Source: Escherichia phage E26
Strand: one strand, 5' to 3'
DNA: 64,000 nucleotides
Sequence record: MN655998.1
How positions within the stretch are numbered: position 1 is the stretch's first letter; each line of letters opens with the position of its first letter. The notes beneath the pieces are model-generated. The model did not search any database. It worked only from the letters and a program-made list of their open reading frames with translations, and had not been told where the DNA came from. Below are positions 1-64,000 of the stretch, in pieces. A program made the position numbers and the translations under genes.

Positions 1-703
1 GCCCTTCGCGCTGCAAATACCAGTTATGTTTGATCGTCAATTCAGGCATACCGCTAGAATCGCCTACAATGTCCTCTGACACAACATAATTAAGTAAGAT
101 CTCATTACCTAGTGCCACGGTCTTTGATTCCACCACATCCTGTTCTACGTTCATTGTTGCCAGCATGATTTTAGTCGATGCGCTATTGGCTGAATCTTCC
201 GACTCACCCCACACTTTTACAGTATACACGCCGTTTTTATCTGCTGTAAATTTTTGGATTGTAATATCCTGTTTTGTGTCTATAACTTCTTCGCCCTTAC
301 TCCAACTATAATGTAGTTCATAGTTGTCTGATGGAGTCTTCCCACCAGAAAAATTTACTGTTGCATGTAATTCTACGTCTGTTTGTGATGATACGTAGAA
401 ATGCTGCGGTTCGGTGATATTTACGATTAATTCCGCTTCTTCCATGAGGAAAACTTCAGATTCTACTGATGTCGTCGTATCGGTATCTTGTACCGTTACT
501 TTATAGCTACCCGCATTTTCACTTGTTGCGCCTTCTACAGTTAGCGTAGCTGTGTTATTTTCATGCGGTTGGTCGTCTTTTGTCCATGTATATGTCAAAT
601 TGCTGGGTAATGGTTCGTCACCCTCTACAGTCGCCGTTAAGGTGAAACCATCGCCAGCAAGAAAACATCTTTTGTCAGATTTAATTGATACTGTGAAAGC
701 CAT
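1..703 (-). CDS. hoc: Hoc-like outer capsid decoration protein, N-terminal part (3' end lies beyond window start)
   Basis: Minus frame open from window edge to ATG near 703; product begins MAFTVSIK, Ig-like beta-rich repeats; position next to inh/uvsW as in T4. Confidence 0.5.
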   Translation of the reverse strand, partial: MAFTVSIKSDKRCFLAGDGFTLTATVEGDEPLPSNLTYTWTKDDQPHENNTATLTVEGATSENAGSYKVTVQDTDTTTSVESEVFLMEEAELIVNITEPQHFYVSSQTDVELHATVNFSGGKTPSDNYELHYSWSKGEEVIDTKQDITIQKFTADKNGVYTVKVWGESEDSANSASTKIMLATMNVEQDVVESKTVALGNEILLNYVVSEDIVGDSSGMPELTIKHNWYLQREG

Positions 704-872
704 ATAAAGCCACTCCCATCGAAAATCCGAATTTAATTAATTGAAATAGTTGATTGTCATCAACCAGATAACCATTGCGAGATTCCAATACATGAGTATT
801 AGAATAGTGATGCAACGAGGCCGAAATAGTATCGATCTCGTCTGGGTATTTGTTCTGTTTGATGTAATACAT
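681..872 (-). CDS. hypothetical small protein (63 aa) in hoc-inh spacer
   Basis: ORF track; overlaps hoc start in another frame; shares YYIK and KYP(D/E) motifs with C-terminus of the 969..1694 product. Confidence 0.2.
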   Translation of the reverse strand: MYYIKQNKYPDEIDTISASLHHYSNTHVLESRNGYLVDDNQLFQLIKFGFSMGVALYGFHSIN

Positions 873-968
873 TGATTTTGTTAGACATGTAGTATCCTCT
901 TTTTAATTGCATAACGGAACTACAATTAAAATTATAACAAATATTTCACAACTTTTATCACCCAAAAA

Positions 969-1694
969 TTACTTGAGTGTGTGGAATTGGCTATGTTTAG
1001 TCTCTCGCACCTTGACAGACCCATCGCGTTTGATATAATAGATCAGTGACTTGAGGGTGTCGTGTACATACGCGTGCGGGAAACGCTCTGGATACTTCTT
1101 CCAATCTGGAGTATTAACGATCCAGTCGAAAATCCACCACGGGCAGGAGTAGTAACCACGACCGCCACCGATCAAGCAAATGGTCGGACGGAAGCCAGTA
1201 AGATCGCAAAATGAATCAGTGTCATGTGATGGGGAACGATGTTCTGCTTCGTCAGAGAAAATGTTTGCTACCGGAGATTTCACTTTAACTTCCGGTGCTT
1301 CTTCAACATCTGACTTAACTTCTTCGACCACTGGTTCAACTGCTGGAGATTCTTCTTTTGTTTCTTCAATGACGATCTCAGTTTCTTTCATTGCTTCAAC
1401 CAGAGACGGGTCAACTTCGTCGAATACCACTTTATCATCTGCGGTGTCTGCTGCCAGAATAAGATCGTTAATACTGGTTCCTTCTGCCGGAGTTTCTTCT
1501 TCCATTTCGGAAGCCAGTTTAGTTAATTCGGTTTCTACGAACTCGATCATGTTCTCTAGTGATAAAGTCTTTTTGACCTTAATATCAAATTGTTTTGCGT
1601 AGTCAGCTAATTCTGTTTTAGCTGTTTTCTGTGCTTCTTTGTCGTCGGACGCCGCAATAGCGCGGAGTTCTTCGAAATATTCTTTATCAAACAT
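969..1694 (-). CDS. inh: Inh-like protein (position of T4 inhibitor of prohead protease); acidic central region
   Basis: 241 aa, between hoc and uvsW on opposite strand as in T4; assignment by synteny and size only. Confidence 0.35.
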   Translation of the reverse strand: MFDKEYFEELRAIAASDDKEAQKTAKTELADYAKQFDIKVKKTLSLENMIEFVETELTKLASEMEEETPAEGTSINDLILAADTADDKVVFDEVDPSLVEAMKETEIVIEETKEESPAVEPVVEEVKSDVEEAPEVKVKSPVANIFSDEAEHRSPSHDTDSFCDLTGFRPTICLIGGGRGYYSCPWWIFDWIVNTPDWKKYPERFPHAYVHDTLKSLIYYIKRDGSVKVRETKHSQFHTLK

Positions 1695-1720
1695 GTTATT
1701 CTCCTGATTGGGGGTGTTTG

Positions 1721-1728
1721 TATAAATA
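1721..1728 (+). promoter_or_regulatory. T4-type late promoter box TATAAATA upstream of uvsW
   Basis: Exact TATAAATA about 20 nt upstream of uvsW RBS/ATG. Confidence 0.5.
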
Positions 1729-1749
1729 TTTGTATACTGTATTTATTGA

Positions 1750-3267
1750 GTGAGGCTATTCGCTATGCAAGATATTAAAATTCACTTTCTGAACTACTCC
1801 CATGTTCAAATTGAATGTAGCGATTCAATTTTATTAGAAATGCGAGATTATTTTAGTTTTGAAGTCGAGGGAGCGCGGTTCCAAAAAAGATTTAAGTATG
1901 GTGGATGGGATGGGCGTATTCGTCTTTTAGATTACAACGGAAAGCTGCCAATCGGCCTAACTAAAACCGTGGGAATCTTCGCTAAAAATATGGGCTATAG
2001 CGTATGGGTAGATCCTCGCTTATTCGAAAAAGAACAAGTTACAGAAGAAGAAATTACAAAATGGTGTAATGACTTAGAATTATATTCCGGTGCTAACAGG
2101 ATCACCCCGCACTGGTATCAATCAAAGGCTGTCTTTGAAGGTATTCATCATAAACGCCGTATGTTAGTTTTGCCTACGTCCGCTGGTAAATCTGCGATTG
2201 CTTGTATGTTGTCTCGTTGGTACTTAGAGAACTACGAAGGGAAAGTGCTGATCATCGTTCCTACCACGTCGCTAGTGCTGCAAATGCGTGATGATTTTGT
2301 TGATTATCGCCAGTTTCCTTATGAAGCAATTCATACTATCATGAGCGGTACTAGTAAACACGTAGGTGATCGCCTGATCGTTGTTAGTACGTGGCAATCA
2401 GCATGTAAACAGCCTCGTGAGTGGTTCCAACAATTCGGGATGGTTATTGTTGACGAATGTCACAAGGCTACTGCTAAAAACCTGCTAAACATCGTTACTG
2501 ATATGGATCATTGCCAGTTTAAGATCGGCATGACTGGTTCCCCTCGTGACGGGAAAGCTAACATGATGCAGTATGTCGGGCTTTTCGGTGATATTTCTAA
2601 GATCGTGAGTATTGACCGCCTGATGGAAGAAGGGCAGGTGACAAAACTGAAAATTAACTGTCTTTTCCTTCGTTATACCGATGAGGAATGTAGCGCGGTT
2701 AAGGGTAGAGAATATGCGGAAGAGATCAAGTATATTACGTCTAACCCACGACGAAATAAGTTTGCTTGTAATTTGGCGCTAAAACTCGCTAAGAAGGGCG
2801 AAAACGTATTCCTGATGTTCCGCAATACTAAGCACGGAAAACTTATGTATGATGCGTTACAGAAGGTACACGACAAGGTTTATTATATTGACGGTGGAGT
2901 TAAGACAGAAGAACGTGATGAATTTAAGAAAATGGCGGAGGGTGACACCGGGATCATTTGTGTTGCGTCTTATGGTGTGTTCTCTACTGGTGTTTCAATT
3001 AAGAATTTGCACCATGTTATTTTCGGTCATCCAGTGAAGGAATCAACTATCGTTCGTCAGAGTATCGGTCGTGCATTGCGTAAACATGGTTCTAAGGATA
3101 TTGCAACGGTCTGGGATCTTATCGATCATCTGGCGGTGAAGACAAAGAGCAAGAATGCTAAGAAACAGTTTAGTCACCTTAATTATGCTCTTAAACATGC
3201 CCTTGAAAGAATAAAAATTTACAACACCGATCGATTCGAATATGTCACGAAAACCATCGAGATTTAA
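1750..3267 (+). CDS. uvsW: UvsW DNA/RNA-DNA helicase (SF2)
   Basis: 505 aa; Walker A LPTSAGKS, DECH box VIVDECH, N-terminal MxDIKIHF...FSFEV typical of T4 UvsW. Confidence 0.9.
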   Translation: MRLFAMQDIKIHFLNYSHVQIECSDSILLEMRDYFSFEVEGARFQKRFKYGGWDGRIRLLDYNGKLPIGLTKTVGIFAKNMGYSVWVDPRLFEKEQVTEEEITKWCNDLELYSGANRITPHWYQSKAVFEGIHHKRRMLVLPTSAGKSAIACMLSRWYLENYEGKVLIIVPTTSLVLQMRDDFVDYRQFPYEAIHTIMSGTSKHVGDRLIVVSTWQSACKQPREWFQQFGMVIVDECHKATAKNLLNIVTDMDHCQFKIGMTGSPRDGKANMMQYVGLFGDISKIVSIDRLMEEGQVTKLKINCLFLRYTDEECSAVKGREYAEEIKYITSNPRRNKFACNLALKLAKKGENVFLMFRNTKHGKLMYDALQKVHDKVYYIDGGVKTEERDEFKKMAEGDTGIICVASYGVFSTGVSIKNLHHVIFGHPVKESTIVRQSIGRALRKHGSKDIATVWDLIDHLAVKTKSKNAKKQFSHLNYALKHALERIKIYNTDRFEYVTKTIEI

Positions 3268-3310
3268 TAAATAGGGACTTTAATGTCCCTTTATTCTACG
3301 GAGATTAAAA

Positions 3311-3547
3311 ATGATTAGCTTTAAACGTTTTTTGGTTGAGGCCGCTATTGACGGTTTCATGAGTAAGATTTATTCTTGTAATACTATCGAGGGATTAAAT
3401 GAACTTGAGGCATATTATGAGAAGCGCAAGAAAGAAACAGAATTGAAACCTGCTGATGATATTTCGATCCGTGATGCCATCGCTGGACGCCGTAAGCAAT
3501 TGGAAGCGGACAACGAGCCAGAAGAGGAGCCGGAAGAGGATTTTTAA
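3311..3547 (+). CDS. uvsW.1: UvsW.1-like small acidic protein
   Basis: 78 aa ORF directly after uvsW, acidic C-terminus; synteny. Confidence 0.5.
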   Translation: MISFKRFLVEAAIDGFMSKIYSCNTIEGLNELEAYYEKRKKETELKPADDISIRDAIAGRRKQLEADNEPEEEPEEDF

Positions 3548-3552
3548 GATAT

Positions 3553-3583
3553 AAAAAAGCCCCATCATTGATGGGGCAAAATA
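3553..3583. terminator. GC hairpin GCCCCATCA/TGATGGGGC flanked by A-run and T-run (bidirectional terminator candidate)
   Basis: Perfect 9-bp palindrome; T-run on minus strand after stem, A-run before on plus. Confidence 0.45.
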
Positions 3584-3610
3584 AACCAATTAAAATCGGT
3601 TATCAACAAA

Positions 3611-3787
3611 TTACATTAACAGCATTGTTTGCTCTACGAGTTGTTCTTGTTCTTCGCCGTTCGCATCTTCACTAATCGAACGTTCTGTTACTAGCTGTAA
3701 GCAGTAGCCAGTGTGAACAACGCCGTTTTCTGTCTGGACGGCTAACGCATCCTCGACAGGTTGTTTACAACAAATACAGATTTTCAT
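3611..3787 (-). CDS. UvsY.-2-like small Cys-rich protein (58 aa)
   Basis: Hand-translated MKICICCKQPVEDALAVQTENGVVHTGYCLQLV...; CxCC...C pattern; position between uvsW.1 and uvsY. Confidence 0.4.
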   Translation of the reverse strand: MKICICCKQPVEDALAVQTENGVVHTGYCLQLVTERSISEDANGEEQEQLVEQTMLLM

Positions 3788-3807
3788 AAAATTCCTCCTG
3801 TATGTAT

Positions 3808-4215
3808 TTAGCGACCAGATTCCAGCATACGCAATTCTATAGCATTCTTGATCGCAAATCCACGAGATTTAACGATATCAAGTGCGCGACCAGCGAAATC
3901 CATTACCATCTGGTAATATGCAATTTTCGTATCAAGTGGTAAGATCTCGTCGTCTGCTGCCATGACAACTTTCAATTCTGATTTCTCATACTCAGCGCGA
4001 CACCAGTCATCACTACGATTAGTGTAAAAGTCAAGACGATTTTTCATAGCCTTTTTCTTTTTAGCCTCAAGAGCAATCGTCTCTCTTTTCGCCTCGCTGT
4101 AAATCCTTAACCACTTTGAGTATACTACCGGATTATTCAGCGCCTCCCATTGCAACTTAGTCGCATCGATCTTCATGTCAGCTTCTAATTGTTCTTTCAA
4201 ATCGTTTAGGTCCAT
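3808..4215 (-). CDS. uvsY: UvsY recombination mediator
   Basis: 135 aa; MDLNDLKEQLEADMKIDATKLQWEA...KSRGFAIKNAIELR resembles T4 UvsY throughout. Confidence 0.85.
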   Translation of the reverse strand: MDLNDLKEQLEADMKIDATKLQWEALNNPVVYSKWLRIYSEAKRETIALEAKKKKAMKNRLDFYTNRSDDWCRAEYEKSELKVVMAADDEILPLDTKIAYYQMVMDFAGRALDIVKSRGFAIKNAIELRMLESGR

Positions 4216-4262
4216 AATATCCCCTTATTCACACTAAGACCTATATCATATCACACACAAAA

Positions 4263-4649
4263 TCACTTTGCAAGTCTTATGCGTAGTTGTTCAAGATCAT
4301 CTGGGTTATCTATTACTGAAAAGTAGATTGATACTATGATTGAGTTATCGTCGTACTGCGGAGTTACTTCTACTGTCAGGTTTCGGACCCGTGGTTCATA
4401 GTTTCGGATCGCCTCATTGATGTTTTTTGATAAGGTATCCACTGTCAGTGGGTTCATGTTCTCAAACAGTGATTTATTGAGATCGCATCCAAACAGTGGA
4501 TCAAATGGACGAGATCCCTTGCGAGTAGTAACGATCAGTAGAATAGAATCCTTAACCGCTTTAATCCCTATGTTCTTTTTAACGTCGTTATTCCACGATC
4601 TGGATATATTGAGATCCAAATCAGTATACATCTGATTAATAGTTGCCAT
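4263..4649 (-). CDS. 25: baseplate wedge subunit gp25 (start adjusted to MATINQMY)
   Basis: TTRKGSRPFDPLFGCDL and RNYEPR motifs as in T4 gp25; ~128 aa. Confidence 0.85.
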   Translation of the reverse strand: MATINQMYTDLDLNISRSWNNDVKKNIGIKAVKDSILLIVTTRKGSRPFDPLFGCDLNKSLFENMNPLTVDTLSKNINEAIRNYEPRVRNLTVEVTPQYDDNSIIVSIYFSVIDNPDDLEQLRIRLAK

Positions 4650-4657
4650 GTTATACC

Positions 4658-5287
4658 TCAAAGAATTTTAAGGAAACTGGATAGACCTGATAATGAATAT
4701 ACACCAGATTCCCCGCATTCGCACTTGATCGGTACTGCCAGCGTGATTTGATTTCTTGTTAGCTCGTCGATCACTTCTTCCACTTTATCCGTGGTAAGCA
4801 TATCCAGCACGCGGTCAAAGTCCTGTGCGTTCAGGTCGTCTATATTGAATTGCTGATCGCCGATCACGATATATTCGATACATGCAATTACCATCTGCAT
4901 AATATCAACATCTTCTGTAAACTTAGGTTGACGAAACTTGATTTTTACTTGTCCTAAGTCCAGAATATACGGTTCAACTTCTGGTATCTGTGTGCGTGAA
5001 ACATCAAGAGAATATACTTTCTCTTTATTGCATACACCGCATACCCAAGTAGCATCAATTTTCATCTTATTGAGGCTGTGACACCATAAGAGAAGAAAAA
5101 TATATTCTGCTTCGCATTTCTCTAGCTCTAATGCATTGATCCCCGTACATTCATGTATGATCTCTATAACAACCTCTGACAGCTTGCCAGTCTCTTTTGC
5201 TGCTACCAGTTTTTGAAATTCGCCGAAGGTGAAAGCACGGGCGTGTATCAACTTTTCGCCTAATTGGATCTTGAAAAAGTATTGCAT
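4658..5287 (-). CDS. 26: baseplate hub subunit gp26
   Basis: 209 aa, synteny 25-26-51, size match. Confidence 0.75.
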   Translation of the reverse strand: MQYFFKIQLGEKLIHARAFTFGEFQKLVAAKETGKLSEVVIEIIHECTGINALELEKCEAEYIFLLLWCHSLNKMKIDATWVCGVCNKEKVYSLDVSRTQIPEVEPYILDLGQVKIKFRQPKFTEDVDIMQMVIACIEYIVIGDQQFNIDDLNAQDFDRVLDMLTTDKVEEVIDELTRNQITLAVPIKCECGESGVYSLSGLSSFLKIL

Positions 5288-5329
5288 AATAAAACACCCT
5301 TTATAAACACATAGAATTATTTAGTATTT

Positions 5330-5337
5330 TATAAATA
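5330..5337 (+). promoter_or_regulatory. late promoter TATAAATA upstream of gene 51
   Basis: TATAAATA ~20 nt upstream of gp51 ATG in the divergent 26/51 spacer. Confidence 0.5.
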
Positions 5338-5357
5338 CCCGAAAGGGGGATTATACC

Positions 5358-6128
5358 ATGAATATTATCCGAATAAAACTACCGGAAGGTGTGCAGAGAT
5401 TTAAACCATTCACGGTAAAAGATTATAGAGATTTCCTTCTGGTGTCAACTGAAATTAAGATGAATCCAGAAGAAGAACAAACGATTCTTGATGAGCTATT
5501 AGAAGAAATATATCCAGAAGTAGATCCTGCATTTCGTGAATATATTTTCCTGAATGTCTTTACTAGTTCAATTGGTAAAACTAAGATACCGCTTTGTTTT
5601 ACTTGCCCGACTTGCAACAAAGAAAGAAAAATGTTGCTTAACTTACAGATTGAAGCACTAAAACCAATCGTTCTGGAGGCCGCAGGGCTTAAAATAACTT
5701 TCCGGTATGTGAAACCATCAACCGACTATGCAAAAACGTTTCTAGATGCGATAGAGCGTGTATCTGATGGTATTAATGATTATCTATGGACTGAATTACC
5801 GGAAGAAGTTAGAGAACAGGTTATCGATTCAATCTCATTTGCTGAATTTGAAGAAGTTGTTAAGCAGATGCACACGATCAAGATCGAACAAAAGATATCT
5901 TGTTGTGAAAGTCATGATCTAAAATACATAGGTCTTCTTCCATTATTCAAATTGTTGTTGAATCCAGATGAGTTATTCATCTTTTATCGAATAAACCATC
6001 TATTGGCAAAATCAAATTATTCTATCAGTGATCTTATGGATATGTTACCGATTGAGAGAAACATTGCATTGACACTGGTCGAGAAAGACGTAAAAGAGGC
6101 AAACAATGCAAAGAACGGGGTTTCCTAA
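5358..6128 (+). CDS. 51: baseplate hub assembly protein gp51
   Basis: 256 aa, synteny and size. Confidence 0.75.
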   Translation: MNIIRIKLPEGVQRFKPFTVKDYRDFLLVSTEIKMNPEEEQTILDELLEEIYPEVDPAFREYIFLNVFTSSIGKTKIPLCFTCPTCNKERKMLLNLQIEALKPIVLEAAGLKITFRYVKPSTDYAKTFLDAIERVSDGINDYLWTELPEEVREQVIDSISFAEFEEVVKQMHTIKIEQKISCCESHDLKYIGLLPLFKLLLNPDELFIFYRINHLLAKSNYSISDLMDMLPIERNIALTLVEKDVKEANNAKNGVS

Positions 6129-7215
6129 TGTCTCAATAAAACTTTATCAGGATTATGAGGCGTTTCTAAATCATCGCTTTATAGAGTTGGGTGCTACCTT
6201 TGTTACAATGACTCTGCGTGATTCGATCCGTGGGGTCAATGAAGGATTGTTGCAATTCTATGATAATAAAGCGATGCATACAAAATTAAACGGACGAGAG
6301 ATTATTCAGATTTCGCTATCCACTGCCAACACAGATGAAGTGTTCAACCGAATCTATGGGATCTCTCATAGTAATGTAACTATTGACCAAAAATCTGACA
6401 ACATTTTAACATTCCAGTTAAAGAGCTATCACGAAACACTAAACCTTAAATTTTCTCGCGCATTGACAAATAACGCTGTTAATAACGTAACCAGTATGAT
6501 TGATGCCATCTATAAGGAAGTTCCTTTATGGAAACCTACTATAAAGGGCGATAACGTTGTTATTCCTCGTTGCCCGTGGGTTAGTACCATAAATGACTAT
6601 ATGGATTTTGTTAGGGCATACGGGCAAAGCGTAGAAACCGAGTCTTTCGTGTATTGCTGGGAAGATTTTGATGGTATAACGATCGCTGGACACGATACAA
6701 TATTAAAAAATGAGCCAATACCAGCTATAATCTGTGAGCCTAGACTCATGGGGCAATTTATTGATATGTCGCCTAATCTGATGGTTTTTAATTTCGAGTG
6801 GCAGACTAAGAGCAATGCTAAAGTTAAAAATTCATTTAGCAATGTGACATACACAACTATTGATTTTGTTACTAAGCAGTATAATAAAATTGTTGTTGGT
6901 AATGGGGATAATATTGCACACTTTGCTCATGGTGGCGCTTATGGTAATTTAACTTATAAGAATGCGTTTTTGGAAGGTTCTAAACTTGCCATAATAGAAC
7001 AATATGATTCATATGCTACCGCCGTGTGTCACGGTAATTTTTCGTTGCGCCCCGGTATGGTTATTCGATTCTTTGATGAGAAACAACAAGCACGCAATGA
7101 TTTTATTGTTGACGAAGTTGTGCATGAAATTAGCCGAGAGCAATCATTAACTCACCTGTATATGATCGGTAACAGCGAAGAATTACAGGAAGTAAAATTT
7201 GAAGGTAAGATATAA
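6106..7215 (+). CDS. 27: baseplate hub subunit gp27
   Basis: 369 aa, overlaps gp51 end and gp28 start as in T4. Confidence 0.8.
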   Translation: MQRTGFPNVSIKLYQDYEAFLNHRFIELGATFVTMTLRDSIRGVNEGLLQFYDNKAMHTKLNGREIIQISLSTANTDEVFNRIYGISHSNVTIDQKSDNILTFQLKSYHETLNLKFSRALTNNAVNNVTSMIDAIYKEVPLWKPTIKGDNVVIPRCPWVSTINDYMDFVRAYGQSVETESFVYCWEDFDGITIAGHDTILKNEPIPAIICEPRLMGQFIDMSPNLMVFNFEWQTKSNAKVKNSFSNVTYTTIDFVTKQYNKIVVGNGDNIAHFAHGGAYGNLTYKNAFLEGSKLAIIEQYDSYATAVCHGNFSLRPGMVIRFFDEKQQARNDFIVDEVVHEISREQSLTHLYMIGNSEELQEVKFEGKI

Positions 7216-7733
7216 TGACAGAAACTAAACCTATGTTAAAATTTGTTGTTCCTGTAAAAAAATTAGAGATAAACGGGAAACATATTAAGATCCCAAAAAT
7301 GGGGATTAAGCAACATCGATTATTAAAAGATGTTCGTAGCTGTGATGAAACATTAAAGATTCTTCTTGATTCAATCTGTCCTGGGTTAAACGCTGCCGAG
7401 TCTGAATTGGTTATGCTTAACCTTTGTGCGTTTAATGGTAAGTGTCTGGAAGAAAAAGATGGTCTTAAGCTGTCTGATGTGTATATTTGTACAGAGACCG
7501 AATTTACTTTAAATGGTAAAGTCTTTAAATTTAAAAATCCAATGTATACTTCTGACCCCATTATCGATGACGCTGATTTCTTGAGTCATCATTATCACGA
7601 TCCTAGCGTAGACTTCCATGATTTCCCAGCTTTTATTATGGATTGGGCTACAGGATTAAGAAAAACTATTGCACTGGATACACCGGAAGGTACTATCTAT
7701 GGTGGAATTAACATATTGGATCGCCTATCATGA
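7215..7733 (+). CDS. 28: baseplate hub distal subunit gp28
   Basis: 172 aa, ATGA overlap coupling, synteny. Confidence 0.75.
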   Translation: MTETKPMLKFVVPVKKLEINGKHIKIPKMGIKQHRLLKDVRSCDETLKILLDSICPGLNAAESELVMLNLCAFNGKCLEEKDGLKLSDVYICTETEFTLNGKVFKFKNPMYTSDPIIDDADFLSHHYHDPSVDFHDFPAFIMDWATGLRKTIALDTPEGTIYGGINILDRLS

Positions 7734-9463
7734 ATGACGCATTAACATCATTTCGCGGGATGCGCAAGGAAGCGGAAGAAAACCCGATTGATAAACTTAA
7801 CAAATTAGATAAACTTGATTCTATTGATAATTTGCAAGCCGCTACCGAATTGGTGGCAGAGACAGTAGAACAAAAATCTAATGAAGTTGTTGGTGCGGTA
7901 GAGGATAACACCGCAGCCAATGAATTGACGGCAGAGAATACCCAATCTACCGCTGGCAATACCCAAAAAACTTATGAAGAATTGCAAAAACTCAATAATT
8001 TCTCTTCTCAGATGAATGAGAAATTACGTGGTTTTGGTGTTATGATGGAACGTAGATTTGGTGTTGTCAGTAAAATGGCTAGCGGTATTGGTGCGATTGA
8101 AGAAGCACTGAAAAAACCGGAACAACCGCAAACAATGCCATCACCTCAGCCAGTTTTGCCTACTGTACCGGAACAGCCTAATAATGACAACTATCAAGGT
8201 CTTCCAAAGAAAAAACCAGATGTTGAGGAACGGAAGAAAAAGAACGCCGCAGATAAGCGTAATGCGGATTCTATGGAAAATCTTCTTAAAGTTGTTCGTG
8301 GAGGATTTAAAGAAACCATAGGCATCTCTAATAAGGTCTTAGGGATGTTATTTAAGATCACCTTGACCGCTATGGCAGAAGCCGCAAAATGGGGCGCTAT
8401 TTTGATGGGTATTGTTTTTGCCATCGATACCCTTATGATTCATTTCAGATATTGGAGTGATTTATTCGAAACACAATTCGATGAATTTATGGATAAGGCC
8501 GGAGAATGGGCTGGACCAATTAGTGATATTCTAACAACTATTCGTCAAGTTCGAGATTATTGGTCTAAAGGTGAATATGGAGAATTAATTAAATCGCTGG
8601 TTATGGGTATTGGTGATGCATTCTATAAAACCTTTATCCAACTTGATCGAATTATCACTACTGGTATTGCTAAAATTCTTCGCATGATCCCTGGTATGGG
8701 TGATTATGCCGATAAGTTAGAATATGGTGCTTTAAAATCTGCTGTCGCTCAAGGCTATACGCCAAATGAAAGAGAACTCGAATTAATGGATAAGGTCGAG
8801 TCTGAACACGAAGAGGACAAATACGGGGAGCGCACAGGGTGGACCGGAAAAGCCCGTGATATTGGCGAAGCTATTGGGGATTCTATTAAGGATAAAGTTA
8901 ACGAAGGTCTTGTTAGTCTGGGTTGGAGAGATCAAAAGGATGTTGACGCAGAGAAACGACAAGAAGAGTTAAAGCGCGGGGAATACAAGTCTGTTTCTGC
9001 TGAACAACGATCTGCTAGTCGTAAACTTAAAATTAAAAGCGAGGGAGCGATCAATAATATTAATGAAGTTATGGAGAATTTGAGCGGTGACTATGACAAA
9101 GAAAGAATGGGAGAGTTGAAAAAGGATATTGATGTTTACCGTGAGAAAGTTCAAGATCCTACATTAGTTGAAAGTGATCGTTCTCAGTTAGAGCGTCTTA
9201 TTGAAAAATTTGATGAGATGTATGCTGATAAAACTAAGGGTGTTGTGCAAACACAGCCAGTTCCGGCAACTGAAACGGAAACAGCAAAACAAGCGGAGCG
9301 TACTGAACAAATGCAGAAACAAGCTGCAATCCAGCAACAAACGACAAATCAGACCTCAAACGTAAATAATACACAAATTGTAACAAACAATAGAACTATT
9401 AAACAGGGTGCACCAACAACTAGAATTGATGCCCCCGGTACAATTAATATGGGGAACTTTTAA
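7730..9463 (+). CDS. 29: baseplate hub subunit / tail length determinator gp29
   Basis: 577 aa, coiled-coil-rich, Q/T-rich C-terminus, synteny. Confidence 0.8.
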   Translation: MNDALTSFRGMRKEAEENPIDKLNKLDKLDSIDNLQAATELVAETVEQKSNEVVGAVEDNTAANELTAENTQSTAGNTQKTYEELQKLNNFSSQMNEKLRGFGVMMERRFGVVSKMASGIGAIEEALKKPEQPQTMPSPQPVLPTVPEQPNNDNYQGLPKKKPDVEERKKKNAADKRNADSMENLLKVVRGGFKETIGISNKVLGMLFKITLTAMAEAAKWGAILMGIVFAIDTLMIHFRYWSDLFETQFDEFMDKAGEWAGPISDILTTIRQVRDYWSKGEYGELIKSLVMGIGDAFYKTFIQLDRIITTGIAKILRMIPGMGDYADKLEYGALKSAVAQGYTPNERELELMDKVESEHEEDKYGERTGWTGKARDIGEAIGDSIKDKVNEGLVSLGWRDQKDVDAEKRQEELKRGEYKSVSAEQRSASRKLKIKSEGAINNINEVMENLSGDYDKERMGELKKDIDVYREKVQDPTLVESDRSQLERLIEKFDEMYADKTKGVVQTQPVPATETETAKQAERTEQMQKQAAIQQQTTNQTSNVNNTQIVTNNRTIKQGAPTTRIDAPGTINMGNF

Positions 9464-10521
9464 TGAAAATTAGTGTTATCAATGATGCCGTTGATAGCTT
9501 TAAAGCGGGGGTTAAAACCTCCGCTGGTTTTACCTCAAAAAATAAAGGGAAAACATTAACCGCTCAATTCCCCGCTGAACGTGCTAGCGGTAATGATGCT
9601 AGCGGTTATTATATCAACGACTTATATAATAATGGTCTGTTATTCACTGCATACGATTATACATCTCGTACTACTGGATCGTTGCGTGATTTCAGGAAAA
9701 AGAAAAATGTTGCTAGCGGTTTTGGCGGTAGCGTTAATATCGCTGGTTTTGATTTAAATTTGGGTGGGAGAAATGCTGCATTTGACCGAGAGGCAATTGC
9801 TAATATTCTTCTTCCTCGTAGTCAATCTGACGTTGACGCTGCTAGCCATAAGTTTAATGATGTTGGTGAATCTGTCATTTCTCGCGGCGGTGGTACTTTA
9901 GGCGGTGCTCTTTCTAATATGGCATCTACTGCCGTTTTTGGTGGTATCGAAAGTATTACTGGTGGATACCTTGCCGATCACGGTGAACAGATTTATAATA
10001 CTGCGCGAAGCATGTATGCGGGTGCTGACGCACGAACTAAAAACTACGTATGGCATCTAACCCCACGTAGTATTGAAGACCTTCGCAATATTCTGATCAT
10101 ATACGAAACGTTTTTAGAATTGTCTTATGGTTCTAGTGGTATTTCCAGCACCGCAAAAGAATTAAAAGCGGAAGTTGATGCGTGGTATAAAAATACACTA
10201 TTGAGAAAATCCACCCCAGAGGAAGCGAAGAGAAATGATACTCTGTTTGAAGGGATCACCGATTTTCTATCAAACGCAATTACTGTATCTAACCCGACAA
10301 TATGGATGATCTCTAACTTCGGTAAGCGTACATCGTTTGAAGGGCGTAGCGATGTATTTGGTCCCGCTCAGATCTCAAGTGTACGTCTGGACAAGTCGCC
10401 TGATGGTAAGTTTAATGGCCTTGCTATTTCTCCTAACTTGCCGAGTACCTTTGTTCTGGAAGTATCATTTAGAGAGATCTTGACACTTTCCCGTGGTACT
10501 ATATTTGGGAGTGCGGCATAA
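9463..10521 (+). CDS. 48: baseplate tail-tube junction protein gp48
   Basis: 352 aa, synteny 29-48-54. Confidence 0.8.
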   Translation: MKISVINDAVDSFKAGVKTSAGFTSKNKGKTLTAQFPAERASGNDASGYYINDLYNNGLLFTAYDYTSRTTGSLRDFRKKKNVASGFGGSVNIAGFDLNLGGRNAAFDREAIANILLPRSQSDVDAASHKFNDVGESVISRGGGTLGGALSNMASTAVFGGIESITGGYLADHGEQIYNTARSMYAGADARTKNYVWHLTPRSIEDLRNILIIYETFLELSYGSSGISSTAKELKAEVDAWYKNTLLRKSTPEEAKRNDTLFEGITDFLSNAITVSNPTIWMISNFGKRTSFEGRSDVFGPAQISSVRLDKSPDGKFNGLAISPNLPSTFVLEVSFREILTLSRGTIFGSAA

Positions 10522-11453
10522 TGTTTGATTTAAATGACTTTAACGAACAAGCCGCTAACCTTGACTTTCAGCGATCTAACTTATTCAGCGTGGCATTTGC
10601 CACCACTCCAAGTAATAAGACACAAGCGATCCTAGAAAGTATGGGCGGTGCGGTATATGATATTATACCAAATGCATTAAATGACTATTTCGGGATTACT
10701 CGTGGTGATTATACTGACGCATTAACAAATCTTGCTGTACAGGGTGTTAGGCGTGCTGTTGATTCATCTGGTGTCAAAAAGTATCTTTTAGGTGCAATGT
10801 CATCCCGCGTAGTTCAATCTCTTCTGGGGCAATTTGATGTTGGTACATATGCGCTTGACTGGTTCAATATGGCATATAAGACAAGCGGTCTTCTGGTGTA
10901 TGCTGTTAAGGTTCCAGAAAACAGATTGAATTATGAAATGGACCGTAACCACAATGCGCCAAACATTCGAATTACCGGACGTGATTTCGATCCGCTTGTA
11001 TTGAGCTTTAGAATGGACTCTAGCGCATCAAACTATCGAGCAATGCAGGATTGGGTTAACTCAGTAGAAGACCCCGTTACAGGGCTTCGTGCGCTTCCTG
11101 TTGACGTTGAAGCAGATATTCAGGTCAACTTACATAACCGAATGGGAGTTCCTCACACGATCATGATGTTTAATGGTTGTGTTCCTGTTGGTGTGAGTGC
11201 ACCGGAATTAAACTATGAAAACAACAACGAAATCACAACATTCGATGTTACTTTCGCATATCGTTCTATGCAAACTGGTGCTGTAGGAGAGCAAGCCGCG
11301 CGAGAATGGATTGAGGATAAGGCAATAAACGCAATAACAAACACGTTCGGCAATAATTTACTTGATAGTGGGTTATCTGCTGCTGGTAATGCTTTATCGC
11401 GTCTAAATGGCGTTGGTGGGCGTGTGGTGAATACTGTCACTAACTGGTTCTGA
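10521..11453 (+). CDS. 54: baseplate tail-tube initiator gp54
   Basis: 310 aa, synteny. Confidence 0.8.
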   Translation: MFDLNDFNEQAANLDFQRSNLFSVAFATTPSNKTQAILESMGGAVYDIIPNALNDYFGITRGDYTDALTNLAVQGVRRAVDSSGVKKYLLGAMSSRVVQSLLGQFDVGTYALDWFNMAYKTSGLLVYAVKVPENRLNYEMDRNHNAPNIRITGRDFDPLVLSFRMDSSASNYRAMQDWVNSVEDPVTGLRALPVDVEADIQVNLHNRMGVPHTIMMFNGCVPVGVSAPELNYENNNEITTFDVTFAYRSMQTGAVGEQAAREWIEDKAINAITNTFGNNLLDSGLSAAGNALSRLNGVGGRVVNTVTNWF

Positions 11454-11459
11454 TAAGCG

Positions 11460-11489
11460 AAAGGCGGGGATAATCCCCGCCTTTTTATT
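11460..11489. terminator. rho-independent terminator GGCGGGGA-taa-TCCCCGCC + TTTTTATTT
   Basis: 8-bp GC stem followed by T-run on plus strand; sits between convergent gp54 and lipoprotein gene. Confidence 0.6.
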
Positions 11490-11997
11490 TGATTAAATCA
11501 TCACATTGTTTGCGTAGTTTATAGCGATACTGTTTTGATTGTAGCAATTGAAGTTTTTCATAATCCCCTTCCTCATATGCAGCCGAAAGATCATCTTGAT
11601 ATGCTGCTTCCGTCCCGATTACACATACTCCAAATTTTCTACGACGGTCGGCATCTTCCATTGCTTTGCGATTCATTTCTTCAATTGAATTTTCATGACC
11701 ATAATAATATTCGTAAATGCGTTTCTTCTCTGCTTCTTTATCTGCCTTAATCTTTGCGATCTGTTCTGCTGATTCCGGTTGACGACCTAAACGCTGTAAT
11801 GAGGCGTCTTTCTTTTCAAGGTAGTCAATCACGCAATCTTCAACGCTATTAAATGGAAAACGTGACTCTTTCTGCCATCGTTCACATGACCGTACAAACT
11901 CGTGTGTATTCTTAGATGCAAGTGCCAGATCATGCACAGCGCACCCATTAAGCATAGCCACTAAAGCCGCAAGACCAATCAGTTTAATCATTTTCAT
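11485..11997 (-). CDS. putative lipoprotein (signal peptide with LNGC lipobox)
   Basis: MKMIKLIGLAALVAMLNGC...; charged helical mature part; ATGA overlap with upstream ART gene. Confidence 0.5.
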   Translation of the reverse strand: MKMIKLIGLAALVAMLNGCAVHDLALASKNTHEFVRSCERWQKESRFPFNSVEDCVIDYLEKKDASLQRLGRQPESAEQIAKIKADKEAEKKRIYEYYYGHENSIEEMNRKAMEDADRRRKFGVCVIGTEAAYQDDLSAAYEEGDYEKLQLLQSKQYRYKLRKQCDDLIK

Positions 11998-12818
11998 TTA
12001 GTCACCTCACCGAAAATTGTAAATTGTCTACGATTCTCATCACCGAAAGATTCTACTACGTCGTTTACCTTGACGCAAGTCCCGCGCGGTAAAATTACTT
12101 CACATTCGCAAGGATTCCATGCAATTGACCCAACAACAAAACCTTTATGATCTTTTACGTCAATTACCCACGATACATTACAAGAATGTTGCATCTTTCC
12201 GGTCATGGATTCATATCGATTCTCACAATAAAGGCTAGTGCTGTTTGATAGCCAGCCTCCAAAGATGATCGGTGTCATGCTGGTTGACACAAAGTTTTTA
12301 AAGGTAAATTCCTTATCTTCAATAATACGCTCTATTGTCTGAATGTCAAGATGTTGACCGCGATAAAGAGTACCGTTTAACTTTTCGGTTTTATCCATGA
12401 CGCAATCCATCAAATCAACAATCTCTGATATCTCATCGGTCATGTCTTCTTCCCCTAAGAGAGCACCATTTACCCATTCGTATTGTTCAGACACATAATC
12501 ACAGATTGCATTATATTCTGCTGGGGTTATGTTGTTATGTTTGTAATGTTTGAATACATTATCTCCAAAGTCTTCGGAGTGTACTTCATACATCACATTA
12601 ATGATTTTCTTGACAAATCCATAATCTTGTGTCTCACGCTCAAGGAAGCGGATAACCTTCACATAATCATCAAAGTTAATCTGATCGCTGATCATCTCAG
12701 TGATCATGTAACCATTAATCCCCTCAATGTCATATGTTTCGATGTAATTATCCATACGTTCCATCATTGATTCGCGTGATTCTTCTGAAAGACGAAAATC
12801 CTGTAATTTCTTGAACAT
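11994..12818 (-). CDS. short Alt-like mono-ADP-ribosyltransferase (R-S-E class)
   Basis: 274 aa; LYRGQ, STS and ECEVILPRG motifs; same motif set as C-terminus of Alt but lacks the long N-terminal region. Confidence 0.7.
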   Translation of the reverse strand: MFKKLQDFRLSEESRESMMERMDNYIETYDIEGINGYMITEMISDQINFDDYVKVIRFLERETQDYGFVKKIINVMYEVHSEDFGDNVFKHYKHNNITPAEYNAICDYVSEQYEWVNGALLGEEDMTDEISEIVDLMDCVMDKTEKLNGTLYRGQHLDIQTIERIIEDKEFTFKNFVSTSMTPIIFGGWLSNSTSLYCENRYESMTGKMQHSCNVSWVIDVKDHKGFVVGSIAWNPCECEVILPRGTCVKVNDVVESFGDENRRQFTIFGEVTK

Positions 12819-12842
12819 TTTAAGCCTCCCATATAACAGAAA

Positions 12843-12879
12843 ACGGGGCTAGTATAAAACTAGTCCCCGTTTGAGTCAA
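12843..12879 (-). promoter_or_regulatory. PeSL-type early promoter: -35 TTGACT, stem-loop spacer, -10 TATACT
   Basis: Minus strand TTGACT-17 nt-TATACT with ACGGGGCTAGT/ACTAGCCCCGT palindrome in spacer; upstream of short ART. Confidence 0.55.
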
Positions 12880-12896
12880 CCATTATTTCTTAAAAA

Positions 12897-14948
12897 TTAC
12901 ATTTTAAATTTATCTGGCATTGCGTCTACAGATACCAGATCAGCGATAAGCTGACGTAGAGTTGCCTTATCTGCTTTCTTACGTTCGGTTTTAGCTTCGC
13001 TAATGAAGCTGGAGAAAGACAGGTCAGAAGCAGGTTTAACAACACCTTCACGGATGAATGCATCACCGTCCGCGATCATCTCGCCAGATTCTTGTAATGC
13101 TGCCAGTTCATTTTTGTTCATAATATGTGCCTCAATGTAATAAGTTTCTTGTGAATCCGTCGATGCCGTAGCACGAGTTACCGTATCAAAGGATAACACA
13201 ACACCGCGAGGAAGTAAAATCTCGCATTCTTTGTAAGCAAATGCTTTGTTACCTACTGGCAAGACAGGGATGTTTTCCGCGCCAGCAATGGAGAAAGCAA
13301 CATTAGCGCCACCTTCACCGCGAGAGCCAGCCATAGAATCAACACCAGCAACGGCACTAGCCACGTTTGCATTCCAGCCGCCAAAAATGTTAGGTGCAAG
13401 GGAAGTGCTCACATAGTTTTTAAAGTAAAACGCTTTTTGCTTACGTGCAGTTTCCCACATTTGCGACCGGAAGTCCATACCACGATACAGAATAGTACCC
13501 GGATCAAGTTTAACTCCATAGTTGGAGAAGGCATTATCCAGTGCATCGCACATCTTGACCAATTCTTCTGGATCTGCGATGCCTTCAAACTCTTCCAGCT
13601 TACGATCAGTTAGGAAGTTGTTCATATTGATGTATGCTGCATCGGCATATTCGCTCAATACAAAACCTTCCGCGCCAGGCAGATCAAGATCAATATCTGC
13701 CATCATTTCACCCATGTTGCTAGCAATTGCTTCAAACATACCGGAAGCAACATTACGTAGGGCATCGGTTTTAATCTGTGTGATGTGACTACGCAGCATT
13801 TCAGCTTTTACATCTGCTGGCATAGACTGGTCTACTCGATCCATTGCCAGGGCGGTGATCTTGTTTTCGAATACTTCCTCGCTCATGATTTCTTTTAAGC
13901 GTTTGATTGATGCTGCGATAACTTCCGCAGACAACGGATCATATTGATCCTGAACTTTTACCAGTTCGCTTACTGCGTATTTTGCATCGGCTTCGCTTTC
14001 AAAAATAGTACGCATGAAACCATAGCGAGTGATAATATCACTTGTCCAGTCATTCAGAGAACGGGCGGTTGAACGTTCTAAGGCTTGACGATCAATCAGA
14101 GTATTAAACTGTTTCTTAGGTTCGGCTTCGGTGATATCTTCTTCTGGTTTAAGATTAATTTTTTCTGGATGATTCACGTAGTCGCTGTTATATGTCGCTT
14201 GAGTTTTCAGCATTTCTTCTTTAGTCAAACGAGATTTAGCCGCTACGCGTTGTTCTGCTTCCGCGTTTCGTTCTTCTTCTGACACAAGACTAGCCGCATA
14301 TGCCTCATCTTTAGTCAGAGATTCACCAGTAGCCTTAGATACCCAGCGATCACCTAAATCACTTTCTACTTTAGTGAACAAGGATTCATCAAGTTTAATC
14401 CCTTTAATCTTATCAATCGCCATCCCGCGACGCTTGACAACAACTAAAGCGATCTTTTTGCTGGTCATTACTTCCTGCTGGAATACTTCAAACTTCGGTG
14501 TACGACGCACCAAACGCTCTATAACGCGCTTAACCAGTTCGGTCTTACCTTTCATGCGGGATACGTTAAAACGGAACATAACAGCGTCTAATTGCGCTTT
14601 ACGGGCTGTTTCCATAACCACATCAAAAGCACTTGCCATAACTGCAATCGGGTTATCGCCTAGACCATTTTTAAGCTGTACAATACGACCGCTTTTGTTC
14701 ATTTCGCACAGTACAACATGTGCGGTTTTGTCACCCATACGAATGATTTTAGGTGTTTTGTTGGTGAAGTTACAAAGACGGACAATCACATCTTTATCGC
14801 GTGTCTGTACTGCAAAAAGCTGTTTAGGATTCTGCTTAGGCTTTAAGCACTGTACCGGAGCAATACTGCCAAAGTTTTCTTCCTCTTCCGTCAACAGCCA
14901 TTTCTCGAAAGATTCAATCATTAGATCGTCGATTTCTAAGTTAAACAT
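12897..14948 (-). CDS. alt: Alt ADP-ribosyltransferase (head-packaged, T4 Alt-like)
   Basis: 683 aa; C-terminal LYRGMDF, STS, ECEILLPRG ART motifs; size matches T4 Alt. Confidence 0.8.
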   Translation of the reverse strand: MFNLEIDDLMIESFEKWLLTEEEENFGSIAPVQCLKPKQNPKQLFAVQTRDKDVIVRLCNFTNKTPKIIRMGDKTAHVVLCEMNKSGRIVQLKNGLGDNPIAVMASAFDVVMETARKAQLDAVMFRFNVSRMKGKTELVKRVIERLVRRTPKFEVFQQEVMTSKKIALVVVKRRGMAIDKIKGIKLDESLFTKVESDLGDRWVSKATGESLTKDEAYAASLVSEEERNAEAEQRVAAKSRLTKEEMLKTQATYNSDYVNHPEKINLKPEEDITEAEPKKQFNTLIDRQALERSTARSLNDWTSDIITRYGFMRTIFESEADAKYAVSELVKVQDQYDPLSAEVIAASIKRLKEIMSEEVFENKITALAMDRVDQSMPADVKAEMLRSHITQIKTDALRNVASGMFEAIASNMGEMMADIDLDLPGAEGFVLSEYADAAYINMNNFLTDRKLEEFEGIADPEELVKMCDALDNAFSNYGVKLDPGTILYRGMDFRSQMWETARKQKAFYFKNYVSTSLAPNIFGGWNANVASAVAGVDSMAGSRGEGGANVAFSIAGAENIPVLPVGNKAFAYKECEILLPRGVVLSFDTVTRATASTDSQETYYIEAHIMNKNELAALQESGEMIADGDAFIREGVVKPASDLSFSSFISEAKTERKKADKATLRQLIADLVSVDAMPDKFKM

Positions 14949-14981
14949 TTTATATCCTCTAGTTGATAACCTATAAACCTA

Positions 14982-14989
14982 TATTTATG
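14982..14989 (-). promoter_or_regulatory. late-promoter-like box CATAAATA upstream of alt
   Basis: Minus-strand CATAAATA ~35 nt upstream of alt ATG; one mismatch to TATAAATA. Confidence 0.3.
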
Positions 14990-14993
14990 AAAA

Positions 14994-15010
14994 GGGGGCT
15001 TAACGCCCCC
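14994..15010 (-). terminator. hairpin GGGGGC-ttaa-CGCCCCC followed by T-run on minus strand
   Basis: Same hairpin recurs at 18777..18796. Confidence 0.45.
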
Positions 15011-15015
15011 ATTTA

Positions 15016-15228
15016 TTATAATGCACCATCGAGCAATTGCTCTAATGTGTATCCTGAATAGTCTTTTTCAATCAGGATATATTTTCCTACTCGTTTAATA
15101 CAACCGCGCATTTCAACGTATTCTGCGTAGTTGATGGTGCGAGTTGTTCCATCTTCTAGCAAAGCAGTACCGATTTCGTTAATGCGGTCATAAGTTACGT
15201 CGGTAATGATGATTTCGATGTTAGCCAT
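15016..15228 (-). CDS. hypothetical early protein (70 aa)
   Basis: ORF track; RBS AAGGAG; preceded by PeSL promoter. Confidence 0.5.
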   Translation of the reverse strand: MANIEIIITDVTYDRINEIGTALLEDGTTRTINYAEYVEMRGCIKRVGKYILIEKDYSGYTLEQLLDGAL

Positions 15229-15264
15229 TTGATACTCCTTAGTAGTTCGTTTCGGTATGGGTGT

Positions 15265-15293
15265 ATTATGATATACACCCTCTGTTATGTCAA
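15265..15293 (-). promoter_or_regulatory. PeSL early promoter (-35 TTGACA, -10 CATAAT, palindrome GGGTGTAT/ATACACCC)
   Basis: sigma70 hexamers with 17-nt spacing read on minus strand. Confidence 0.6.
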
Positions 15294-15299
15294 CAACTT

Positions 15300-15479
15300 T
15301 TAGAACATTTTTGAAATTAATTCTGCTTTGATTTCGCAGAGAACATCTAAAGATTTCTCGTCACCCGCTTTTGCTGCTTCTGATTGCATTTTTGAAATGG
15401 CTTCAACGTAAGTGCAATTATAAGCCGCTTGAACTTTAGCGATTGCGATGATTGCCGATTCGATGGTTAAGTGTTTCAT
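15300..15479 (-). CDS. hypothetical small protein (59 aa)
   Basis: Hand-translated MKHLTIESAIIAIAKVQAAYN...; RBS AAGGAGAAT; below ORF-track cutoff. Confidence 0.4.
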   Translation of the reverse strand: MKHLTIESAIIAIAKVQAAYNCTYVEAISKMQSEAAKAGDEKSLDVLCEIKAELISKMF

Positions 15480-15511
15480 GTTTGATTCTCCTTTCGTTTC
15501 GGTATGTGTGC

Positions 15512-15540
15512 ATTATAGGGGATCACCGATCCCCTGTCAA
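15512..15540 (-). promoter_or_regulatory. PeSL early promoter (TTGACA - GGGGATCGGTGATCCCC - TATAAT)
   Basis: Perfect sigma70 consensus hexamers, 17-nt palindromic spacer. Confidence 0.65.
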
Positions 15541-16068
15541 CAACTTTTTTGAATTATTTTTTAATTGCTCATCTTGTAATAGAGCAATAACATGCTGGCG
15601 ATGTTCTTCCGATTGAGGCACACCGAAAAAGTTTGTTTTGTAGAAATATTCTAATCGATCTTCTCGTGTGCTCTCTTCCATCATGATCGCGGGTAGTCCG
15701 AGATTTCGGAAACGTCGCTTTTCTGCTGGCGTAAAATCACTGTAATACAACATAGAATCATCATTACCAGCAATGCTAAACTCATCTTTCATAAAGGAGA
15801 ATATTGCGTTTAAACGCTGTTTACCGTCCACGATTTCGATCTCATAGCGAGAGCCATCATCAATCTTAGCCATTGCGATAGCACCAACCGGAAAATCATT
15901 AATCAGGTTTTCGATAAACATACGTTTGTTTTCGGTGTCCCATACCAAAGGACGCTGATAATCTGGGTTCATGTTGATATAGCCATCTTCTAACCACGCC
16001 TCATAAACAGAGATGACAAAGTTTTTAGTATTGGTATAGTAACGGCGTTTAGGCGTTAAACGGTTCAT
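15523..16068 (-). CDS. DUF262 (ParB/GmrSD N-terminal-like) domain protein
   Basis: YQRPLVWD ... FPVG ... IVDGKQRLNAI match the DUF262 signature (DGQQR box); start set at MNRLTPK with AGGAGA RBS. Confidence 0.55.
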   Translation of the reverse strand: MNRLTPKRRYYTNTKNFVISVYEAWLEDGYINMNPDYQRPLVWDTENKRMFIENLINDFPVGAIAMAKIDDGSRYEIEIVDGKQRLNAIFSFMKDEFSIAGNDDSMLYYSDFTPAEKRRFRNLGLPAIMMEESTREDRLEYFYKTNFFGVPQSEEHRQHVIALLQDEQLKNNSKKLLTGDR

Positions 16069-16069
16069 G

Positions 16070-16399
16070 TTATAGTCTCCTGAATGGATCATCACGTAAA
16101 TCAATATCTTTTAAGAACTCATCCCATGAATGGCGGATATTGTTCTTAATTCTCCAGATAAGCGCAGGGATTGAACGCTCTCCCATCTGGAAGTAAGGAT
16201 CATATGATCCATATGCCCAATATGCTACTACAATTCCACAATCAGCGCAATAATATTCTATTTCACTTGCTGGCGACCAAAGTCCATCAATATGATCGGT
16301 GATCCTGCTTTCGATGTTATGGCTATGGCAATCAGGGCAACGGATGCAATGACCTTGTTTATCGTAATTTGACGTTAGCGAATACTTAAACAATCTCAT
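16070..16399 (-). CDS. Cys-rich putative zinc-finger protein
   Basis: 109 aa; CIRCPDC ... CADCG pairs; translationally coupled to flanking genes. Confidence 0.5.
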   Translation of the reverse strand: MRLFKYSLTSNYDKQGHCIRCPDCHSHNIESRITDHIDGLWSPASEIEYYCADCGIVVAYWAYGSYDPYFQMGERSIPALIWRIKNNIRHSWDEFLKDIDLRDDPFRRL

Positions 16400-17115
16400 T
16401 ATAGATCCTTATTTGCTTCAAATACTGCCTTTGCGAATCCTCGCGGGGTAAGTGACCTTATAGTCTTTGTTTTCGTTCCTTTCCCGCCTAGCTTAGAATG
16501 CTGTTTACTGTACCCTTTATTAATCTGCAACGGTTTCTTTTCTGGCATTATAAAGCCTTGTCCGGTCCATAAGCAAGTCCTTTTCGGGTACATATCACGG
16601 GCGGCAATATACTCAGGAAAAGTAGGATGTTTATCATCTTCCGGCAAATAACCGCCATATTCCCACGGATGGAACATATAATCAGGCTTACGCCACATGC
16701 TAGAGATAACGCTTACAGGATTCTCTATCATGTAGGGAACTCCTAGCCATTCACCCAAATAAGCGGTTATTTTAGCTGCCCGTACATCATGAACTTGAAT
16801 CAATGGTCCTTGCTCTCGTTTCTTTCGTTCAAAGTGTGCAGCGCCACTAACAGCTAAATTGGTGCACGGTGGGAATGCAAATATAATATCCGGTTTCCCC
16901 CATTCAAGGTCCATTGCTCTTTCTAGCCAGTTCAAATCAATCCATGTGTTTACATATGTAATGTTTGGATGTTCAAATCGGGTATTATATTTTTTGTATG
17001 TACCGTGGTCGCCATCGTCAGCATTAAAGCAGATCACCTTATGACCTGCTTTAGCCCATTCTAACCCCATTATCCCCGATCCGTCAAAGTTGCAGAATAT
17101 TAATTTTTGTTTCAC
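16399..17115 (-). CDS. compact C5-cytosine-methyltransferase-like protein (motifs I, IV, VI)
   Basis: FDGSGIMG (FxGxG), FPPCTNLAVSG (PC motif), ENPV (ENV motif) in canonical order; only 238 aa, no obvious TRD. Confidence 0.4.
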   Translation of the reverse strand: MKQKLIFCNFDGSGIMGLEWAKAGHKVICFNADDGDHGTYKKYNTRFEHPNITYVNTWIDLNWLERAMDLEWGKPDIIFAFPPCTNLAVSGAAHFERKKREQGPLIQVHDVRAAKITAYLGEWLGVPYMIENPVSVISSMWRKPDYMFHPWEYGGYLPEDDKHPTFPEYIAARDMYPKRTCLWTGQGFIMPEKKPLQINKGYSKQHSKLGGKGTKTKTIRSLTPRGFAKAVFEANKDL

Positions 17116-17363
17116 GCTGCCCCCATTGGTTTGATAGTAACAGAATCTAAAAGACCTTTGTTAGCCAGTTCGCGGCAAGTTTTCAGATCCGCAACTTCCC
17201 AGCCAGCCGCAATCAGGTTATCAATCAGGCTGTTAGCAATTTCTTCGCTCATGAAAGAGCACTGTTTGCCGATGGTGTAGCGTACACGCTGTAATTTCAG
17301 TTTACGGAAGCCTTTAACGTTCAGGTCTTTAGCGATTTTCTTTGCGGTTTCGATGTTAGCCAT
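17112..17363 (-). CDS. hypothetical early protein (83 aa), first gene of four-gene operon
   Basis: ORF track; ATGA overlap with downstream gene; PeSL promoter upstream. Confidence 0.5.
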   Translation of the reverse strand: MANIETAKKIAKDLNVKGFRKLKLQRVRYTIGKQCSFMSEEIANSLIDNLIAAGWEVADLKTCRELANKGLLDSVTIKPMGAA

Positions 17364-17403
17364 TGTTTGATTCTCCTAAGTGGTATCTCGTCTTGATGGT
17401 TGT

Positions 17404-17432
17404 ATTGTAGGGGAGTTATCCTCCCCTGTCAA
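17404..17432 (-). promoter_or_regulatory. PeSL early promoter (TTGACA - GGGGAGGATAACTCCCC - TACAAT)
   Basis: Hexamers with 17-nt palindromic spacer. Confidence 0.6.
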
Positions 17433-17446
17433 CACTTTTTATAAAA

Positions 17447-17614
17447 TTATTTGTTAATTTCCGGTGCGTTGCTTGGATAGTAACCTTCTTTAACTCCGAG
17501 GTATTTCGCAACCATCCCTACAATCTTCTGTGCTACTACAATGTCAAATTTCAGATAATCTTCACCGTAGGTTTCAATGATATATGCTTCACATGCTGCT
17601 TTAGTCTCGAACAT
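17447..17614 (-). CDS. hypothetical 55-aa protein, paralog copy 1 (MFETKAACEAY...YYPSNAPEINK)
   Basis: Hand-translated; near-identical paralog at 20716..20883. Confidence 0.45.
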   Translation of the reverse strand: MFETKAACEAYIIETYGEDYLKFDIVVAQKIVGMVAKYLGVKEGYYPSNAPEINK

Positions 17615-17647
17615 TTTGATTCTCCTATTTCGTTTCGGTATGTGTGT

Positions 17648-17676
17648 ATTATAGGGGATCTCCCGATCCCCGTCAA
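17648..17676 (-). promoter_or_regulatory. PeSL early promoter (TTGACG - GGGATCGGGAGATCCCC - TATAAT)
   Basis: Near-identical to element at 20918..20947. Confidence 0.6.
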
Positions 17677-17691
17677 CAACTTTTTTTAAAA

Positions 17692-17973
17692 TTATTCGTG
17701 ATTAGTTTCGATGTTGTGCATTTTGCACCAGTTCAGCCAATCGCCCAGTTCTTGATAGTTGATGCTTTTATCTGCTGCCATCGTTTTTGTCTTGATACCC
17801 ATATGTGCGTTATGAGTAAGCATTTTTACAGTGAACTCGATTTTATCGCCTTTAGCTTTAACATCAACCAGTTTGGTCCACTGGCTACCAGCACCGCGAA
17901 TGTTCATGCCAACGATGTTTCCGATGTATGCTTCTTTGTTTTTCAGGATTTCGGTTGCTTTGATGAATTTCAT
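17692..17973 (-). CDS. hypothetical early protein (93 aa)
   Basis: ORF track; RBS; own promoter. Confidence 0.5.
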   Translation of the reverse strand: MKFIKATEILKNKEAYIGNIVGMNIRGAGSQWTKLVDVKAKGDKIEFTVKMLTHNAHMGIKTKTMAADKSINYQELGDWLNWCKMHNIETNHE

Positions 17974-18006
17974 TTTTGATTCTCCAGTTCGTTTCGGTAT
18001 GGGTGT

Positions 18007-18035
18007 ATTATGCTATGTTCTTACTTTGGTGTCAA
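18007..18035 (-). promoter_or_regulatory. early promoter (TTGACA-17-CATAAT), no strong palindrome
   Basis: Hexamer match and spacing. Confidence 0.5.
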
Positions 18036-18043
18036 CAACTTTT

Positions 18044-18313
18044 TTAGATATTTTCAGAAATAAATTTTAAAACTTGACGTAAATGTTTCTCATCTTTGAT
18101 AGTCGCCGGAAGTTCTTCTTTTACTTCCTGTGCAAGATAGATATTTCCGTTCCAAGTGAAAGATCCGTCTTCGTTTACGCGATAGCTGAACATCCACTCG
18201 CAATCATTTTCGATTTCATATACACACAGAAGAGTGTAATCTTCAAAGCTATTGAGTTCAAGGTCGAAGCCGTGACGTTTTGCAAAGTTGGTAGTGGTTT
18301 TAGTCAGTGCCAT
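18044..18313 (-). CDS. hypothetical early protein (89 aa)
   Basis: ORF track; RBS. Confidence 0.5.
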   Translation of the reverse strand: MALTKTTTNFAKRHGFDLELNSFEDYTLLCVYEIENDCEWMFSYRVNEDGSFTWNGNIYLAQEVKEELPATIKDEKHLRQVLKFISENI

Positions 18314-18353
18314 TGTTTGATTCTCCTAAGTGGTATCTCGTTTCGATGTGTGT

Positions 18354-18382
18354 ATTATGCTATAGGCGTGTTCTGGTGTCAA
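18354..18382 (-). promoter_or_regulatory. early promoter (TTGACA-17-CATAAT)
   Basis: Hexamer match and spacing. Confidence 0.5.
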
Positions 18383-18412
18383 TTCTTTTTTTAAAATTTT
18401 ATGCAATAAAAA

Positions 18413-18432
18413 AGCCGACGCTAAGGTCGGCT
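18413..18432 (-). terminator. intrinsic terminator AGCCGACG-ctaa-GGTCGGCT + T-run (minus)
   Basis: Stem plus TTTTTT on minus strand downstream of 18440 gene. Confidence 0.55.
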
Positions 18433-18439
18433 AATAAAA

Positions 18440-18748
18440 TCATTTAGACAAATAATCATTCTGTGCAATCCGGTCAGCATGTTCCGGCGTTACGTCAATT
18501 GCAATCACTTTAACGCGTGCTTTCTTGCGACCTGGGTTTTCTCGTAGCCAGTGCGTGTGACCGTACAAATTTTTATACTTTGATGCTTCTTCGAAGGTAC
18601 GGATCGGACCTGGGTAATCAGCGTAAAGGATCTCTAGATCTTCGGTGATGTAAAAATATACATCGTAATTGCTGTTCTCTAGCTTAAGCAGAGACTTTCG
18701 GAACATTGGGAGATTTTCGCGGGTAAATTCAAAGATATTATCTTTCAT
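18440..18748 (-). CDS. HxHW-family paralog 1 (start adjusted to MKDNIFEF)
   Basis: YFYITEDL ... GHTHWL ... VIAIDVTPEHAD; RBS GAGGAT. Confidence 0.55.
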   Translation of the reverse strand: MKDNIFEFTRENLPMFRKSLLKLENSNYDVYFYITEDLEILYADYPGPIRTFEEASKYKNLYGHTHWLRENPGRKKARVKVIAIDVTPEHADRIAQNDYLSK

Positions 18749-18776
18749 AGTATTATCCTCAATAGTTGGATGAAAA

Positions 18777-18796
18777 GGGGGGCTTAACGCCCCCAT
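18777..18796 (-). terminator. hairpin GGGGGGC-ttaa-CGCCCCC + T-run (minus)
   Basis: Duplicate of hairpin at 14994..15010. Confidence 0.45.
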
Positions 18797-18799
18797 ATA

Positions 18800-19087
18800 T
18801 TAAAACAGTCCTTCCTGTACACCGTAATAGAGTTCGTCGCTGATAATTTCATTAATGCGACGGTGTGCATATTCCTGATTTGCGAAGTTGTCAGCAAGTT
18901 CTACTTTAGTTTCTCCGTCATGAGTCCATTTAGTGATAACTTTACCATCTGCAAATTTGAAGTTGAACTCTTTAGCTACCGCATCGCGTACCAGACGTGC
19001 AAACTTATTGTTGCGGATTGCATTGTCGGTTTCGTGTGCAGCGTGAGCGAATTTGTTAACTTTCAGAGTGATAGTAATGTATGCCAT
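18800..19087 (-). CDS. hypothetical protein (95 aa), KEFN-motif paralog a
   Basis: RDAVAKEFNFKFADG shared with 22100..22411 product (RKALAKEFNTKIHSVTG). Confidence 0.5.
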   Translation of the reverse strand: MAYITITLKVNKFAHAAHETDNAIRNNKFARLVRDAVAKEFNFKFADGKVITKWTHDGETKVELADNFANQEYAHRRINEIISDELYYGVQEGLF

Positions 19088-19133
19088 AATTTGATTCTCC
19101 TAGTTAGAAAGTGTATCTCGTTTCGATGGGTGT

Positions 19134-19162
19134 ATTATGCTATACACCCGACCTTATGTCAA
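19134..19162 (-). promoter_or_regulatory. PeSL early promoter (TTGACA ... CATAAT, palindrome GGGTGTAT/ATACACCC)
   Basis: Same palindrome as 15265 element. Confidence 0.6.
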
Positions 19163-19168
19163 CACTTT

Positions 19169-19447
19169 TTATAAAATAATTTTTTGATATTTTTCTATGA
19201 TGTTCGTGTAAGTCACATCAACCGCTAGCACCGTTGCTTCGAATCCACCGTTTAGCCAATGGCTATGGTCATGATCGTGAAAGAAACCAAGACCAGTACG
19301 AAGACCTTCTTTATATTCTGCGCGTACATTTAGATCATCATCGATAAACAGATAAAACCATGAATTTTTACTAGGATTGATGATACAACCTTTCAGATTA
19401 GGGAGAATATCACGACTAAGAATAAACTTATCACCTACTTTGAACAT
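19169..19447 (-). CDS. HxHW-family paralog 2 (start at MFKVGDKF)
   Basis: FYLFIDDDL ... HDHSHWL ... VLAVDV. Confidence 0.55.
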   Translation of the reverse strand: MFKVGDKFILSRDILPNLKGCIINPSKNSWFYLFIDDDLNVRAEYKEGLRTGLGFFHDHDHSHWLNGGFEATVLAVDVTYTNIIEKYQKIIL

Positions 19448-19461
19448 AATATTTTCCTCAC

Positions 19462-19770
19462 TTATAAAGTTTGACCGTTGTTTTTCGCGTAATGCTGAAT
19501 GCGTGCTTGATCTGCTTCCGCTGGTGATAGATTCCATGCAACCACTACAACTTCTGACGCATCGTCATCCGTTTTTGATACCCAATGATTATGATTCATA
19601 CAATTGTTTGCTATCGCGTGAGCAAATGATTTCATCACTGGAGATGTATAATCATAGTAACGGATTTTCAGATTTTCATCAACATACAAGTAGATCGTAT
19701 AAGGTTTATATTCAGTAACCAGTAACAGACAGTTACGCAATTCTGGGAAAATCTTTTTAGTTAATTTCAT
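19462..19770 (-). CDS. HxHW-family paralog 3 (start at MKLTKKIF)
   Basis: IYLYVDENL ... NHNHWV ... VVVAWNLSPAEAD. Confidence 0.5.
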   Translation of the reverse strand: MKLTKKIFPELRNCLLLVTEYKPYTIYLYVDENLKIRYYDYTSPVMKSFAHAIANNCMNHNHWVSKTDDDASEVVVVAWNLSPAEADQARIQHYAKNNGQTL

Positions 19771-19771
19771 T

Positions 19772-19981
19772 TTATAATCCTCGGTCGCGGCTATAGTACA
19801 CGGTACGCCATACAATTTCATGTTTCGTGTCGCTCCAGCACACGATCTCATTTACTCTTAAATCTTTGTTATCAACAAAAGATGAACATTGTGACGTTTC
19901 TTTCATCATTTTATCTGCTGTTTTCTCATCAAATACAGCACAGATTTCTTTATACACTCGATAATCTTTAAACTTGCTCAT
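19772..19981 (-). CDS. hypothetical protein, MSKFKDY tandem paralog a
   Basis: MSKFKDYRVYKE...FDEKTADKMMKETSQCSSF; paralog immediately upstream. Confidence 0.5.
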   Translation of the reverse strand: MSKFKDYRVYKEICAVFDEKTADKMMKETSQCSSFVDNKDLRVNEIVCWSDTKHEIVWRTVYYSRDRGL

Positions 19982-19983
19982 AA

Positions 19984-20193
19984 TTAACACCAATCAAGAG
20001 TTTTTGAAAACACATCTATCCATTGTTGAGTATATGCGGTTTCTTTCCATGATACAATACCGGTAGAATAATGGTTTTTGTTTCCAGAAAAGGACGGGCA
20101 TTTTGATGCATCTTCCATCATCTTTTCGGCGAACTCTGGTTCGTATACTCGCAAGATCTGTTGATATGCTTTGTAGTCTTTAAATTTGCTCAT
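19984..20193 (-). CDS. hypothetical protein, MSKFKDY tandem paralog b
   Basis: MSKFKDYKAYQQ...FAEKMMEDASKCPSF. Confidence 0.5.
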   Translation of the reverse strand: MSKFKDYKAYQQILRVYEPEFAEKMMEDASKCPSFSGNKNHYSTGIVSWKETAYTQQWIDVFSKTLDWC

Positions 20194-20458
20194 AATCGTT
20201 AACTACCTTATCAGCTTCTTTTATTGTTTTTACATCAACTGCGATAACCCGTAAAGGTTCGTCGTGGTTCCACCAATGATCGTGAATATCAGCTTGTGAT
20301 TTATCACCAAAGGAATCACGAATATCATTTTTACATTTATAGCTAATGTGACCGTCATAGTCAACATAAAGGTAATTATCGAAAATCGGCGTTTTTAAGA
20401 TCATACCGAAAAATCTTTCTTTGTGTGTCTTATCCAGCGTTGCAGTAATTCGCATCAT
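20180..20458 (-). CDS. HxHW-family paralog 4
   Basis: NYLYVDYDGHISY ... IHDHWW ... VIAVDVKTIKEAD. Confidence 0.55.
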   Translation of the reverse strand: MMRITATLDKTHKERFFGMILKTPIFDNYLYVDYDGHISYKCKNDIRDSFGDKSQADIHDHWWNHDEPLRVIAVDVKTIKEADKVVNDYEQI

Positions 20459-20471
20459 AATATATTCCTCT

Positions 20472-20651
20472 TAGAAAGGGATGGTCATTTCTTGAGCTTG
20501 TACATTCTCGTTAGGATTAAACTTCATCCAACCGATATTGTCTACCAGCATATGTACATTTTTATCATACCCTACGTGAGTAGTCAACACTAAATGTGCT
20601 TTACCTTCAACGATGATTTCCATGTACTTCTGAACTTCGATAGCTTTCATT
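20472..20651 (-). CDS. hypothetical small protein (59 aa)
   Basis: Hand-translated MKAIEVQKYMEIIVEGKAHLV...; RBS GGAGAAT. Confidence 0.4.
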
Positions 20652-20678
20652 TTGATTCTCCGTTTGTTGTCTTGATGG

Positions 20679-20712
20679 GAGTATCTTACTACTCCCTTTA
20701 ATCATTGTCAAC
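20679..20712 (-). promoter_or_regulatory. PeSL early promoter (TTGACA, stem GGGAGTA/TACTCCC with -10 TAAGAT in loop)
   Basis: Same stem variant recurs at 31271, 58091, 58856. Confidence 0.5.
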
Positions 20713-20715
20713 TAT

Positions 20716-20883
20716 TATTTGTTAATTTCCGGTGCGTTGCTTGGATAGTAACCTTCTTTAACACCCAGATATTTTGCAACCATTCCGGTGATCTTCTGTG
20801 CTACTACGATATCGAATTTCAGGTAGTCTTCACCGTGGGTTGCTACAATGTATGCTTCGCATTCTGCTTTAGTCTGGAACATT
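20716..20883 (-). CDS. hypothetical 55-aa protein, paralog copy 2 (MFQTKAECEAY...YYPSNAPEINK)
   Basis: Hand-translated; ~85% aa identity to 17447..17614 product. Confidence 0.45.
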
Positions 20884-20917
20884 TTTGATTCTCCTATATC
20901 TCGTTGGTATGTGTGTA

Positions 20918-20947
20918 TTATAGGGGATCTCCCGATCCCCTGTCAAC
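20918..20947 (-). promoter_or_regulatory. PeSL early promoter (TTGACA - GGGGATCGGGAGATCCCC - TATAAT)
   Basis: Duplicate of 17648 element. Confidence 0.6.
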
Positions 20948-20954
20948 AACTTTT

Positions 20955-21263
20955 TTATTCTTCATCTTCATTTTTATCTTTATATGCGTACTTCATAAAT
21001 TTGTCTGCTACTTTGTCCGCGTTTTCAGGTTCTACGTCTGACGCTAGGACAACAGCTAGTTCGGTTTTGTCGTTTCCATCATACCAATGATTATGAGTGT
21101 CGTTTTCTTTGATATAAAACGAATCATTTGGAGTTGTGCGACAATATACGTCTAAATTCCCATCGATATAAAAGATCCAATCCGAATACAAAATGATTGT
21201 TTTAGCCAGATTTTTATTGTCTCTTACAAAAGGTTCCGCGACAAATAGCTTAGTTTGTTCCAT
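20955..21263 (-). CDS. HxHW-family paralog 5 (start at MEQTKLF)
   Basis: IFYIDGNLDVY ... THNHWY ... LAVVLASDVEPENAD. Confidence 0.55.
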   Translation of the reverse strand: MEQTKLFVAEPFVRDNKNLAKTIILYSDWIFYIDGNLDVYCRTTPNDSFYIKENDTHNHWYDGNDKTELAVVLASDVEPENADKVADKFMKYAYKDKNEDEE

Positions 21264-21279
21264 AGTAATTTCCTCAAAA

Positions 21280-21471
21280 TTATACAGCTTCGTAAACTTC
21301 CCAATGTCCAACACCAGCACGCTTAACGAAAAGGTTTTCTTTGATGTTATTCATAAACGTCTGGATGGATTTAATGCGGTTGGAAGGTTTCCAGTCTTCG
21401 TTAGCATTGCGGCGATACATTATAACATTACCAGATCGCTTATATTCAGCAACCATTTTAAGACCACACAT
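21280..21471 (-). CDS. hypothetical protein (63 aa)
   Basis: ORF track; RBS GAGGAT 8 nt upstream. Confidence 0.4.
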   Translation of the reverse strand: MCGLKMVAEYKRSGNVIMYRRNANEDWKPSNRIKSIQTFMNNIKENLFVKRAGVGHWEVYEAV

Positions 21472-21527
21472 AATAATATCCTCAATTTGTGGGAGAGTAT
21501 TACCCTCCCAATTATTGTTATACTACA

Positions 21528-21830
21528 TTACGCAAAATGGCGTGTCAATGCTTCTTTTGCTGTTCCGCTAAGATTCTCGATCTCTCCTGGCATAACATCA
21601 ACCGCCAGAACTTCTACAACATCCTCTGATCCTAACCAGTGAGTATGACCTTTGTAGAACTTGATATCCCATTTAACGCTATCGCTAGCCCACCACACAT
21701 CACCGTCGATAAAGTTGATGTAAAGCACACTACGACACATTGAATTAATTACTTTCAATACTGCGCCTTTCATCTCTTCCACGGTATGGTCTTCCATTTT
21801 GAAGACCTCACCTACCTGAACTTTTGCCAT
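21528..21830 (-). CDS. HxHW-family paralog 6
   Basis: LYINFIDGDVWW ... GHTHWL ... VLAVDVMPGE. Confidence 0.55.
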   Translation of the reverse strand: MAKVQVGEVFKMEDHTVEEMKGAVLKVINSMCRSVLYINFIDGDVWWASDSVKWDIKFYKGHTHWLGSEDVVEVLAVDVMPGEIENLSGTAKEALTRHFA

Positions 21831-21847
21831 TTAGTCACCTCTCTTTA

Positions 21848-22027
21848 TTACATAACAATCACGCCAGCCGTTGAAAGTTGATGTTTCAACTGAGCATTTT
21901 CTGCTACCGTCAAATCAATGATTTCTTGTGACGCTGCAATCATATAGCCATTGGTGATATTGTTTTGCATCAGTTCAATGGTTTCTTCGTTGTAGCGGAT
22001 TTTAGCGATGATTTCGTTGAAGTTCAT
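21848..22027 (-). CDS. hypothetical small protein (59 aa)
   Basis: Hand-translated MNFNEIIAKIRYNEETIELMQ...; RBS AGGAGAAT. Confidence 0.4.
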   Translation of the reverse strand: MNFNEIIAKIRYNEETIELMQNNITNGYMIAASQEIIDLTVAENAQLKHQLSTAGVIVM

Positions 22028-22061
22028 AATTGATTCTCCTAGTTCGTTTCGGTATGTGTGT

Positions 22062-22091
22062 ATTATAGGGGAGTTTAGCCTCCCCTGTCAA
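22062..22091 (-). promoter_or_regulatory. PeSL early promoter (TTGACA - GGGGAGGCTAAACTCCCC - TATAAT)
   Basis: Hexamers plus palindromic spacer. Confidence 0.6.
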
Positions 22092-22099
22092 CAACTTTT

Positions 22100-22411
22100 T
22101 TAAAGTTTTTCCATGATAACGGTCATAATTACATCTTCTGCGCGAGCGGTCAGATTATCAGCGTCAGCATGTGGGCGGTTGGTTGTTACAGAGATAACAC
22201 CGTTGCGCACTGGTTTGATATTGATATCAAGATGATCCGCGAAACGTTCGCCAGTTACAGAATGAATTTTGGTGTTAAATTCTTTTGCCAGTGCCTTGCG
22301 AACTTCACGAATCAGGATAGCGTTTTTCAGTTGGTTCTCCGCGCTCATGGTCTTCTGGGTGTTCATGGTTCCGTCGAAGTCAATCATTGGCAGCGTTACG
22401 ATGTATTTCAT
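22100..22411 (-). CDS. hypothetical protein (103 aa), KEFN-motif paralog b
   Basis: Shares AKEFN block with 18800..19087 product. Confidence 0.5.
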   Translation of the reverse strand: MKYIVTLPMIDFDGTMNTQKTMSAENQLKNAILIREVRKALAKEFNTKIHSVTGERFADHLDINIKPVRNGVISVTTNRPHADADNLTARAEDVIMTVIMEKL

Positions 22412-22456
22412 TTTTGATTCTCCGTTTAAGAAAGTGTGTTTCGTTTTGATGTGTGT

Positions 22457-22485
22457 AGTATAGGGGATCGGTGATCCCCTGTCAA
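22457..22485 (-). promoter_or_regulatory. PeSL early promoter (TTGACA - GGGGATCACCGATCCCC - TATACT)
   Basis: Hexamers plus palindromic spacer. Confidence 0.6.
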
Positions 22486-22498
22486 CAACTTTTTTGAA

Positions 22499-22843
22499 TT
22501 ATTTTTTCATGAGCTTAATTGCTTCTTCCATAGCCAACACATTTCGATAGTTAGGGTATCGTGTTAGATCGTCATACATTCGCTTAAGGGTGGAAACTTC
22601 CTCAAACTCTGGGTTTTCTAGATACAGTTGAACAAATTGTTTCTCTATCATCTCTGCTTTTAGCTTGTCTGCTTGTTCCTGTTCATATGATTTAGTTGGA
22701 CCCAACACCAACAAAATGATAAAGGTGATCAACGGGCTAATGATCAACGATAGGATAACATAACCGATAACGCTACGGTTTAAACGGCTTGCATACATGC
22801 CTACCAGGAAAACAAAAAGGATATAGATAAACAGAAAGAACAT
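22499..22843 (-). CDS. small membrane protein (two predicted TM helices)
   Basis: Hydrophobic N-terminal 45 aa then charged helical tail. Confidence 0.5.
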   Translation of the reverse strand: MFFLFIYILFVFLVGMYASRLNRSVIGYVILSLIISPLITFIILLVLGPTKSYEQEQADKLKAEMIEKQFVQLYLENPEFEEVSTLKRMYDDLTRYPNYRNVLAMEEAIKLMKK

Positions 22844-22850
22844 ATAATGG

Positions 22851-23324
22851 TTACTCCTTATTTTCGCGCTCGTACTTTTCGAAATAAAATTCTACTGGCT
22901 GGTCATTAATTGACAGCAAGCCAAAGCGTTTAGCCGCTCGCAATCCCATATTGCGCTGAATGTACTTCTGGAAGTTCTCGCGTATACACTTACGCCAGTA
23001 TTCTAAGCCCATACAGCTTTTATAAAGATTGCATTGCACACACGCCGGATTCATGTTATCAAGTATATCATGTTCCGGTTTATGCATTCCTACAACCTTA
23101 TACTTCCACGATCCATCATCATTACGGGCAATTCGTCCATTTTCATCATAGACTACCTTTGAGCGTCGCAATACTGGTTTGATGTGGTCTGCGTGCCAGC
23201 GATCCCCTAGTTCCTCGCCACAATAGGCACAACGTCCACCATATTTCATTTTCAGGATCTGGCGTTGCTCTTTCTTTGACAATTTTTTAGGTTTAGGGGC
23301 TTTTGCCCCTTCATTATCACACAT
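22851..23324 (-). CDS. HNH endonuclease
   Basis: CAYCGEEL ... WHADHIKP ... N ... CVQCN: HNH motif with two CxxC pairs; directly downstream of ligase gene. Confidence 0.6.
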   Translation of the reverse strand: MCDNEGAKAPKPKKLSKKEQRQILKMKYGGRCAYCGEELGDRWHADHIKPVLRRSKVVYDENGRIARNDDGSWKYKVVGMHKPEHDILDNMNPACVQCNLYKSCMGLEYWRKCIRENFQKYIQRNMGLRAAKRFGLLSINDQPVEFYFEKYERENKE

Positions 23325-24819
23325 CGAATACCTCTTTTACTGTATTTGCAGTGGTCTTGTCGTAGCGAATACGTTTGATGATTGGGAGAAATAAAGAGAA
23401 CTCCGGTTCATCTTCTTTACGTGATTTGCTGCGGATATACCCGTTGCATGTCATCTCAATGACTTTTCCAATCAGGTTATGACGATCAGCCCATAACATT
23501 TCTCGGTCGAGTTCATTTCTACGATCGAACGGAATTACACGTTCAATACCATCATCACCTTTTTCGGTTGTAGTGTCGGTTAATCCAGATCCGGTGTTAG
23601 TCATCATTCGTCCGCACGCACTACGGACAGTAAAACCGCCTACCTTATTGGGGTCTTTACTATGCGGATATACATCAACAATTTCCGCGTCGAAGTCAAT
23701 CACTTCTTTAAATTTAACCTGATCTTTACTACGGCGATCTTCAAATACACCATGTAAATTTTTAAGGATAATACCTTCTAAGCCCATGTTTACATAGCGA
23801 TGATATACTTCGCGAGCTTCGTCTATATTGTTAACTACAGTGTTTTCGATTATCTGAACACGAGGATCGTTAAGTTCTTCAACAATCTGTTTTAGTTCTT
23901 CGAATCGATCTTTATATTGCTTCGTTGCTTTCTCGTTTCCGTAATACACATCACGGTCGATAACATCCCAGACAGTGTAAACAATACATTGGGCTTCTTC
24001 TTTTGGAATAGTTCCTTTCAGTGATTTGTTGAGGATACCATTTCCGGTCTGACGATCTGCAACAACGGATTCTTTTACTGCTTCCGCTACTGGAGTTAAT
24101 GGCATTTCCTCTTCTTCAAATATCCATGACAGAGTACCATCATAAACGCTCTCAACGAAGTTCTGCGCTGGTGTTTGTGAAAGGGTAGGCATATATACCA
24201 ATTCGCCATCTAGAACAATTCCACGGCCTCGTAGACGCTCTAAAACCGCAAACAAATCATCAAGCCCTTGATAGGTATTACCTGAGCGGGTATAGATTGC
24301 TAATGTTTCCCCGTCAATATCAGCCATACCACGAGCGCCATCGCTTTTAAGTTGTGCATACGCCGGATATTTGATATTGGCAATAGTCTTATCAGAACAT
24401 GACGATGCAAGGTGGCACGGTTGCTGAGGAATCAGTTTCTTCCATACCTTGTTTGCAGTGGTAGCGGAACAGCCGCATTCCAGATCACGATTCAGGACCA
24501 TCATCGCAACTTTAGCATCATCCTCTGACAAGCAAGTCAGAGTATCGGTAACTAGCTGTAATGCTGCATTACCAGTTACTTGACGCGTGGCAAGTTTATT
24601 TTTAAAGACCTGTAATGCACCGGATAAAGACAATACAGACGAATAGCGAGATGGTTTATCGTATTTCTTTACGCCAAACGTAACCTGTTTGCAATATGCC
24701 AGATAAAAGCATTCTTTCAGCGTTTCATTGCTCGCGGATTCTTTCAGGATCTTTTCTTTCAGCGATGTTTTGTCGGTTGCTGCAAGCTGATTAATGATAT
24801 TAAGAATTGACATTTTCAC
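23317..24819 (-). CDS. 30: ATP-dependent DNA ligase gp30
   Basis: 500 aa; adenylation KxDG motif AQLKSDGAR; size and synteny with T4 gp30. Confidence 0.85.
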   Translation of the reverse strand: MKMSILNIINQLAATDKTSLKEKILKESASNETLKECFYLAYCKQVTFGVKKYDKPSRYSSVLSLSGALQVFKNKLATRQVTGNAALQLVTDTLTCLSEDDAKVAMMVLNRDLECGCSATTANKVWKKLIPQQPCHLASSCSDKTIANIKYPAYAQLKSDGARGMADIDGETLAIYTRSGNTYQGLDDLFAVLERLRGRGIVLDGELVYMPTLSQTPAQNFVESVYDGTLSWIFEEEEMPLTPVAEAVKESVVADRQTGNGILNKSLKGTIPKEEAQCIVYTVWDVIDRDVYYGNEKATKQYKDRFEELKQIVEELNDPRVQIIENTVVNNIDEAREVYHRYVNMGLEGIILKNLHGVFEDRRSKDQVKFKEVIDFDAEIVDVYPHSKDPNKVGGFTVRSACGRMMTNTGSGLTDTTTEKGDDGIERVIPFDRRNELDREMLWADRHNLIGKVIEMTCNGYIRSKSRKEDEPEFSLFLPIIKRIRYDKTTANTVKEVFDV

Positions 24820-25279
24820 CTCGTTTTGTTAAACGTTCACGAATATCATTGAGGATACTACAAAATTCCGATTCAGTCAATATAGTCTTTAACGGATCAG
24901 TTCCACCTATACTATGACGTAATTTCTTATTTCCGGTCGAGAGTAATGCTTTACAAAATTCTGGGTTATTCCGTGCCATCGTAACAAATGCCAGATGTAC
25001 CAGTCTGTAATAATGCTCACTCATTCGATGAATCGGGCGACCCTGAAAATATAACATGTGATTCTCAATCTTTTCAGTTCTTCCGGTTCTTTTTGCTTTG
25101 CCACCATGCATCAAAAAGATTTCTCTTTGTCTCTGAGGGTTCTTAAATCTTAGCCCCTGTAAAAATCCTTCTGTGCTGTTAATATCGCAACCAAATAGAC
25201 GGAATGGTCTTTTATTGAAATTACTCAATTCACCAGATGGATAAGGTCCACCCGCATAGATATCAATTTCAGAAGTCAT
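24800..25279 (-). CDS. hypothetical protein (159 aa)
   Basis: ORF track; upstream of ligase in same operon. Confidence 0.45.
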   Translation of the reverse strand: MTSEIDIYAGGPYPSGELSNFNKRPFRLFGCDINSTEGFLQGLRFKNPQRQREIFLMHGGKAKRTGRTEKIENHMLYFQGRPIHRMSEHYYRLVHLAFVTMARNNPEFCKALLSTGNKKLRHSIGGTDPLKTILTESEFCSILNDIRERLTKRGENVNS

Positions 25280-25433
25280 TGAAACTAATCTCGCTAATCA
25301 GAGAGAACGGATCATAATCGTCATGAGGAATATCGACAGTAATCGAATGAGGATTTACCCATACACCAAACTGGTCTTCTTCGGTGAATACTTCGGTATG
25401 GATTTCGTGGATGTTTACATTCATAGTTTTCAT
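25269..25433 (-). CDS. hypothetical small acidic protein (54 aa)
   Basis: Hand-translated MKTMNVNIHEIHTEVFTEEDQ... Confidence 0.3.
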   Translation of the reverse strand: MKTMNVNIHEIHTEVFTEEDQFGVWVNPHSITVDIPHDDYDPFSLISEISFNDF

Positions 25434-25485
25434 AATAAAATTCCTTAATAATCAATAACTTACAAAATCATATAGCCAAAATATA

Positions 25486-25506
25486 GGCGGGATTATTTCC
25501 CGCCGT
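25486..25506 (-). terminator. hairpin GGCGGGA-ttat-TTCCCGCC + T-rich tract (minus)
   Basis: GC stem downstream of gene 31. Confidence 0.4.
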
Positions 25507-25515
25507 TTAAAATCA

Positions 25516-25839
25516 TTAACCGTAAACTACCACAATATTCTGTTTGTGCGTTACAGTCCATTTCAGGTCGATCTCTTCTTCCTTCTTAACGCCGTTAATA
25601 ACGTCTGGATGAGGAACTTTATTAAGTTTCCCATGAGGAAGCAATACAGTCTTGCCCAGCAATTCTTTATCAACGTTATCACCGATATCAATAATCTTAC
25701 CGACTAAAGGAATCTCTCCCATAGTTCGTTTTTGCTCGATGATAATACCAAAATCGCTCTTTACTTCGGTCCCTGCGCTTTCCGCTTTAGCTTCAATGAT
25801 CACATAGTCACCAAGTGCTTTAGGAGTTTTAACGGTCAT
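25516..25839 (-). CDS. 31: co-chaperonin gp31 (GroES-like)
   Basis: 107 aa; GDYVIIEA ... mobile loop ... LPHGKL pattern like T4 gp31/GroES; late-promoter-like TATAAATA upstream. Confidence 0.7.
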   Translation of the reverse strand: MTVKTPKALGDYVIIEAKAESAGTEVKSDFGIIIEQKRTMGEIPLVGKIIDIGDNVDKELLGKTVLLPHGKLNKVPHPDVINGVKKEEEIDLKWTVTHKQNIVVVYG

Positions 25840-25875
25840 AATTTTCTTACCTCTTCAATTCATCTCAATAGTAAA

Positions 25876-26493
25876 TTATTTATATTTCGCGACCTTTGGA
25901 TTTCTCCGCAGACCGGAATGTATTTGCGCTATACAACAATAAGAAACATTAAACATATCAGCTATAATTTGCTTCTTAACTTTTCCTTTAAGCCGCATTA
26001 TTTCTTCGACTTGCGCATTTGTCAGTTTTGCCCGTGAGTGGTTTTCACCGACATTGTTATTGAGTCCAGTTCTAAATGAATGTCTCATATTTTCTAGTAA
26101 GGTTACTATTTCTAGATTCCACACATAATTGCAGGTTTTTACACCATTGATGTGATTAACCTCAAGTCCGGTAACGTCTCCTAGAAATGCATTTGCTACA
26201 AGTCGATGTATCTTTTCGGCTTTAACTGAGATTTTACCATTGTCTTTTTGTTTTGACAATGTTGAATAATAATATCCATATCGGTCTAAAATTGGTTTTA
26301 TTATTTTACCAGCACGTTTTTGTTTTACGAGCTTAATATTACCGGGAGAAACTTCTCTATAAAATTCGATACTTCGGTCAATAGATCTCAATCTACCATA
26401 ATTAGAGATTTCATACCACGGATAACCTACAGCTTGTCTCCATTCTTCCGGCGCTGGTAATACGATATTATCATCTTTTGTTTCCATTGTCAA
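25876..26493 (-). CDS. HNH homing endonuclease (NUMOD-like N-terminus)
   Basis: WYEISNYGRLRS motif; HNH core EVNHINGVKTCNYVWNLEIVTLLEN; inserted between gene 31 and cd region. Confidence 0.65.
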   Translation of the reverse strand: MTMETKDDNIVLPAPEEWRQAVGYPWYEISNYGRLRSIDRSIEFYREVSPGNIKLVKQKRAGKIIKPILDRYGYYYSTLSKQKDNGKISVKAEKIHRLVANAFLGDVTGLEVNHINGVKTCNYVWNLEIVTLLENMRHSFRTGLNNNVGENHSRAKLTNAQVEEIMRLKGKVKKQIIADMFNVSYCCIAQIHSGLRRNPKVAKYK

Positions 26494-26816
26494 CTGCCAC
26501 CGTAAATTTCGACGATCTGCGCTGGAGTCAGCCCGTCTACATTAATCAGACTATCAAGCCCAAAACTACGGAAACCTTCAACTGCAATTTCATATACTGG
26601 CAAAGATGTTTCTGAGTCTTTACGCGGTTTTTCAACATTCGGAACTAACCACTTTTCGTATGTTTCGAAAGGCATCAGTGCCGGATCTCGCGTGGCGATC
26701 ATCTCACGGACAGTACCATCTTTCTTAGTAAACTGCAAAGAGTGAGTACCGACCGAAAACATTTTCTTTAGTGCTTCACGAAGTGCGATATTATCAACTT
26801 GTTCAGTCATTATCAA
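26490..26816 (-). CDS. hypothetical protein (108 aa)
   Basis: ORF track; overlaps cd stop. Confidence 0.45.
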   Translation of the reverse strand: MIMTEQVDNIALREALKKMFSVGTHSLQFTKKDGTVREMIATRDPALMPFETYEKWLVPNVEKPRKDSETSLPVYEIAVEGFRSFGLDSLINVDGLTPAQIVEIYGGS

Positions 26817-27309
26817 TACCCTTCAAATCAGTCAATAATGCTTTTGGAATACGCGTGATCGTAATATCTGCATTATTCAGAATATCAGCCCAATCACGCC
26901 CACCATTTCGATCATATGTGTCGCAATAGTATAGATGTTTAATTCCACTGTTTGCAATTGCTTTAGCGCAATCTGGACACGGTGAAGCAGTACACCACAT
27001 ACTAGCGCCTTCAATCGATACACCGCTACGGGCAGCAAACAAAATAGCATTTAATTCAGCGTGGATCTCGTTTTTCTGTGACCATGCACTATGCTCTGGT
27101 CGTTTTTCTGGGATCATTTTGCCGTCATCATCCAGCCAACCGTTTTTATGTGCATGACAGCTACAATTTACTTGCCCTGCTGGAGTTCCGTTAAATCCAG
27201 TAGAAATGATTCGCCCGTCTTTTTCGATCAGTGCGCCTACCTTCCACGAAACACATTTAGAGTTCTTTGCGATCAGATAGGCGATCTGCATGTAAGTTTG
27301 TGACAACAT
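26803..27309 (-). CDS. cd: dCMP deaminase
   Basis: HAELNAI and PCPDCAKAI zinc-binding motifs. Confidence 0.85.
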   Translation of the reverse strand: MLSQTYMQIAYLIAKNSKCVSWKVGALIEKDGRIISTGFNGTPAGQVNCSCHAHKNGWLDDDGKMIPEKRPEHSAWSQKNEIHAELNAILFAARSGVSIEGASMWCTASPCPDCAKAIANSGIKHLYYCDTYDRNGGRDWADILNNADITITRIPKALLTDLKGIDND

Positions 27310-27330
27310 AATATAATCCTCACATATTAA

Positions 27331-27534
27331 TTAACCGTATACGCGAAAGTATTCTACTGACCCGTCGCTATACTGTTTTACATTGAATGTATTCACACCA
27401 TGATTATTTCTCATGATGACATATACACTACGACGTTCATCGCTAAACGGCATAACTGGTGCGGGTTCAATATCAACATTAAAACCACGTTTAGCAAGTG
27501 CTTCGCCCAATTTCTTGATTTTATCGGTAAACAT
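27331..27534 (-). CDS. hypothetical protein (67 aa)
   Basis: ORF track; ATG overlaps pseT stop. Confidence 0.45.
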   Translation of the reverse strand: MFTDKIKKLGEALAKRGFNVDIEPAPVMPFSDERRSVYVIMRNNHGVNTFNVKQYSDGSVEYFRVYG

Positions 27535-28433
27535 TAAAAGTCTCCGTAGTTAACCTGAAAACATTCTACACCAATTGAGCGGTACATGTCAACCACTTGA
27601 TCACGATCATCTACTGCCAACACAACATGATAACGTGGTGCAATTTCAGAGAAGAAAATCTCTTTCTTCACTTCATGATCAGGACGACGATCATTAGTTT
27701 CACGTTGAAAGTGATCACTCGGTTCAATACCCTGTTCACGCAACCATTGCAGAGTATCTTCTTCGCAAACATCCTCACGCCCTGAGCATGTAATGATACG
27801 ATAACCATTATCACGATACAGTTTAAGCATTTCGATAACTTGCGGACGCGGTTTATCTTCTTTGACCTTTGTCCAGTCAAACGGATGACGACCGCCCTTA
27901 TCCGCTAATGTTCCATCAATATCAAAGATCACTGCCTTCGGCAGCATGGTATTCGGTTTGTATACTTCTTGACCCATATATTCCTGCATCAGATAAAATT
28001 GGTTACGCAAATGAGAAAGTGGAATTGCTTTCTCGCCTCGATAGAAATTACGTTTCTTTAGTGTCTCAAATGATTCATTGAACACTTGTTCAGTATACAC
28101 CGCGTTAAATTCTTTTGCAAGTTCTTTGTAGAATACACGATGTTTTTCTTTCAGGTTGGTATCGGAGATAATGATACTCAATCCGCGTGATAGAGTCTCG
28201 CGAGCAATCATTCTCTGAATAGACTCTACCAGCTTTTCCTTTTCCTTAGTATATTTGTATTTCAAAGGTGAGTCAACACCAAACAACATAAGACGAAGAT
28301 CATCACGATTCACATTACGATAATTACTAAACCGTTTACATGTTTCCATAGCCCATGTAGTTTTACCGGACCCAGAACAACCAACGGTTAAAATCACTTC
28401 ACATTTCGGCATTATTTCTCCTTCGGTTTGCAC
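27534..28433 (-). CDS. pseT: polynucleotide 5'-kinase/3'-phosphatase
   Basis: P-loop GCSGSGKTTW; phosphatase DxDGT motif VIFDIDGTLA; C-terminal IGVECFQVNYGDF as in T4 Pnk. Confidence 0.85.
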   Translation of the reverse strand: MQTEGEIMPKCEVILTVGCSGSGKTTWAMETCKRFSNYRNVNRDDLRLMLFGVDSPLKYKYTKEKEKLVESIQRMIARETLSRGLSIIISDTNLKEKHRVFYKELAKEFNAVYTEQVFNESFETLKKRNFYRGEKAIPLSHLRNQFYLMQEYMGQEVYKPNTMLPKAVIFDIDGTLADKGGRHPFDWTKVKEDKPRPQVIEMLKLYRDNGYRIITCSGREDVCEEDTLQWLREQGIEPSDHFQRETNDRRPDHEVKKEIFFSEIAPRYHVVLAVDDRDQVVDMYRSIGVECFQVNYGDF

Positions 28434-28864
28434 CGTTCCTCATTAAGTTCTTTGCGATAATAACACAGGATCAACTTACTTTCAAGTGTATATCTCTTAA
28501 TATCAGCCAACCAGACTCTAAATTTTTGGGAGTCCTCCCACGACATAGAAACTCTAGGTTTACCGTCTATTGTATCCACTTTCAGGTCAATGTCAACTTT
28601 TTCTATTGGTGCTGGTAGTGGAGGATGTAATTTCGGTTCCTGTGAATAATGGTCCATTGTACACGAAGAAAGAGCAAATACAATAGGCACAGCGAAGACA
28701 TGGATTATGGCGGTCTGAAAATTCTTATGTGCTTTCTTAAACATCCAGTGTATCACGAAAATTGAAAACACCATCAGGATAATAATGCTTGCACCTATCC
28801 ACAGATAATCAACCAGATTAAAATTGCTTATCTGCTCTTGTGTAGGCAATATTTCTATGCTCAT
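28412..28864 (-). CDS. putative o-spanin-like lipoprotein (internal signal peptide with LSSC lipobox)
   Basis: MFKKAHKNFQTAIIHVFAVPIVFALSSC lipoprotein signal; Pro-rich mature part; adjacent to pseT as T4 pseT.2/pseT.3 spanins; true start uncertain. Confidence 0.35.
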   Translation of the reverse strand: MSIEILPTQEQISNFNLVDYLWIGASIIILMVFSIFVIHWMFKKAHKNFQTAIIHVFAVPIVFALSSCTMDHYSQEPKLHPPLPAPIEKVDIDLKVDTIDGKPRVSMSWEDSQKFRVWLADIKRYTLESKLILCYYRKELNEERCKPKEK

Positions 28865-29184
28865 TTAGTAGCCTCCTTTAATTCTTCGGTAAACTCCTTA
28901 AATGAGTCATTAAGCTGTTTCTCTACCAACCTGGGTTTTTGTGCTACTACATAGCCTCGTGTAGCGTCTTTCATTGCTTTGTTTTGTTCTTCTGCAAACT
29001 TAGTTCTTATTCCGTACATCTCTTTTTGCAGCGAGTCTACGACCTTCATCTTTTCATCTGTCTTTTTCTTATACTCTGTAAATTCCTGATTCAGTCGATC
29101 TACCTCCTTTTTATTTTCCCACCACATATTGCCACCGACCCCCAGCAATACAGAGATGATAACAATGTATATCAGCTTTGACAT
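28861..29184 (-). CDS. putative i-spanin-like protein (N-terminal TM + coiled coil; start at MSKLIYIV)
   Basis: TM helix IYIVIISVLLGVGG then charged helical domain. Confidence 0.35.
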   Translation of the reverse strand: MSKLIYIVIISVLLGVGGNMWWENKKEVDRLNQEFTEYKKKTDEKMKVVDSLQKEMYGIRTKFAEEQNKAMKDATRGYVVAQKPRLVEKQLNDSFKEFTEELKEATK

Positions 29185-29228
29185 ATTACCCCCAACGACA
29201 AAAGGCGGGGAACTAGCCCCGCTTATTA

Positions 29229-30398
29229 TTACCAATCAATCTTATCAGCCGGAATCAGTTTCTTATAATTCCGTAGATAGTAAGTTTTCATTGAATCCAG
29301 AATACGGTCATAATCAAGACCATCAAATGCAATCATCAGACACATGAAAATATATGCTTGTGCATCACCATGTTTACGCGATTCGATAGTCGCATTGGAT
29401 GCATATGTCTTTCTATCTTCTCCCGCGTGTGCGTTATAAAACTCTGTTGCTGTCGTAAAGGCATTGCGAAGAATAGACCTGAATGCTTCCTCGAATAGCT
29501 CGATTCGTTCCAGTGCTTCCGGTTCGCCTTCATATGCAGCACGCAAATCATCGGTTTCGCTTTCTACGACATAGTAGATCAGGTTATTAGGAAACATCGA
29601 TGTGTTTTTAATGTTATGCACACCAATATACCATTCACTCTTCACTTTGAACATTTGACCGTCTTTAGTGCGTGCAACAATTCCTTCGATGCCTTCTGCG
29701 ATCCGAACTTCATCAAGAATATTGCTAAAACGCGCTGAATCAACCTGTAACGCATTTACCAGATGAGGACGTAGGATTGCGTCCGCAAATAGCATTTGAT
29801 GCGGTACGTACTCTCCTGTGACGTTATGGCGTACATTCAGAAGTGTTAGCGACGGTTCAGAATATTCTACAACAATTCGGTTGCTGGGCGCTGTATATTC
29901 AAAGTTGAAAGTATAATCAGACCCAATATCAGCAATCTTAGCGCGTAGATCCGCATACTTCTCTGAATACAGAAGACCGTTTGCTCTCTCTGCCTGGCTT
30001 GAGTACAAGGCCGCTTTAGACTTCAACTGAACATAGCCGTTATCAATGTATGTGCTTACTAGACTACCGTCCATTTTGTCCATGACCATTTCCACATCTT
30101 CCGGCTTAAAGCGAGCGCGATCATTCTCACCCAAATTAAAAAACTTCTCCATAGGACGAGATGCGATGCGGACCGGACGACCTTTATCGTCAATTTCAAA
30201 CATGATCCCGCGACACTCTAACGCATCTGGTTTATTCCACATTTCAGGTTTGCTCAAGTACATATAGCTAAAAATGCGCATACGGGTTTGCATCGCCGTA
30301 ATTTCATCTTTGTAATAGAACGTATCAGATCCGTCACACAGTGCCATAAGATTTTTGAACAATGCTAAAACTTTTTTGTTGTTTTCTTTTGTTGACAT
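29229..30398 (-). CDS. rnlA: RNA ligase 1
   Basis: 389 aa; YxIFSY, ECRGIMFE, VRIASRPMEKFFNL, KEDGSLVSTY (ligase KxDG) and EGIV motifs as in T4 Rnl1. Confidence 0.8.
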   Translation of the reverse strand: MSTKENNKKVLALFKNLMALCDGSDTFYYKDEITAMQTRMRIFSYMYLSKPEMWNKPDALECRGIMFEIDDKGRPVRIASRPMEKFFNLGENDRARFKPEDVEMVMDKMDGSLVSTYIDNGYVQLKSKAALYSSQAERANGLLYSEKYADLRAKIADIGSDYTFNFEYTAPSNRIVVEYSEPSLTLLNVRHNVTGEYVPHQMLFADAILRPHLVNALQVDSARFSNILDEVRIAEGIEGIVARTKDGQMFKVKSEWYIGVHNIKNTSMFPNNLIYYVVESETDDLRAAYEGEPEALERIELFEEAFRSILRNAFTTATEFYNAHAGEDRKTYASNATIESRKHGDAQAYIFMCLMIAFDGLDYDRILDSMKTYYLRNYKKLIPADKIDW

Positions 30399-30795
30399 AA
30401 TTTGTGTTCCATTCTGGTTTAAATTTGGTGATCAAAACAGGTTCTTCGATATCGGCAGTGCTTATAATATCCTTACCCGTTGGATTCTCGATGTACAACT
30501 CAAAGCACTGGCGGTAATAGAATGTTACTGTCTTACCTTCCTCTAGCGCCTTATGAATATTCTTACTCTTGCGAGTATCCGCTGTTGGTGTTTGTCTGTT
30601 AATGCTAGTCCGGTAATAATTGATCCGCTTTCTGAGATTGACAGTCTGACCAATATATACCAGTTCATCATCAACCGCAATAGCGTAAAGAACATTTAAA
30701 CGGTTCTTCTGAGGCGGCAGAATCACATCACCATCTTTACACTCTAAACATGAATATTTAACGAATCCATAGTTTTCTATTAGCTCATTAATCAT
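30334..30795 (-). CDS. denA: endonuclease II (GIY-YIG)
   Basis: VLYAIAVDDELVYIGQTVNLRKRINYYRT near-identical to T4 EndoII core. Confidence 0.8.
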   Translation of the reverse strand: MINELIENYGFVKYSCLECKDGDVILPPQKNRLNVLYAIAVDDELVYIGQTVNLRKRINYYRTSINRQTPTADTRKSKNIHKALEEGKTVTFYYRQCFELYIENPTGKDIISTADIEEPVLITKFKPEWNTNYVNKRKQQKSFSIVQKSYGTV

Positions 30796-30845
30796 TATCC
30801 TTTCCTCACGTCACAACAAAGGCGGGATTTCTCCCGCCCACCTTA

Positions 30846-31244
30846 TTAACTTTCCAGAATATCGCGAGCTTCGTTACGCTCCTTGATGATTTTCAGGACA
30901 AATTCCAGTTTTTCTTTGTTCAGCGTTCCATTTTCCATTGCTTCTTTGACGGTAAACACTCCGCCACCTTGCCCGTATACAGTGACAGTGATTTCACCTA
31001 ACATCGTGGTATGAAAACCGCCAATTTTCGGTGATTCGAAAGAAACAATTACCTCGCGGACAGTATTACCGTCGTTGATTTCTGAGAGGGTAATGTCGTT
31101 TTTGTAGGCGGTTGCTTTAACCATACGGATCAGCATAGTCTGATCTGGGGAGATGGTCATTTTGTCCATTGCATGTTGCAATGCAGCGTAACCGAAAACT
31201 TTAACGAAGTCCAGAACGTCTTTGCGAGTTTGAAATTTAATCAT
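30846..31244 (-). CDS. hypothetical protein (132 aa)
   Basis: ORF track; RBS AAGGAG. Confidence 0.45.
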   Translation of the reverse strand: MIKFQTRKDVLDFVKVFGYAALQHAMDKMTISPDQTMLIRMVKATAYKNDITLSEINDGNTVREVIVSFESPKIGGFHTTMLGEITVTVYGQGGGVFTVKEAMENGTLNKEKLEFVLKIIKERNEARDILES

Positions 31245-31270
31245 CTTGATACTCCTTAGTTGTTTTGGTA

Positions 31271-31306
31271 TGGGAGTATCTTACTACTCCCGTGATATGC
31301 TGTCAA
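31271..31306 (-). promoter_or_regulatory. PeSL early promoter (TTGACA, stem GGGAGTA/TACTCCC)
   Basis: As 20679 element. Confidence 0.5.
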
Positions 31307-31314
31307 CTGCTTTT

Positions 31315-31464
31315 TTATGCAACCGCAAACATCAACATTTGAACATTCTTGGCTGTCTGGCTTTCAAAGTTCTGACATTCTTTGATAATGTCCTCTACTT
31401 TCTCGCCGGAGATCTCCGCGTAAGTTTCGATTGCCATTTTCAGTACCGCGTCAAAGTTGTTCAT
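31315..31464 (-). CDS. hypothetical small protein (49 aa)
   Basis: Hand-translated MNNFDAVLKMAIETYAEISGEK...; RBS AAGGAGAAT. Confidence 0.35.
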   Translation of the reverse strand: MNNFDAVLKMAIETYAEISGEKVEDIIKECQNFESQTAKNVQMLMFAVA

Positions 31465-31500
31465 TTGATTCTCCTTAAAGTGTATTTCGTTTCGATGGGG

Positions 31501-31531
31501 GTATATTACTACCCCCGTTATTCAGTGTCAA
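31501..31531 (-). promoter_or_regulatory. PeSL early promoter (TTGACA, stem GGGGGTA/TACCCCC)
   Basis: Hexamer plus palindrome. Confidence 0.5.
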
Positions 31532-31750
31532 CTACTTTTTAATGACAAGTTCGAATTTTGCTACCTTGCGTCCTCGTTTATTGAAAGCAACCCACGGACG
31601 GTTTTCAATGTAGAACAATTCTTCGCCAATAATGAATACTGGCTGATTGTAAAGGCGACCCATCAGGTCACGCTGGCGAATGGTAGTAGATTCGTATACT
31701 TCTCCTACTACAAAGTGCTTGCTGATAGAGTCGGTGCAAGTAAATTTCAT
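31532..31750 (-). CDS. hypothetical protein (72 aa; start at MKFTCTD)
   Basis: ORF-track entry starts at TTG that is the -35 TTGACA of the upstream promoter; ATG with RBS AAGGAGAAT is the likely start. Confidence 0.45.
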   Translation of the reverse strand: MKFTCTDSISKHFVVGEVYESTTIRQRDLMGRLYNQPVFIIGEELFYIENRPWVAFNKRGRKVAKFELVIKK

Positions 31751-31780
31751 TTTGATTCTCCTTTGTTTTCTTGATGGGAG

Positions 31781-31810
31781 TATTATGCAATACCCCCTAA
31801 TGTGTGTCAA
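31781..31810 (-). promoter_or_regulatory. PeSL early promoter (TTGACA ... CATAAT)
   Basis: Hexamers with partial palindrome. Confidence 0.5.
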
Positions 31811-31974
31811 CTGCCTTTTTGAAAGTTTTCTGCTTTTCTTAGGTGAAATTTCGAGGAATAAAATTTAAAGTCTTCCTCTTTCACGATACTAATTGACGTT
31901 GCAAGGTTTTCGTCCCAATGGTTGATGATATAGAGATTTCCTTCCGCTCTAAAATACCAACGTTGTGCTTTCAT
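31807..31974 (-). CDS. hypothetical small protein (55 aa)
   Basis: Hand-translated MKAQRWYFRAEGNLYIINHWDE...; RBS AAGAGGTGA. Confidence 0.4.
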   Translation of the reverse strand: MKAQRWYFRAEGNLYIINHWDENLATSISIVKEEDFKFYSSKFHLRKAENFQKGS

Positions 31975-31983
31975 GTTCACCTC

Positions 31984-32151
31984 TTAGCTAAACCAGATTT
32001 TACCATCGTTAGATACTTCGCAGATCAGGCGATTGCGCCATGTGCAGAAGTAAACACGTCCGAATTTACCTTCACCTGCATCGTGCTCGAAAGTAACGCC
32101 TTTGTTTTTCTTAGCCATGTTGCAAGCCTGACGATAAGTTAAAGTTTTCAT
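31984..32151 (-). CDS. hypothetical small protein (55 aa)
   Basis: Hand-translated MKTLTYRQACNMAKKNKGVTFEHD...; RBS AAGGAGAAT. Confidence 0.4.
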   Translation of the reverse strand: MKTLTYRQACNMAKKNKGVTFEHDAGEGKFGRVYFCTWRNRLICEVSNDGKIWFS

Positions 32152-32180
32152 TTGATTCTCCTTAAAGTGTGTTTCGATGG

Positions 32181-32213
32181 GTGCATTATGCTATACCCCG
32201 ATCCGATTGTCAA
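32181..32213 (-). promoter_or_regulatory. PeSL early promoter (TTGACA ... CATAAT)
   Basis: Hexamers ~17 nt apart. Confidence 0.5.
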
Positions 32214-32260
32214 CACCCAATAACAAAAAAGTCGCCACTATGGGCGACTTTGAACAAACA

Positions 32261-32737
32261 TTAATCATGACCGTGATTTGCAATATCCGCGCGTGTCTTA
32301 TCTTTGTGGTTCCCTACATCAAAGACACGATAGCCGTTTTCTCTGAGAACTTTAATCACTTCTGGGTTATCCTCAAAGACTCCCACTACTTCATCTTTAT
32401 CAAAGGATTTAATTACCTCTAATTTGATGTGATAGTCTTTACGGGAATCGGTACGGCCTCTCATAAAGATTTTATCAAAACACACCCCGTTAGAAATTAA
32501 CCAATCAATTGTTTCCATGTAAGCATGTGAACTTCGTCCGGTGAGGATGTAAATCAAATGCCCGTTGTCGGAAAGAGCATTAATAACACGAATTACATCG
32601 TAAATGGGGGAATCTCCCCCACATGCCTTGTTATATTCGATCCATGACTCTACTTTATCAAGATTTTCGGTTGGCATCTTTGCTAGTCGATGTGTTGGAT
32701 CTGTGATCGTAAAATCTAAATCAACAAAATATATCAT
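32261..32737 (-). CDS. HAD-superfamily phosphatase / nucleotidase-like protein
   Basis: N-terminal DLDFTIT (HAD motif I DxDxT), 158 aa; sits next to nrdB. Confidence 0.5.
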   Translation of the reverse strand: MIYFVDLDFTITDPTHRLAKMPTENLDKVESWIEYNKACGGDSPIYDVIRVINALSDNGHLIYILTGRSSHAYMETIDWLISNGVCFDKIFMRGRTDSRKDYHIKLEVIKSFDKDEVVGVFEDNPEVIKVLRENGYRVFDVGNHKDKTRADIANHGHD

Positions 32738-33894
32738 AGATATTTCCCGAATCGGTTGTAGTCATCGTCTGTTAAATCGGTATTAACCTGAGATACCAGA
32801 TACATGATCTCTACTTCTTGCGCCGCGTTTTGAACTTCGTCAGAGTTCAACCATTTACGCATCCACGGTAAAGGATGACGACGAACACTAAACGGGCTTT
32901 TCAGTCCGGCAGCACGCATACGGGAATCTGCCAGGTATTCTACATAGGTTTTCAGAATTTCCGGTGACAGGTTAGGAATTGCCCCCATTGCGAATAGGTG
33001 GTCTACCCATTCTTTTTCTTGCTCGACAACATCCAGAAAGATTTTCGTTGCTTCGCCTTCAAGTTCTTCCGCAATCTGTTTCCACTCATCACCATCAACC
33101 CCCGTTTGCCATTGACGAATAATGTATTGTGTGCCTTTTAAGTGAAGTTGTTCATCACGCGCAATAAATTTCATGATCTTCGCGTTACCTTCCAGTAAAC
33201 CACGTTCGGCAAAGCTGAAAGTACATGCAAAGGACACATAAAAACGAATTGCTTCCAAAGCATTAACGCAGTGTGCACACAGATAAATCGAAGCCATCAG
33301 ATCTCGTTTTGTATCTTCAAAAAATCTTCTTGCATCATCTAATGCTGCCTGGTCGTCTCGTTCTTCCCAATAGCGGAGATCTTCTTTTGCATTCTCATAC
33401 TTACGAATCCAATAAAGAACATCATCATAATATTTCCCGATAGATTCCGCTCGCTTCATGATAGCAGGGTTATCGATGATCTGGTCGAACTCACTAGCCG
33501 GATCAATAAAACAGTTACGCATAATGTGAGTATAACTGCGGCTATGAATCGTTTCGCTGAATGTCCATGTTTGTAACCATGTATCGAGAGTTGGATCAGA
33601 TACAATTGGACCAAATGCTGCGGACGGTGCGCGACCTTGAATAGAATCAAGTAATGTCTGATACTTCAAGTTTTCGGTAAAGAAACGCTTTTCAACGTCA
33701 CCCATATTAAGATATTGAATGCGGTCGGTTGCAAGTGAAATCTCTTCTGGACGCCAGAAAAATGACAATTGCTTTTCGATTAGTTCTTCAAATACTTGAT
33801 GACGCTGAATATCATAGCGAGCGATACCCAACCCACTACCCAGAAACATCGGTTCGTTCATAATATCAACATGTTCGCGGTTAAATACGCTCAT
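32734..33894 (-). CDS. nrdB: ribonucleotide reductase small (beta) subunit
   Basis: 386 aa; ferritin-like di-iron motifs (ExxH), C-terminal acidic tail. Confidence 0.9.
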   Translation of the reverse strand: MSVFNREHVDIMNEPMFLGSGLGIARYDIQRHQVFEELIEKQLSFFWRPEEISLATDRIQYLNMGDVEKRFFTENLKYQTLLDSIQGRAPSAAFGPIVSDPTLDTWLQTWTFSETIHSRSYTHIMRNCFIDPASEFDQIIDNPAIMKRAESIGKYYDDVLYWIRKYENAKEDLRYWEERDDQAALDDARRFFEDTKRDLMASIYLCAHCVNALEAIRFYVSFACTFSFAERGLLEGNAKIMKFIARDEQLHLKGTQYIIRQWQTGVDGDEWKQIAEELEGEATKIFLDVVEQEKEWVDHLFAMGAIPNLSPEILKTYVEYLADSRMRAAGLKSPFSVRRHPLPWMRKWLNSDEVQNAAQEVEIMYLVSQVNTDLTDDDYNRFGKYL

Positions 33895-33909
33895 TAATTC
33901 ACCTCACTA

Positions 33910-34077
33910 TCACTTTTTAACACAAAAGAACTTAGTATTTCTGTTTATTTCGCTATCCTGTTGTAGTTCCCGCAAAGCCTCAAAACAACTTTGATGAGAT
34001 GTAAACTCTACACCAGTGACCGTGCCTTTATTATACACACCAACACTAACGGAAAGCAATAACCATATTGTAGCCAT
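33910..34077 (-). CDS. small hydrophobic-N-terminus peptide, tandem paralog a (55 aa)
   Basis: MATIWLLLSVSVGVYNKG...FFCVKK; TAATG overlap with paralog b. Confidence 0.4.
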   Translation of the reverse strand: MATIWLLLSVSVGVYNKGTVTGVEFTSHQSCFEALRELQQDSEINRNTKFFCVKK

Positions 34078-34250
34078 TAGTTCACCTTCTGCTTTTCAAC
34101 ACAGTACAGATTCATAAAGCGTTTATTGTCTTCGCGGATAATCTCGCGAGCTTTAACGCAATCCTGCTTTGTGGAAAATTCAATGCTTGACATATTTCCG
34201 TAATTATACATTGAATTGCTTATTGCAATCAATAACCATACAGTAGCCAT
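34077..34250 (-). CDS. small hydrophobic-N-terminus peptide, tandem paralog b (57 aa)
   Basis: MATVWLLIAISNSMYNYG...LYCVEK; paralog of previous. Confidence 0.4.
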   Translation of the reverse strand: MATVWLLIAISNSMYNYGNMSSIEFSTKQDCVKAREIIREDNKRFMNLYCVEKQKVN

Positions 34251-34417
34251 TATCCGACAACCTCAAAACATTTATCATCAGGAAGAATAGCCCATTCTAC
34301 GCCGTATTCATCCTTAACGTAGTAGCAAGTCCCATCATGTCGAGCATCATATTCATCACCGACAACAAAGCTATCAGCTAGCTCAAAATCTACCGCAACA
34401 CATTTTAATTTTGCCAT
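34250..34417 (-). CDS. hypothetical protein (55 aa; start at MAKLKCV)
   Basis: ORF-track N-terminus reads through the promoter; internal ATG is the likely start. Confidence 0.4.
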   Translation of the reverse strand: MAKLKCVAVDFELADSFVVGDEYDARHDGTCYYVKDEYGVEWAILPDDKCFEVVG

Positions 34418-34448
34418 AATAAAATCCTCATTTGTTTTTGATGGTTGA

Positions 34449-34477
34449 ATTATAGCGGGGATTTCTCCCCGCGTCAA
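34449..34477 (-). promoter_or_regulatory. PeSL early promoter (TTGACG - CGGGGAGAAATCCCCGC - TATAAT)
   Basis: Hexamers plus palindrome, immediately downstream of nrdA. Confidence 0.55.
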
Positions 34478-34485
34478 CACTTATT

Positions 34486-36729
34486 TTACAGCTTGCAAGA
34501 TGAGCACTCGCTAGCGTCTTCCGTACCATCTGCACCATCACGCACGTTAGCGTAATACAGTGTCTTGAGGCCGTAATATTGAGCAAACAACATATCATCT
34601 AATACATCAGCAATATCGACTTTACCAGTCTTATAAGTGCTTGGATCGTAGGATGTGTTGGAACTAATCGCCTGATCTACAAACTTCTGCATGATCGCTG
34701 CCAGTGTCAGATAAGGCTTGTTACCTTTCTTGATCAGTGTCCAAAGCAGGTCAATAACATCAGCATTATTCTCTACGTTCGGAATAACCTGATTAAATTG
34801 CCCTTCTTTCGATCCTTTAACCGATACAATCCCGCGAGGCGGTTCAATACCGTTTGTGCTGTTAGACACCTGAGAAGACGACTCACAAGGCATCAGAGCC
34901 GAAAGCGTACTGTTACGAATGCCATATTTTTTCAGGTCTTCGCGCAGTTCTTCCCAATCCATCTCATACACCGGATCAACCAGTTCATCTACTGTCTTTT
35001 TGTACCAGTCAATAGGAAGTTCACCGCGACCATAACGTGTTTCGTGCATCAGTTCGCAAGCGCCCTTCTCTTTAGCCAGTTGCACACTAGCTTTAATCAG
35101 AGCATATTGCAAGCGTTCAAACGTTTTATGCGTAAACTCGTTAGCGTCTTCATATGTGAAGAAATTATCCGCAAGATATGATGCAAAGTTAGTCACGCCA
35201 ACACCCAGAGAGCGACGTTTTTTGGCTGTCAGAGCTTGTTCTACTGGATAATCCTGGTAATCTAACAAGTTGTCAAGCGCACGCACCATAACCATAGCAA
35301 TGCGTTCTACTTCTTCCATGTTTTCGATATCGAAATTACCTAAAACATATGCTGCCAAAGTGCATAGACTGATCTCTGAATCATCACGACCCATCGGTTT
35401 TGTCGGCAGAGCAATTTCACAACACAGGTTAGATTGTTTAATCGGTGCTACATTACGAATAAACGCCCCGTGATTGTTCATGTTGTCTGTGAACGCTGGA
35501 TAGATTCGACCAGTGTTAAAACGTTCAATTGCCACCGCTAAAAACAGGTCTTCGGCTTTAACACGAGTTTTACGAACACTCGGATCTTTTTCCAGTTTTT
35601 CGTAAAGCTGACGGAATCCTTCCTCATCTCGGAAGTACAGATCCCACAACAAGCCACCCGCAACATCTGGACTAAACAGAGTAATGTAATCCCGTTTAAG
35701 GAATCGCTCTACCATCAGGTTATTAATCTGTACGCCGTAATCAAGATGACGAATGCGGTTATCTTCTACCCCTTTGTTGTTCTTCAACACAATAAGACTT
35801 TCAAACTCTAAATGCCACATTGGGTAATAGAGAGTCGCCGCTCCGCCACGAATACCGCCTTGCGAGCATGACTTAACAGCAGTCTGAAAATGTTTCCAGA
35901 ATGGGATAACGCCAGTATGACGAACTTCACCATGTCCGATCTTAGATCCTTCCGCGCGAATCATACCAGCATTGATACCGATACCAGCACGCTTACTAAT
36001 ATACTTGATGATTGCATTTGCTGTTTCATTGATGCCCTGCAATGAGTCATCACTTTCAATCACCACACACGAACTAAATTGTCGTGTTGGAGTACGCACA
36101 CCCGCCATAATCGGAGTAGGCAGAGAAATTTGCTTATTCGCAACAGCATTATAAAAATCAATCACATGTTCAAGTCGATTTTCTGTCTCTTCTTGATGTA
36201 AGCACATACCGATCAGCATATAAGCAAATTGCGGTGTTTCAATGATTTTCTTAGTGCTGCGATCCTGAACAAGATATTTCTCTTTTAACTGCATCGCACC
36301 AGCGTAGGTCATTTTAAAATCAAGTTTATGATCGATGAATTTCTCCAGATATTCCACTTCTTCACGGGAATACTTTTGCAGAATTTCGCGATCATATTTT
36401 CCGGTTGCAATATTACGCTCAATATGGCTATAAAAATCAATCGGTTGGAATTGACCGTATACTGATTTACGAAGCGCGAACATTGCAAGGTTACTTGCTA
36501 CATATTGATAATCAGGTGTTTCTACAGTAATGTTATCTGCGGCGACCTTAATCAATACTTTCTGGATATCATTGGTAGACATACCTTCTGTCAGAAGTGG
36601 TTCAACCATATCAAACAATTCATATGGATCAACGTTATGACCTTCGGCTGCCGCTTCCAGAATTTTCATTACTTTTTCTTTTTCAAACGGAACAGTCAGA
36701 CCGGAAGACTTAACAACATTTTTAATCAT
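34486..36729 (-). CDS. nrdA: ribonucleotide reductase large (alpha) subunit
   Basis: 747 aa; N-terminal ATP-cone, catalytic Cys motifs, C-terminal CxxC tail. Confidence 0.9.
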   Translation of the reverse strand: MIKNVVKSSGLTVPFEKEKVMKILEAAAEGHNVDPYELFDMVEPLLTEGMSTNDIQKVLIKVAADNITVETPDYQYVASNLAMFALRKSVYGQFQPIDFYSHIERNIATGKYDREILQKYSREEVEYLEKFIDHKLDFKMTYAGAMQLKEKYLVQDRSTKKIIETPQFAYMLIGMCLHQEETENRLEHVIDFYNAVANKQISLPTPIMAGVRTPTRQFSSCVVIESDDSLQGINETANAIIKYISKRAGIGINAGMIRAEGSKIGHGEVRHTGVIPFWKHFQTAVKSCSQGGIRGGAATLYYPMWHLEFESLIVLKNNKGVEDNRIRHLDYGVQINNLMVERFLKRDYITLFSPDVAGGLLWDLYFRDEEGFRQLYEKLEKDPSVRKTRVKAEDLFLAVAIERFNTGRIYPAFTDNMNNHGAFIRNVAPIKQSNLCCEIALPTKPMGRDDSEISLCTLAAYVLGNFDIENMEEVERIAMVMVRALDNLLDYQDYPVEQALTAKKRRSLGVGVTNFASYLADNFFTYEDANEFTHKTFERLQYALIKASVQLAKEKGACELMHETRYGRGELPIDWYKKTVDELVDPVYEMDWEELREDLKKYGIRNSTLSALMPCESSSQVSNSTNGIEPPRGIVSVKGSKEGQFNQVIPNVENNADVIDLLWTLIKKGNKPYLTLAAIMQKFVDQAISSNTSYDPSTYKTGKVDIADVLDDMLFAQYYGLKTLYYANVRDGADGTEDASECSSCKL

Positions 36730-36740
36730 ATTACCTCACT

Positions 36741-37043
36741 TCATATATCAAGCGTATTTTCTGGAGTATCGCCGAAAACTCTATTAACGAGATCCGCCAA
36801 TACTTCACCGTGGCATTTCTTAGGGTAGCAAGTACAACCTAAGCGCATATGTCTTAATACTTCTAAATGCGCTCGTGTTATCTCACCATTTCGAATCTTA
36901 TTATACAACCACTCTTTGTATAATGCAATAGCTTTCTCGCGTCCGTATTCTTTGGCGGTGTATGGATTTCCCCACATAGTACCACGCTGAATATTAACAT
37001 CAAAATCGCTATTGTACTTGTTTACAACGCGGCATATTTTCAT
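36741..37043 (-). CDS. DUF4326-like protein with C-terminal ...ENTLDI tail
   Basis: WGNPYT ... LGCTCYPKKCHGEVL pattern; C-terminal motif shared with gp33-like protein. Confidence 0.4.
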   Translation of the reverse strand: MKICRVVNKYNSDFDVNIQRGTMWGNPYTAKEYGREKAIALYKEWLYNKIRNGEITRAHLEVLRHMRLGCTCYPKKCHGEVLADLVNRVFGDTPENTLDI

Positions 37044-37078
37044 TTGATACTCCTGGCGGGGATTTCTCCCCGCCTTTG

Positions 37079-38299
37079 TTAGACTGCCATTTGAGCGGTG
37101 ATCGCTGGATGGCTTTGATAGTTGTGAATTTTAAAGTCTTTCGGAGTTTTTGTCAATACCTCCTCTAAAGATTTAAATTCCGGCAACTCAATTGTTGGTT
37201 TATCAAACGGAACACGGTTTAATTGCTCCATAACTTGATCAAAATGGTTTTTGTAAATGTGAGTATCTCCACCAGAGAAAATCAGTTCTCCTACCTCAAG
37301 ATCACACATTTTCGCTATGATGTGAGTTAACAGCGCATAGCTGGCGACGTTAAAGGGCAAGCCCAAAAAGCTGTCTACGCTTCGCTGAAACCACATACAA
37401 GACAGTTTACCTTCATTGACGTAGAATTGCACGAAAGGATGACATACACCTAATACAGCATTATGTGTTCCTTGTACGTTCCATGAGTCAATAATGATCC
37501 GGCGATCCGTTGGATTGTTTTTAATTTGTTCAATCACGTTTTGTAACTGGTCTTCCCAAATCTTCGGGCGATAGACATATTCTTCATCGTCTTTAGTGCT
37601 TGATGTGTCTACGTCCATACTAACAAACATCGTGGTATCCGGTGCTAAAATGTCGCCACCCAGATAATCACTATCAAGCAGATAATCGAAATAACCACTA
37701 TCTACCCATTCCTGGAATCCCCACAAGCAATATGCATCATTAACAAAATTAGATTGAGTCTTCCAGTGGTCTGCTACCAGAATACAATCAAACTCTTCAT
37801 AAATCATACCACGCCAGATAGCACATAAACGGTCTTCTGTTTCATTGGTTGGCGTAAAGTCTTCTACCCACGGGTGTTTAAATGTATGTGTATATTTGCT
37901 CTTAACACGCTTAATTTTGATCTCACCGTGTGGATGAATCGGTTTGCGTCGCCATGCCATGCCATACATATTCCCAACATTATAACCATTGAATCGCAAA
38001 GGATTCTTTTCTTTCATATCAAGACAGTTGCCGCGCCAAATGTCGAAGGCTTCTTCGTCAAACTTACCGCGTGTAATTTCCTGTAAGCGACGGCGGTCAA
38101 GTGATCCCTCCATAAACCATAGCAATTCGCCAATTACAGAGGCTGTAGCCATCTTTTTAGTGGTAAGTAAGGGGAAACCCTTGCTTAAGTCAATTCGCAT
38201 TTCTGTACCGAATTTAGAGAGCGTACCTACCCCAGTTCGGTCGTCACGAGGCCAACCATTATCAAGAACATCACGCAATAGTTTCAAATATTCTTTCAT
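37079..38299 (-). CDS. td: thymidylate synthase with ~110-aa internal insertion
   Basis: ThyA motifs DDRTGVGT, ELLWF, PTDRRIIIDSWN, CHPFVQFYV, DSFLGLPFNVASYALL; uninterrupted 406-aa ORF. Confidence 0.8.
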   Translation of the reverse strand: MKEYLKLLRDVLDNGWPRDDRTGVGTLSKFGTEMRIDLSKGFPLLTTKKMATASVIGELLWFMEGSLDRRRLQEITRGKFDEEAFDIWRGNCLDMKEKNPLRFNGYNVGNMYGMAWRRKPIHPHGEIKIKRVKSKYTHTFKHPWVEDFTPTNETEDRLCAIWRGMIYEEFDCILVADHWKTQSNFVNDAYCLWGFQEWVDSGYFDYLLDSDYLGGDILAPDTTMFVSMDVDTSSTKDDEEYVYRPKIWEDQLQNVIEQIKNNPTDRRIIIDSWNVQGTHNAVLGVCHPFVQFYVNEGKLSCMWFQRSVDSFLGLPFNVASYALLTHIIAKMCDLEVGELIFSGGDTHIYKNHFDQVMEQLNRVPFDKPTIELPEFKSLEEVLTKTPKDFKIHNYQSHPAITAQMAV

Positions 38300-38633
38300 C
38301 CCACATCACCTTTTTCTTGTTGATTGCTTTCTTACGCAGTTTTGCTACTGTCTCGTCAATATCGATAAAGACAACGCCACGGTCGAATACAGTTGCAGGT
38401 CTTGAGATATCGCTATTTTCTTGCACAGGAAGCCATGATGCGCTCGCTTCATCATAGAGATATTGTAAACCGTAATAATCTACGGCTACTGCGTAGTTTT
38501 CACTGGTAGCTGACCATAATTGAATAATACCGACTTTCATTATTGTTCCCGTCCGCAATGTAAGCACCGGACTACCAGCAAACATCAAAGATTCACCACA
38601 ATGTTTGCACTCATAATCTGTCAGAATTTTCAT
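38271..38633 (-). CDS. hypothetical protein (120 aa)
   Basis: ORF track. Confidence 0.4.
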   Translation of the reverse strand: MKILTDYECKHCGESLMFAGSPVLTLRTGTIMKVGIIQLWSATSENYAVAVDYYGLQYLYDEASASWLPVQENSDISRPATVFDRGVVFIDIDETVAKLRKKAINKKKVMWDERIFETIA

Positions 38634-38634
38634 G

Positions 38635-39216
38635 TTACGCCTTCTTACGTTCTAAAATTTGTTCGCTGATCAGGTAATCATCAAGGAAGTAATTATGTTC
38701 TTCTTTTGTTGCAAAGTCAAAATATAATTCCTGAATCATTTCCTTAGAGATACCAACATCATATTCAAATGGATCGTTGATCCCTGAACGTTGAACATAC
38801 GTTAACACAATACGGTCCGCAAAGTCAACTGCTTTTTCAATCAGGGAAGGTCCACCGATAACGCTTACCATACCTTGCAATTTCTCTATGACTTCCAATA
38901 AATCCTTCAAACCACCATCATTAGTAATCGCGGTATACACATCAGGATGTTCGCCGTTTTTTGCTTTCGGTGCTGGCTTACTGGTATCGGTGCTAACAAC
39001 CACATTCACACGACCTTCCAGTGCTTTAGGGAGACTTTCAAAGGTATTACGTCCCATTACAACCGCCGCAAGATCAACATCTCCCATAGTGCGCATTTTA
39101 AAGTTTTCCATGTCCTTTTTGATTGGACGTCCCCACGGTAAGCCGCCTTTAAAACCAAACGCCCAATTTTCATCCGACATTTTAGTGTCACCAATCGCAA
39201 ATACACATTGAATCAT
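38635..39216 (-). CDS. frd: dihydrofolate reductase (start at MIQCVFAIG)
   Basis: FGFKGGLPW, GRNTFESLP, VIGGPSL DHFR motifs. Confidence 0.8.
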   Translation of the reverse strand: MIQCVFAIGDTKMSDENWAFGFKGGLPWGRPIKKDMENFKMRTMGDVDLAAVVMGRNTFESLPKALEGRVNVVVSTDTSKPAPKAKNGEHPDVYTAITNDGGLKDLLEVIEKLQGMVSVIGGPSLIEKAVDFADRIVLTYVQRSGINDPFEYDVGISKEMIQELYFDFATKEEHNYFLDDYLISEQILERKKA

Positions 39217-39230
39217 AATATAATCTCCTG

Positions 39231-39560
39231 TCAAATCAGTTTAAAGAAGTTTTCGTTTACATTTTCTTCGGTGATTGCTGTCTTAAATTCTTGACCGTTA
39301 TCCGGTGTGATGAAATAACGGTCAGAATAATCACGAAAACGTTTTAAGTGAGATAACCCAACATTAACACCATTTTCCCAAAAACGAAAGGTAATCATTT
39401 TTGGTTCATATCGATAGTCGCTGGTTAACACAGTACCATCACCGCGACGGGCTTCATAAACCGTAATACATTCACGATTAGCGGCTTTAAGGCATTCTTC
39501 AATAGTGCCACACGAGATAATACTTACTTTTTCATCTACGATTTGCTCTACAGTCCACAT
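39231..39560 (-). CDS. hypothetical protein (109 aa)
   Basis: ORF track. Confidence 0.45.
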   Translation of the reverse strand: MWTVEQIVDEKVSIISCGTIEECLKAANRECITVYEARRGDGTVLTSDYRYEPKMITFRFWENGVNVGLSHLKRFRDYSDRYFITPDNGQEFKTAITEENVNENFFKLI

Positions 39561-39615
39561 AATATAATCCTCTCTTCGTTTCGATGTTTGTATTATACAT
39601 CATCTGTGTTCGGCG

Positions 39616-39945
39616 TCAACCTTTTTGTTCCATGAAAAGCGGTGCTGTTTCTTCTTTCAGTTTAATAACTAGCGCGGAAACTTCATCAAGAAAATCTTTT
39701 TCCATATGAGCAAGCATTGATTTAGAATCTTTGATGACTTTCAAAGAATATTCACTTAGATTTCCGTTTCCTAACAATAATGCAGGATACACACTATGTG
39801 GGATCTCGATTTCATGATATTCGCTCATAGTATAATATTTGTGAATTTTTAAATCTATATTTCTTCGTTGTACGTCCACATCAGCAATGACATACAGAAG
39901 TTCGATTTTATCGCTTTTCTGGGAAAGGGTAGCATTCAAAAACAT
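39616..39945 (-). CDS. hypothetical protein (109 aa)
   Basis: ORF track; RBS GGAGGAT. Confidence 0.45.
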   Translation of the reverse strand: MFLNATLSQKSDKIELLYVIADVDVQRRNIDLKIHKYYTMSEYHEIEIPHSVYPALLLGNGNLSEYSLKVIKDSKSMLAHMEKDFLDEVSALVIKLKEETAPLFMEQKG

Positions 39946-39974
39946 TGTTAATCCTCCATTGTTTCGATGTGTGC

Positions 39975-40002
39975 ATTATACATTACCACATAAGCATGTC
40001 AA
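39975..40002 (-). promoter_or_regulatory. early promoter (TTGACA-16-TATAAT)
   Basis: Consensus hexamers upstream of 39616 gene. Confidence 0.5.
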
Positions 40003-40025
40003 CATCTTTTCATAAATTTTTAGGC

Positions 40026-40056
40026 AATAAAAAAGCCTCCCCGAAGGAAGGCTTTA
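40026..40056 (-). terminator. intrinsic terminator downstream of gene 32 (stem AGCCTTCC/GGAGGCT, T-run)
   Basis: Hairpin followed by TTTTTTATT on minus strand. Confidence 0.55.
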
Positions 40057-40063
40057 AAATTCA

Positions 40064-41038
40064 TTACATCCCTAACAGAGCGTCAAGATCATCCAGATCA
40101 GAAGCGGAGGAAGTACCGCCACCCAGGTCCAGAGATGCCATCAGGTCATCAGCGGAAGAATCTAACGCCGTGCTAGCTGCGTTAATACCAACTACAGTGC
40201 TAGCTGCGGTCATACCAGAATCGAATGCATTCATCTGTGCGTCAAAATCGTCAAGCTGGCTGTTAATCGCTGCCGCAGCACTGGAAGCCGCAGCACCAGC
40301 TACCATAGAAACGCCCATAGTTTTCTTAAATTTGGTTTCCAGTTCATCGAACGGTTTAAACTGGCTAGGCGCTACAATCTCACTCAGATCAACCATGTTT
40401 TCCATCAGATATTTCTGATATGCTTCGTCTTCAATTTTCGGAAGCTGTGATTGCTGCATGAAACGAGAATCATCATAGTTCTGGTGTTTATCAACCTTCT
40501 TAGCTTTCAGGAGGAAGTTAGCACCGGAGAACACACAAGTTACATCTACCGGAACTTCGCCCATATCGGTATTCACGTTCACCATCGCAACGATCTTATC
40601 ATAAATTTTCTGACCGAAGCGGAATTTGAATACCTTACCTTCGTTTTCTGGTGCTTGAGGATCTTTCAGTACCAGAATATTTGCGTAGTAAGACGCTTTA
40701 CGTTTAATCAGTTGCCATTCGGTTTTATCGGTATTGTACAGATCTTTTTCGTTAATATATTTGCACACCGGGCAAGAATCAAAATCACCGTGGGTGCTGG
40801 AGCAGTTTTCCCAATACCATTTTCCATTAACTTTGAAGGAATGGTTTACCAGTTTCACAATCGGCAGACCGTCTTCTGTCTTAGACGGCAGGAAGCGAAT
40901 CAGGGCTTCACCGTTACCCGCTGCATCAGTCTTAATCTTCCACTCTTTCGGATCTTCTTTGGAGAAACCGTTGCCACCTTTCAGTGCGGCCAGTTGAGCT
41001 TGCAGTTTGGAGCTATCTTGACGTTTAAACATATTCAC
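40064..41038 (-). CDS. 32: single-stranded DNA-binding protein gp32
   Basis: 324 aa; IRFLPSK, NGKWY...CSSTHGD, CPVCKYI zinc motif, acidic C-terminal tail. Confidence 0.9.
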
Positions 41039-41085
41039 TATTCCTTCTTTTGATTAATTTACTAGACTATTATACAGATTTAAAT

Positions 41086-41679
41086 TTACTTGTCAAATAC
41101 TTTATTAATTATATCTAACAACTTTGGTTTTCTATTTTCAAATTCTAACATTTCTTCGGGAGAAATGTCAACTACTTCTGTTTTATGAAAGAAATCAGGA
41201 TCTATTGCATCGGCAACAAAGTTTCTAGCTAACGCAGCGGCCTTTTCGTAATCATAAAGACCTAGATACAAAAGTTTCCCTCTATCAACCTGAATACATG
41301 CTTTATATTTACCATCTCGTTTATAAAAACTTACTCCGATATACTCAGACGTCTTACCTTTTTGCTTTCCAACATTTCTTGAGTTTTGTTGGTCGGTCGC
41401 ATCTCTCAAGTTTTCAATCCGATTATCGGTTATAACTCTGTTTACATGGTCAACACATTTTGGCATATATCCATGATGCATGAAGAAAATTATTCTATGC
41501 TCTTTGTGCAATCGACCATCAAACTTAACTACTCTATATCCAGTTCTTGGATTTACATAGCCCGCTCTAGATCCGACTTTATGCTTTCGGTTTGTCGATA
41601 TCTTGCGAATCAGCTTACCGTTATCATATTTAAAGAGTTCATGACAACGAGCATACAATTCAGGGTCATATGTTTTCAC
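41086..41679 (-). CDS. HNH homing endonuclease with AP2-like DNA-binding domain
   Basis: HNH core DHVNRVITDNRIENL; YIGVSFYKRDGKYKA AP2-like; occupies the 32/59 junction where T4 carries segG. Confidence 0.65.
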   Translation of the reverse strand: MKTYDPELYARCHELFKYDNGKLIRKISTNRKHKVGSRAGYVNPRTGYRVVKFDGRLHKEHRIIFFMHHGYMPKCVDHVNRVITDNRIENLRDATDQQNSRNVGKQKGKTSEYIGVSFYKRDGKYKACIQVDRGKLLYLGLYDYEKAAALARNFVADAIDPDFFHKTEVVDISPEEMLEFENRKPKLLDIINKVFDK

Positions 41680-42343
41680 CTTTTAACCTCGATATTTCTT
41701 TACACTCTTTAACTACTTTAACAAATAATGCTCTTGCTTTTGCGGCGTCAATAACAAGTAGTTTCTTGTACGCCTTCATTTTAACACTATAAGTTTGCCA
41801 AATCAAGTCTTTGGCTACCTTGTCGTGTTCGTCGATTATATTTAGAAAGCTATCTAACAACATAAACGACTCAAACGATATAATCCGATTTTGCAGTAGT
41901 TTAAAGATACCGCTTGTTTCGGTTGCGGGATTGTATGTAATTAGCTCTTTAAGAGTAACCCCGCGTTTCTCGGAGAAGTATACCAGACTTTTAATGTCAT
42001 CGTCAAATCGTGTTGCTGCATCGGTTATCTTTCCTATGTATTCCATATAAAAGCCGTATGCGTCAACATCAGTGATTTCACCTACCCATGCATCGGTATT
42101 GGCTACCAGATTGCTTAGGAATAGGAAGTATAATTCTCTTAGATTGTACTTTTCCGCTAATTTTGCGAAATAATACTTATCTCTGCGTTTATTGAATGCG
42201 GCATCAGACAACCGCATCCTCCAATTGTATTTTACGCAATCATAACGCCCGTTCATATGAGCTTTCATCATGCAATATAACATATACACAGATTTAGCAT
42301 TAATTCGCATATCTGGATCTGGAGGAAGACGGTTTCTGATCAT
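41666..42343 (-). CDS. 59: helicase loader gp59
   Basis: 225 aa; KSVYMLYCMMKAHMNGRYD, YNWRMRLSDAAFNKRRDKYYF, IFKLLQNRIISFESFMLLDSFLNIID match T4 gp59. Confidence 0.85.
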   Translation of the reverse strand: MIRNRLPPDPDMRINAKSVYMLYCMMKAHMNGRYDCVKYNWRMRLSDAAFNKRRDKYYFAKLAEKYNLRELYFLFLSNLVANTDAWVGEITDVDAYGFYMEYIGKITDAATRFDDDIKSLVYFSEKRGVTLKELITYNPATETSGIFKLLQNRIISFESFMLLDSFLNIIDEHDKVAKDLIWQTYSVKMKAYKKLLVIDAAKARALFVKVVKECKEISRLKGENI

Positions 42344-42352
42344 ACATACCCC

Positions 42353-42622
42353 TTAAATATCGAGAGTGTTGGTCGGTTCGTCGATCACTCCCTTCCTGAG
42401 CGTTCTATTTACTATACATTCTTGTGTGATCTTGTCAATAATGGACACCGGAATATACTTCTGATAGTGACCATATTCTATAGAGTTTTCCTCTACAAAC
42501 TGAGTGGTCGCTTCAAGATAAGTCAATCCCTCTTCAACAACCAGTTTTTCGATTGCAAGACCGTTTGCTGTTTTGTTCGCGGCTTTTACCGCATGTTCAT
42601 TAAGCATTGAACACCCGATCAT
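42353..42622 (-). CDS. 33: gp33-like late transcription co-activator (position-based), C-terminal ...PTNTLDI tail
   Basis: Position 59-33-dsbA-rnh as in T4; C-terminal hydrophobic tail resembling clamp-binding motifs. Confidence 0.35.
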   Translation of the reverse strand: MIGCSMLNEHAVKAANKTANGLAIEKLVVEEGLTYLEATTQFVEENSIEYGHYQKYIPVSIIDKITQECIVNRTLRKGVIDEPTNTLDI

Positions 42623-42875
42623 AGAGTTCTACTGCTTCATCGCGTTCTGCTTCGAAGGTTTCGCGCTGTTGCTGGTGATACAGTTTAAACAGAATGCCCC
42701 ACATTTTACCATCTACGCCTAATTCTTCTTTAGCACGCTGTTTGATCTCTTTGATCTTATCGCCATATGCTTCTTGAATGGTTTTCTGATCGCTGGCTTC
42801 TTTAATCAGTTGTGCCAGGGTATTTCCGTGCACTGCTTCGTCAAATACTACTTTTTCTTTTTTCTGTTCAGTCAT
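42600..42875 (-). CDS. dsbA: DsbA-like dsDNA-binding protein (position-based)
   Basis: 91 aa, synteny only. Confidence 0.3.
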   Translation of the reverse strand: MTEQKKEKVVFDEAVHGNTLAQLIKEASDQKTIQEAYGDKIKEIKQRAKEELGVDGKMWGILFKLYHQQQRETFEAERDEAVELYDRVFNA

Positions 42876-42879
42876 AATA

Positions 42880-43476
42880 TTAACCCTCTTTAGTCATTAA
42901 TTGAAAACCACGTTCAGCTTTTGAAATTTCGCTAGGACTTAAATCGTCACCAACATATTCTAGCATCATTTCTCGGATAATGTCAAGTGCTTTTTCATCA
43001 CCTGATTTTAACTCGAACTCAAGTTCATAGTGAGCCTCTCCCATTCTTTCGCCGACTTTACAATAATAGAAAGTGTCTTTGCACATTTCCACTATAGCAC
43101 ACTCAAAGTCAAGTGTCAATGACTTGCGGTATGTCATTACTTGCAATAAAGGAACGATAAGGTCGGAGTTTACGCCTAGACTATCAACATAGTGATAGAA
43201 ATCATCCGTTGTTGAAAAAGTAATTTCTTCTCGGTTGAATAGTCCAGATTCACTATCACCTATTTTGACCATGATCAATGATCTGTTAACGTCAAGTCGA
43301 GCATAAATTCCTTTTCGACGCAGTGCATGATCTTCGGTATCATAATAAAATTCGTGTTTTAATATGTTATATCGATCGACGAGATTGTACCCGTCATACA
43401 TTGCTACCCACAAATCACAGATGGTTTCGACGCCAATTGGTGATTGTGCATAGTATTTTAATTCAAGTTCTTTCAT
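42880..43476 (-). CDS. CYTH / triphosphate-tunnel-metalloenzyme-like protein
   Basis: N-terminal ELELK (ExExK) box, central RRKGIYAR, C-terminal YELEFELK (ExExE); 198 aa; no counterpart at this locus in T4. Confidence 0.5.
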   Translation of the reverse strand: MKELELKYYAQSPIGVETICDLWVAMYDGYNLVDRYNILKHEFYYDTEDHALRRKGIYARLDVNRSLIMVKIGDSESGLFNREEITFSTTDDFYHYVDSLGVNSDLIVPLLQVMTYRKSLTLDFECAIVEMCKDTFYYCKVGERMGEAHYELEFELKSGDEKALDIIREMMLEYVGDDLSPSEISKAERGFQLMTKEG

Positions 43477-43486
43477 ATGTCAACCC

Positions 43487-44434
43487 TTAGAACTCACCAA
43501 TTTTCTGCAACATTTTAACTAACGCATTTGTTACAAAATAGTTATAAATTTTACCGCGTGGTGCTGGTTTAGATTTTTCCCATGCTAACAAAATTTCATA
43601 TTCGATGTTATCAGGAATAAATTCAAAATCAATAAGTTCGCGGTTTTCGTCAAAGCGTCGTGCTTCTTCCTCTGTCATCAAAGACTTTGGATCTTCGGCA
43701 TCGAAAATTTGCTCTAACCATTTGGTTGCAATTGGTTTAGCTCGTTCACCTTCCAGCCGTGAGATAATGAAATCACTACGGCACTTGATAGAAGCTACAC
43801 CGTCTTTTGCGTCACCCTTAACACATTTTACCATAAGGTCTTTGTAAGGACTACCATATTTGCATTTCTTCCATGCTTTCTGTACTGGTGCCCACTGTTT
43901 CACATTTTTGTATTTGTGCAACTGTGTGTAGTCACCATCGCCGGAGTTGATTAGCACCTGGCGACCTTCTACAGAAAACTTTTTAGTTAATACAGCGATT
44001 ATATCATCTGCTTCAACTTTGTCAACCTTAATAACGTGATAAGGCATGTTCTCTTTAAACTCTTCGGTGATCTTATTGATCGCAGCAAAGATCATCTCCC
44101 AATCACGCGGATCTGCGTCTCGTTTTTCCTTACGGTTGCGTTTATAGTAAGATGCGATATCACGTCGCCAGTAACCTTTGCTTGAATCAAAGGCAAGTAC
44201 CGTAATTGGGTATTGCTCTTTGAATTTTGTCATATTATAACGCATGGTGTCAAGGATAAGATGACGGATCATGCCTTCATTAATAGGATCTTCCGGTTTA
44301 AAGGTATGCGAGATAGTAGCAATCATAAGCTGCGACATATCAATCAAATGCACACCGTCCGGTAGTTTATCTTCTGGATCATCGAAGAAATCATTAAGTG
44401 TAGCGGTAGTTTTTGTAAACGGGTTATAAGTCAT
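43487..44434 (-). CDS. rnh: RNase H / FEN-like 5'-3' exonuclease
   Basis: 315 aa; IDMSQLMIATI, VLAFDSS, INSGDGDYTQL acidic-cluster motifs as in T4 RNase H. Confidence 0.85.
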   Translation of the reverse strand: MTYNPFTKTTATLNDFFDDPEDKLPDGVHLIDMSQLMIATISHTFKPEDPINEGMIRHLILDTMRYNMTKFKEQYPITVLAFDSSKGYWRRDIASYYKRNRKEKRDADPRDWEMIFAAINKITEEFKENMPYHVIKVDKVEADDIIAVLTKKFSVEGRQVLINSGDGDYTQLHKYKNVKQWAPVQKAWKKCKYGSPYKDLMVKCVKGDAKDGVASIKCRSDFIISRLEGERAKPIATKWLEQIFDAEDPKSLMTEEEARRFDENRELIDFEFIPDNIEYEILLAWEKSKPAPRGKIYNYFVTNALVKMLQKIGEF

Positions 44435-44436
44435 AA

Positions 44437-44622
44437 TTAAGTTCTCTCCACTCTCACAACAACATATTCACCAAACGAGTTAGATACTTCACGGTCATAC
44501 CCGTACTTCTCCATAACTCGCAGAATTGCATTGTTTAATTCGGCACGGAAATAATTATAATCCTTATCAGGGATTCTGTCAACTACCCATTTTGCACCGT
44601 CTGACAAATCAAATTTAACCAT
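44437..44622 (-). CDS. hypothetical protein (61 aa)
   Basis: ORF track. Confidence 0.4.
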   Translation of the reverse strand: MVKFDLSDGAKWVVDRIPDKDYNYFRAELNNAILRVMEKYGYDREVSNSFGEYVVVRVERT

Positions 44623-44660
44623 AATATATCATCCTCTTTTGTTTCTATCAAGCCTTATTT

Positions 44661-44668
44661 TATAAATA
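44661..44668 (+). promoter_or_regulatory. late promoter TATAAATA upstream of gene 34
   Basis: Exact TATAAATA ~28 nt upstream of ATG, RBS AAGGAGA. Confidence 0.55.
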
Positions 44669-44696
44669 TGAACATACTATAAAAGGAGACCCAATA

Positions 44697-47600
44697 ATGG
44701 CAGATTTTTCTCAACATTTCAAGGCCACGTTTGGCTTTGACGCTGGTAATGAAAAGGTCGTCAATGTAGCATTGGCTGATAAGAATGTCAACACCGATGC
44801 GGTCAACGTTGAATTTTTCAATTACCATAATGGTATTACTCAGTATGACACAACTCGCGGTTATGATCAATACGGAACTACAATCTATCAAAACCGTCCG
44901 TATTATGCAAAAGAAGATATCACAAAACCGGCAGGTGATTTTGACCCGACTAAATGGCAAGCACTGCGCACGGACCCACGTTGGGATTATATTGCAGCAA
45001 CTTCCGGTGATACTCCTTTAAAGTCTGGTGATTATATCGCAGCAGATGGTCAATTTGCAAACTTGACTTTCTCTATGCCAACTAAACCAGCAGAGGGAGA
45101 CACTATAACAGTAAAAGATATCGGTGGCAAGTGTGGTGTTAACGAATTATCGTTCTTGAGTTCAGGACATGAGTTTTACCATAACGGTAATGTGTATAAC
45201 CGAAAATGGTATTGCACTACCCCGTATGCAATGAACTATTTCATCTTTGTTCGTAATCGTTGGCATGTTTATCAGACAGGAACAGAGCCACGCGGTGTGT
45301 ACGCACAGCCAGCGATTGATGCTATTCAAATGCAGAATGGTGACCAGGTATTTCGTCGTAGTTCGTTGGGTAATATTACCTTAGTGCTTCCTAAGTTTGC
45401 CAACAATGGCGACATGATCCAGACTACAGACCTTGACGGATTAACCGCAACCAACCACGTTACGGTTAAAGTTCATGAGCACGCAGAAGAACAATCAATT
45501 GGCACGTCCGGTCTAAAAGAGATTATCGGTAAGCGTAGCGGTCATGGTGTATTCATCTTTGACAAGACGGAAAACTTATGGCGTTTGTGGGATGGTGATC
45601 AGTCTGTTCGTCTTAAACCGATCATCGATGACACTCGCTTGCAACCTAATAGCTATGTTGCTGTATTTGGTGATCGTGATGTTACTCTGACGCTGCCGAC
45701 CAATGTCGAGCCGGGTGATCGTATTCAAGTTTCTATGCAGTATATGCACGGAAACCAGAATTGCCGTATTATCACCGCCACAGAGGATACAAAAATCCTT
45801 ATGTCGAAAAACATGGTTCAGTTTCCGAAGCGTAGCGAGTACCCATTCAACGGGACCGACACATGGAAGGAAGTGTCTGAATTGTCGTTCAATGCGGCTA
45901 GTGATTATGTACCTTATCTGGAGTTCTCTTATTCAGAAGGTGATGATGGTAAGAAACATTGGCTGGTAGCACACTCTCATCCGATCGTCGAACGAGTAGA
46001 CCCTACTCGTAAAGAGCGTGTTGGTGTAATTGCACTGGCTACCCAAACTGAAACGAATAAAAACCATGAAGAGAATCCTAGCGACGAAGTTGCAGTAACA
46101 CCAAAAATGCTGGCTAATAAAACCGCCAACGAAACTCGACGCGGTATTGCTCGCATTGCGACTCAAGCGGAAACGCATCAAGATACTGGTTCTAACTTCC
46201 TGGATGATGTTATCGTTACGCCTAAAAAGTTAAATGACTGTGTTGCTACCGAAGCCCGTCGTGGTGTGATGGAAATTGCAACTCAACATGAAACCAATGA
46301 AGGTTTAGACGATACCCGCGCTATTACTCCTAAGAAATTAGAAGAACGTCGCGCTTCCGAAGATCTCGCTGGCATTGCTGAAATTGTTCAGGCTGGCGGT
46401 AGTGCTGCCGCTCGACGTGGCGAAGCTGGTACAGGGATCTATAACATCAACGACCATGCTAAAATTGTTACGCCACAAAACATCAACGAAGTCAAGGCGA
46501 CCGAAACTTCCCGTGGTGTTGGCTATCTGGCAACTGACGCGGAAGTGCAAGGGGCTACAGAATCAACCCCGCAAGATGCTTTACTAATCACGACTCGCAC
46601 GCTAACGAAACGTACTGCTACCGAATCGCGCACTGGTATCGCTGAAATTGCAACTCAGGAAGAAACAAACTTAGGTCAAAGTGATAACCATATCATCACG
46701 CCTAAAAAGCTGCATGGCAAAAAAGCCACCGAAGGTAAAGAAGGTATTATCCGAGTTGGTACTCAAGCCGAAACCGTGGCTGGTACACTGGCTAATGTAG
46801 CAATTTCTCCGAAGAACTTCAAATATGTTGTTCAGACAGAGGATACATGGAAAGCAACAGAAGCGCGTCGTGGATTCTTGAAAGTTGCTACTCAGGAAAA
46901 CTGTTTTGTTGGTGATAATCTGCAAGGTTCTACTCAAGAACTAGGAAACTACCAGCATGACGGAATTGCTGTTACCCCTAAAGGATTAAACTACGCACTT
47001 GCTAATTTCTTACCTAAGATGGCAACCGCTCAGAATAGTTTGAAATTGGGTAACGTAGAGGCCGCTAAATGGGCGCGTAGAGACATTGACCAGACCATAG
47101 AGAGCAATTACACGTTTAATAAAAAAGTTAACGTGAAGGGCGATTTAGAGTGCTTAAAATCAGGTTCCTTTGAAACTCTGTATGTGACTAAGAACTCTAC
47201 TGATGATCCGAGTAATGGTCATCTGGTGTTGGGTGAGCGTGGAGTTGACGGTCACACCGGAATTACTCTGCATGGCACAACCGCATCGGAAGGCATGAAA
47301 AACTCCTGGTCTATTATCGTTGGTGGTACTGGAACGGCGCAAGCAGTTAATAGTGGCGCTATCGCTTTCGGTCAAATCAATGATGGTGGAGTCGTCGAGC
47401 ATTACGCCTTTGCTATGGAACACACTGGCGACGCGACAGCATATAGAAACTTAATGGCAGGTCGTAACCTGTATGCAAAACAAGGCGGTTTATACATTGT
47501 TGACCTGTCTAATCCGGCAATGACTCGTTCCTCAGATGGTATGCTGAATATCGGTCACGGTGGAAGTGTTAACATCAAGGCAGGTTATCAGAATCTGACT

Positions 47601-48131
47601 ACAGAGATCGCCGGACAGAAATATCAGATCGTACACACAGGAAACGCTGACGAAGTTCTTAACCGTCAGTTTGTTAAGAATGCTGGCGATACAATGGTCG
47701 GTAAGCTGACTATGGATAATGCGCCTATTGTTTCTGTTAAGCATGAAGCTAGCGCGGCAACCGCCCCAGCAATCGGTAACATCGGTTTCTGGAATATGCG
47801 AGTTACTACCCAGAACATCAAAGAAACTTATCCAGAGAAGAAAAACGGTACTCTGATGCAATGGGGTACTGACGCGGACGGGCTTACCCAGCTTTGGTCC
47901 CCTGATGGTACTCATAAACATTATATCCGTTCCGGTACTGGTGGTCAATGGACCGCATGGGGTGAAATTTACACCAAACAGAATAAGCCTACCGCTCAGG
48001 AAATCGGGGCAGTAGTTGCAGAAGGTGGTTTAATGAACTCTATGACGGTTCGTGATTGGATCAAAGTTGGTAATGTTAAAATCATCGCCAATAATCTGAC
48101 TCGTACCGTAGACTTTATCTGGGAAGACTAA
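44697..48131 (+). CDS. 34: long tail fibre proximal subunit gp34
   Basis: 1144 aa; repeated ATQxETxxG blocks; synteny 34-35-36-37. Confidence 0.85.
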   Translation: MADFSQHFKATFGFDAGNEKVVNVALADKNVNTDAVNVEFFNYHNGITQYDTTRGYDQYGTTIYQNRPYYAKEDITKPAGDFDPTKWQALRTDPRWDYIAATSGDTPLKSGDYIAADGQFANLTFSMPTKPAEGDTITVKDIGGKCGVNELSFLSSGHEFYHNGNVYNRKWYCTTPYAMNYFIFVRNRWHVYQTGTEPRGVYAQPAIDAIQMQNGDQVFRRSSLGNITLVLPKFANNGDMIQTTDLDGLTATNHVTVKVHEHAEEQSIGTSGLKEIIGKRSGHGVFIFDKTENLWRLWDGDQSVRLKPIIDDTRLQPNSYVAVFGDRDVTLTLPTNVEPGDRIQVSMQYMHGNQNCRIITATEDTKILMSKNMVQFPKRSEYPFNGTDTWKEVSELSFNAASDYVPYLEFSYSEGDDGKKHWLVAHSHPIVERVDPTRKERVGVIALATQTETNKNHEENPSDEVAVTPKMLANKTANETRRGIARIATQAETHQDTGSNFLDDVIVTPKKLNDCVATEARRGVMEIATQHETNEGLDDTRAITPKKLEERRASEDLAGIAEIVQAGGSAAARRGEAGTGIYNINDHAKIVTPQNINEVKATETSRGVGYLATDAEVQGATESTPQDALLITTRTLTKRTATESRTGIAEIATQEETNLGQSDNHIITPKKLHGKKATEGKEGIIRVGTQAETVAGTLANVAISPKNFKYVVQTEDTWKATEARRGFLKVATQENCFVGDNLQGSTQELGNYQHDGIAVTPKGLNYALANFLPKMATAQNSLKLGNVEAAKWARRDIDQTIESNYTFNKKVNVKGDLECLKSGSFETLYVTKNSTDDPSNGHLVLGERGVDGHTGITLHGTTASEGMKNSWSIIVGGTGTAQAVNSGAIAFGQINDGGVVEHYAFAMEHTGDATAYRNLMAGRNLYAKQGGLYIVDLSNPAMTRSSDGMLNIGHGGSVNIKAGYQNLTTEIAGQKYQIVHTGNADEVLNRQFVKNAGDTMVGKLTMDNAPIVSVKHEASAATAPAIGNIGFWNMRVTTQNIKETYPEKKNGTLMQWGTDADGLTQLWSPDGTHKHYIRSGTGGQWTAWGEIYTKQNKPTAQEIGAVVAEGGLMNSMTVRDWIKVGNVKIIANNLTRTVDFIWED

Positions 48132-48164
48132 TTAAAGGGGGCGAAAGCCCCCTATGGGGTTATT

Positions 48165-49304
48165 ATGACACAAGAGATAGAATTACGCAACACTGGAATT
48201 AGGTTTGCGCATTTCGACGAAGACTCTGCGACATTTACCAGCATTTCAGAAAATAACTCTGTGATGTATAAGCTGGAAGTGCGCGGATCTAATGCGGATT
48301 CTACCAAACCAGCAAGGATTAGATTTAATGGAGTGGAGATCGTTGGCACTGGCTATGAAAATGGCCTAAATTTTAAAGTTCTTACTCCAACTGGACAATT
48401 ACACGAAGAAAAGGTATTCTATGGTCGCGGTGCTGTTTTGGCAATGCGTGATTATCTTTCTTTGCTGAAAGGTGACTATATCATTGCGATGGCAACGCAT
48501 GGAGAATTGTTTGCAGATCCGGTAAGTGATGTTGTATTTTCTAAGCTGGGATCTGTATCATTCCCGAATCACATTTTGTTACAGCAAATGCCTCGTGTAT
48601 CATATGCAGCAATTTATTCTACTAAAATGGGTAAAATTGTGTGCGAAGGGATGCAAGCAACTCACGGGGAAGGACAAGATTCATCTATACAAATTGAGAA
48701 AGTCTATGATACTATAGATGATCTTGCTATAACAGGAACACCACAACGATTTTTAGATTATCCGGTTGAGTATGTTAGCGAAGATGCCGAACATTTCGAG
48801 CTAATACAATGGCCTCACGATGAGATCAGCGCCCCACTTGAGGATTTTAACATAAAGGCAGGTGACAAACTATCAATATCCTTTGAATTGTTCCGTGATA
48901 GTGCCGCAGCCGCAGCCAACGTAACCGCGCGTTTCTATCACAACTACTTCACCGATGGACAATATCAAACTGGTGTTCGATACAATGCCAGCAAAAAAGA
49001 TCAATGGGAAAAGTTTGAAGCAGTCTATACCGTACCGGAAGGTGTCGATAGTGTAGTAACTGGTTGTATCAGATATCCAACCAACTCAAATGAAGGTATT
49101 GTTAAAATTAGAAACATACTAATAACGCCGATCAGTGGAGTCGTCAAAACTACTGGTCCTACTTCATTTGGTGTTAATGGTGTTAGAACAACTCATATTC
49201 AGGATAACGGTGATTTTACTAACCCTGTAATGAGTCTTCTTAAACTGCCTAGAGATAATAAACACATCACATCCAACAACTTTAAAGAGTTCGATGTTGA
49301 TTAA
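48165..49304 (+). CDS. 35: long tail fibre hinge connector gp35
   Basis: 379 aa, synteny. Confidence 0.7.
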   Translation: MTQEIELRNTGIRFAHFDEDSATFTSISENNSVMYKLEVRGSNADSTKPARIRFNGVEIVGTGYENGLNFKVLTPTGQLHEEKVFYGRGAVLAMRDYLSLLKGDYIIAMATHGELFADPVSDVVFSKLGSVSFPNHILLQQMPRVSYAAIYSTKMGKIVCEGMQATHGEGQDSSIQIEKVYDTIDDLAITGTPQRFLDYPVEYVSEDAEHFELIQWPHDEISAPLEDFNIKAGDKLSISFELFRDSAAAAANVTARFYHNYFTDGQYQTGVRYNASKKDQWEKFEAVYTVPEGVDSVVTGCIRYPTNSNEGIVKIRNILITPISGVVKTTGPTSFGVNGVRTTHIQDNGDFTNPVMSLLKLPRDNKHITSNNFKEFDVD

Positions 49305-49315
49305 CATTTTTAACA

Positions 49316-49337
49316 AGCCGATCCATGTGGTCGGCTT
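49316..49337 (+). terminator. intrinsic terminator AGCCGATCC-atg-TGGTCGGCT + T-run
   Basis: Hairpin then TTTATTTTTAT; same hairpin in opposite orientation at 59756..59777. Confidence 0.5.
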
Positions 49338-49465
49338 TATTTTTATACAGTTGGTTAAATTGTAACCAAAACGAAGAAAGATCTTTAGAATAATAGAAAA
49401 TTTGTTTCGGTTAAAAATTAGTCAGTGCCTACGGCACGTCGCGAAGCGATATTTTGTTAACATTC

Positions 49466-49473
49466 TATAAATA
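49466..49473 (+). promoter_or_regulatory. late promoter TATAAATA upstream of gene 36
   Basis: Exact TATAAATA ~34 nt upstream of ATG. Confidence 0.55.
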
Positions 49474-49506
49474 CTCGGAACTATAACTAATTTTTGAGGT
49501 TACTTT

Positions 49507-50997
49507 ATGGCAGATTTGAAATATGGATCTACTGTAGGCGGATCTCCCATTTGGACGCAAGGAAACTTGACGATCCAGCCAGCGGGGGATCAGCTTTTCT
49601 ACAAAGGTCATAAAATCTATACCGCTTTTGATAGACCTTCGGCTACCGATTTTGATGCTGTTAGTGCATCCGAAGGTGGCACATTTCAAAAGCAAGTTCA
49701 TTTCGAGGAAGGTTTAAGCGTAGGTAGCGCATCGGCTGGAGAAACCAAAAAGAATGGTATCTTTAAAGGCCAGAGTGATGCCGCTAATTTTGACGGCGTA
49801 AGCTGGGGTTTGCATTCATGGAAGTCAATCGGCTTTGTTAATGCCCGTGATGGCGTTATTATGGCGTATATTGACACCACAACGGGCGAATTTAAGTCTA
49901 AAGGGACTATCGAAGGGACAACCATTAAAGACACAGGTCAACGCGTCTATAGCCCTGTTAATAAACCAACGAATAATGATTTAGATTTGGTATCTCGTCG
50001 CGGTGATACTCTCACAGGAACATATAATTTAAACACTGTCACTGTTAAACTATCGGTTGATTCGAAATTAATTGCAAGGGAACGTGATTTAATTAATTTT
50101 GATGCGACTAAGATCTATTATGGTAACGTTCTTGATACGTTGGTATTCCGAAGTAAAGATGAGCCTACCATTTTTGTTAATGGCAGAGAAGGTCGTTTTT
50201 ATCACACCAACAATAAACCAACTAAAGCCGATGTTGGGCTAGGCAATGTCACCAATGATGCACAGGTTAAACGTGCTGGTGATATTATGGAAGGTAACTT
50301 GCAAGCGCCTAGAATGTTGGCGACAAACGATCCTGCTGGTCCTAATGAATTGGTTCGTTTGAGCTACTTTGAGAGAAAATCAATGGTAGCAAATCCAACC
50401 ATCATTGGAAACGTTGATTGGAACACTCTTATTAATCGCGGTATCTATCGTGTGGAAAATGCTGGGTCGGGTACTAATAAACCGTCTGATAGTTATTATA
50501 ACGGCGTTTTAATGGTATATCGCCCAGAAGATGCGGTCGGTACTCGTCGAATTGTTCAGGTGTATTATCCTGAATCTATTGACCATCCGATGTGCTGGCG
50601 TTCGTGTTCTAATGAATCATGGACTGCATGGAACTATGTAGATCACCGTAAATTGGCTGATATTCGCTATGTTAACGTCACCGGCGATACCATGACAGGA
50701 CCGTTAACTGTTCCGGCTGCAAACGGTGTTAGAACGGCTAGAGGTGCATATAATGGTGATAACTACTATGCCGGGTTAAATAGTGCTGATGGTACTGCTA
50801 TGATTCACCGCATTAGTGATATTAAAGGGACCGAAAAGCTGGGGATCACCCACGACTCAAAGGTCGTGTTTTTCCGTTCTAGAAACAATACTCAAACCCT
50901 GGACCGCTATCAGCTTTATCATGAAGGTAATAAACCTACTCCGGCTGATGTTGGAGCGGTTCCACTTAATGCGGTGATTGATTTTGGTACTTTCTAA
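49507..50997 (+). CDS. 36: long tail fibre proximal-distal connector gp36 (extended form)
   Basis: N-terminus MADLKYGSTVGGSPIWTQGN resembles T4 gp36 start; 496 aa. Confidence 0.7.
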   Translation: MADLKYGSTVGGSPIWTQGNLTIQPAGDQLFYKGHKIYTAFDRPSATDFDAVSASEGGTFQKQVHFEEGLSVGSASAGETKKNGIFKGQSDAANFDGVSWGLHSWKSIGFVNARDGVIMAYIDTTTGEFKSKGTIEGTTIKDTGQRVYSPVNKPTNNDLDLVSRRGDTLTGTYNLNTVTVKLSVDSKLIARERDLINFDATKIYYGNVLDTLVFRSKDEPTIFVNGREGRFYHTNNKPTKADVGLGNVTNDAQVKRAGDIMEGNLQAPRMLATNDPAGPNELVRLSYFERKSMVANPTIIGNVDWNTLINRGIYRVENAGSGTNKPSDSYYNGVLMVYRPEDAVGTRRIVQVYYPESIDHPMCWRSCSNESWTAWNYVDHRKLADIRYVNVTGDTMTGPLTVPAANGVRTARGAYNGDNYYAGLNSADGTAMIHRISDIKGTEKLGITHDSKVVFFRSRNNTQTLDRYQLYHEGNKPTPADVGAVPLNAVIDFGTF

Positions 50998-51002
50998 TTT
51001 TA

Positions 51003-51027
51003 GCGGGGAGACAATCCCCGCTTTTCT
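51003..51027 (+). terminator. hairpin GCGGGGAG-acaa-TCCCCGC + TTTTCT (partial terminator/attenuator)
   Basis: GC stem between genes 36 and 37. Confidence 0.4.
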
Positions 51028-51067
51028 AAATAATGTTATTCTAATAACCGTTTAAGGATTTTATAAA

Positions 51068-54013
51068 ATGGCAGATTTAAGCAGAATCCAATTTAAACGC
51101 ACTAGCACTAAAGGTCGTCGACCGGATGCTAGTACGATGAATCCGGGGGAATTGGCAATCAACCTTGCGGATCAATATCTTCTTACTAAAAATGATTCCG
51201 GTGCTATTATCAATTTAAGTTGTCCTCCGGTTTATGACCGTGACGTTACAATGGCGGGTAAAGTTAAAGGTAATAATTATATCTTAAGTAAAACCGCTAA
51301 CTATCTGGAAGATCAGACAGCGCGAGATCTTAACTACTTTGGCGCTTTCCGTACCAATGGTCTTGATGGTTTTCTAGAACTAACGCTAAACGTTCCTCAT
51401 CCTACTGGTGTTCAGCATGGTCGAGGATTTACTTTCCAGTATGGACACACTGGATCGCGTGTAGAAACTTATGGCTATAATAAAGAAGGTCAAAAAGCAT
51501 TTAGCTATAAAATGTATCATGAAGGTGATAAACCAACTCCAGGAGAATTGAACGTTTATAGCAAACAAGAAGTAGATAGAATGTTTGTTAAGAACGTTAA
51601 ACTTGCTACATCTCCTAGTGATATCGTTGAAGGCTATTTTAAATTAGCAACTGCAATGATTCCACAAAACGGTCTTAGCGTATTTTTCCGTATTCATGGT
51701 GGTAACGGATATAACGTTACTGCATACGATCAAGTTGATATTGTAGAAATTGTTATTCGCAGTGGAAATGGTCGCCCTAAAGGTGTTAACGTTATTGCAT
51801 ATCGCCGAAATACAAACAAATCATTTGATGTTTTGGCTGTTAATACTTCTGGTGATAACTATGATATCTATGTGAAATATCAGCGTTACACTGATAACGT
51901 TATTGTTGAATTTGGTAAAAGTGTTGGTGTTAATCTGGTAGTTCATGACGTTCCAGACTTTGTTGTTGATCGTCCTGTTGGTGATAATGTTATTGGCGGT
52001 CGCGCGGTAACTCTTTTTAACACCGAAAACAAACGAGGTGTGTTGAGTTTTGACGATAACACACAAAATAGTTATGATATTGTTCACTTGAGTAATGATA
52101 AAGGTACTGGAAGGAAATATATTCGTAAATTCCGTAGTAACTATAATGAAATGATCTGGCATGAGACTGTTCAAGGTTCTACTTATCGACTCGCCACGGG
52201 TAGTACAGATGCTCAGGAGATTCTATCCGTTGAATCTAGTAGCTCTATTGCTGGGACTCATAAAGGTAATATTCTTTCTGGTCGAATGATGTTAGGTGGC
52301 GGTAGTAATGTTATTACCTTGCGGCGTCCTGCTGGTCAATCCAACCATATTGCGTTTCAAGATAATCGGACTGGAGCTATTACCCGTCAAGGGTGGATCG
52401 GTTATGGTAATGCTGATACTAACGTTTTTGAATGGTATAGTGATGTAGGTGGTAGTTCTATTCGTCACCACATCGACGGACAGATCGAACTTGCAACCGG
52501 TAACACAAAACGCGTTTATACTAACGCTCAATTCATCTCAATGAATAGCGACGCCTACCGCATGCTCTACGGTAATTATGGTGCATTCTGGCGTAATGAC
52601 GGCGTTAAAGTTTATCTTCTTTCTACTGCCGAAAATGATACAATGGGCGGATGGAATGCCTATCGTCCATTCATTTATGATTTAACTTCCGGTAACGTTC
52701 AATTAGGCGGTGATGGTAACGAAGAAGCATTAACGTTAGAACGTGCTTCTCGTGCCGCTCGCTTTAGTAATGACGTTTACATTAAGAAAGGGCTTTTGAC
52801 TTTCGACGCTGGTCGCTCTGGATCTCGCGATTATATTCGATTTAATCATTGGGGTGATAGTAATAATGCCCGTGATAACGTTTTGTACATAGAAGATAGT
52901 CAAGGCCGACATTTTAGCACAGAACGTGCGATGGGTACTGGTGCTCTTAAAGCATACTTCTTAGGCGATCTTGAAGTCGGTGGTAAGTTTACTTGGGGTA
53001 AAAATACAGCTACATCTAGCTTTAATATTCGTGCATGGGGTAATGATTCCCGTAAACAAGTATTAGAATGCGCGGATGAAAGTGGTTGGCATTGGTATAC
53101 CCAACGTCCAGGCGGTCCGGGAACAAATGAGATTATATTCAATGTTAACGGGAAAGTTCAATCTCAGGGTTTTGAGACTTCTGGTAATATTAAGATAACT
53201 GGACCAGACATTGAGTTTCGTCGCACTGGCAATAAGCACATCTGGTTTAGAGATCCTGACGGCTTAGAATTGGGTTTGATTTATTGTGACGACAACGGCG
53301 TTATTCGTTTCCGTGGTCAAAAACAAACTCAAGATTGGATATTTGGCAATAAGACGATCCAATTAGGAACTAGTGCTACTGTTAGTGGATCTGGTAACGG
53401 TTTGATTCGCGGACAAGTTCAAGGTGGTGCTTGGACACAATGGAGAGATCGTGCTGCTGGCTTATTGGTTGATTGTCAGAATACCGAAAACTCTGCACAT
53501 AACGTGTGGAAAGCGACACATTGGGGCAAATTCCACATTGCAGCTATGGGTATTCACGTTTCAGGTGGAAATATAGCAAACGCATTGGCGCGTCTACATG
53601 TTAATGATGCAACTTTTGACCATAGTGCGAGCGGTGACTTCCAGGCAAGCCGTAATGGTAGCTTTAACGATGTTTATATTCGTTCTGATGCTCGCCTTAA
53701 AATCAATAAGGAAGAGTATAAAGAGAATGCCACAGATAAAGTTAATCGCTTGACGGTATACACCTATGACAAGGTTAAATCTTTAACCGACCGTACTGTC
53801 ATTGCTCATGAAGTTGGTATTATTGCACAGGATCTTGAAAAAGAATTGCCGGAAGCAGTAACAACTTCTAAGGTCGGCGATCCTGATAAGCCAGAAGAGA
53901 TCTTAACAATTTCTAACTCTGCTGTCAACGCTCTTTTAATTAAGGCGTTTCAGGAAATGAGCGAAGAATTGAAAGCCGTTAAAGCTGAACTAGCGGAACT
54001 TAAAAAGAATTAA
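51068..54013 (+). CDS. 37: long tail fibre distal subunit gp37 with C-terminal intramolecular-chaperone-like domain
   Basis: MADLSRIQFKRTSTKGRRPDA...GELAINL resembles T4 gp37 start; C-terminal SDARLK (Ser-x4-Lys) box as in S74-type autocleaving chaperone domains. Confidence 0.8.
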   Translation: MADLSRIQFKRTSTKGRRPDASTMNPGELAINLADQYLLTKNDSGAIINLSCPPVYDRDVTMAGKVKGNNYILSKTANYLEDQTARDLNYFGAFRTNGLDGFLELTLNVPHPTGVQHGRGFTFQYGHTGSRVETYGYNKEGQKAFSYKMYHEGDKPTPGELNVYSKQEVDRMFVKNVKLATSPSDIVEGYFKLATAMIPQNGLSVFFRIHGGNGYNVTAYDQVDIVEIVIRSGNGRPKGVNVIAYRRNTNKSFDVLAVNTSGDNYDIYVKYQRYTDNVIVEFGKSVGVNLVVHDVPDFVVDRPVGDNVIGGRAVTLFNTENKRGVLSFDDNTQNSYDIVHLSNDKGTGRKYIRKFRSNYNEMIWHETVQGSTYRLATGSTDAQEILSVESSSSIAGTHKGNILSGRMMLGGGSNVITLRRPAGQSNHIAFQDNRTGAITRQGWIGYGNADTNVFEWYSDVGGSSIRHHIDGQIELATGNTKRVYTNAQFISMNSDAYRMLYGNYGAFWRNDGVKVYLLSTAENDTMGGWNAYRPFIYDLTSGNVQLGGDGNEEALTLERASRAARFSNDVYIKKGLLTFDAGRSGSRDYIRFNHWGDSNNARDNVLYIEDSQGRHFSTERAMGTGALKAYFLGDLEVGGKFTWGKNTATSSFNIRAWGNDSRKQVLECADESGWHWYTQRPGGPGTNEIIFNVNGKVQSQGFETSGNIKITGPDIEFRRTGNKHIWFRDPDGLELGLIYCDDNGVIRFRGQKQTQDWIFGNKTIQLGTSATVSGSGNGLIRGQVQGGAWTQWRDRAAGLLVDCQNTENSAHNVWKATHWGKFHIAAMGIHVSGGNIANALARLHVNDATFDHSASGDFQASRNGSFNDVYIRSDARLKINKEEYKENATDKVNRLTVYTYDKVKSLTDRTVIAHEVGIIAQDLEKELPEAVTTSKVGDPDKPEEILTISNSAVNALLIKAFQEMSEELKAVKAELAELKKN

Positions 54014-54053
54014 GGAAACTCCCAGGGAAGGGAACTACTAAGGAGAAACGGCT

Positions 54054-54293
54054 ATGGTCTATAATATCGTCATTGGTGCTTTGTCTAATTTCGGAATGAA
54101 ATTATTGTCAAAGTTAATTAGTGAAAAGATGCTCACTAAAATTTTCTTCTATTGCGCTCGTCGTCTTGCGGCTTATACCAATACGCCAATTGATGACCGT
54201 TTCGTGGAAGAACTTTATAAGGAGTTTAATAAAGATCAGTCAGAAGATAGTAACGAGCAAGATAAACCTAGTGATAGTCAACTACCTAAATAA
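54054..54293 (+). CDS. hypothetical protein (79 aa) at the position of gene 38
   Basis: Hydrophobic N-terminus, acidic C-terminus; no similarity to gp38 adhesin recognised. Confidence 0.4.
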   Translation: MVYNIVIGALSNFGMKLLSKLISEKMLTKIFFYCARRLAAYTNTPIDDRFVEELYKEFNKDQSEDSNEQDKPSDSQLPK

Positions 54294-54326
54294 GAGTACA
54301 CTGTCATAGTTATCTTAGGGCATTAT

Positions 54327-54983
54327 ATGCAAGTTTCTGAAAAAGGGAAAGACTTTGCTATCTCAAATGTCCTGCGCGCTATTTTCACAACTAAAAGCAC
54401 GGAGTTGCTCGTACTTCGTGTTTTTGCTGCCGTCGTGTTGTCCATATTGGCATTTGTCGTTTATAGTAAAAACGAGTTATTTGCGCTTTATAAAGAGACT
54501 CGTTATGAGACTTATGCTCACATTCTCCAGGTAGAGAAAGACCGCAATTTTGATAATGCAGCACAGGAGCAGTTACAGATAGTTCATGTGTCGGCTGATG
54601 CCGATTTTTCTGCTGTTTTTAGTTTTCGTCCGAAAAACCTAAACTATTTTGTTGATTTGGTGGCATATGAAGGAAAGCTACCGCACACAATCGATGAAAA
54701 AAATTTAGGCGGATTCCCTATCAATAAAACGAGTGAAGAATATCGTAGGCATCTTTTAGGTAAATCATATTTTACCGATAAAGATTTCCAGTATATTCCA
54801 TCAAGAGAAAAGAAATTAGAGAATATCGATATAGGTTTCATGTATTCTTGTCCTATATTCAATCTCGATAATGTCTATTCTGGTAGTATCGCCATTTCAT
54901 GGAAGAATAAACCGGATATTGACATTGAGAATTTAGATACTCTTTGCAATCAATCTGCCAGAATCCTCGGAAGGATTAGATAA
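54327..54983 (+). CDS. t: holin T
   Basis: 218 aa; single N-terminal TM; QLQIVHVSADADFSAVFSFRPKNLNYFVDLVAYEGKLP and C-terminal ARILGRIR as in T4 T. Confidence 0.8.
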   Translation: MQVSEKGKDFAISNVLRAIFTTKSTELLVLRVFAAVVLSILAFVVYSKNELFALYKETRYETYAHILQVEKDRNFDNAAQEQLQIVHVSADADFSAVFSFRPKNLNYFVDLVAYEGKLPHTIDEKNLGGFPINKTSEEYRRHLLGKSYFTDKDFQYIPSREKKLENIDIGFMYSCPIFNLDNVYSGSIAISWKNKPDIDIENLDTLCNQSARILGRIR

Positions 54984-54990
54984 CTTAAAG

Positions 54991-55018
54991 GGGAAGCCTT
55001 TCGGCCTCCCCTTCTTTT
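54991..55018. terminator. hairpin GGGGAAGCC-tttc-GGCCTCCCC + T-run
   Basis: Between convergent t and minus-strand gene. Confidence 0.45.
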
Positions 55019-55266
55019 TATTGACGCATAGACGCGCCTGAATCACATTTTGACGCTGTATGATGAAAACATGTAGCGTACCAGTCATCGGCTTGTTTGT
55101 CTTCGTCAGAAAACGCGTAATTTCGTTGTATGCCGTTTTCTACTTTGACCAGTGCAATAGCTGTTTCTGGAAGATCAATCAATCGGACAAAATCACCATC
55201 TTCCCACTCTACACGAGCAATATCATAGCCCATCTCAAAGTATACAATCGCTTGTTCTAATTTCAT
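55018..55266 (-). CDS. DUF2829-like (Tad2-family-like) small protein
   Basis: 82 aa; N-terminal EQAIxx...GYDIARVEW and C-terminal QADDW resemble the DUF2829 pattern; weak. Confidence 0.3.
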   Translation of the reverse strand: MKLEQAIVYFEMGYDIARVEWEDGDFVRLIDLPETAIALVKVENGIQRNYAFSDEDKQADDWYATCFHHTASKCDSGASMRQ

Positions 55267-55586
55267 TCTGGAAACTTCCCGTAAACATTCTCTGCCAGCT
55301 TACGTGCATCTTTTACAATATCTTTCATGTAATGACTATAATTTTTAGCTAGATCAATGATGCAATCAACAAAGAAGTAATAGCGTCGCAGTGCTACCAG
55401 CTCAACATCTTCAAGATGACCATTTTCTCCAATCGCTGAAATATGTTTAAATTCCTTTCGGATCGCGTCCATCGCTACATTAACTTCTTTTATAATATCT
55501 TTCGTATTATATGCACCTCGACTAATCAAAATTTTGGTTAGGTCTTCTGCTTTTTCGTGAAAGTTGTCAATTTCAAACTCGATCAT
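55263..55586 (-). CDS. hypothetical protein, EVN...GKF paralog a (start at MIEFEID)
   Basis: ORF track starts at GTG; ATG with RBS AGAGGTGA preferred; C-terminus ENVYGKFPE. Confidence 0.45.
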   Translation of the reverse strand: MIEFEIDNFHEKAEDLTKILISRGAYNTKDIIKEVNVAMDAIRKEFKHISAIGENGHLEDVELVALRRYYFFVDCIIDLAKNYSHYMKDIVKDARKLAENVYGKFPE

Positions 55587-55700
55587 AATCACCTCTCATA
55601 ATTTCACGCTGTTGTTTCAACATTTTTTCGTGGTTTGCTAATTCTATACCTTGTAATAGCATAACCAGTGCAATTTTCAATGATTCATCATCTTTCATAA

Positions 55701-56033
55701 TCAAAATTTACCGAAAATATTCTCTGTCATAATTCTTGCTTCGTCGATTATTTTCGTCATGTTCATGGTGTAGTTATGATCATTTAGTGCTTTAATGACA
55801 ACGAGCAAGGAATCTAAAAACACTCGATAACGGGTATATTCTACACTATTTGTGAATACCGATGTTTTCTCTACTTTATCGATCAGATAGCCTAAAACCG
55901 ATAGCGCCTCGTTTACTTCCCTTGTTACTTTATCGGCGCTAAACAGTACCGGATAAAGACGCGGTGTGATTAACCGCGCTGCCTCTTTCAATTCTGTCGC
56001 TTTCCATGATTCATATTTGTCATAGTTAAACAT
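55701..56033 (-). CDS. hypothetical protein, EVN...GKF paralog b
   Basis: Shares KEVNxA and ENIFGKF blocks with paralog a. Confidence 0.45.
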   Translation of the reverse strand: MFNYDKYESWKATELKEAARLITPRLYPVLFSADKVTREVNEALSVLGYLIDKVEKTSVFTNSVEYTRYRVFLDSLLVVIKALNDHNYTMNMTKIIDEARIMTENIFGKF

Positions 56034-56045
56034 TGTATAATCACC

Positions 56046-56377
56046 TTACAGATGAAAACCTGTTACGATCACCGCATCGATCATACCGCTAGGAATAAAC
56101 GGTTCGCCCTCTTTTATTTCAACTTTGAATTGATGCCATTTCGCTAATACTTCTTCCGGTACACCCAGCGATTCGGCGTCTGCTTTAGTTTCATCCATAA
56201 TCCAACTAGGCTGCATGAGAGCATAGTTTACATAGTCCATTTCTGGGGTCATGTCATCAATGTTAATATATTTGCAGTTGACACGTTTCAGAATTTCAAA
56301 TTCTTTATCGTCAACTTGTACCATATACAATTCGGTAGTTTCTGGTATCAGTTCCCACACAATCAGTACATTTTTCA
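56046..56377 (-). CDS. hypothetical protein (~110 aa; start at MKNVLIV)
   Basis: ORF track (GTG start) with internal ATG preferred. Confidence 0.4.
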
Positions 56378-56386
56378 TAGTTAACC

Positions 56387-56755
56387 TCACTTAACAAAGA
56401 TTTTCTTTAATGCTTTCAGGATCGTTGCTTCCGGCGCTTCTTCCGGTGGAGGAAGCAATTCTACAACTTCCTCTTCCAACTCGATATAGTCTACCAGATA
56501 TTCTACATAGAATGCAAGTGCTTCCATGAAATTAGATGCTACATCCGATTCGCCACACGCGCCCACATGCATTGTATAAACATCACTGCGATCAAGTTTG
56601 TGGATGCTTCCCAGATAGTTTCGGTTATACCAAACTTCCCACACTTTCAGTTTTCCGGTTTTGGTTGCGGTTTTATAGTCTGTTTCGTAGTGATGCAATT
56701 GACGTTGCAAATCATTGATAATAACACATTTTTCGTAATTGTTTTGAATTTCCAT
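56387..56755 (-). CDS. hypothetical protein (122 aa)
   Basis: ORF track. Confidence 0.45.
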   Translation of the reverse strand: MEIQNNYEKCVIINDLQRQLHHYETDYKTATKTGKLKVWEVWYNRNYLGSIHKLDRSDVYTMHVGACGESDVASNFMEALAFYVEYLVDYIELEEEVVELLPPPEEAPEATILKALKKIFVK

Positions 56756-56765
56756 GATTTAATCC

Positions 56766-56957
56766 TCACTTATCGTTAAGAAGTTCTAAAACTTTCTGTC
56801 GTACTTTGTCAATATCGGTTGATTCAAAAACTGTACGGTATCCCCAGCTTTGACCGTATGAGCGGTTGCAATCTCCATATCCCCATTGTTCAACCTGGTA
56901 GTATTCAAGGAATTGGTGCTGCCGAACTATGATACCATCGCGATTAAAAATTACCAT
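56766..56957 (-). CDS. hypothetical protein (63 aa)
   Basis: ORF track; RBS GAGGAT. Confidence 0.4.
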   Translation of the reverse strand: MVIFNRDGIIVRQHQFLEYYQVEQWGYGDCNRSYGQSWGYRTVFESTDIDKVRQKVLELLNDK

Positions 56958-56979
56958 GATATAATCCTCACGTCAAAAC

Positions 56980-57258
56980 TTATCTTCGGTTGTACTTCTG
57001 CCACTTTCGGTAATACTGCTTGTAATGTTGTTTAATGTTTGTTGGTTCGTCACTATACATGTTATCAACCATCATGTCAATAAGACCTTCCGGTGTTTGA
57101 TAGTTACCCGCTCGAATGAGTTCCTTAATCAAAAGATCTTGTGTCGCTTTATACTTGACAATAACAATTGTCTTTTCTGCCTTTCCAATTCCGATCCGGT
57201 CGTTAGCTCTCATAGCATCCCACCAATCTTTTTTAAACTTCATGTTGTTAAATTTCAT
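56980..57258 (-). CDS. hypothetical basic protein (92 aa)
   Basis: ORF track. Confidence 0.45.
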   Translation of the reverse strand: MKFNNMKFKKDWWDAMRANDRIGIGKAEKTIVIVKYKATQDLLIKELIRAGNYQTPEGLIDMMVDNMYSDEPTNIKQHYKQYYRKWQKYNRR

Positions 57259-57261
57259 AAT

Positions 57262-58062
57262 TTAACCCTTCTTATATTCGCAAACATATTGAGTACCATA
57301 ATCATAGCTAATGCGACCTTTCTCGATGACTTCAAAGCGGATTTCATCGTTTTCCCCTACCCACATTTTGTACTCGTTGAAGTATCCTGCTACATCCGGT
57401 TTGCTCATACCAACAACCATATTTTTATATTGTTTGCTGCGTGTCAGATTTGATTTAAACACTTCGCGCTCATCAACATATACGAAAGAAGACAATTCAC
57501 CTTCGGTCATGGTCATTTTCAGCTTGCCGCCCTTGTTGCCATAAGTAGAGTTGCCATACAATGGATCTTTGCGGCTGTCTGTTTCAATACCATCAATGAT
57601 TTTCCATGTAAATTTTGCAATGCACTGATAAGTGATAGATCCAGAGATTTTCTCTTCTTTCTTCTGTTCTTCCACCACTTTTTCTTCCTGTTTCGGTTGT
57701 TCTTCGTCAACCTTCACAGAAGTCTCTGAATCGCTTTCTGATGCGGTTTCTTCTTTAGGTAATACATTCATCAAGTTTTGGATTTGAGCGTTATATACAG
57801 CCTCCAGTGGCTGGATCTGCCCGATATTGATCATTGTATCACGAACAGTTTTATTCCAGTTGCGTTGCTCTTGTTTAAGAGACGGATCAATCTTAACAGC
57901 CTTAACATACACTTCATGAAGTTTAGAATCCAGTGCGGAGATTGACTCATTAGCACAAATAAACTTCTCTGATTTGGTAGTAGCTTTAGCGCAATCGAAG
58001 GAAGCAGCATTAGCACCGAAAGCAGTAGCAGAAAGAACGATAGCAGCGATAATGTTTTTCAT
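57262..58062 (-). CDS. secreted protein with DUF1311 (LprI lysozyme-inhibitor-like) N-terminal domain
   Basis: Signal peptide MKNIIAAIVLSATAFGANA; CAKATTKSEKFICANESISALDSKLHEVY...QRNWNKTVRD matches the DUF1311 Cys/QRxW pattern. Confidence 0.5.
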   Translation of the reverse strand: MKNIIAAIVLSATAFGANAASFDCAKATTKSEKFICANESISALDSKLHEVYVKAVKIDPSLKQEQRNWNKTVRDTMINIGQIQPLEAVYNAQIQNLMNVLPKEETASESDSETSVKVDEEQPKQEEKVVEEQKKEEKISGSITYQCIAKFTWKIIDGIETDSRKDPLYGNSTYGNKGGKLKMTMTEGELSSFVYVDEREVFKSNLTRSKQYKNMVVGMSKPDVAGYFNEYKMWVGENDEIRFEVIEKGRISYDYGTQYVCEYKKG

Positions 58063-58090
58063 AATATATTCCTCAATGTTTTTCTTGATG

Positions 58091-58124
58091 GGAGTATCTT
58101 ACTACTCCCTTAATCCGGTGTCAA
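58091..58124 (-). promoter_or_regulatory. PeSL early promoter (TTGACA, stem GGGAGTA/TACTCCC)
   Basis: As 20679 element. Confidence 0.5.
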
Positions 58125-58131
58125 CTACTTT

Positions 58132-58287
58132 TTAAATTTCTTCTACAGTAAAGTCTTCAATGTTGTTGTGCTCGGAGAACGTTGCTAGACCAGCATCCCA
58201 TGCATCATCCTCAGAGAAGAATACACCGTAACGTTCATATCCTTTAGCGCCTTCAAATTTAACCATTAATTTGTGAGTATGTTTCAT
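58132..58287 (-). CDS. hypothetical small protein (51 aa; start at MKHTHKL)
   Basis: ORF-track entry begins at the TTG of the -35 box; internal ATG with RBS AAGGAGAAT. Confidence 0.35.
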   Translation of the reverse strand: MKHTHKLMVKFEGAKGYERYGVFFSEDDAWDAGLATFSEHNNIEDFTVEEI

Positions 58288-58322
58288 TTTGATTCTCCTT
58301 CGTTGTCTTGATGAGTTTAGTA

Positions 58323-58347
58323 TAGGGGATCGCCGATCCCCTGTCAA
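58323..58347 (-). promoter_or_regulatory. PeSL early promoter (TTGACA - GGGGATCGGCGATCCCC - TATACT)
   Basis: Hexamers plus palindrome. Confidence 0.5.
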
Positions 58348-58359
58348 CTATTTTTTAAA

Positions 58360-58620
58360 TTATTTTCGCCATTCACCGGAAACAATGAAGTTTGTAAAGT
58401 GATTGTGGTCCGTGATAATGTCATTAAGTACCATATGCGGATATGCTTTAGTGTAATCACGTTTACGATCAGTCATCCAGCCAACGAAAGTCGGTGCAAA
58501 GTACGGCACACCGTCAGACGATGCCATATTAAACCCTTTATCAACCATAAATGCAGCCGCCCGAAGATTTTTAATTGAAGTAGTGCGACTAATTTCAAAA
58601 ACTTTATCGGTAAAATTCAT
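58360..58620 (-). CDS. hypothetical protein (86 aa)
   Basis: ORF track. Confidence 0.45.
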   Translation of the reverse strand: MNFTDKVFEISRTTSIKNLRAAAFMVDKGFNMASSDGVPYFAPTFVGWMTDRKRDYTKAYPHMVLNDIITDHNHFTNFIVSGEWRK

Positions 58621-58832
58621 TTTAAGCCCCCCGCTCGTGCATTAATACGCATTTTCTGCATAGCCATAATCTGGCGTACTGCTTCTTCTTTGCGTTCTTG
58701 TGTGATAACGTGACCAGATTCCGCAAACTCTCCAGCGACCTCTTCCACGATCTCGCGAACTTGAGAACGTCCAAAGATGCGGTTTCCTTCGTAGCTCATA
58801 AATTCAGTCACTACTTGCTCAATAGATTTCAT
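58617..58832 (-). CDS. hypothetical protein (71 aa)
   Basis: ORF track; RBS AAGGAGAAT. Confidence 0.45.
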   Translation of the reverse strand: MKSIEQVVTEFMSYEGNRIFGRSQVREIVEEVAGEFAESGHVITQERKEEAVRQIMAMQKMRINARAGGLK

Positions 58833-58855
58833 GTGATTCTCCTTTCGTCTGGTAT

Positions 58856-58890
58856 GGGAGTATATTACTACTCCCGTTTCTTTACGTCAA
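58856..58890 (-). promoter_or_regulatory. PeSL early promoter (TTGACG, stem GGGAGTA/TACTCCC)
   Basis: As 20679 element. Confidence 0.5.
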
Positions 58891-58897
58891 CTGGTTT

Positions 58898-59140
58898 TTA
58901 GAAATTTTTCGCTTCTTCTTCGGTCATCATAACCGCGCATTCGTGCATAACTTTGAAAACCGGATCAATCATGTCGAATGCTTCGCGAGACAGTTTACGA
59001 GAAGCGATTTTGATTGCTTCAACGTCTTCTACTACAGGAACAAAAACAGTTTTCAGTTCATCGAGCACGGCAGCTTCTTTTTCATTCAGGAAGATTCCAG
59101 CGTCGTACAGTGCAACTTCGATAACATTAACTTTAACCAT
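58898..59140 (-). CDS. hypothetical acidic protein (80 aa; start at MVKVNVIE)
   Basis: ORF track with internal ATG, RBS GGAGGAAAT. Confidence 0.45.
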   Translation of the reverse strand: MVKVNVIEVALYDAGIFLNEKEAAVLDELKTVFVPVVEDVEAIKIASRKLSREAFDMIDPVFKVMHECAVMMTEEEAKNF

Positions 59141-59173
59141 TTTTATTTCCTCCAGTTCGCTTCGGTATGTTAG

Positions 59174-59203
59174 TATAATACTACCGATGACCTTTGGTGT
59201 CAA
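59174..59203 (-). promoter_or_regulatory. early promoter candidate (TTGACA ... TATACT/ATTATA)
   Basis: -35 exact, -10 less certain. Confidence 0.4.
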
Positions 59204-59398
59204 CTAGTTTTTGTTATTTTCGTGAAAATTTTTCGTCTCCTCTAGGTTCTTTTCGACCTTCATCCATTCCGCGTATTCTTGCGCGGCTACTTTCGGATTT
59301 AGTCCGTCTTCGTACATTGCTTCAAGTAATTCTTCGTCGGTGGGCTTATACCCTAGATAAGCCTCCACCTGATTTTTCCAAATTTTATACCAGTTCAT
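59204..59398 (-). CDS. hypothetical protein (64 aa; start at MNWYKIW)
   Basis: Internal ATG chosen to avoid 65-nt overlap with upstream gene. Confidence 0.35.
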   Translation of the reverse strand: MNWYKIWKNQVEAYLGYKPTDEELLEAMYEDGLNPKVAAQEYAEWMKVEKNLEETKNFHENNKN

Positions 59399-59402
59399 AT
59401 TA

Positions 59403-59675
59403 TCACCAATCAAGAGCGCGTGTCTCTGCGTCTTCCCATGCTTGATCCATAACAGCCTTGAAAACATATTCTAAAGTATCATCTTTAGAGAATCCGAAGA
59501 CTTTAGACGGAATATCTTCAATTGCTACTCCCGCAACTTCTGCATTACGCGCTTGGCAATAATGCAACTCTAAGTTATCGAGATAGCGACCGCCTAATTT
59601 CTCCATATCATCCCAGCATTTCCAGTAACCTACTTTATCTGCAATTGCTAACACTTTGCTGTTTTTGTTGCTCAT
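59403..59675 (-). CDS. hypothetical protein (90 aa; start at MSNKNSKV)
   Basis: RBS AAAGGAGAAT before internal ATG. Confidence 0.45.
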   Translation of the reverse strand: MSNKNSKVLAIADKVGYWKCWDDMEKLGGRYLDNLELHYCQARNAEVAGVAIEDIPSKVFGFSKDDTLEYVFKAVMDQAWEDAETRALDW

Positions 59676-59706
59676 CTTTGATTCTCCTTTTGTTTGGTAT
59701 GGGTGT

Positions 59707-59735
59707 ATTATGCAATGATGGATTTGTGAAGTCAA
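59707..59735 (-). promoter_or_regulatory. early promoter (TTGACT-17-CATAAT)
   Basis: Hexamer match and spacing. Confidence 0.5.
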
Positions 59736-59755
59736 CAACTTTTTAAAATAAAAAA

Positions 59756-59777
59756 AGCCGACCACAAGGATCGGCTT
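59756..59777 (-). terminator. intrinsic terminator AGCCGATCC-ttg-TGGTCGGCT + T7 run (minus)
   Basis: Same hairpin as 49316..49337 in inverted orientation. Confidence 0.55.
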
Positions 59778-59786
59778 AATAATCAG

Positions 59787-60182
59787 TTACTTACTAAATT
59801 TCTTTTTGGCTTCGTCTACTGCATGAGATGCCAGTACCGCTGCCGCATGTGCACTTTTATCTGTGTTGCAGAGAACACCCAGATAAACATCACGCCAAAG
59901 TTTAATCATCTCGTAGATCATATCAATATCATTTTCTTGTTTGTTGGCGATGCTATTCGTTGTTATCTGGTAAGGTAACGGCTTAATCTGTACTGGTTCC
60001 GCCATCGGGCTAATCGGTTTCGGATCAGTCATAATAGGTGCTGTTGTGGGTGGTGTTTTCCATACGCCATTATTCCACGGTTTAATCGTTGTATCGTAAA
60101 GTTTATAAGGATTTTTGTCTGGGTCAACCATCCATGCATGATGAGTACCCAAACCATTTGAAGTGATGCGTCGTTCAGTCAT
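59787..60182 (-). CDS. hypothetical Pro-rich protein (131 aa)
   Basis: ORF track. Confidence 0.45.
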   Translation of the reverse strand: MTERRITSNGLGTHHAWMVDPDKNPYKLYDTTIKPWNNGVWKTPPTTAPIMTDPKPISPMAEPVQIKPLPYQITTNSIANKQENDIDMIYEMIKLWRDVYLGVLCNTDKSAHAAAVLASHAVDEAKKKFSK

Positions 60183-60185
60183 AAT

Positions 60186-60383
60186 TTATTTCCTCTCTGA
60201 TAATTCTTTCATCAAGCTGTCGATCTTTGCTCTGTGTTCTGGCGTGTTTGTCATCTCTGCTAATTTGCTCAGAGATTCACTGGTGATCCGGTTGGATTCT
60301 TCCAGTGTTTCAACGACAATTGGCACAATCTTTTTATTGTTGTACAGAAATGCAATATAACCGCCTTCTGGATATTCTTTCAT
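60186..60383 (-). CDS. hypothetical protein (65 aa; start at MKEYPEG)
   Basis: ORF track begins at TTG; ATG two codons in. Confidence 0.4.
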   Translation of the reverse strand: MKEYPEGGYIAFLYNNKKIVPIVVETLEESNRITSESLSKLAEMTNTPEHRAKIDSLMKELSERK

Positions 60384-60385
60384 AA

Positions 60386-61750
60386 TCAACCCTTCTTAAG
60401 TTCTTTAAGATCTTTCTTATATTCCTTCATTGCGGTCGTCTTTGTCCAATACTCATATTCACTATGATGTTTCTCGGCATCTTTGACCAGTCGATCATAC
60501 TCTTCTTGAGTAACGCTATACAATGGCATAGAAACTAGCTTATCGGCGTATGGACGCAGTTTTTCATGTCCATTGATGGATTGCATTACCTCGGCCTTTT
60601 TCTTTCCCTGTAGCTCGATTTCGCCCTTAATTACAAGGTCGATAAATTCTGCTTTAGCCATTGCATAATTGTATGCTTCCAGCGTTTCCGCTTGCATCAA
60701 TTCAATGCGTTTATCGACATACCCTAATCGGATTTCGACGAATCGACGGATCAGATCGCTCGCTTTCTCGAATACTTCAACTAAGCCACGTTCATTAACT
60801 ACCACGATATTCTGGGCTACTAACTGCGTTAGTTTAAAATCCTTCATGATCTGCTCATGTCGAGCGGATTCATCTTCGCTTTTGAAATAATCGCGTTTCA
60901 GTGTTACTTCAAATCTGAATCCGTCCTTAGAGCAACGGTCATTATATGAGACAATCAGATCTTTTTCTTCCAGTGCATCCAGTACCGCCACATATTCTTC
61001 ACGGTCGAACTTATAAGGAACTTCTGATATTGTCAGTTTAGTCTTGCCGTTTAGTTCATATGTACCCTCAAGGATCACACCATCTCGATCATCTCGCGGG
61101 ATAACTTTACCCGTGAATTTCGGGAATTGAACACGAGGTTCTTTATCCAGTTTTCCGGTAAGTGCTAGCTCTGTGCATTCAATGAGGCTTTCCAGTGAAT
61201 GCGGTAAAATGTCAGTTTTATACCCTGTAGCAATACCACTAATACCATTAGCTAGTACCATTGGCACAACTGGCAAGTAGAATGCTGGCGGGATGTGTTC
61301 CAGATCTTCGTGCTTAGGTGCGCAATTCATATCTTTATAGATTTTAAAGAAGTTTTCATGCACACGAGCAAAAATATAACGTGCTGCACCTGCTTTCTGG
61401 ACTAAACGCGATCCAAAGTTACCTTGACCGTCAAGCAGCGGAGTATTATTGCTCCATGTATTCGCCATGAGTGATCCAGCTTCTACAGCATTAGTTTCCC
61501 CGTGGTGATACCCCAACTCAGCGACACCAGATCCAATATCTGCCATCTTACGGAATTTCTTACGGTCGCCTTTACTCTTTTGAAGTGCGCACTCCATAAC
61601 AAAGCGTTGCACTGGTTTAAGCCCATCCACTAATTGAGGAATCCCGCGTTCCTCGGCAGAATAGATCGCATATTCCTTAGCTTCATTATGTACAATGCTT
61701 TCAAGGCTGCGGTAAGTAAATGTGTTTACAATTTGACTAATTTTATCCAT
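60386..61750 (-). CDS. 52: type II DNA topoisomerase medium subunit gp52 (GyrA-like)
   Basis: RGIPQLVDGLKPVQR GyrA-type motif; ~454 aa from ATG with RBS GAGGTGA. Confidence 0.8.
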   Translation of the reverse strand: MDKISQIVNTFTYRSLESIVHNEAKEYAIYSAEERGIPQLVDGLKPVQRFVMECALQKSKGDRKKFRKMADIGSGVAELGYHHGETNAVEAGSLMANTWSNNTPLLDGQGNFGSRLVQKAGAARYIFARVHENFFKIYKDMNCAPKHEDLEHIPPAFYLPVVPMVLANGISGIATGYKTDILPHSLESLIECTELALTGKLDKEPRVQFPKFTGKVIPRDDRDGVILEGTYELNGKTKLTISEVPYKFDREEYVAVLDALEEKDLIVSYNDRCSKDGFRFEVTLKRDYFKSEDESARHEQIMKDFKLTQLVAQNIVVVNERGLVEVFEKASDLIRRFVEIRLGYVDKRIELMQAETLEAYNYAMAKAEFIDLVIKGEIELQGKKKAEVMQSINGHEKLRPYADKLVSMPLYSVTQEEYDRLVKDAEKHHSEYEYWTKTTAMKEYKKDLKELKKG

Positions 61751-61757
61751 CTTCACC

Positions 61758-62120
61758 TCATACACGCTTACAAATCACATTCTTTACTTTATCAGATTTA
61801 TCAGCCCAATCCAATAGCCATTTTAACGGAAGGATTGAAACAATAAACGGGGCAGCAATCAAAGCAAACATGATACACCTGATAATCAGGAAAACGCAAG
61901 TGACAAAACTAGCGATAGTGATCCCGACAAAACAAAATACCATAGAAAACAGAGTAATGATATAGAAAGGCCAGAATACCCACTCCCGCATCTTAACGCC
62001 TTTGTATTCTCTGAATTGCTTAAAATCTACAAACAACTCTCGGATAGACGCGTACAGGACCGAAAAATCATCTTTCATTGCTCTGAATGAGCAATCTTCT
62101 ATTTTAGAATGACCTAGCAT
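61758..62120 (-). CDS. hypothetical membrane protein (3 predicted TM helices)
   Basis: 120 aa, hydrophobic segments. Confidence 0.45.
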   Translation of the reverse strand: MLGHSKIEDCSFRAMKDDFSVLYASIRELFVDFKQFREYKGVKMREWVFWPFYIITLFSMVFCFVGITIASFVTCVFLIIRCIMFALIAAPFIVSILPLKWLLDWADKSDKVKNVICKRV

Positions 62121-62122
62121 TA

Positions 62123-62416
62123 TTAACCGCCTTTAACCATTGATACAGGAATTGTTTTCTGATTTGTGTATAAGTGGCCTACTTCAATTTTTTCTTGAAT
62201 CACCACGACGTTACAATATCCACTGTCTTTAAGTTTTCTGATAATGACTCGCTTTTGTTCGTCGGTGATAGGATTGACTGTTCTCACCAATTCACCGCAA
62301 ATAATAGCACCATCTTTACAATTGCCAGTAACTTTCATGCTACGACCGTGAACAACAACCACATCACCGTAAATCACATTTTCGTCGTCGTATTTGGTAA
62401 TAACCGTGACTGTCAT
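62123..62416 (-). CDS. hypothetical protein (97 aa)
   Basis: ORF track. Confidence 0.45.
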   Translation of the reverse strand: MTVTVITKYDDENVIYGDVVVVHGRSMKVTGNCKDGAIICGELVRTVNPITDEQKRVIIRKLKDSGYCNVVVIQEKIEVGHLYTNQKTIPVSMVKGG

Positions 62417-62461
62417 AATGTATTCCCTCTAAGAAAGGCCGCGCAAAGCGGCCTATGTTGA

Positions 62462-62788
62462 TTATTGTTCTACAGTATAACCGTTGTTTTCAAGCCATGC
62501 AATAACAATCTTTTCGCCAATTTCATCGAGCATTTCATCAGCGCCGTATTCTTTGATGAAAATCGATGGATCGTTATTGCTTACTACGTGCTGGATCACA
62601 ACATGTTCAGGAATTGCGTCTAGCAGTTCGCTATGATCATACTCATTAACGATATCTTCAACACTAACATTATTAACCAAATCAACATCATCCATAGTCA
62701 CAGTAACGCGACCGGACGGACGAAGTGAATATTGGCTACTTTCAACTTCAACATGTGCACTTTCGCAAGTAACTTTCATATCAACCAT
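62462..62788 (-). CDS. hypothetical acidic protein (108 aa)
   Basis: ORF track; RBS AGAGGAAT. Confidence 0.45.
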   Translation of the reverse strand: MVDMKVTCESAHVEVESSQYSLRPSGRVTVTMDDVDLVNNVSVEDIVNEYDHSELLDAIPEHVVIQHVVSNNDPSIFIKEYGADEMLDEIGEKIVIAWLENNGYTVEQ

Positions 62789-62802
62789 AATTAATTCCTC
62801 TG

Positions 62803-63795
62803 TTAGTAATGGCTAAAACCTTCGGTCACATCTTCAACCACATAGTAACGATGACAGCGCATTTTGGCATTCGCATAATCTTTCGGGATACTTACAACGT
62901 GACGCGGATCAACTTTACATTTAATGATTCGGCCTCGTCCACCGCCATAGTGCGGAATATAGTGTTTCGCTGCAACGTGGAGGCCATTAGAGCAAGTGCG
63001 ATCATCATCTGGGTCCACGTCTTTACGCTTCATTTTAACCGTGCGACCTGGGCTATTATCAAACGTATGCGTAAAGAAATCTTTATAATCAACATCAACA
63101 CGTTTCCATGCATAGAAACAACCATCTTCCACGATCTCAATGTCGTTGTGCTCTAAGAAGTCAAACAGACGATCTACGGCCTTACGGCTAGGGTTTTTCT
63201 TGCACTTCTCAAAGAAGTTCAGATAGTGCGTATATGGCTTATTCTCTTTAATCGACTCCACAACTCGACGAGTCAGATTATTATCAAGAACAATATTATG
63301 ATAATACACAATACCATTTTCGATCCGGAAAGCGCCGTGATAATATACTTCAACCGCTTTCTTAATGTCAATCAGCGTAATAGCTTTGATGAAATCATTA
63401 TGTTTAATCGCTTCCAGTGCTTCATTAAAGTTAACATGCGACGGATCAGCAGTATAAACAATGTCACCACATGTAATAGTAATAAACTTAGTTGAGGCTA
63501 TTGCTACGATTTTTGAGGAAGTAGTCACGGGCTTTTTTGCGCGTTCACCGCCTTTTCCTTTACTGGTTTTACGGCGTGCTTTACGTTTTTCTAGTGCCTT
63601 GCGACCTTCCGCTACCGCGTCTTTCTGAATCAGTAATACACGGGAGGCAGTACGACGAGATACCCCAAATGCTGCCGCAAGTGCTTCGCGGGTAGTAAAC
63701 TTACCTTCGCCCCACTGTTTAGCCAGTTTGATTTGTTTTGCAGAGTCCAAGCATTGAACGTTACGGTCAGAGACGGTGATTTTTGCTTTAGTCAT
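62803..63795 (-). CDS. rIIB: rIIB-like protein (size and map position only)
   Basis: ~330 aa at the genome-end position after gene 52 in T4 order; N-terminal HTH-like REALAAAFGVSRRTASRVL. Confidence 0.3.
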   Translation of the reverse strand: MTKAKITVSDRNVQCLDSAKQIKLAKQWGEGKFTTREALAAAFGVSRRTASRVLLIQKDAVAEGRKALEKRKARRKTSKGKGGERAKKPVTTSSKIVAIASTKFITITCGDIVYTADPSHVNFNEALEAIKHNDFIKAITLIDIKKAVEVYYHGAFRIENGIVYYHNIVLDNNLTRRVVESIKENKPYTHYLNFFEKCKKNPSRKAVDRLFDFLEHNDIEIVEDGCFYAWKRVDVDYKDFFTHTFDNSPGRTVKMKRKDVDPDDDRTCSNGLHVAAKHYIPHYGGGRGRIIKCKVDPRHVVSIPKDYANAKMRCHRYYVVEDVTEGFSHY

Positions 63796-63857
63796 AGTAT
63801 TCATTCCTCTATTAGTTGGGCGACTATCGCCGCCCGATTCACATCATTATACCAGAA

Positions 63858-64000
63858 TTATTTTGCTTCTACAACCTTGCGGATTGTGCGGTCTGATACA
63901 TTATAGATTCGTGCCAGTTCGCCTTTAGTCAAGCCGCGAGCGTATTGTTTACGGATGGTTTCTTTCTGGATAGCGGTCAGTTTAGTCATAATATCACCTC
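63858..64000 (-). CDS. 3' end of upstream gene (frame open to window edge) or 43-aa HTH ORF
   Basis: Frame open to window end; internal ATG with RBS GAGGTGA gives MTKLTAIQKETIRKQYARGLTKGELARIYNVSDRTIRKVVEAK. Confidence 0.3.
   Translation of the reverse strand, partial: GDIMTKLTAIQKETIRKQYARGLTKGELARIYNVSDRTIRKVVEAK

Follow-up and report, generated by a model that had tools for sequence, protein, structure and literature searches.

The window, a stretch of 64,000 nucleotides from Escherichia phage E26, derives from a Krischvirus, a T4-type coliphage resembling RB49, Phi1 and JSE. As the preliminary description had reported, three HNH genes are present, all on the minus strand and all intact as open reading frames and in translation: HNH1 (22851..23324), HNH2 (25876..26487) and HNH3 (41086..41679). 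In Pfam, each scores above the curated threshold for a recognised homing-endonuclease family (HNH for HNH1, HNH_3 for the other two), and a tblastn search within the window revealed no additional paralogues of any of them. The GIY-YIG Seg family was considered and rejected, as neither Pfam nor PHROG returned a GIY-YIG match for any of the three. Comparisons were made with about 58 Krischvirus genome records that are collinear with the window. The set lacking HNH2 comprises 48 records (47 genome records and one 1.5-kb RB49 fragment), and the HNH2 junction was mapped with a 16-genome alignment together with raw junction sequences.

HNH1 directly follows gene 30, the ATP-dependent DNA ligase gene (23317..24819, minus strand; DNA_ligase_A_M, phrog_114), as had been described. 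It begins at an ATG 8 nt within the 3' end of the ligase gene, overlapping the ligase stop codon in the sequence GATGTGTGA, with a ribosome-binding site, AAGAGG, located within the ligase gene. The product is a 157-aa zinc-finger HNH nuclease with the pattern CxxC...WHADH...N...CxxCN, matching Pfam HNH PF01844 (27 bits, cut-off 21.4) and phrog_2118, 'HNH endonuclease' (E=5e-54). All family-invariant residues are kept and the HNH motif is intact, and the subfamily is set apart by its C-terminal part, a conserved helical stretch with FYFEK as its last residues. Examination of the protein for a separate sequence-reading domain yielded neither NUMOD nor AP2 nor a helix-turn-helix module. The gene lies on the border of a hyperplastic region, where it adjoins ORF 22499-22843; the presence of this ORF varies among relatives, and a promoter-stem-loop occurs immediately after it.

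HNH2 is preceded by gene 31.1, a WYL_2 reading frame (26490-26816), and followed by gene 31 (25516..25839, minus strand), identified as a GroES-like head-assembly co-chaperonin gene by phrog_931, a weak Cpn10 match and the annotation of relatives. It had been placed between gene 31 and the cd region; the gene 31 side of this placement holds, while 31.1 is the immediate neighbour on the other side and cd (26803-27309) lies one gene further upstream. The reading frame had also been extended to a TTG at 26493, a less likely start than the ATG at 26487, 2 nt past the 31.1 stop, where the start is annotated in relatives. The resulting 203-aa protein comprises NUMOD4 (44.2 bits, cut-off 23.4, E=2e-11), bearing out the NUMOD-like N-terminus noted earlier, HNH_3 (35.4 bits, cut-off 24.8, E=8e-9) and C-terminal helix-turn-helix-like helices, and the residues invariant in its subfamily (N111, H112, N114, N120, N124 and N133) are all present. 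This is the module order of I-HmuI and the phrog_59 NUMOD4 + HNH_3 phage endonucleases, in which an N-terminal beta domain with EW..GY..Y.(I/V)SN.G precedes the HNH_3 core and the C-terminal helices. I-HmuI from Bacillus phage SPO1 (PDB 1U3E) is matched by sequence at E=0.0015 with ~22% identity, and with an AF2 model of HNH2 (pLDDT 80) it was the only significant PDB match in Foldseek (E=1.4e-6, 197 columns). Nonetheless, the I-HmuI gene resides inside a group I intron, whereas HNH2 is free-standing between genes, and an Asn-His pair, invariant in the HNH2 subfamily, replaces the Asp-His of I-HmuI. The I-HmuI structure paper reportedly assigns metal binding to this Asp, where HNH2 has Asn. 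I-HmuI nicks one strand.

When compared to RB49-type genomes, HNH2 constitutes an insertion of 620 bp (25883..26502) within GAAATTTA^TAAATAATT, where gene 31.1 ends. In the raw junction sequences, each end of the insertion bears an imperfect repeat, CGAAAT(T)TA. The same sequences contain TATAAATA upstream of gene 31 (25877..25884, minus strand), a match to the T4-type late-promoter consensus; it is native sequence kept within the final codons of HNH2 and, going by the T4 consensus, a putative late promoter of gene 31. HNH2 is carried by 11 of about 58 Krischvirus records, corresponding to nine distinct genomes. Linked to it is a diverged tract of ~260 bp (25624..25882, minus strand) spanning the intergenic region and codons 1-72 of gene 31, where identity is 98-100% in carriers and 73-83% in empty genomes, with flanks at 95-100% in both. 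The two versions of the tract are ~20% different, the 34-40 nt involved affecting 24-29 codons synonymously and 5 non-synonymously. Across the whole collection, all 11 carrier records are at least 98.7% identical in the tract and 46 of the 48 records without HNH2 fall at 82.7-86.1%; the other two, UPWr_E1 (93.9%) and JK32 (88.7%), are partial mosaics, and the full tract was found in none of the 48. Gene 31 is presumed to be the target gene of HNH2, and a cleavage or resistance site is predicted within 25624..25882.

HNH3 is situated between gene 59, encoding the helicase loader (41666..42343, minus strand; Pfam T4_Gp59_N and T4_Gp59_C), and gene 32, encoding the 322-aa single-stranded DNA-binding protein (40064..41032, minus strand; Pfam gp32, E=1e-51), which lies downstream and has its true ATG at 41032 and the N-terminus MFKR. 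The gene starts with GTG, preceded by a GAGG ribosome-binding site, and its 197-aa product matches Pfam HNH_3 (46.9 bits), with the D-H...N...N pattern kept, and phrog_99 (E=2e-53). The Pfam AP2 match (28.3 bits, E=2e-6) is below the curated cut-off of 33.3; the AP2-like domain reported earlier is backed by phrog_99 and by sequence similarity to the AP2 repeat of WRI1, a factor of plants (7WQ5, E=4.6e-5). The element is an insertion-replacement of ~590 bp (41097..41690), ending where native TTGACAAGTAA resumes. Through it, the final 8-9 codons of gene 59 change from KEISQLKAETNS to KEISRLKGENI, a replacement that creates the ribosome-binding site and start codon of HNH3. A promoter scan placed a sigma-70 promoter of gene 32 at 41069..41096 (minus strand; TTGACA, 16-nt spacer, TATAAT, 12 of 12 consensus positions). 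This promoter is native, with the same sequence in empty genomes and an early promoter annotated at the site in RB49, and its -35 hexamer lies within the final HNH3 codons. HNH3 is carried by 11 records among the ~58 genome records, and two alleles have been distinguished, one in the window and phage 011D4 (99% identical) and the other in ten further records (~84% nt and 85% aa identity to the first), with the greatest differences in the AP2 domain and residues 39-60. Paralogues 40-43% identical occur elsewhere in other Krischvirus genomes. A long linked flank tract was not found for HNH3, the consistent difference being confined to ~27 nt at the gene 59 end, and its target is therefore a guess.

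HNH2 and HNH3 occur as precise insertions in about one fifth of genomes that are otherwise collinear and 96-99% identical, which is the sporadic presence at a conserved locus among close relatives that characterises homing genes; for HNH2, the gene 31 tract adds a co-inherited diverged flank. Mixed states exist even within the species Krischvirus RB49, where RB49 carries neither gene, PHB13 carries HNH2, 011D4 one HNH3 allele and kvi the other. Both cassettes vary less than their carrier genomes: in six genomes whose flanks share 97.6-98.3% identity, copies of the second HNH3 allele share 99.8%, and HNH2 is 98.8% identical with flanks at 97.6-98.0%, its dS being 0.045 against ~0.09 for the backbone. 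Such near-identical copies across different backbones suggest recent spread. Neither gene has a promoter of its own, each retains the promoter of the downstream gene in its last codons, and both possess DNA-binding modules typical of homing enzymes. On these sequence comparisons, the assignment of HNH2 and HNH3 as free-standing homing endonuclease genes is well supported.

Spread of the two as accessory genes through ordinary homologous or illegitimate recombination, with the nuclease uninvolved and the gene 31 tract as hitch-hiking donor DNA, is considered unlikely. Modular shuffling mediated by promoter-stem-loops has been documented for RB49 and phi1 (PMC2839356), and ORF 22499-22843, with the promoter-stem-loop directly after it, is an indel of this kind. 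The short imperfect repeats at the HNH2 insertion ends also favour such an origin, as does the single tract boundary common to all carriers; the distal end shared by all nine distinct genomes (~25624) could reflect one import followed by ordinary recombination instead of repeated homing. However, HNH2 and HNH3 are promoter-less in-line insertions that lack flanking promoter-stem-loops, they encode complete nucleases of the site-specific type with intact motifs, and their cassettes are more uniform than the carrier backbones. Moreover, the synonymous-dense tract lies exactly beside HNH2, a pattern known from T4 segG, segF and mobE (PMC2988022).

It is quite unlikely that HNH2, HNH3 or both are present in the window as inactive remnants at a late stage of the homing life cycle. 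Among the nine distinct genomes with HNH2, G37-3 and FL20 contain frameshifts in the gene, which would fit the decay phase of homing elements and could also be sequencing errors. In addition, HNH2 of the window departs from its subfamily consensus at non-invariant positions adjacent to the motif (KTCNYVWNLEI versus KTDNRVENLEW), and the region in which the HNH3 alleles differ most includes the AP2 domain. Both window genes are nonetheless full length with every family-invariant residue present, HNH2 has a dN/dS of 0.09, and the near-identical copies on different backbones suggest recent spread.

HNH2 and HNH3 can be compared with several known elements. HNH3 has the architecture of the AP2-HNH homing endonuclease genes reportedly described by Magnani and colleagues in 2004, an HNH_3 core followed by an AP2-type DNA-binding domain, and the literature search found no biochemically characterised AP2-HNH member close to it. 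AP2-HNH elements have been listed in RB49 (ORF040c) and RB43 (ORF027c) (PMC1524935); the 59/32 locus of HNH3 differs from that of ORF040c, and RB49 lacks HNH3. As pointed out in the preliminary description, this is the junction at which T4 carries segG, whose product cuts gene 32 (PMC2988022, Table 1), and free-standing endonuclease genes in T4 typically lack a promoter and contain promoters that serve the downstream gene (PMC2988022). HNH3 resembles segG in its junction, in being free-standing and promoter-less, and in having a promoter of gene 32 within the 3' end; SegG is nevertheless a GIY-YIG enzyme and HNH3 an HNH-AP2 enzyme, two unrelated nuclease families, and the same junction has been colonised independently and not through homology. 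According to work attributed to Liu and colleagues in 2003, SegG is said to cut inside gene 32, 332 bp from the segG insertion site, whereas HNH3 has no linked gene 32 tract. The Mob genes of T4 (mobA-E) likewise encode HNH enzymes, stand free between conserved genes of the T4 type and show co-conversion of flanking markers (PMC2988022). HNH2 and HNH3 are similar to these in kind, as exemplified by MobE, between nrdA and nrdB. An HNH or homing endonuclease gene also occurs between nrdB and nrdA in some Krischvirus genomes (e.g., G2494, JSE and phiS), and this site is empty in the window.

The preliminary description had proposed that all three genes are probably free-standing homing endonucleases, naming universal presence at identical positions as an observation that would speak against this. 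Comparison of the junctions among relatives yields presence and absence for HNH2 and HNH3 (11 records each) and sustains the proposal for these two; HNH1, which occupies a constant position in 58 of 58 Krischvirus genome records, displays the universal distribution instead of a sporadic one. Its dN/dS is 0.033, next to 0.037 for the ligase and 0.023 for gp59, and purifying selection on HNH1 is as strong as on the ligase. A metagenome contig contains a copy 69% identical, overlapping the end of a ligase gene 71% identical; in this distant relative, HNH1 has diverged in step with the ligase. No linked diverged tract was seen when the flanks of HNH1 were compared among relatives.

That all three are currently active homing genes directed against related phages is accordingly given a low probability. 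The intact HNH motif of HNH1, its location at the hyperplastic edge beside a variably present ORF and its inclusion among the putative mobile elements of RB49 listed in 2006 (PMC1524935) are consistent with such activity. They are set against its presence at the same position in every sequenced genus member, which leaves no known empty allele to invade, a dN/dS at the level of essential neighbours, divergence parallel to that of the ligase, and the undetected NUMOD, AP2 and helix-turn-helix modules together with the unlinked flanks. HNH1 is best regarded as a fixed nuclease under selective maintenance that is not currently mobile. Taking into account the three genes jointly, the best explanation, to which a probability of about 0.78 is assigned from the sequence evidence, is that HNH2 and HNH3 are free-standing homing genes and that HNH1 is fixed and vertically inherited with the ligase.

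Under this explanation, the ~0.6 kb cassettes of HNH2 and HNH3, placed between conserved gene pairs, would be translated from the transcript of the upstream gene. In mixed infection with a cassette-free relative, the enzyme would introduce a nick or a cut in the empty allele, and repair through recombination, as is typical of T4-type phages, would copy the cassette and flanking DNA into the cut genome. The HNH2 site is predicted in the first ~220 bp of gene 31, and the diverged, mostly synonymous stretch found there in every carrier would shield the carrier from its own enzyme. For HNH3, the simplest candidate site would be the 59/32 junction itself, which is rewritten and split by the insertion. 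HNH1, translationally coupled to the DNA ligase and fixed in the genus, would be inherited vertically under strong purifying selection.

As to why HNH1 has become fixed, a nuclease presently useful to the phage is more likely than an element fixed long ago, and fixation may be compatible with homing in the past or with action on phages beyond the sampled genomes. It can be suggested only tentatively that HNH1 has been domesticated to work with the translationally coupled ligase, and that selection has retained it in all RB49-like phages, in a pairing older than the genus. If so, the two could, for example, nick and seal DNA together during replication, repair or recombination, or alternatively be directed against host DNA or phages that co-infect the cell. 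Phages and prophages encode small zinc-finger HNH nucleases of the McrA-like and Cas9 type (PF01844), such as the GVE2 and Gme HNH nicking enzymes, from which HNH1 differs as a distinct subfamily with its FYFEK end and a predicted fusion of its expression to that of DNA ligase. Apart from the metagenomic copy, its closest relatives are less than 45% identical. A terminase-associated HNH role of the HK97 gp74 type, in which the gene adjoins terminase genes in cos-type phages, was rejected. HNH1 follows the ligase gene, and two relatives from lambdoid or siphovirus-type phages were inspected and map to replication or nin regions, not beside terminase genes: the HK225 homologue is located between replication genes and nin genes, and the Solent homologue between the primase gene and a ParB-like gene.

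The region between 22 and 43 kb of the window was matched by 59-68 phage records in megablast searches at identities of 96-99%, nearly all of them from Escherichia and Shigella phages of the genus Krischvirus (RB49, Phi1, JSE, GEC-3S, ECD7, KFS-EC and others). The gene order is of the T4 type on the minus strand, with cd, 31.1, 31, 30.3 and 30 (DNA ligase) being followed further on by rnh, dsbA, 33, 59, 32, frd, td, nrdA and nrdB. Three minus-strand ORFs, HNH1 (22851-23324), HNH2 (25876-26493) and HNH3 (41086-41679), carry HNH domains above the Pfam curated cut-offs, and no further copies of their families were detected elsewhere within the window. All three had been described as probable free-standing homing endonucleases, a reading which holds for HNH2 and HNH3, both sporadic in relatives, but fails for the ligase-linked HNH1. 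HNH2 and HNH3 are ordinary cases of a well-known phenomenon, and in several GenBank relatives they are already labeled "HNH endonuclease" or "HNH homing endonuclease". The comparisons rest on an annotated phage collection, replacing IMG/VR and the JGI metagenomes; IMG/VR queries with gp59, Cd and the carrier-type gene 31 core returned nothing beyond ECD7, a single 150-kb contig and fragments, and a JGI metagenome scan for further relatives gave no matches.

HNH2 is a predicted new member of the I-HmuI-like free-standing homing endonuclease genes. As the preliminary description had proposed, a NUMOD domain (NUMOD4) is present in its N-terminus, beside HNH_3. The protein matches I-HmuI by sequence, I-HmuI is also the sole significant PDB match for a structural model of pLDDT 80, and every residue invariant in the subfamily (N-H-I-N-G...N...NL...N) is retained. 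Translation probably starts at the ATG at 26487, 2 bases past the gene 31.1 stop codon, in agreement with the annotation of relatives. An alignment of 16 genomes has revealed the cassette as a 620-bp insertion within GAAATTTA^TAAATAATT at the end of gene 31.1, altering the C-terminus of the 31.1 product from ...EIYK to ...EIYGGS. The last HNH2 codons (KYK and stop) are supplied by native TATAAATAA, so that the T4-type late-promoter consensus (TATAAATA) ahead of gene 31 is preserved; a consensus scan detected no promoter belonging to the HNH2 or HNH3 ORF above shuffled expectation. HNH2 occurs in only 11 records, representing 9 distinct genomes, at 97-100% identity. Its copies are 98.8% identical and the linked gene 31 tract 99.3%, compared with 97.6-98.0% for the carriers' own flanks, and the dS of HNH2 is half that of the backbone. 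Single-base indels near or inside the HNH motif frameshift the gene in G37-3 (deletions at positions matching window 26140 and 25882) and in FL20 (insertion at 26175), these being either decaying copies or sequencing errors.

The tract extends from the HNH2 insertion to approximately 25624, thereby covering the intergenic region and codons 1-72 of gene 31, which encodes the co-chaperonin. In the 16-genome alignment, carriers of HNH2 are 98-100% identical to the window here and genomes lacking it (empty genomes) only 73-83%, whereas the DNA on either side is 95-100% identical in carriers and empty genomes alike. The differences amount to 34-40 nt, with 24-29 synonymous codons and five amino-acid changes (D29S, F30M, D54E, N55T and L72M). 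In the full collection, identity of at least 98.7% over the tract is confined to the 11 records with HNH2, all of which show it; 46 records without HNH2 are at 82.7-86.1%. Two empty genomes are mosaic: UPWr_E1 is of the carrier type except at 25717-25783, and JK32 is of the carrier type in 25624-25670 only. Their gene 31 alleles may be recombinants, or resistant alleles remaining after loss of the element. Taken together, the linkage and the mosaics indicate that the HNH2 target should lie in the tract, in one of two places: the core at 25717-25783, whose carrier type is common to no empty genome, or the distal stretch at 25624-25670, a location that would make both mosaics resistant alleles lacking the element. 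With the tract, the predicted site of cleavage or resistance is confined to about 185 bp of an essential co-chaperonin gene. This prediction is neat and open to direct testing, with natural carriers, empty genomes and the UPWr_E1 and JK32 mosaic alleles at hand as substrates.

HNH3, with an HNH_3 and an AP2 domain, is a putative new member of the AP2-HNH free-standing homing endonuclease genes. The AP2-like domain noted earlier falls below the Pfam cut-off but finds support in a match to WRI1, a plant AP2 factor. Eleven records contain the gene: 011D4 has a 99% identical copy, while ten have a second allele at about 84% DNA and 85% protein identity. The two alleles agree fully over residues 1-38, diverging most strongly at residues 39-60 and in the AP2 domain (33/42 identical). 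Copies of the second allele from six genomes share 99.8% identity, compared with 97.6-98.3% for the flanks in those genomes. At the 59/32 junction, which reads ATATCTCAATTAAAAGYCGAAACAAATAGTTGACAAG in the HNH3-free RB49, the cassette takes the place of the final 8-9 codons of gene 59, with TCTCAATTAAAAGCCGAAACAAATAG becoming TCGAGGTTAAAAGGTGAAAACATATGA. This rewriting keeps the gp59 C-terminus similar and creates a GAGG ribosome-binding site and a GTG start. The cassette ends where native TTGACAAGTAA resumes, and the TTGACA at this end forms the -35 element of a gene 32 promoter that matches the sigma-70 consensus perfectly and is annotated in RB49. In T4, the final part of the endonuclease gene segG likewise contains a gene 32 promoter. 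As previously pointed out, segG occupies this junction; it targets gene 32 (PMC2988022) and is a GIY-YIG element, whereas the present one is of the HNH-AP2 type. A co-conversion tract in gene 32, sought by analogy with segG, was not found; sequence variants in the 5' part of gene 32 do not track HNH3, and the cassette is not accompanied by a longer linked tract in its flanks. The simplest target would be the empty 59/32 junction itself. The gene 32 leader and start region (41033-41085), corresponding to the T4 gp32 translational operator, occurs as two types, GGAATAGTGAATATGTTTAAACGT and GAGGTATAATTATGAACATGTTTCGTCGT, in a comparison with G2494, ELT4, phiS and ECD7, independently of HNH3 presence.

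A 109-aa ORF (39616-39945, minus strand), for which a Pfam search gave no match, lies just 3' of gene 32 in the window; the regions compared with it were L016 16600-18057, L009 34352-35734 and L017 15658-16836. RB49, Phi1, GEC-3S, Skers, Cognac, phiS and ELT4 have a variable ORF of 0.8-1.5 kb at this site. It is a GIY-YIG ORF in RB49 (ORF239c), Phi1 (ORF240) and Skers (Skers_100, which is annotated as such), and the window is empty of it. This variation, together with the 59/32 junction, places nuclease insertion hot spots on both sides of gene 32, which therefore looks like a recurrent target of unrelated selfish nucleases. Two other sites empty in the window are occupied in relatives: nrdB/nrdA, by an HNH or homing endonuclease gene in G2494, JSE and phiS, and rnh/gene 34, by a homing endonuclease gene in PHB13 and ELT4 and by a same-sized ORF annotated only as "hypothetical" in pEJ01. 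Within Krischvirus RB49, a single species by assignment, four states are found, with RB49 having neither element, PHB13 HNH2, 011D4 the window-type HNH3 and kvi its second allele. HNH2 and the HNH3 allele of the window are found together in no database genome.

HNH1 encodes a 157-aa protein with a zinc-finger HNH domain (PF01844) and is a genus-wide core nuclease. Its DNA is present in 58/58 genome records at 96-99.6% identity, invariably after the ligase gene, and by the refutation criterion given with it, the homing role once suggested for HNH1 fails. The ATG start shares bases with the stop codon of the ligase gene (GATGTGTGA), and an AAGAGG ribosome-binding site lies within that gene. The dN/dS across 17 genomes (0.033) matches that of ligase (0.037) and gp59 (0.023). 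Residues C32, C35, H44, D46, H47, N90, C95, C98 and N99 are conserved in the family, as well as a C-terminal FYFEK region. On a metagenome contig, a 69% identical copy overlaps the end of a ligase 71% identical to that of the window, indicating that the pair has been co-inherited over a long time. Matches above 60% identity in the phage collection are confined to Krischvirus; those outside the genus are all below 60%, the best among the matches listed being about 45%, and the approximately 38 non-Krischvirus records listed of 100 all come from small phages (12-67 kb). Two relatives were inspected, with the homologue lying in the nin region in HK225 and between primase and a ParB-like gene in Solent. 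A packaging nuclease similar to HK97 gp74 was ruled out from these two cases, as the homologues reside in replication or nin regions and not by the terminase genes. The RB49 orthologue (ORF212c) was earlier classed as a putative mobile element purely from its domain (Nolan et al., 2006; PMC1524935). The label "HNH homing endonuclease" is unfit for a gene behaving as core, a point of relevance to annotation and phage-therapy genomics.

Directly after HNH1 lies a 114-aa ORF (22499-22843, minus strand; phrog_25625), the equivalent of RB49 ORF211 and itself an indel, missing from Phi1, GEC-3S, ELT4, phiS, Skers, pEJ01, kvi and ECD7; genomes without it also differ in the final 13 nt of HNH1. At about 22455-22490, the ORF is followed by TTGACA-GGGGATC..GATCCCC-TATACT, resembling the promoter-early stem-loop elements reported by Arbiol et al. 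(2010; PMC2839356). Another sporadic insertion is a 100-aa DUF4326 ORF between nrdA and td (36741-37043, minus strand; Pfam E=6.5e-23), fully matched in only 6/58 Krischvirus records, with DNA-methylase ORFs occupying the junction in 011D4. Thymidylate synthase (37079-38299, minus strand) is 406 aa long and of similar length in all relatives; the Pfam profile, of 266 positions, is stretched over residues 2-406, which implies an insertion of about 140 aa. Gene 34, encoding the proximal subunit of the long tail fibre (44697-48131, plus strand), specifies 1144 aa, compared with 1246 aa (3741 nt) in RB49, JSE, PHB13 and others.

Follow-up and report, generated by a model that had tools for sequence, protein, structure and literature searches.

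A Pnkp-type phosphatase gene and four PeSL cassette units between nrdB and denA of the RB49-like coliphage E26

In phage T4, the genes denA and nrdB are adjacent, since the former ends at position 137951 and the latter starts at position 137955, with only 3 bp between them. In Escherichia phage E26 (sequence record MN655998.1), the same two genes enclose five small ORFs and the gene of a 158-aa protein, which raises the question of what this insertion is made of and what the protein might do. The original prediction, made without database searches from a stretch of 64,000 nucleotides (the window), had described PeSL mini-cassettes, four promoters with five small ORFs, and a HAD-family protein with the motif I sequence DLDFTIT, at a site where T4 has its two genes side by side. 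All of these elements were recovered in the present analysis: four alignable units of ~75 bp, ORFs of 55, 55, 72, 49, and 132 aa, and the HAD protein, at the coordinates given. With a probability of about 60%, we interpret the gap between nrdB and denA as a small hyperplastic region, consisting of a free-standing Pnkp-type phosphatase gene and four PeSL cassette units that serve as recombination points.

Layout of the nrdB–denA locus

The source of the sequence is an RB49-like Krischvirus, a T4-type coliphage with ~97% identity to the phages ELT4 and vB_EcoM_011D4 (97.4% over the full length of the region). All the genes at the locus are on the minus strand, and in the direction of that strand their order is nrdB, the HAD gene, an intrinsic terminator, four PeSL units with their small ORFs, a second terminator, and denA. 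The gene nrdB (ribonucleotide reductase small subunit; 32734–33894; Pfam Ribonuc_red_sm, 1.3e-43; phrog_86, 1.1e-148) is the upstream gene of a transcription unit whose last gene is that of the HAD phosphatase (32261–32737, minus strand; 158 aa, a homolog of RB49 ORF229c). The ATG of the latter overlaps the nrdB stop codon (ATGA), coupling its translation to that of nrdB, and the unit is closed by a predicted intrinsic terminator, a 9-bp hairpin followed by a T run (32228–32251, minus strand), situated in the AT-rich 5′ portion of PeSL 1. Because of this overlap and of the terminator that follows the gene, the phosphatase is probably expressed from the nrd transcript.

On the other side, the insertion is limited by denA (endonuclease II, GIY-YIG; 30334–30795, minus strand; phrog_1111, 1.9e-52; Pfam GIY-YIG), upstream of which a GC-rich, terminator-like hairpin of 8 bp (30820–30839, minus strand; fold −20.6 kcal/mol, z −3.7) closes the cassette array. 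Also flanking the locus is rnlA (29229–30398, minus strand), and the same phage carries a full-length PseT (Pnkp) with an intact phosphatase domain (27534–28412, minus strand). No match to Rfam was found at positions 29000–35000, nor any G+C anomaly indicating a recent foreign insertion.

The locus is already known. Synteny with RB49, which had been proposed as a check, was confirmed: the same gap carries RB49 ORF225c–229c, and it has been sequenced in ~58 phages (58 records match the region), in several of which the HAD gene is labelled “3′-phosphatase”. RB49 and phi1 (ORF225–229) belong to the same genus, share with E26 the HAD, 132-aa, 49-aa, and 72-aa genes at the same nrdB–denA site, and are 96%–98% identical to the locus at the DNA level. 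They differ in having a 72-aa ORF228 where E26 has two unrelated 55-aa ORFs, an allele already deposited in GenBank for ELT4 and vB_EcoM_011D4.

Both 55-aa ORFs (31984–32151 and 31807–31974, minus strand) are within a 351-bp cassette and matched no family; the second one begins with the ATG at 31974, or would comprise 57 aa if read from the GTG at 31980. The 72-aa ORF (31532–31750, minus strand; phrog_14957, 5.5e-54) is a homolog of RB49 ORF227c; it was also considered as a relative of RB49 ORF228 or of the small ORF upstream of nrdB, and on comparison it was unrelated to either. The 49-aa ORF (31315–31464, minus strand; phrog_21179, 2.4e-39) and the 132-aa ORF (30846–31244, minus strand; phrog_10173, 1.8e-69) are homologous to RB49 ORF226c and ORF225c, respectively. 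None of the five small ORFs matched Pfam or NCBIfam. The 132-aa ORF is present with at least 95% identity in 58 phage records and has homologs of 32%–38% identity in jumbo phages, with no meaningful match in the PDB; its AF2 model was unusable (pLDDT 50), as its alignment was limited to near-identical homologs.

PeSL units and cassette exchange

Four sigma-70-like promoters were predicted on the minus strand of the gap, all with the −35 box TTGACA and a 17-nt spacer, agreeing with the consensus at 10–11 of 12 positions and preceded by A/T runs; their −10 boxes are CATAAT (in two of them), TAATAT, or TAAGAT. Each promoter is part of an alignable unit of ~75 bp, composed of an AT-rich tract, GTTGACA, a G-rich/C-rich stem–loop over the −10 box, and AAGGAG. 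The first unit (32155–32222; −35 box at 32213–32208, −10 box CATAAT at 32190–32185) would drive both 55-aa ORFs, the second (31751–31819; −35 box starting at 31810) the 72-aa ORF, the third (31465–31540; −35 box starting at 31531) the 49-aa ORF, and the fourth (31245–31315; −35 box starting at 31306) the 132-aa ORF. Hairpins of 9, 7 (GGGGGTA/TACCCCC), and 7 bp were predicted over the −10 boxes of units 2, 3, and 4, respectively, while that of unit 1 is weaker and is preceded by the 9-bp terminator hairpin of the HAD gene. The energy z-scores of the whole segments were modest (−1.6 to −2.7). A pattern derived from the four units had 11 matches in the 64-kb window, four of them by construction, all on the minus strand, and none in 100 shuffles.

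The definition of PeSLs comes from RB49 and phi1, for which a shuffling of cassettes based on these elements was also proposed (Arbiol et al. 2010, PMC2839356), and both promoter and terminator activities were measured for other PeSLs of these two phages (PMC2839356). The units of E26 have the same composite motif (AT-rich tract, −35 box, stem–loop over the −10 box, and Shine–Dalgarno sequence); they are intergenic, located upstream of ORFans in a variable region, and bound the one exchange that was mapped. Each of them would combine a strong early sigma-70 promoter with a stem–loop over its −10 box and with a ribosome-binding site, for the expression of one or two tiny ORFs.

The comparison with RB49 and phi1 allowed one exchange to be mapped. 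Similarity to these phages is lost within the AT-rich tract of PeSL 2, at 31819, and resumes at 32171–32181, just 3′ of the −10 box of PeSL 1; the replaced 351 bp were found only in E26, ELT4, and vB_EcoM_011D4. Both breakpoints of this single exchange are therefore inside PeSLs, which fits the published shuffling model. The ORF content of the gap also varies among other relatives (JSE, ELT3, and kaaroe): the 49-aa cassette is missing from JSE and ELT3 is short of one cassette, and from the spacing of the ORFs it seems that entire cassettes were gained or lost, the breakpoints having been mapped only for the exchange relative to RB49 and phi1. It is conceivable that the four repeats are nothing else than ordinary early promoters, alike because of the promoter consensus and not as recombination modules, given that conservation among them is highest at the −35 box, in the −10 region, and at the Shine–Dalgarno sequence. 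However, the G-rich and C-rich arms of the hairpin and a CCCAT after the −10 box, which a promoter does not need, are conserved as well, and both the position of the mapped breakpoints and the varying content of the gap point away from this explanation, which we consider quite improbable. Recombination between the repeated PeSL units would instead provide for the gain, loss, and swap of cassettes.

For the annotation of the genome little is gained, as RB49, phi1, and JSE had already provided the same information; the addition is one further clean cassette exchange with its breakpoints within PeSLs.

A free-standing phosphatase of the Pnkp type

Judged by its sequence, the 158-aa protein is homologous to the phosphatase portion of Pnkp/PseT. 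It matched HAD_PNKP (Pfam PF25109) at 2.9e-13 (50.6 bits, above the curated cutoff of 27.6) and phrog_415 at 2.9e-51, and has 29% identity (E = 6e-11) to the phosphatase domain of the PseT encoded by its own phage. Motif I (DxDxT) corresponds to residues 6–12, DLDFTIT (D6-L-D8-F-T10). According to the original prediction, an absence of the second and third HAD motifs would have spoken against its reading of the protein; these two and motif IV were recovered in the alignment as well as in a confidently predicted structure, motif II being T66 in ILTGR (aligned with T4 Pnkp S211), motif III K105 (aligned with K258), and motif IV the acidic pair E122-D123 (aligned with D277-D278, so that ED replaces the DD of T4 PseT). 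Thirteen residues of T4 Pnkp are shared by the aligned HAD protein (D165, D167, T169, R176, D187, R213, R246, D250, R252, D254, K258, E260, and D278), and the substitutions are S211 to T and D277 to E. Outside the four HAD motifs, the residues R17, R68, and D101, typical of the Pnkp family, align with T4 R176, R213, and D254; these three and D277 were reportedly found by mutagenesis in the Shuman laboratory to be essential in the phosphatase of T4 Pnkp.

With the HAD protein as query, a word-indexed search returned only three protein matches, and its homologs were obtained by exhaustive search. All 108 of the free-standing relatives compared have R93 and K105, and at least 90% of them share D6, D8, T10, R17, D42, R68, D97, and D123. 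The AF2 model (pLDDT 92.9) has the Rossmann-like alpha/beta core of the HAD superfamily. By homology with T4 Pnkp, in which the roles of D165, D167, S211, K258, and D278 are described (PMC3592404), the protein would be a Mg2+-dependent DxDxT acylphosphatase, with D6 forming the aspartyl-phosphate intermediate, D8 acting as general acid/base, T66 and K105 holding the phosphate, and D123 holding the metal. That it is an inert or regulatory remnant of Pnkp, or else a phosphatase acting on proteins (at Ser/Thr/Tyr) like those of the Fcp1/SCP/MDP-1 type, seems highly improbable: every catalytic position is retained and conserved over more than 100 diverged homologs, which argues against an inert protein, and protein phosphatase folds scored far below Pnkp.

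Compared with the phosphatase domain of T4 PseT (aa 148–301; PDB 1ltq, 5uj0), to which identity is 21%–23%, the HAD protein has a two-helix insertion after motif I (residues 14–45, in both the alignment and the AF2 model) and a C-terminal tail of 16 residues modeled with low confidence. The insertion could narrow the active site toward small substrates. The N-terminal P-loop 5′-kinase domain is absent, since the protein starts at motif I, and for the same reason the GenBank label “polynucleotide kinase” is wrong as far as the kinase is concerned. Nor is there a kinase adjacent to the gene, unlike the situation of the Pnkp1 of Capnocytophaga gingivalis (PDB 4xrp), a 312-aa kinase-phosphatase within the ligase/methyltransferase complex Pnkp1-Rnl-Hen1 of RNA repair. 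A PNKP-type HAD phosphatase without a fused kinase has precedents in yeast Tpp1 and plant ZDP, stand-alone DNA 3′-phosphatases that heal DNA 3′ ends, whose relationship to the phage protein, if any, would be at the level of the superfamily only.

Outside Krischvirus, the closest relatives are free-standing phosphatases of T1-like phages (Drexlerviridae), which align with the E26 protein from end to end, C-terminal tail included, at 33%–47% identity, are of the same size, and share the insertion after motif I. Their labels are “kinase-phosphatase”, “polynucleotide kinase”, or “acid phosphatase”.

Gene neighborhoods and candidate targets

Most likely, the enzyme would strip 3′-phosphates from nucleic acid ends or from 3′-nucleotides, and it may open 2′,3′-cyclic phosphates too; at its presumed targets in vivo, the resulting 3′-OH ends would be usable by ligases, polymerases, and 3′-exonucleases. 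Next to the intact PseT of the same phage, a second 3′-phosphatase looks redundant, and yet it is retained with at least 95% identity in all 58 related phage records. Our literature search found no paper characterizing any free-standing phage phosphatase of the Pnkp type, nor a HAD anti-defense enzyme of this type; a paper on a “conserved phage phosphoesterase” was discarded as a precedent, the enzyme being a metallophosphoesterase.

The free-standing family comprises 4,539 clusters at 50% identity, with matches in 1,475 phage genomes. Its gene neighborhoods were surveyed in 34 nonredundant clusters from 80 IMG/VR loci, by comparison with PHROGs and Pfam and by tblastn with RnlA, PseT kinase, dNMP-kinase-like, NrdA/B, and Cd queries. 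An Rnl1-type ligase was found at a distance of up to 4 kb in only four of the 34 clusters, and the neighborhoods do not single out either RNA or DNA end repair. Because the contexts are heterogeneous, the survey does not decide the function.

Some of these contexts bear on a different substrate, already proposed in the original prediction, namely, free nucleotides (5′- or 3′-dNMP/NMP), whose dephosphorylation together with ribonucleotide reductase would tune the deoxynucleotide pool. The translational coupling to nrdB agrees with such a role, as do single clusters in which thymidylate synthase (ThyA or ThyX) or dATP/dGTP pyrophosphohydrolase adjoins the homolog, and T4 Pnkp itself cleaves 3′-dTMP in vitro (PMC3592404). 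Moreover, a P-loop kinase gene of phrog_139, “deoxynucleoside monophosphate kinase” (5.5e-48; 20 of the 80 loci), comes after the phosphatase gene in T1-like phages, and in many of these loci its start codon overlaps or abuts the stop codon of the latter; the E26 gene, by contrast, follows nrdB. This kinase association, however, is confined to two of the 34 sequence clusters, both T1-like; in pairwise comparison the kinase resembles T4 gp1 at the P-loop region only, and could equally be the 5′-kinase half of a split Pnkp. The P-loop neighbor in phage Sanco likewise had, by pairwise BLAST, only the P-loop in common with both T4 PNK and T4 gp1. Pnkp phosphatase domains are clearly the top match in sequence and in fold, and a 5′-dNMP phosphatase would counteract the phage's own supply of dNTPs. 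Position alone does not discriminate, since nrdB, rnlA, and pseT are all within 5 kb. Overall, we find a role in the nucleotide pool possible but rather doubtful, and prefer the removal of 3′-phosphates.

A broader and still unlikely proposal is that the free-standing Pnkp-type phosphatases form a distinct class of enzymes with their own task and are not spare parts of RNA repair, which would explain why a second copy is kept beside an intact PseT in all 58 records. Candidate jobs for such a class would be an action on nucleotide pools, with a dNMP-kinase-like partner or ribonucleotide reductase, or the destruction of 3′-phosphorylated or 2′,3′-cyclic nucleotides produced by host nucleases or defense systems.

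The phosphatase is the one point of interest of this locus, as its family is found very widely among phages and is routinely mislabelled “polynucleotide kinase”. It coexists with a complete PseT in one genome, and may be either a redundant end-healing enzyme or one with a different target.

Gene order between nrdB and denA

Every gene in this part of the window is coded on the minus strand. After nrdA (34486-36729) come three small ORFs, then nrdB (32734-33894), an ORF for a 158-aa protein (32261-32737), and a hairpin with a T run (32251-32228). Between this hairpin and a GC-rich one (30839-30820) lies an array of four promoter units and five small ORFs; the GC-rich hairpin separates it from denA (30334-30795), and rnlA (29229-30398) follows, with homologs of pseT.3 and pseT.2 and a full-length pseT (27534-28412) downstream of it. 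The interval of the original prediction, 30846-32737, is bounded exactly by the stop of the 132-aa ORF and the start codon of the 158-aa ORF. In T4, where denA and nrdB had been said to adjoin, the first ends at 137951 and the second starts at 137955; compared with T4, the 1.9 kb found here is thus additional.

The locus is already known. The region 30300-33000 matched 58 phage records, all within or near the genus Krischvirus (RB49, phi1, JSE, and relatives), with 97.4% identity over its full length to phage ELT4 and Escherichia phage vB_EcoM_011D4, and the nrdB-denA gap of RB49 and phi1 likewise holds ORF225-229. The G+C content across the gap is flat (0.37-0.45) and thus bears no mark of recent foreign insertion. 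No Rfam family matched the gap region.

Three other features of the surrounding minus strand were observed. In its longest form, the rnlA ORF shares 65 bp with denA (30334-30398), and since the rnlA start is inconsistent between GenBank records (1119 versus 1170 bp), the true start is probably a downstream ATG. Between nrdA and nrdB (33910-34250), a tandem duplication within the nrd operon has left two adjacent paralogous ORFs (55 and 57 aa; 36% identity, E 1e-15); their shared N-terminus, MAT(I/V)WLL, makes small membrane or secreted proteins the probable products. Finally, an HNH-like motif (EVNHINGVKTCN), read from the translation only, suggests a homing endonuclease insertion at 25876-26493, where a 205-aa ORF is flanked by a small gene 31 (GroES-like)-type ORF and by the 31.1/cd block.

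PeSL units and cassette exchange

The four promoters and five small ORFs were confirmed by a consensus scan and by the ORF positions. The TTGACA boxes start at 32213, 31810, 31531, and 31306 (PeSL 1 to 4, in transcription order), each with a 17-nt spacer and 10-11 of the 12 consensus positions. All four sit in repeats alignable over about 75 bp. In each, an A/T-rich tract precedes GTTGACA; the -10 box has a G-rich arm on its 5' side and, on its 3' side, a C-rich arm that ends in CCCAT, after which AAGGAG lies 6-8 nt upstream of a start codon. Predicted hairpins of 7-9 bp straddle the -10 in PeSL 2-4; PeSL 1 has a weaker hairpin, and its AT-rich part holds the 9-bp terminator hairpin of the upstream gene. 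This layout agrees with the promoter-early stem-loops described in phi1 and RB49, which carry 52 and 51 copies, respectively, most commonly with the stem-loop between the boxes or over the -10, and in which promoter and terminator activity was tested (PMC2839356); the PeSL label was therefore right. A search pattern was built from the four units, which match it by construction. In the window it had 11 matches, every one of them on the minus strand; 100 shuffles produced no hit. The observation at this locus was accurate and far above chance expectation. The seven additional PeSL-type sites (15257-15293, 17999-18035, 18346-18382, 19126-19162, 20675-20711, 58088-58124, and 58854-58890, minus strand) mark other variable regions of the window.

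Similarity to RB49 and phi1 breaks off within the AT-rich tract of PeSL 2 (31819) and returns immediately 3' of the PeSL 1 -10 (32171-32181). The intervening 351 bp encode both 55-aa ORFs; in RB49 and phi1 this slot is taken by ORF228, which is unrelated and encodes 72 aa. Among 50,697 phage records, only ELT4 and vB_EcoM_011D4 matched the 351-bp segment. Breakpoints were mapped for the window against RB49 and phi1. Other relatives vary in ORF content: the 49-aa cassette is missing from JSE, ELT3 carries one cassette fewer, and kaaroe is arranged like RB49. The exchange agrees with the published model, in which PeSL-PeSL recombination gains, loses, or swaps ORFan cassettes, and is a clean additional example of a mechanism already known.

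As for the cassette products, PHROGs has families for the 132-, 49-, and 72-aa ORFs, all of unknown function, and the two 55-aa ORFs had no family match in Pfam, NCBIfam, or PHROGs. Homologs of the 132-aa protein (30846-31244, RB49 ORF225c) with 32-38% identity are carried by jumbo phages of about 350 kb from Escherichia, Erwinia, Salmonella, and Klebsiella (Turkey3, G17, pEa_SNUABM_47, PHA46, and RCIP0023) and by Acinetobacter phage ABPH49. An NDGN motif is invariant among them, and the structure model (pLDDT 50) gave no confident fold.

A predicted free-standing Pnkp-type phosphatase

The gene of the 158-aa protein does not belong to the PeSL cassettes. It begins with an ATG that overlaps the stop codon of nrdB (CTATGATA) and is followed by the hairpin and T run, making it the last gene of the nrdB transcription unit. 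Both this gene and the 132-aa ORF occur in 58 phage records at no less than 95% identity, the same count as for the region DNA.

Residues 6-12 of the protein are DLDFTIT, and Pfam assigned it to HAD_PNKP (2.9e-13, 50.6 bits against a cutoff of 27.6), with Acid_phosphat_B just under its cutoff (26.4 against 27). The phosphatase domain of the phage's own PseT is 29% identical (E 6e-11). In the alignment with T4 PseT, identical residues (T4/158-aa) are D165/D6, D167/D8, T169/T10, R176/R17, D187/D42, R213/R68, R246/R93, D250/D97, R252/R99, D254/D101, K258/K105, E260/E107, and D278/D123, with conservative changes at S211/T66 and D277/E122. In the T4 enzyme, the phosphoryl group is accepted by D165, which together with D278 also ligates Mg2+; D167 serves as general acid/base, and S211 and K258 make contact with the phosphate (PMC3592404). 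R93 and K105 are invariant among 108 free-standing relatives, and at least 90% of these retain D6, D8, T10, R17, D42, R68, D97, and D123. With motifs II and III both present (T66, K105), the HAD assignment stands, and from its sequence the protein can be placed more sharply, as a predicted free-standing Pnkp-type 3'-phosphatase domain. The AlphaFold model, with the 108 relatives as input alignment, reached a pLDDT of 92.9, and Foldseek ranked Pnkp phosphatase above protein-phosphatase folds. Unlike T4 Pnkp, the protein carries two extra helices inserted behind motif I (residues 14-45), an ED pair in motif IV where T4 has DD, and a 16-residue low-confidence C-terminal tail, common to T1-like homologs.

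Several GenBank records label the gene "3'-phosphatase" or "polynucleotide kinase/phosphatase", and its PHROGs (phrog_415, 2.9e-51; phrog_505, 7.1e-20) are both labelled "polynucleotide kinase". A kinase identity was rejected, since the protein starts at motif I, without a P-loop.

Substrate and gene neighborhoods

By homology with T4 Pnkp, which acts on RNA 3'-phosphate ends, 2',3'-cyclic phosphate ends, and 3'-dTMP (PMC3592404), the enzyme would catalyze Mg2+-dependent phosphomonoester hydrolysis via an aspartyl-phosphate on D6, most likely on the 3'-phosphate of a nucleic-acid end or on a 3'-nucleotide. We put at about 0.6 the probability that its role is end healing or, more broadly, 3'-phosphate removal, while action on free nucleotides, reshaping nucleotide pools as originally proposed, seems rather unlikely. 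The position of the gene, which has nrdB upstream and rnlA and pseT downstream, does not discriminate between these roles. The phosphatase site of the phage's own PseT is intact, so the free-standing gene does not stand in for a defective one.

The family comprises 4,539 clusters at 50% identity, most members being free-standing and 140-170 aa long, and tblastn found matches in 1,475 phage genomes. The nearest relatives outside Krischvirus (33-47% identity) are in T1-like Drexlerviridae, where the phosphatase gene is followed by a P-loop kinase gene (Klebsiella phage Sanco, L006 3989-5055; L005 3941-6157; also L010, L012-L017, L020-L021, L024-L025, L033, and L043), stop and start overlapping or abutting in many loci. 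The partner kinase (184-193 aa) matches phrog_139, "deoxynucleoside monophosphate kinase" (5.5e-48); its pairwise similarity to T4 gp1 and to the T4 PNK kinase domain is confined to the P-loop region. Either a split Pnkp with the domain order reversed or a phosphatase/dNMP-kinase combination could account for the pair.

When the phosphatases of 80 IMG/VR loci were reduced to 34 groups at 60% identity, an Rnl1-type RNA ligase lay within 4 kb in four groups and the phrog_139 kinase was found in two. ThyA, ThyX, a dATP/dGTP pyrophosphohydrolase, an AAA_33 kinase, and a cyclic-phosphate-processing receiver domain appeared once each, and exonucleases or helicases adjoin the phosphatase in many groups. 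Such mixed neighbors point to general early DNA/RNA metabolism and do not separate end healing from nucleotide-pool work. On one metagenomic viral contig (L073 2837-5619), the phosphatase lies between a 381-aa ORF and a 383-aa Rnl1-type RNA ligase, possibly an RNA-repair cassette that lacks a kinase fusion. Our literature search found no published characterization of this widespread, mislabelled family of free-standing Pnkp-type phage phosphatases.

Follow-up and report, generated by a model that had tools for sequence, protein, structure and literature searches.

The gene pair and its shared tail

Why would two small proteins with unrelated bodies end in nearly the same peptide within one phage? 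We addressed this question in the window, meaning the whole 64,000-nucleotide stretch of Escherichia phage E26 that was analysed. The source is an RB49-like (Krischvirus) phage of the T4 type. A preliminary description had delimited both open reading frames correctly. However, it had the strand wrong: both genes lie on the minus strand, and the plus-strand translations are full of stops. Its family assignments hold, DUF4326 for one protein and gp33 for the other.

The first gene (36741..37043, minus strand) lies between td and nrdA and is the homologue of T4 nrdA.1. Its product has 100 amino acids, ends in ...VNRVFGDTPENTLDI, and is 100% identical to the protein encoded by Ec_Makalu_002. Residues 4-83 match Pfam PF14216 (DUF4326) with an E-value of 6.5e-23 (81.6 bits, cut-off 25), and the profile group is phrog_464. 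NrdA.1 is thus a clear member of the family. It carries the C-x-C...C-H-G cluster, whose residues C70, C72, C77, H78, and G79 are invariant in 56 sequences. The AlphaFold2 model has a mean pLDDT of 87.9, and its last helix spans residues 78-90. The tail that follows, GDTPENTLDI (residues 91-100; 36744..36773, minus strand, with NTLDI at 36744..36758), falls outside the Pfam domain. It is modelled as coil with a mean pLDDT of 70, compared with about 90 for the domain.

The second gene (42353..42622, minus strand) encodes gp33, the late-transcription co-activator. Counted from its first ATG, the protein has 89 amino acids; the start used in the annotation of relatives (window position 42607) gives 84. 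It ends in ...RKGVIDEPTNTLDI. It matches Pfam PF16805 (Trans_coact) with an E-value of 1.8e-26 (92 bits, cut-off 25). It also aligns to T4 gp33 in PDB 3tbi_A (phmmer E 3.4e-16), where the alignment reaches ...TNTLD, and in 7d7d_K. The T4 gene order rnh-dsbA-33-59-32 is retained around it, and in Makalu_002 it is annotated as "late promoter transcription accessory protein". Its C-terminal tail is DEPTNTLDI (42356..42382, minus strand, with NTLDI at 42356..42370).

The shared stretch reads TPENTLDI in NrdA.1 and EPTNTLDI in gp33, giving the consensus P-x-N-T-L-D-I. The two agree in all of the last five residues and in a proline at -7, but position -6 differs (E or T). So, the tail announced as seven identical residues is real, with six matches in seven. 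For a chance estimate we used 272 ORFs from the window and 100 kb of its closest relative, which together make up a nearly complete Krischvirus proteome. In this set, 0.033 pairs with common last five residues are expected, and at least one such pair appears in only 3.75% of composition-matched random proteomes. The expected number of other proteins ending in NTLDI is 2.3e-4, although in other phages both families show tails of the [ST]-L-[DE] type and the exact identity is therefore less improbable than this naive figure. The family-level likeness between the tails still calls for an explanation.

A proposed docking peptide for the sliding clamp

That gp33 of T4 binds the clamp through its tail is textbook knowledge, which makes the gp33 half of the pair ordinary. 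The motif responsible in T4 comprises gp33 residues 106-112 (NTLDFLL) and can be exchanged for those of gp55 and gp43 (PMC7892883 Suppl. Table 2; PMC2988020). The window gp33 is orthologous, and its tail, which closes the protein behind a short linker, matches that of T4 position by position up to and including TNTLD. It retains L-D but has one I where T4 has F-L-L, so that NTLDI would be a shortened NTLDFLL and the last residues of gp33 would still act as a clamp hook. Krischvirus gp33 probably uses NTLDI to bind gp45. Phage kvi, in which a DUF4326 gene was looked for and is absent, has an identical gp33 tail.

The NrdA.1 tail reproduces N-T-L-D and a terminal hydrophobic residue. Because it matches the tail of gp33, a known clamp hook, NrdA.1 becomes a candidate clamp passenger. 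The protein would consist of a folded DUF4326 domain and, behind it, a flexible stretch of ten residues that serves as a short linear docking motif. Like the motifs of clamp clients, which sit on a flexible terminus or loop beyond the folded domain, this predicted coil follows the domain. We therefore propose, with a probability of roughly 0.5, that the tail is a C-terminal docking peptide for gp45, which adds NrdA.1 to the candidate clamp clients. A possible side effect is that NrdA.1 might compete with gp33, gp55, and gp43 for clamp sites. The two docking tails suggested in the preliminary description thus stand on unequal ground: homology to the T4 experiment supports that of gp33, and that of the DUF4326 protein is plausible as a prediction.

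We compared the tails with clamp-binding motifs of other (non-Krischvirus) phages. The reference set had 15 motifs, including KKASLFDMFDF, which we take to be the RB69 gp43 peptide. The NrdA.1 tail ranks 3rd of 268 tails. With the threshold at the 90th percentile of the background, 51% of T4-type NrdA.1 tails and 13% of distant DUF4326 representatives reach it, an enrichment that overstates the independent observations because the 55 close homologues are interrelated.

Nevertheless, NTLDI is a minimal motif. The fuller pattern, of the LDFL[LFY] or L-x-D-M-F type, joins a leucine and an acidic residue to two or three consecutive hydrophobic residues; the NrdA.1 tail has only L and I as hydrophobics. 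The gp33 tail of this phage is just as minimal. Both Krischvirus tails end at LDI without the F-L-L run, whereas LDFL has been published as the core. The solved T4 complex shows the gp45 pocket filled by the leucine and three consecutive hydrophobic residues (PMC6212786). The Krischvirus ligase, gp43, and gp55 retain fuller motifs (LSWIF, LTDLF, and LDQFY, respectively).

NrdA.1 and gp33 tails in related phages

T4-type NrdA.1 orthologues present acidic/hydrophobic tails of one class, which includes N-x-L-D-I, [ST]-L-E-D-L, ILEEFYESN, and PSLDKLFGI. In the Krischvirus-like clade the form is N-x-L-[DNA]-I. There, proteins with 70-79% overall identity retain N, L, and I at positions -5, -3, and -1, respectively. 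Most other T4-type tails read [ST]-[LIV]-E-D-[LI]. Phage 133 has NILEEFYESN, and its own gp43 and gp55 carry SLADMFDFF and SLSFLFEEE. Further tails are PSLDKLFGI in P0072, ILDNFFED in L010, and NLLDLMK in LPCS28. Some gp33 tails (TLEDLL or TLEDFM) come near the majority NrdA.1 tail.

Some orthologues end in sequences unlike clamp motifs (DKIYL, DDDNFLNI, and PLDIIEVMND), and another ends in SIL. As a clamp motif the T4 tail, FQVEDLCN, is poor and lies only in the top 12-15% for similarity. In the non-T4-type DUF4326 proteins of Ackermannviridae and N4-like phages, a clamp-type tail was looked for and the tails are unrelated. Within the family, this acidic/hydrophobic tail is confined to the T4-type NrdA.1 clade; most members lack one or occur as fusions with further domains. 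Conservation among orthologues had been proposed as a test of the idea. The motif class is kept in T4-type NrdA.1, but the exact sequence is not.

Strict co-variation of the NrdA.1 and gp33 tails was sought in 45 loci, phage 133, and JC221; only the Krischvirus lineage shows it. A loose form appears in loci L041 and L046, where NrdA.1 TMLEDI accompanies gp33 NTLEDLL. On the other hand, L014 has NrdA.1 NVLDI but gp33 NTLEFLM. Likewise, JC221 has NKLDI but gp33 STLEDFM, with SLNDLFGDW in its gp43. T4-like phages have NrdA.1 FQVEDLCN or FSLEDL but gp33 NTLDFLL.

A second pair in the same proteome

A DNA methyltransferase encoded elsewhere in the Krischvirus proteome has an acidic linker followed by GTLSDLFDI, and its gp43 counterpart is ASLTDLFDI. 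Its last residues, DLFDI, are those of the polymerase, so this is the second such pair in the proteome. The methyltransferase is conserved in full length in 58 records of the Krischvirus group with at least 90% identity. It shows that accessory enzymes in this phage group do carry tails of the clamp type. The notion of portable clamp tails gains support because this enzyme bears the tail of the polymerase. A search for literature on clamp motifs in T4-like methyltransferases found none.

Alternative explanations

The tail could be a recent copy of the gp33 3' end, made by recombination or gene conversion and kept only by descent. The two genes are on the same strand, 5.3 kb apart. However, NTLDI is encoded by AAT ACG CTT GAT ATA in one gene and AAC ACT CTC GAT ATT in the other, with third-base differences in four of the five codons. 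The codons ahead of these show no relation, and the stops differ (TGA and TAA). Since the codons differ, the identity lies at the protein level and not in copied DNA, and duplication of the tail as DNA is ruled out. In addition, the L014 relative from the clade already has N-x-L-D-I beside a different gp33 tail. We consider a recent copy very improbable. Another reading, which we find unlikely, is that the tails have no common function: the NrdA.1 C-terminus would be weakly constrained, or a structural extension, and its identity with gp33 a coincidence made easier by the near-terminal [ST]-L-[DE] of both families. Just five residues are involved, several orthologues have quite different ends (as DKIYL, SIL, and DDDNFLNI), and a pLDDT of 50-70 is no proof of disorder. 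The gene is also dispensable, being found in 6 of about 58 Krischvirus records and missing in most of these genomes. Against coincidence stand the chance expectations given above for an NTLDI tail and for any pair, the methyltransferase and gp43 pair, and the three positions kept in the clade at 70-79% identity. Likewise, the clamp-motif likeness is enriched in T4-type tails and not in distant DUF4326 members.

The tail may also dock on a partner other than gp45, with the gp33 identity arising by convergence in a common acidic/hydrophobic sequence space. We regard this as rather unlikely. The partner would be a recogniser of the acidic/hydrophobic gp32 C-terminus, or NrdA, Td, or some other part of the dNTP-synthesising complex. 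The location agrees with the latter, as nrdA.1 adjoins nrdA or nrdB at every locus examined. With respect to gp32, whose C-terminus has GLDDLL, the majority NrdA.1 tail [ST]-L-E-D-L resembles GLDDLLAGL and DLDDLLNDL. The NrdA.1 tail is moreover conserved while gp33 tails vary independently, and that of T4 has the modest clamp similarity mentioned above. Nevertheless, the exact match in Krischvirus is gp33 and not gp32, and the evidence searched showed nothing pointing to a specific partner. For NrdA there is one model: in class Ia reductases, the NrdB (R2) tail is the sole peptide known to dock on NrdA (R1). It is likewise an acidic/hydrophobic C-terminal peptide from the same gene cluster. 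However, the NrdB tails, DDDYNRFGKYL in the window and DVDxxVLxxFRKYL in T4-like phages, differ from NTLDI or SLEDL and rank lowest in similarity. Because the cognate tails are unlike those of NrdA.1, we reject the idea that NrdA.1 mimics NrdB.

A possible place among sliding-clamp clients

The known phage clamp toolbelt comprises gp43, gp44/62, gp33, gp55, gp30, and RNase H. Clients with LDFL-type motifs carry them at the C-terminus of gp43 and gp55, in an internal loop of T4 ligase (EGLDFLFD, PDB 6DRT), and, as proposed, at the N-terminus of RNase H. The candidate docking of NrdA.1 on gp45 would follow this arrangement, a short acidic/hydrophobic peptide in a flexible segment on an otherwise unrelated domain. 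In Krischvirus these peptides read ASLTDLFDI (gp43), PSLDQFYEIEN (gp55), and GTLSWIFEEEE (ligase). The direct target of those clients is either DNA or the RNA polymerase, whereas NrdA.1 is a small predicted nucleotide-/ADP-ribose-processing domain with no known DNA activity. The same toolbelt logic, in which diverse enzymes gain a clamp-docking peptide, applies to PIP-box clients of PCNA (such as DNMT1 and FEN1) and to the beta-clamp motifs (QL[SD]LF) of bacterial proteins. With its polymerase-type tail, the Krischvirus methyltransferase has a parallel in DNMT1 on PCNA. However, the consensus, the clamp (a gp45 trimer in T4-type phages), and the peptide conformation are all different.

DUF4326 has been tied to replication and restriction-modification components by genomic context analysis (PMC7824862). 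Others predict from domain fusions that it is a nucleotide- or ADP-ribose-phosphate-processing enzyme, and comparative genomics links it to replication and NAD/ADP-ribose conflict systems. The literature mentioning DUF4326 or nrdA.1 yielded no connection to the sliding clamp. If the tail binds gp45, it opens a concrete and testable way into the function of a widespread DUF. A non-DNA enzyme would then join the toolbelt, beside the reductase and thymidylate synthase genes. This would bear on the old question of how the making of deoxynucleotides is coupled to the replication fork in T4. More tentatively, NrdA.1 may be an unrecognised T4-type clamp passenger that places nucleotide-/ADP-ribose-processing at forks, perhaps linking the surrounding dNTP-synthesising enzymes to the replisome. 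With portable clamp tails on NrdA.1, the methyltransferase, and possibly a 70-aa ORF, the Krischvirus toolbelt would be larger than known. A methyltransferase with the tail of the polymerase suggests that further clamp clients of T4-type phages could be found cheaply by a scan of C-termini.

Two further motifs lie in the window. The T4 ligase peptide has a micromolar Kd for gp45, roughly 10 uM. In DNA ligase gp30, the internal loop GTLSWIFEEEE (residues 228-238; 24106..24138, minus strand) aligns with ...GLDFLFD... of T4 ligase in 6dt1_A. It is probably the counterpart of the gp45-binding motif, 229-EGLDFLFD-236 in T4 (PMC6212786). RNase H has ATLNDFFDD near its N-terminus (residues 11-19; 44378..44404, minus strand), which resembles a clamp-binding motif, a resemblance only.

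Shared C-terminal tail of NrdA.1 and gp33

The two ORFs named in the preliminary description are present, both on the minus strand. ORF 36741..37043 encodes 100 amino acids and ends in ...VNRVFGDTPENTLDI. Its DUF4326 assignment was confirmed (Pfam, E = 6.5e-23, residues 4-83). It is a homologue of T4 nrdA.1, and the annotation of phage 133 uses this name. ORF 42353..42622 encodes 89 amino acids from the first ATG, or 84 from position 42607, the start annotated in relatives; its product ends in ...RKGVIDEPTNTLDI. This is gp33, the late-transcription co-activator (Pfam Trans_coact, the gp33 family, E = 1.8e-26). An identical seven-residue tail had been described for both proteins. The last five residues are identical and both tails carry a proline at -7 (P-x-N-T-L-D-I), but the identity covers six of the seven residues. 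The third base differs in four of the five shared NTLDI codons, and the stop codons differ too. Therefore, the identity lies in the protein and not in copied DNA.

The preliminary description also proposed that both tails dock on gp45, the sliding clamp. The clamp is a trimer, and its Krischvirus gene lies beyond the window (Makalu_002 20725..21411); peptides of T4 ligase and RB69 polymerase occupy a hydrophobic pocket on its C-face. For gp33, clamp docking is already known biology. T4 gp33 106-NTLDFLL-112 is a sliding-clamp-binding motif, as are gp55 PSLDFLYE and DNA ligase EGLDFLFD (PMC7892883 Suppl. Table 2). The motifs of gp33, gp55, and gp43 are interchangeable, and activation of late transcription requires the binding of gp33 to the clamp (PMC2988020). 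The window gp33 aligns with T4 gp33 (PDB 3tbi_A, E = 3.4e-16) as far as ...E-K-T-N-T-L-D. Judging by this alignment and the published motif, the Krischvirus gp33 tail is a truncated orthologue of the known clamp hook, with LDI replacing LDFLL. This two-hydrophobe form is unusual, because in the solved T4 complex the gp45 pocket is filled by Leu231 and the consecutive Phe233, Leu234, and Phe235 (PMC6212786). In contrast, gp43 (ASLTDLFDI), gp55 (PSLDQFYEIEN), DNA ligase, and RNase H of the same group have fuller motifs. The ligase internal loop GTLSWIFEEEE (24106..24138, minus strand) aligns with the gp45-binding LDFLF of T4 ligase. The N-terminal ATLNDFFDD of RNase H (residues 11-19; 44378..44404, minus strand) resembles a clamp motif. 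Together, these last two sequences define a putative Krischvirus flavour of the motif, [ST]-L-x-x-hydrophobic-F-acid.

Conservation and co-variation of the NrdA.1 tail

Three sets were compared: close homologues drawn from a large protein collection (55), loci on contigs of viral or metagenomic origin (45), and a selection of phages in GenBank. The Krischvirus-like clade (68-98% identity) follows the pattern N-x-L-x-I, with the ends PENTLDI, AENILDMI, VNNELDI, QENTLNI, PPNVLDI, and INNELAI, and one outlier (PLDIIEVMND). Most other T4-type phages end NrdA.1 in F-[ST]-[LIV]-E-D-[LI], at times with C-x after it; in T4-like loci the end reads FQVEDLCN. Other lineages end in NILEEFYESN (phage 133), ILDNFFED (contig L010), NLLDLMK (LPCS28), NKLDI (JC221), PSLDKLFGI (P0072), or RSLDML (P0093). 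Unrelated ends were seen in the DUF4326 proteins of one Ackermannviridae phage and one N4-like phage, and in most of 150 distant representatives.

Tails were scored by their best local BLOSUM62 similarity to 15 non-Krischvirus clamp motifs, against 267 background tails. Of 268 tails, that of the window NrdA.1 ranks third. The majority tail is in the top 2-5% and that of T4 itself in the top 12-15%; a few NrdA.1 tails lack the similarity altogether. At or above the 90th percentile of the background are 51% of T4-type homologues versus 13% of distant family members, a contrast that overstates independence because the homologues are themselves interrelated.

The strongest computational test would be the co-variation of the NrdA.1 and gp33 tails, and it is weak. 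The respective tails are NILDMI and NTLDI in contig L015, PLDIIEVMND and VILDI in L013, and NVLDI and NTLEFLM in L014. JC221 has NKLDI and STLEDFM, with SLNDLFGDW in gp43. T4-likes combine FSLEDL or FQVEDLCN with NTLDFLL. Two observations are supportive. The gp33 tails NTLEDLL and STLEDFM fall inside the majority NrdA.1 pattern, and in phage 133 the NrdA.1 tail (L-E-E-F-Y-E) parallels the gp43 tail (L-A-D-M-F-D).

NrdA.1 as a candidate clamp client

The AlphaFold2 model of NrdA.1 is confident (56 homologues, mean pLDDT 87.9). A final helix (78-90) is followed by a coil at 91-100 (GDTPENTLDI, mean pLDDT 70). According to published predictions, DUF4326 is an enzymatic domain that belongs to the rhodanese-phosphatase superfamily; in the literature we found no clamp link for DUF4326 or nrdA.1, nor the proposal that NrdA.1 is a gp45 client. 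We regard NrdA.1 as a new candidate client. It is a reasonable hypothesis, with a probability of about one half. The main doubts come from the minimal motif and the lack of strict co-variation with the gp33 tail.

Pure coincidence could also explain the match. The window and Makalu_002 1..100000 were combined into a near-complete proteome, with 272 greedy ORFs. In it, 0.033 pairs with the same last five residues are expected; of random proteomes matched in composition, only 3.75% have one such pair or more. For other proteins ending in NTLDI the expectation is 2.3e-4. These low figures make coincidence unlikely, although less so because [ST]-L-[DE] tails are common to both families. Alternatively, the NrdA.1 tail may dock on another partner, for example a reader of the acidic and hydrophobic C-terminus of gp32 (GLDDLLAGL). 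Mimicry of the NrdB tail, with docking on NrdA, is not supported, since the NrdA.1 tail does not resemble the cognate ones of NrdB (DDDYNRFGKYL, DVDxxVLxxFRKYL).

Other clamp-type tails in the genome

Four pairs with the same last five residues were observed in the 272-ORF proteome, NrdA.1/gp33 among them. The second consists of two 55-aa paralogues at 17447..17614 and 20715..20882 (both minus strand); they start with MFETKAAC... and MFQTKAEC... and end in GVKEGYYPSNAPEINK. The third shares the acidic end PEEDF and is probably compositional. It comprises UvsW.1 (78 aa, 3311..3547, plus strand) and an unrelated hydrophobic ORF (locus L002, 42045..42353, minus strand). In the fourth, a DNA methyltransferase of 279 aa (...GTLSDLFDI) matches the gp43 DNA polymerase (...ASLTDLFDI).

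The methyltransferase gene lies beyond the window, at Makalu_002 75135..75974 (25135..25974 of segment L018, plus strand). The record annotates it as 'release factor glutamine methyltransferase'. Residues 1-250 match phrog_3820, DNA methyltransferase, and an NPPF motif is present. This part is joined to the polymerase's tail by an acidic low-complexity linker; the DLFDI codons of the two genes are mostly unlike. The full length is conserved in the 58 records with ≥90% identity, which are the Krischvirus group. In Klebsiella phage HMGUkp1, a relative carries another linker and another hydrophobic tail, and the homologue of Aeromonas phage 65 has neither linker nor tail. This layout is the one expected of a clamp client, and the Krischvirus enzyme is probably clamp-tethered. 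The polymerase tail on this protein shows that such tails get added to accessory enzymes in the Krischvirus lineage.

Two further tails were observed. A 70-aa ORF without assigned function (phrog_10679, 15016..15228, minus strand) ends in YTLEQLLDGAL. Among clamp motifs, this end resembles SLDQFYEIEN of gp55 and the NTLEDLL with which gp33 ends in some phages, but it reaches only a moderate similarity score. The 108-aa hypothetical protein Makalu002_112 (L018 6849..7175, minus strand, beyond the window) ends in NLDFLKTVSF, with a T4-type LDFL core near the C-terminus. In the clamp-motif ranking, only one background tail scores higher.

Gene block and distribution of nrdA.1

All 57 full-length relatives found by megablast with window 36000..44000 are RB49-like phages of the T4 type (genus Krischvirus). 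The closest is Escherichia phage Ec_Makalu_002 (94.7% identity). Every gene of the block is on the minus strand, and the T4 order is kept: nrdA (34486..36729), nrdA.1, td (thymidylate synthase, 37079..38299), frd, gene 32 (40064..41038), gene 59 (41666..42343), gene 33, dsbA, a CYTH protein gene, and rnh (43487..44434). Genes 32 and 59 are separated by an ORF for an HNH-type endonuclease (41086..41679, minus strand), which overlaps the end of gene 59. Some Krischvirus relatives cover only 89-93% of the region, and this ORF appears to be one of the segments that they lack.

The nrdA.1 gene is accessory: of about 58 Krischvirus records only 6 carry it, and RB49-species phages are without it. In phage kvi, td and nrdA are separated by a spacer of 68 bp (L055 731..798) where the window has 36730..37078. 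Phage kvi lacks the DUF4326 gene, yet its gp33 tail is identical to that of the window. The spacer ends in ...AAAATATGAAGTGAGG and looks like the 5' ATGAAAATATG of the gene joined to its 3' ATATGA, which suggests a deletion at a short repeat. The upstream sequence differs too.

Other features were seen around the gene. The Td of the window, with 406 amino acids, is long compared with that of T4 (~286). Relatives have 401-412 (L013, L015), and the td ORF of L014 is split into pieces of 186 and 94 amino acids. A GC-rich hairpin, GGCGGGG-loop-CCCCGCC (37055..37074), separates the stop of td from the start of the DUF4326 gene; the coding strand has no T-run there. A sigma-70-like site, TTGACA-17-TAAAAT (11/12; 37128..37156, minus strand), is inside the td 3' end. 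The window also encodes an Alt-like ADP-ribosyltransferase (phrog_802, 12897..14948, minus strand). A functional link with the DUF4326 protein is possible, DUF4326 being predicted in the literature to process ADP-ribose derivatives.
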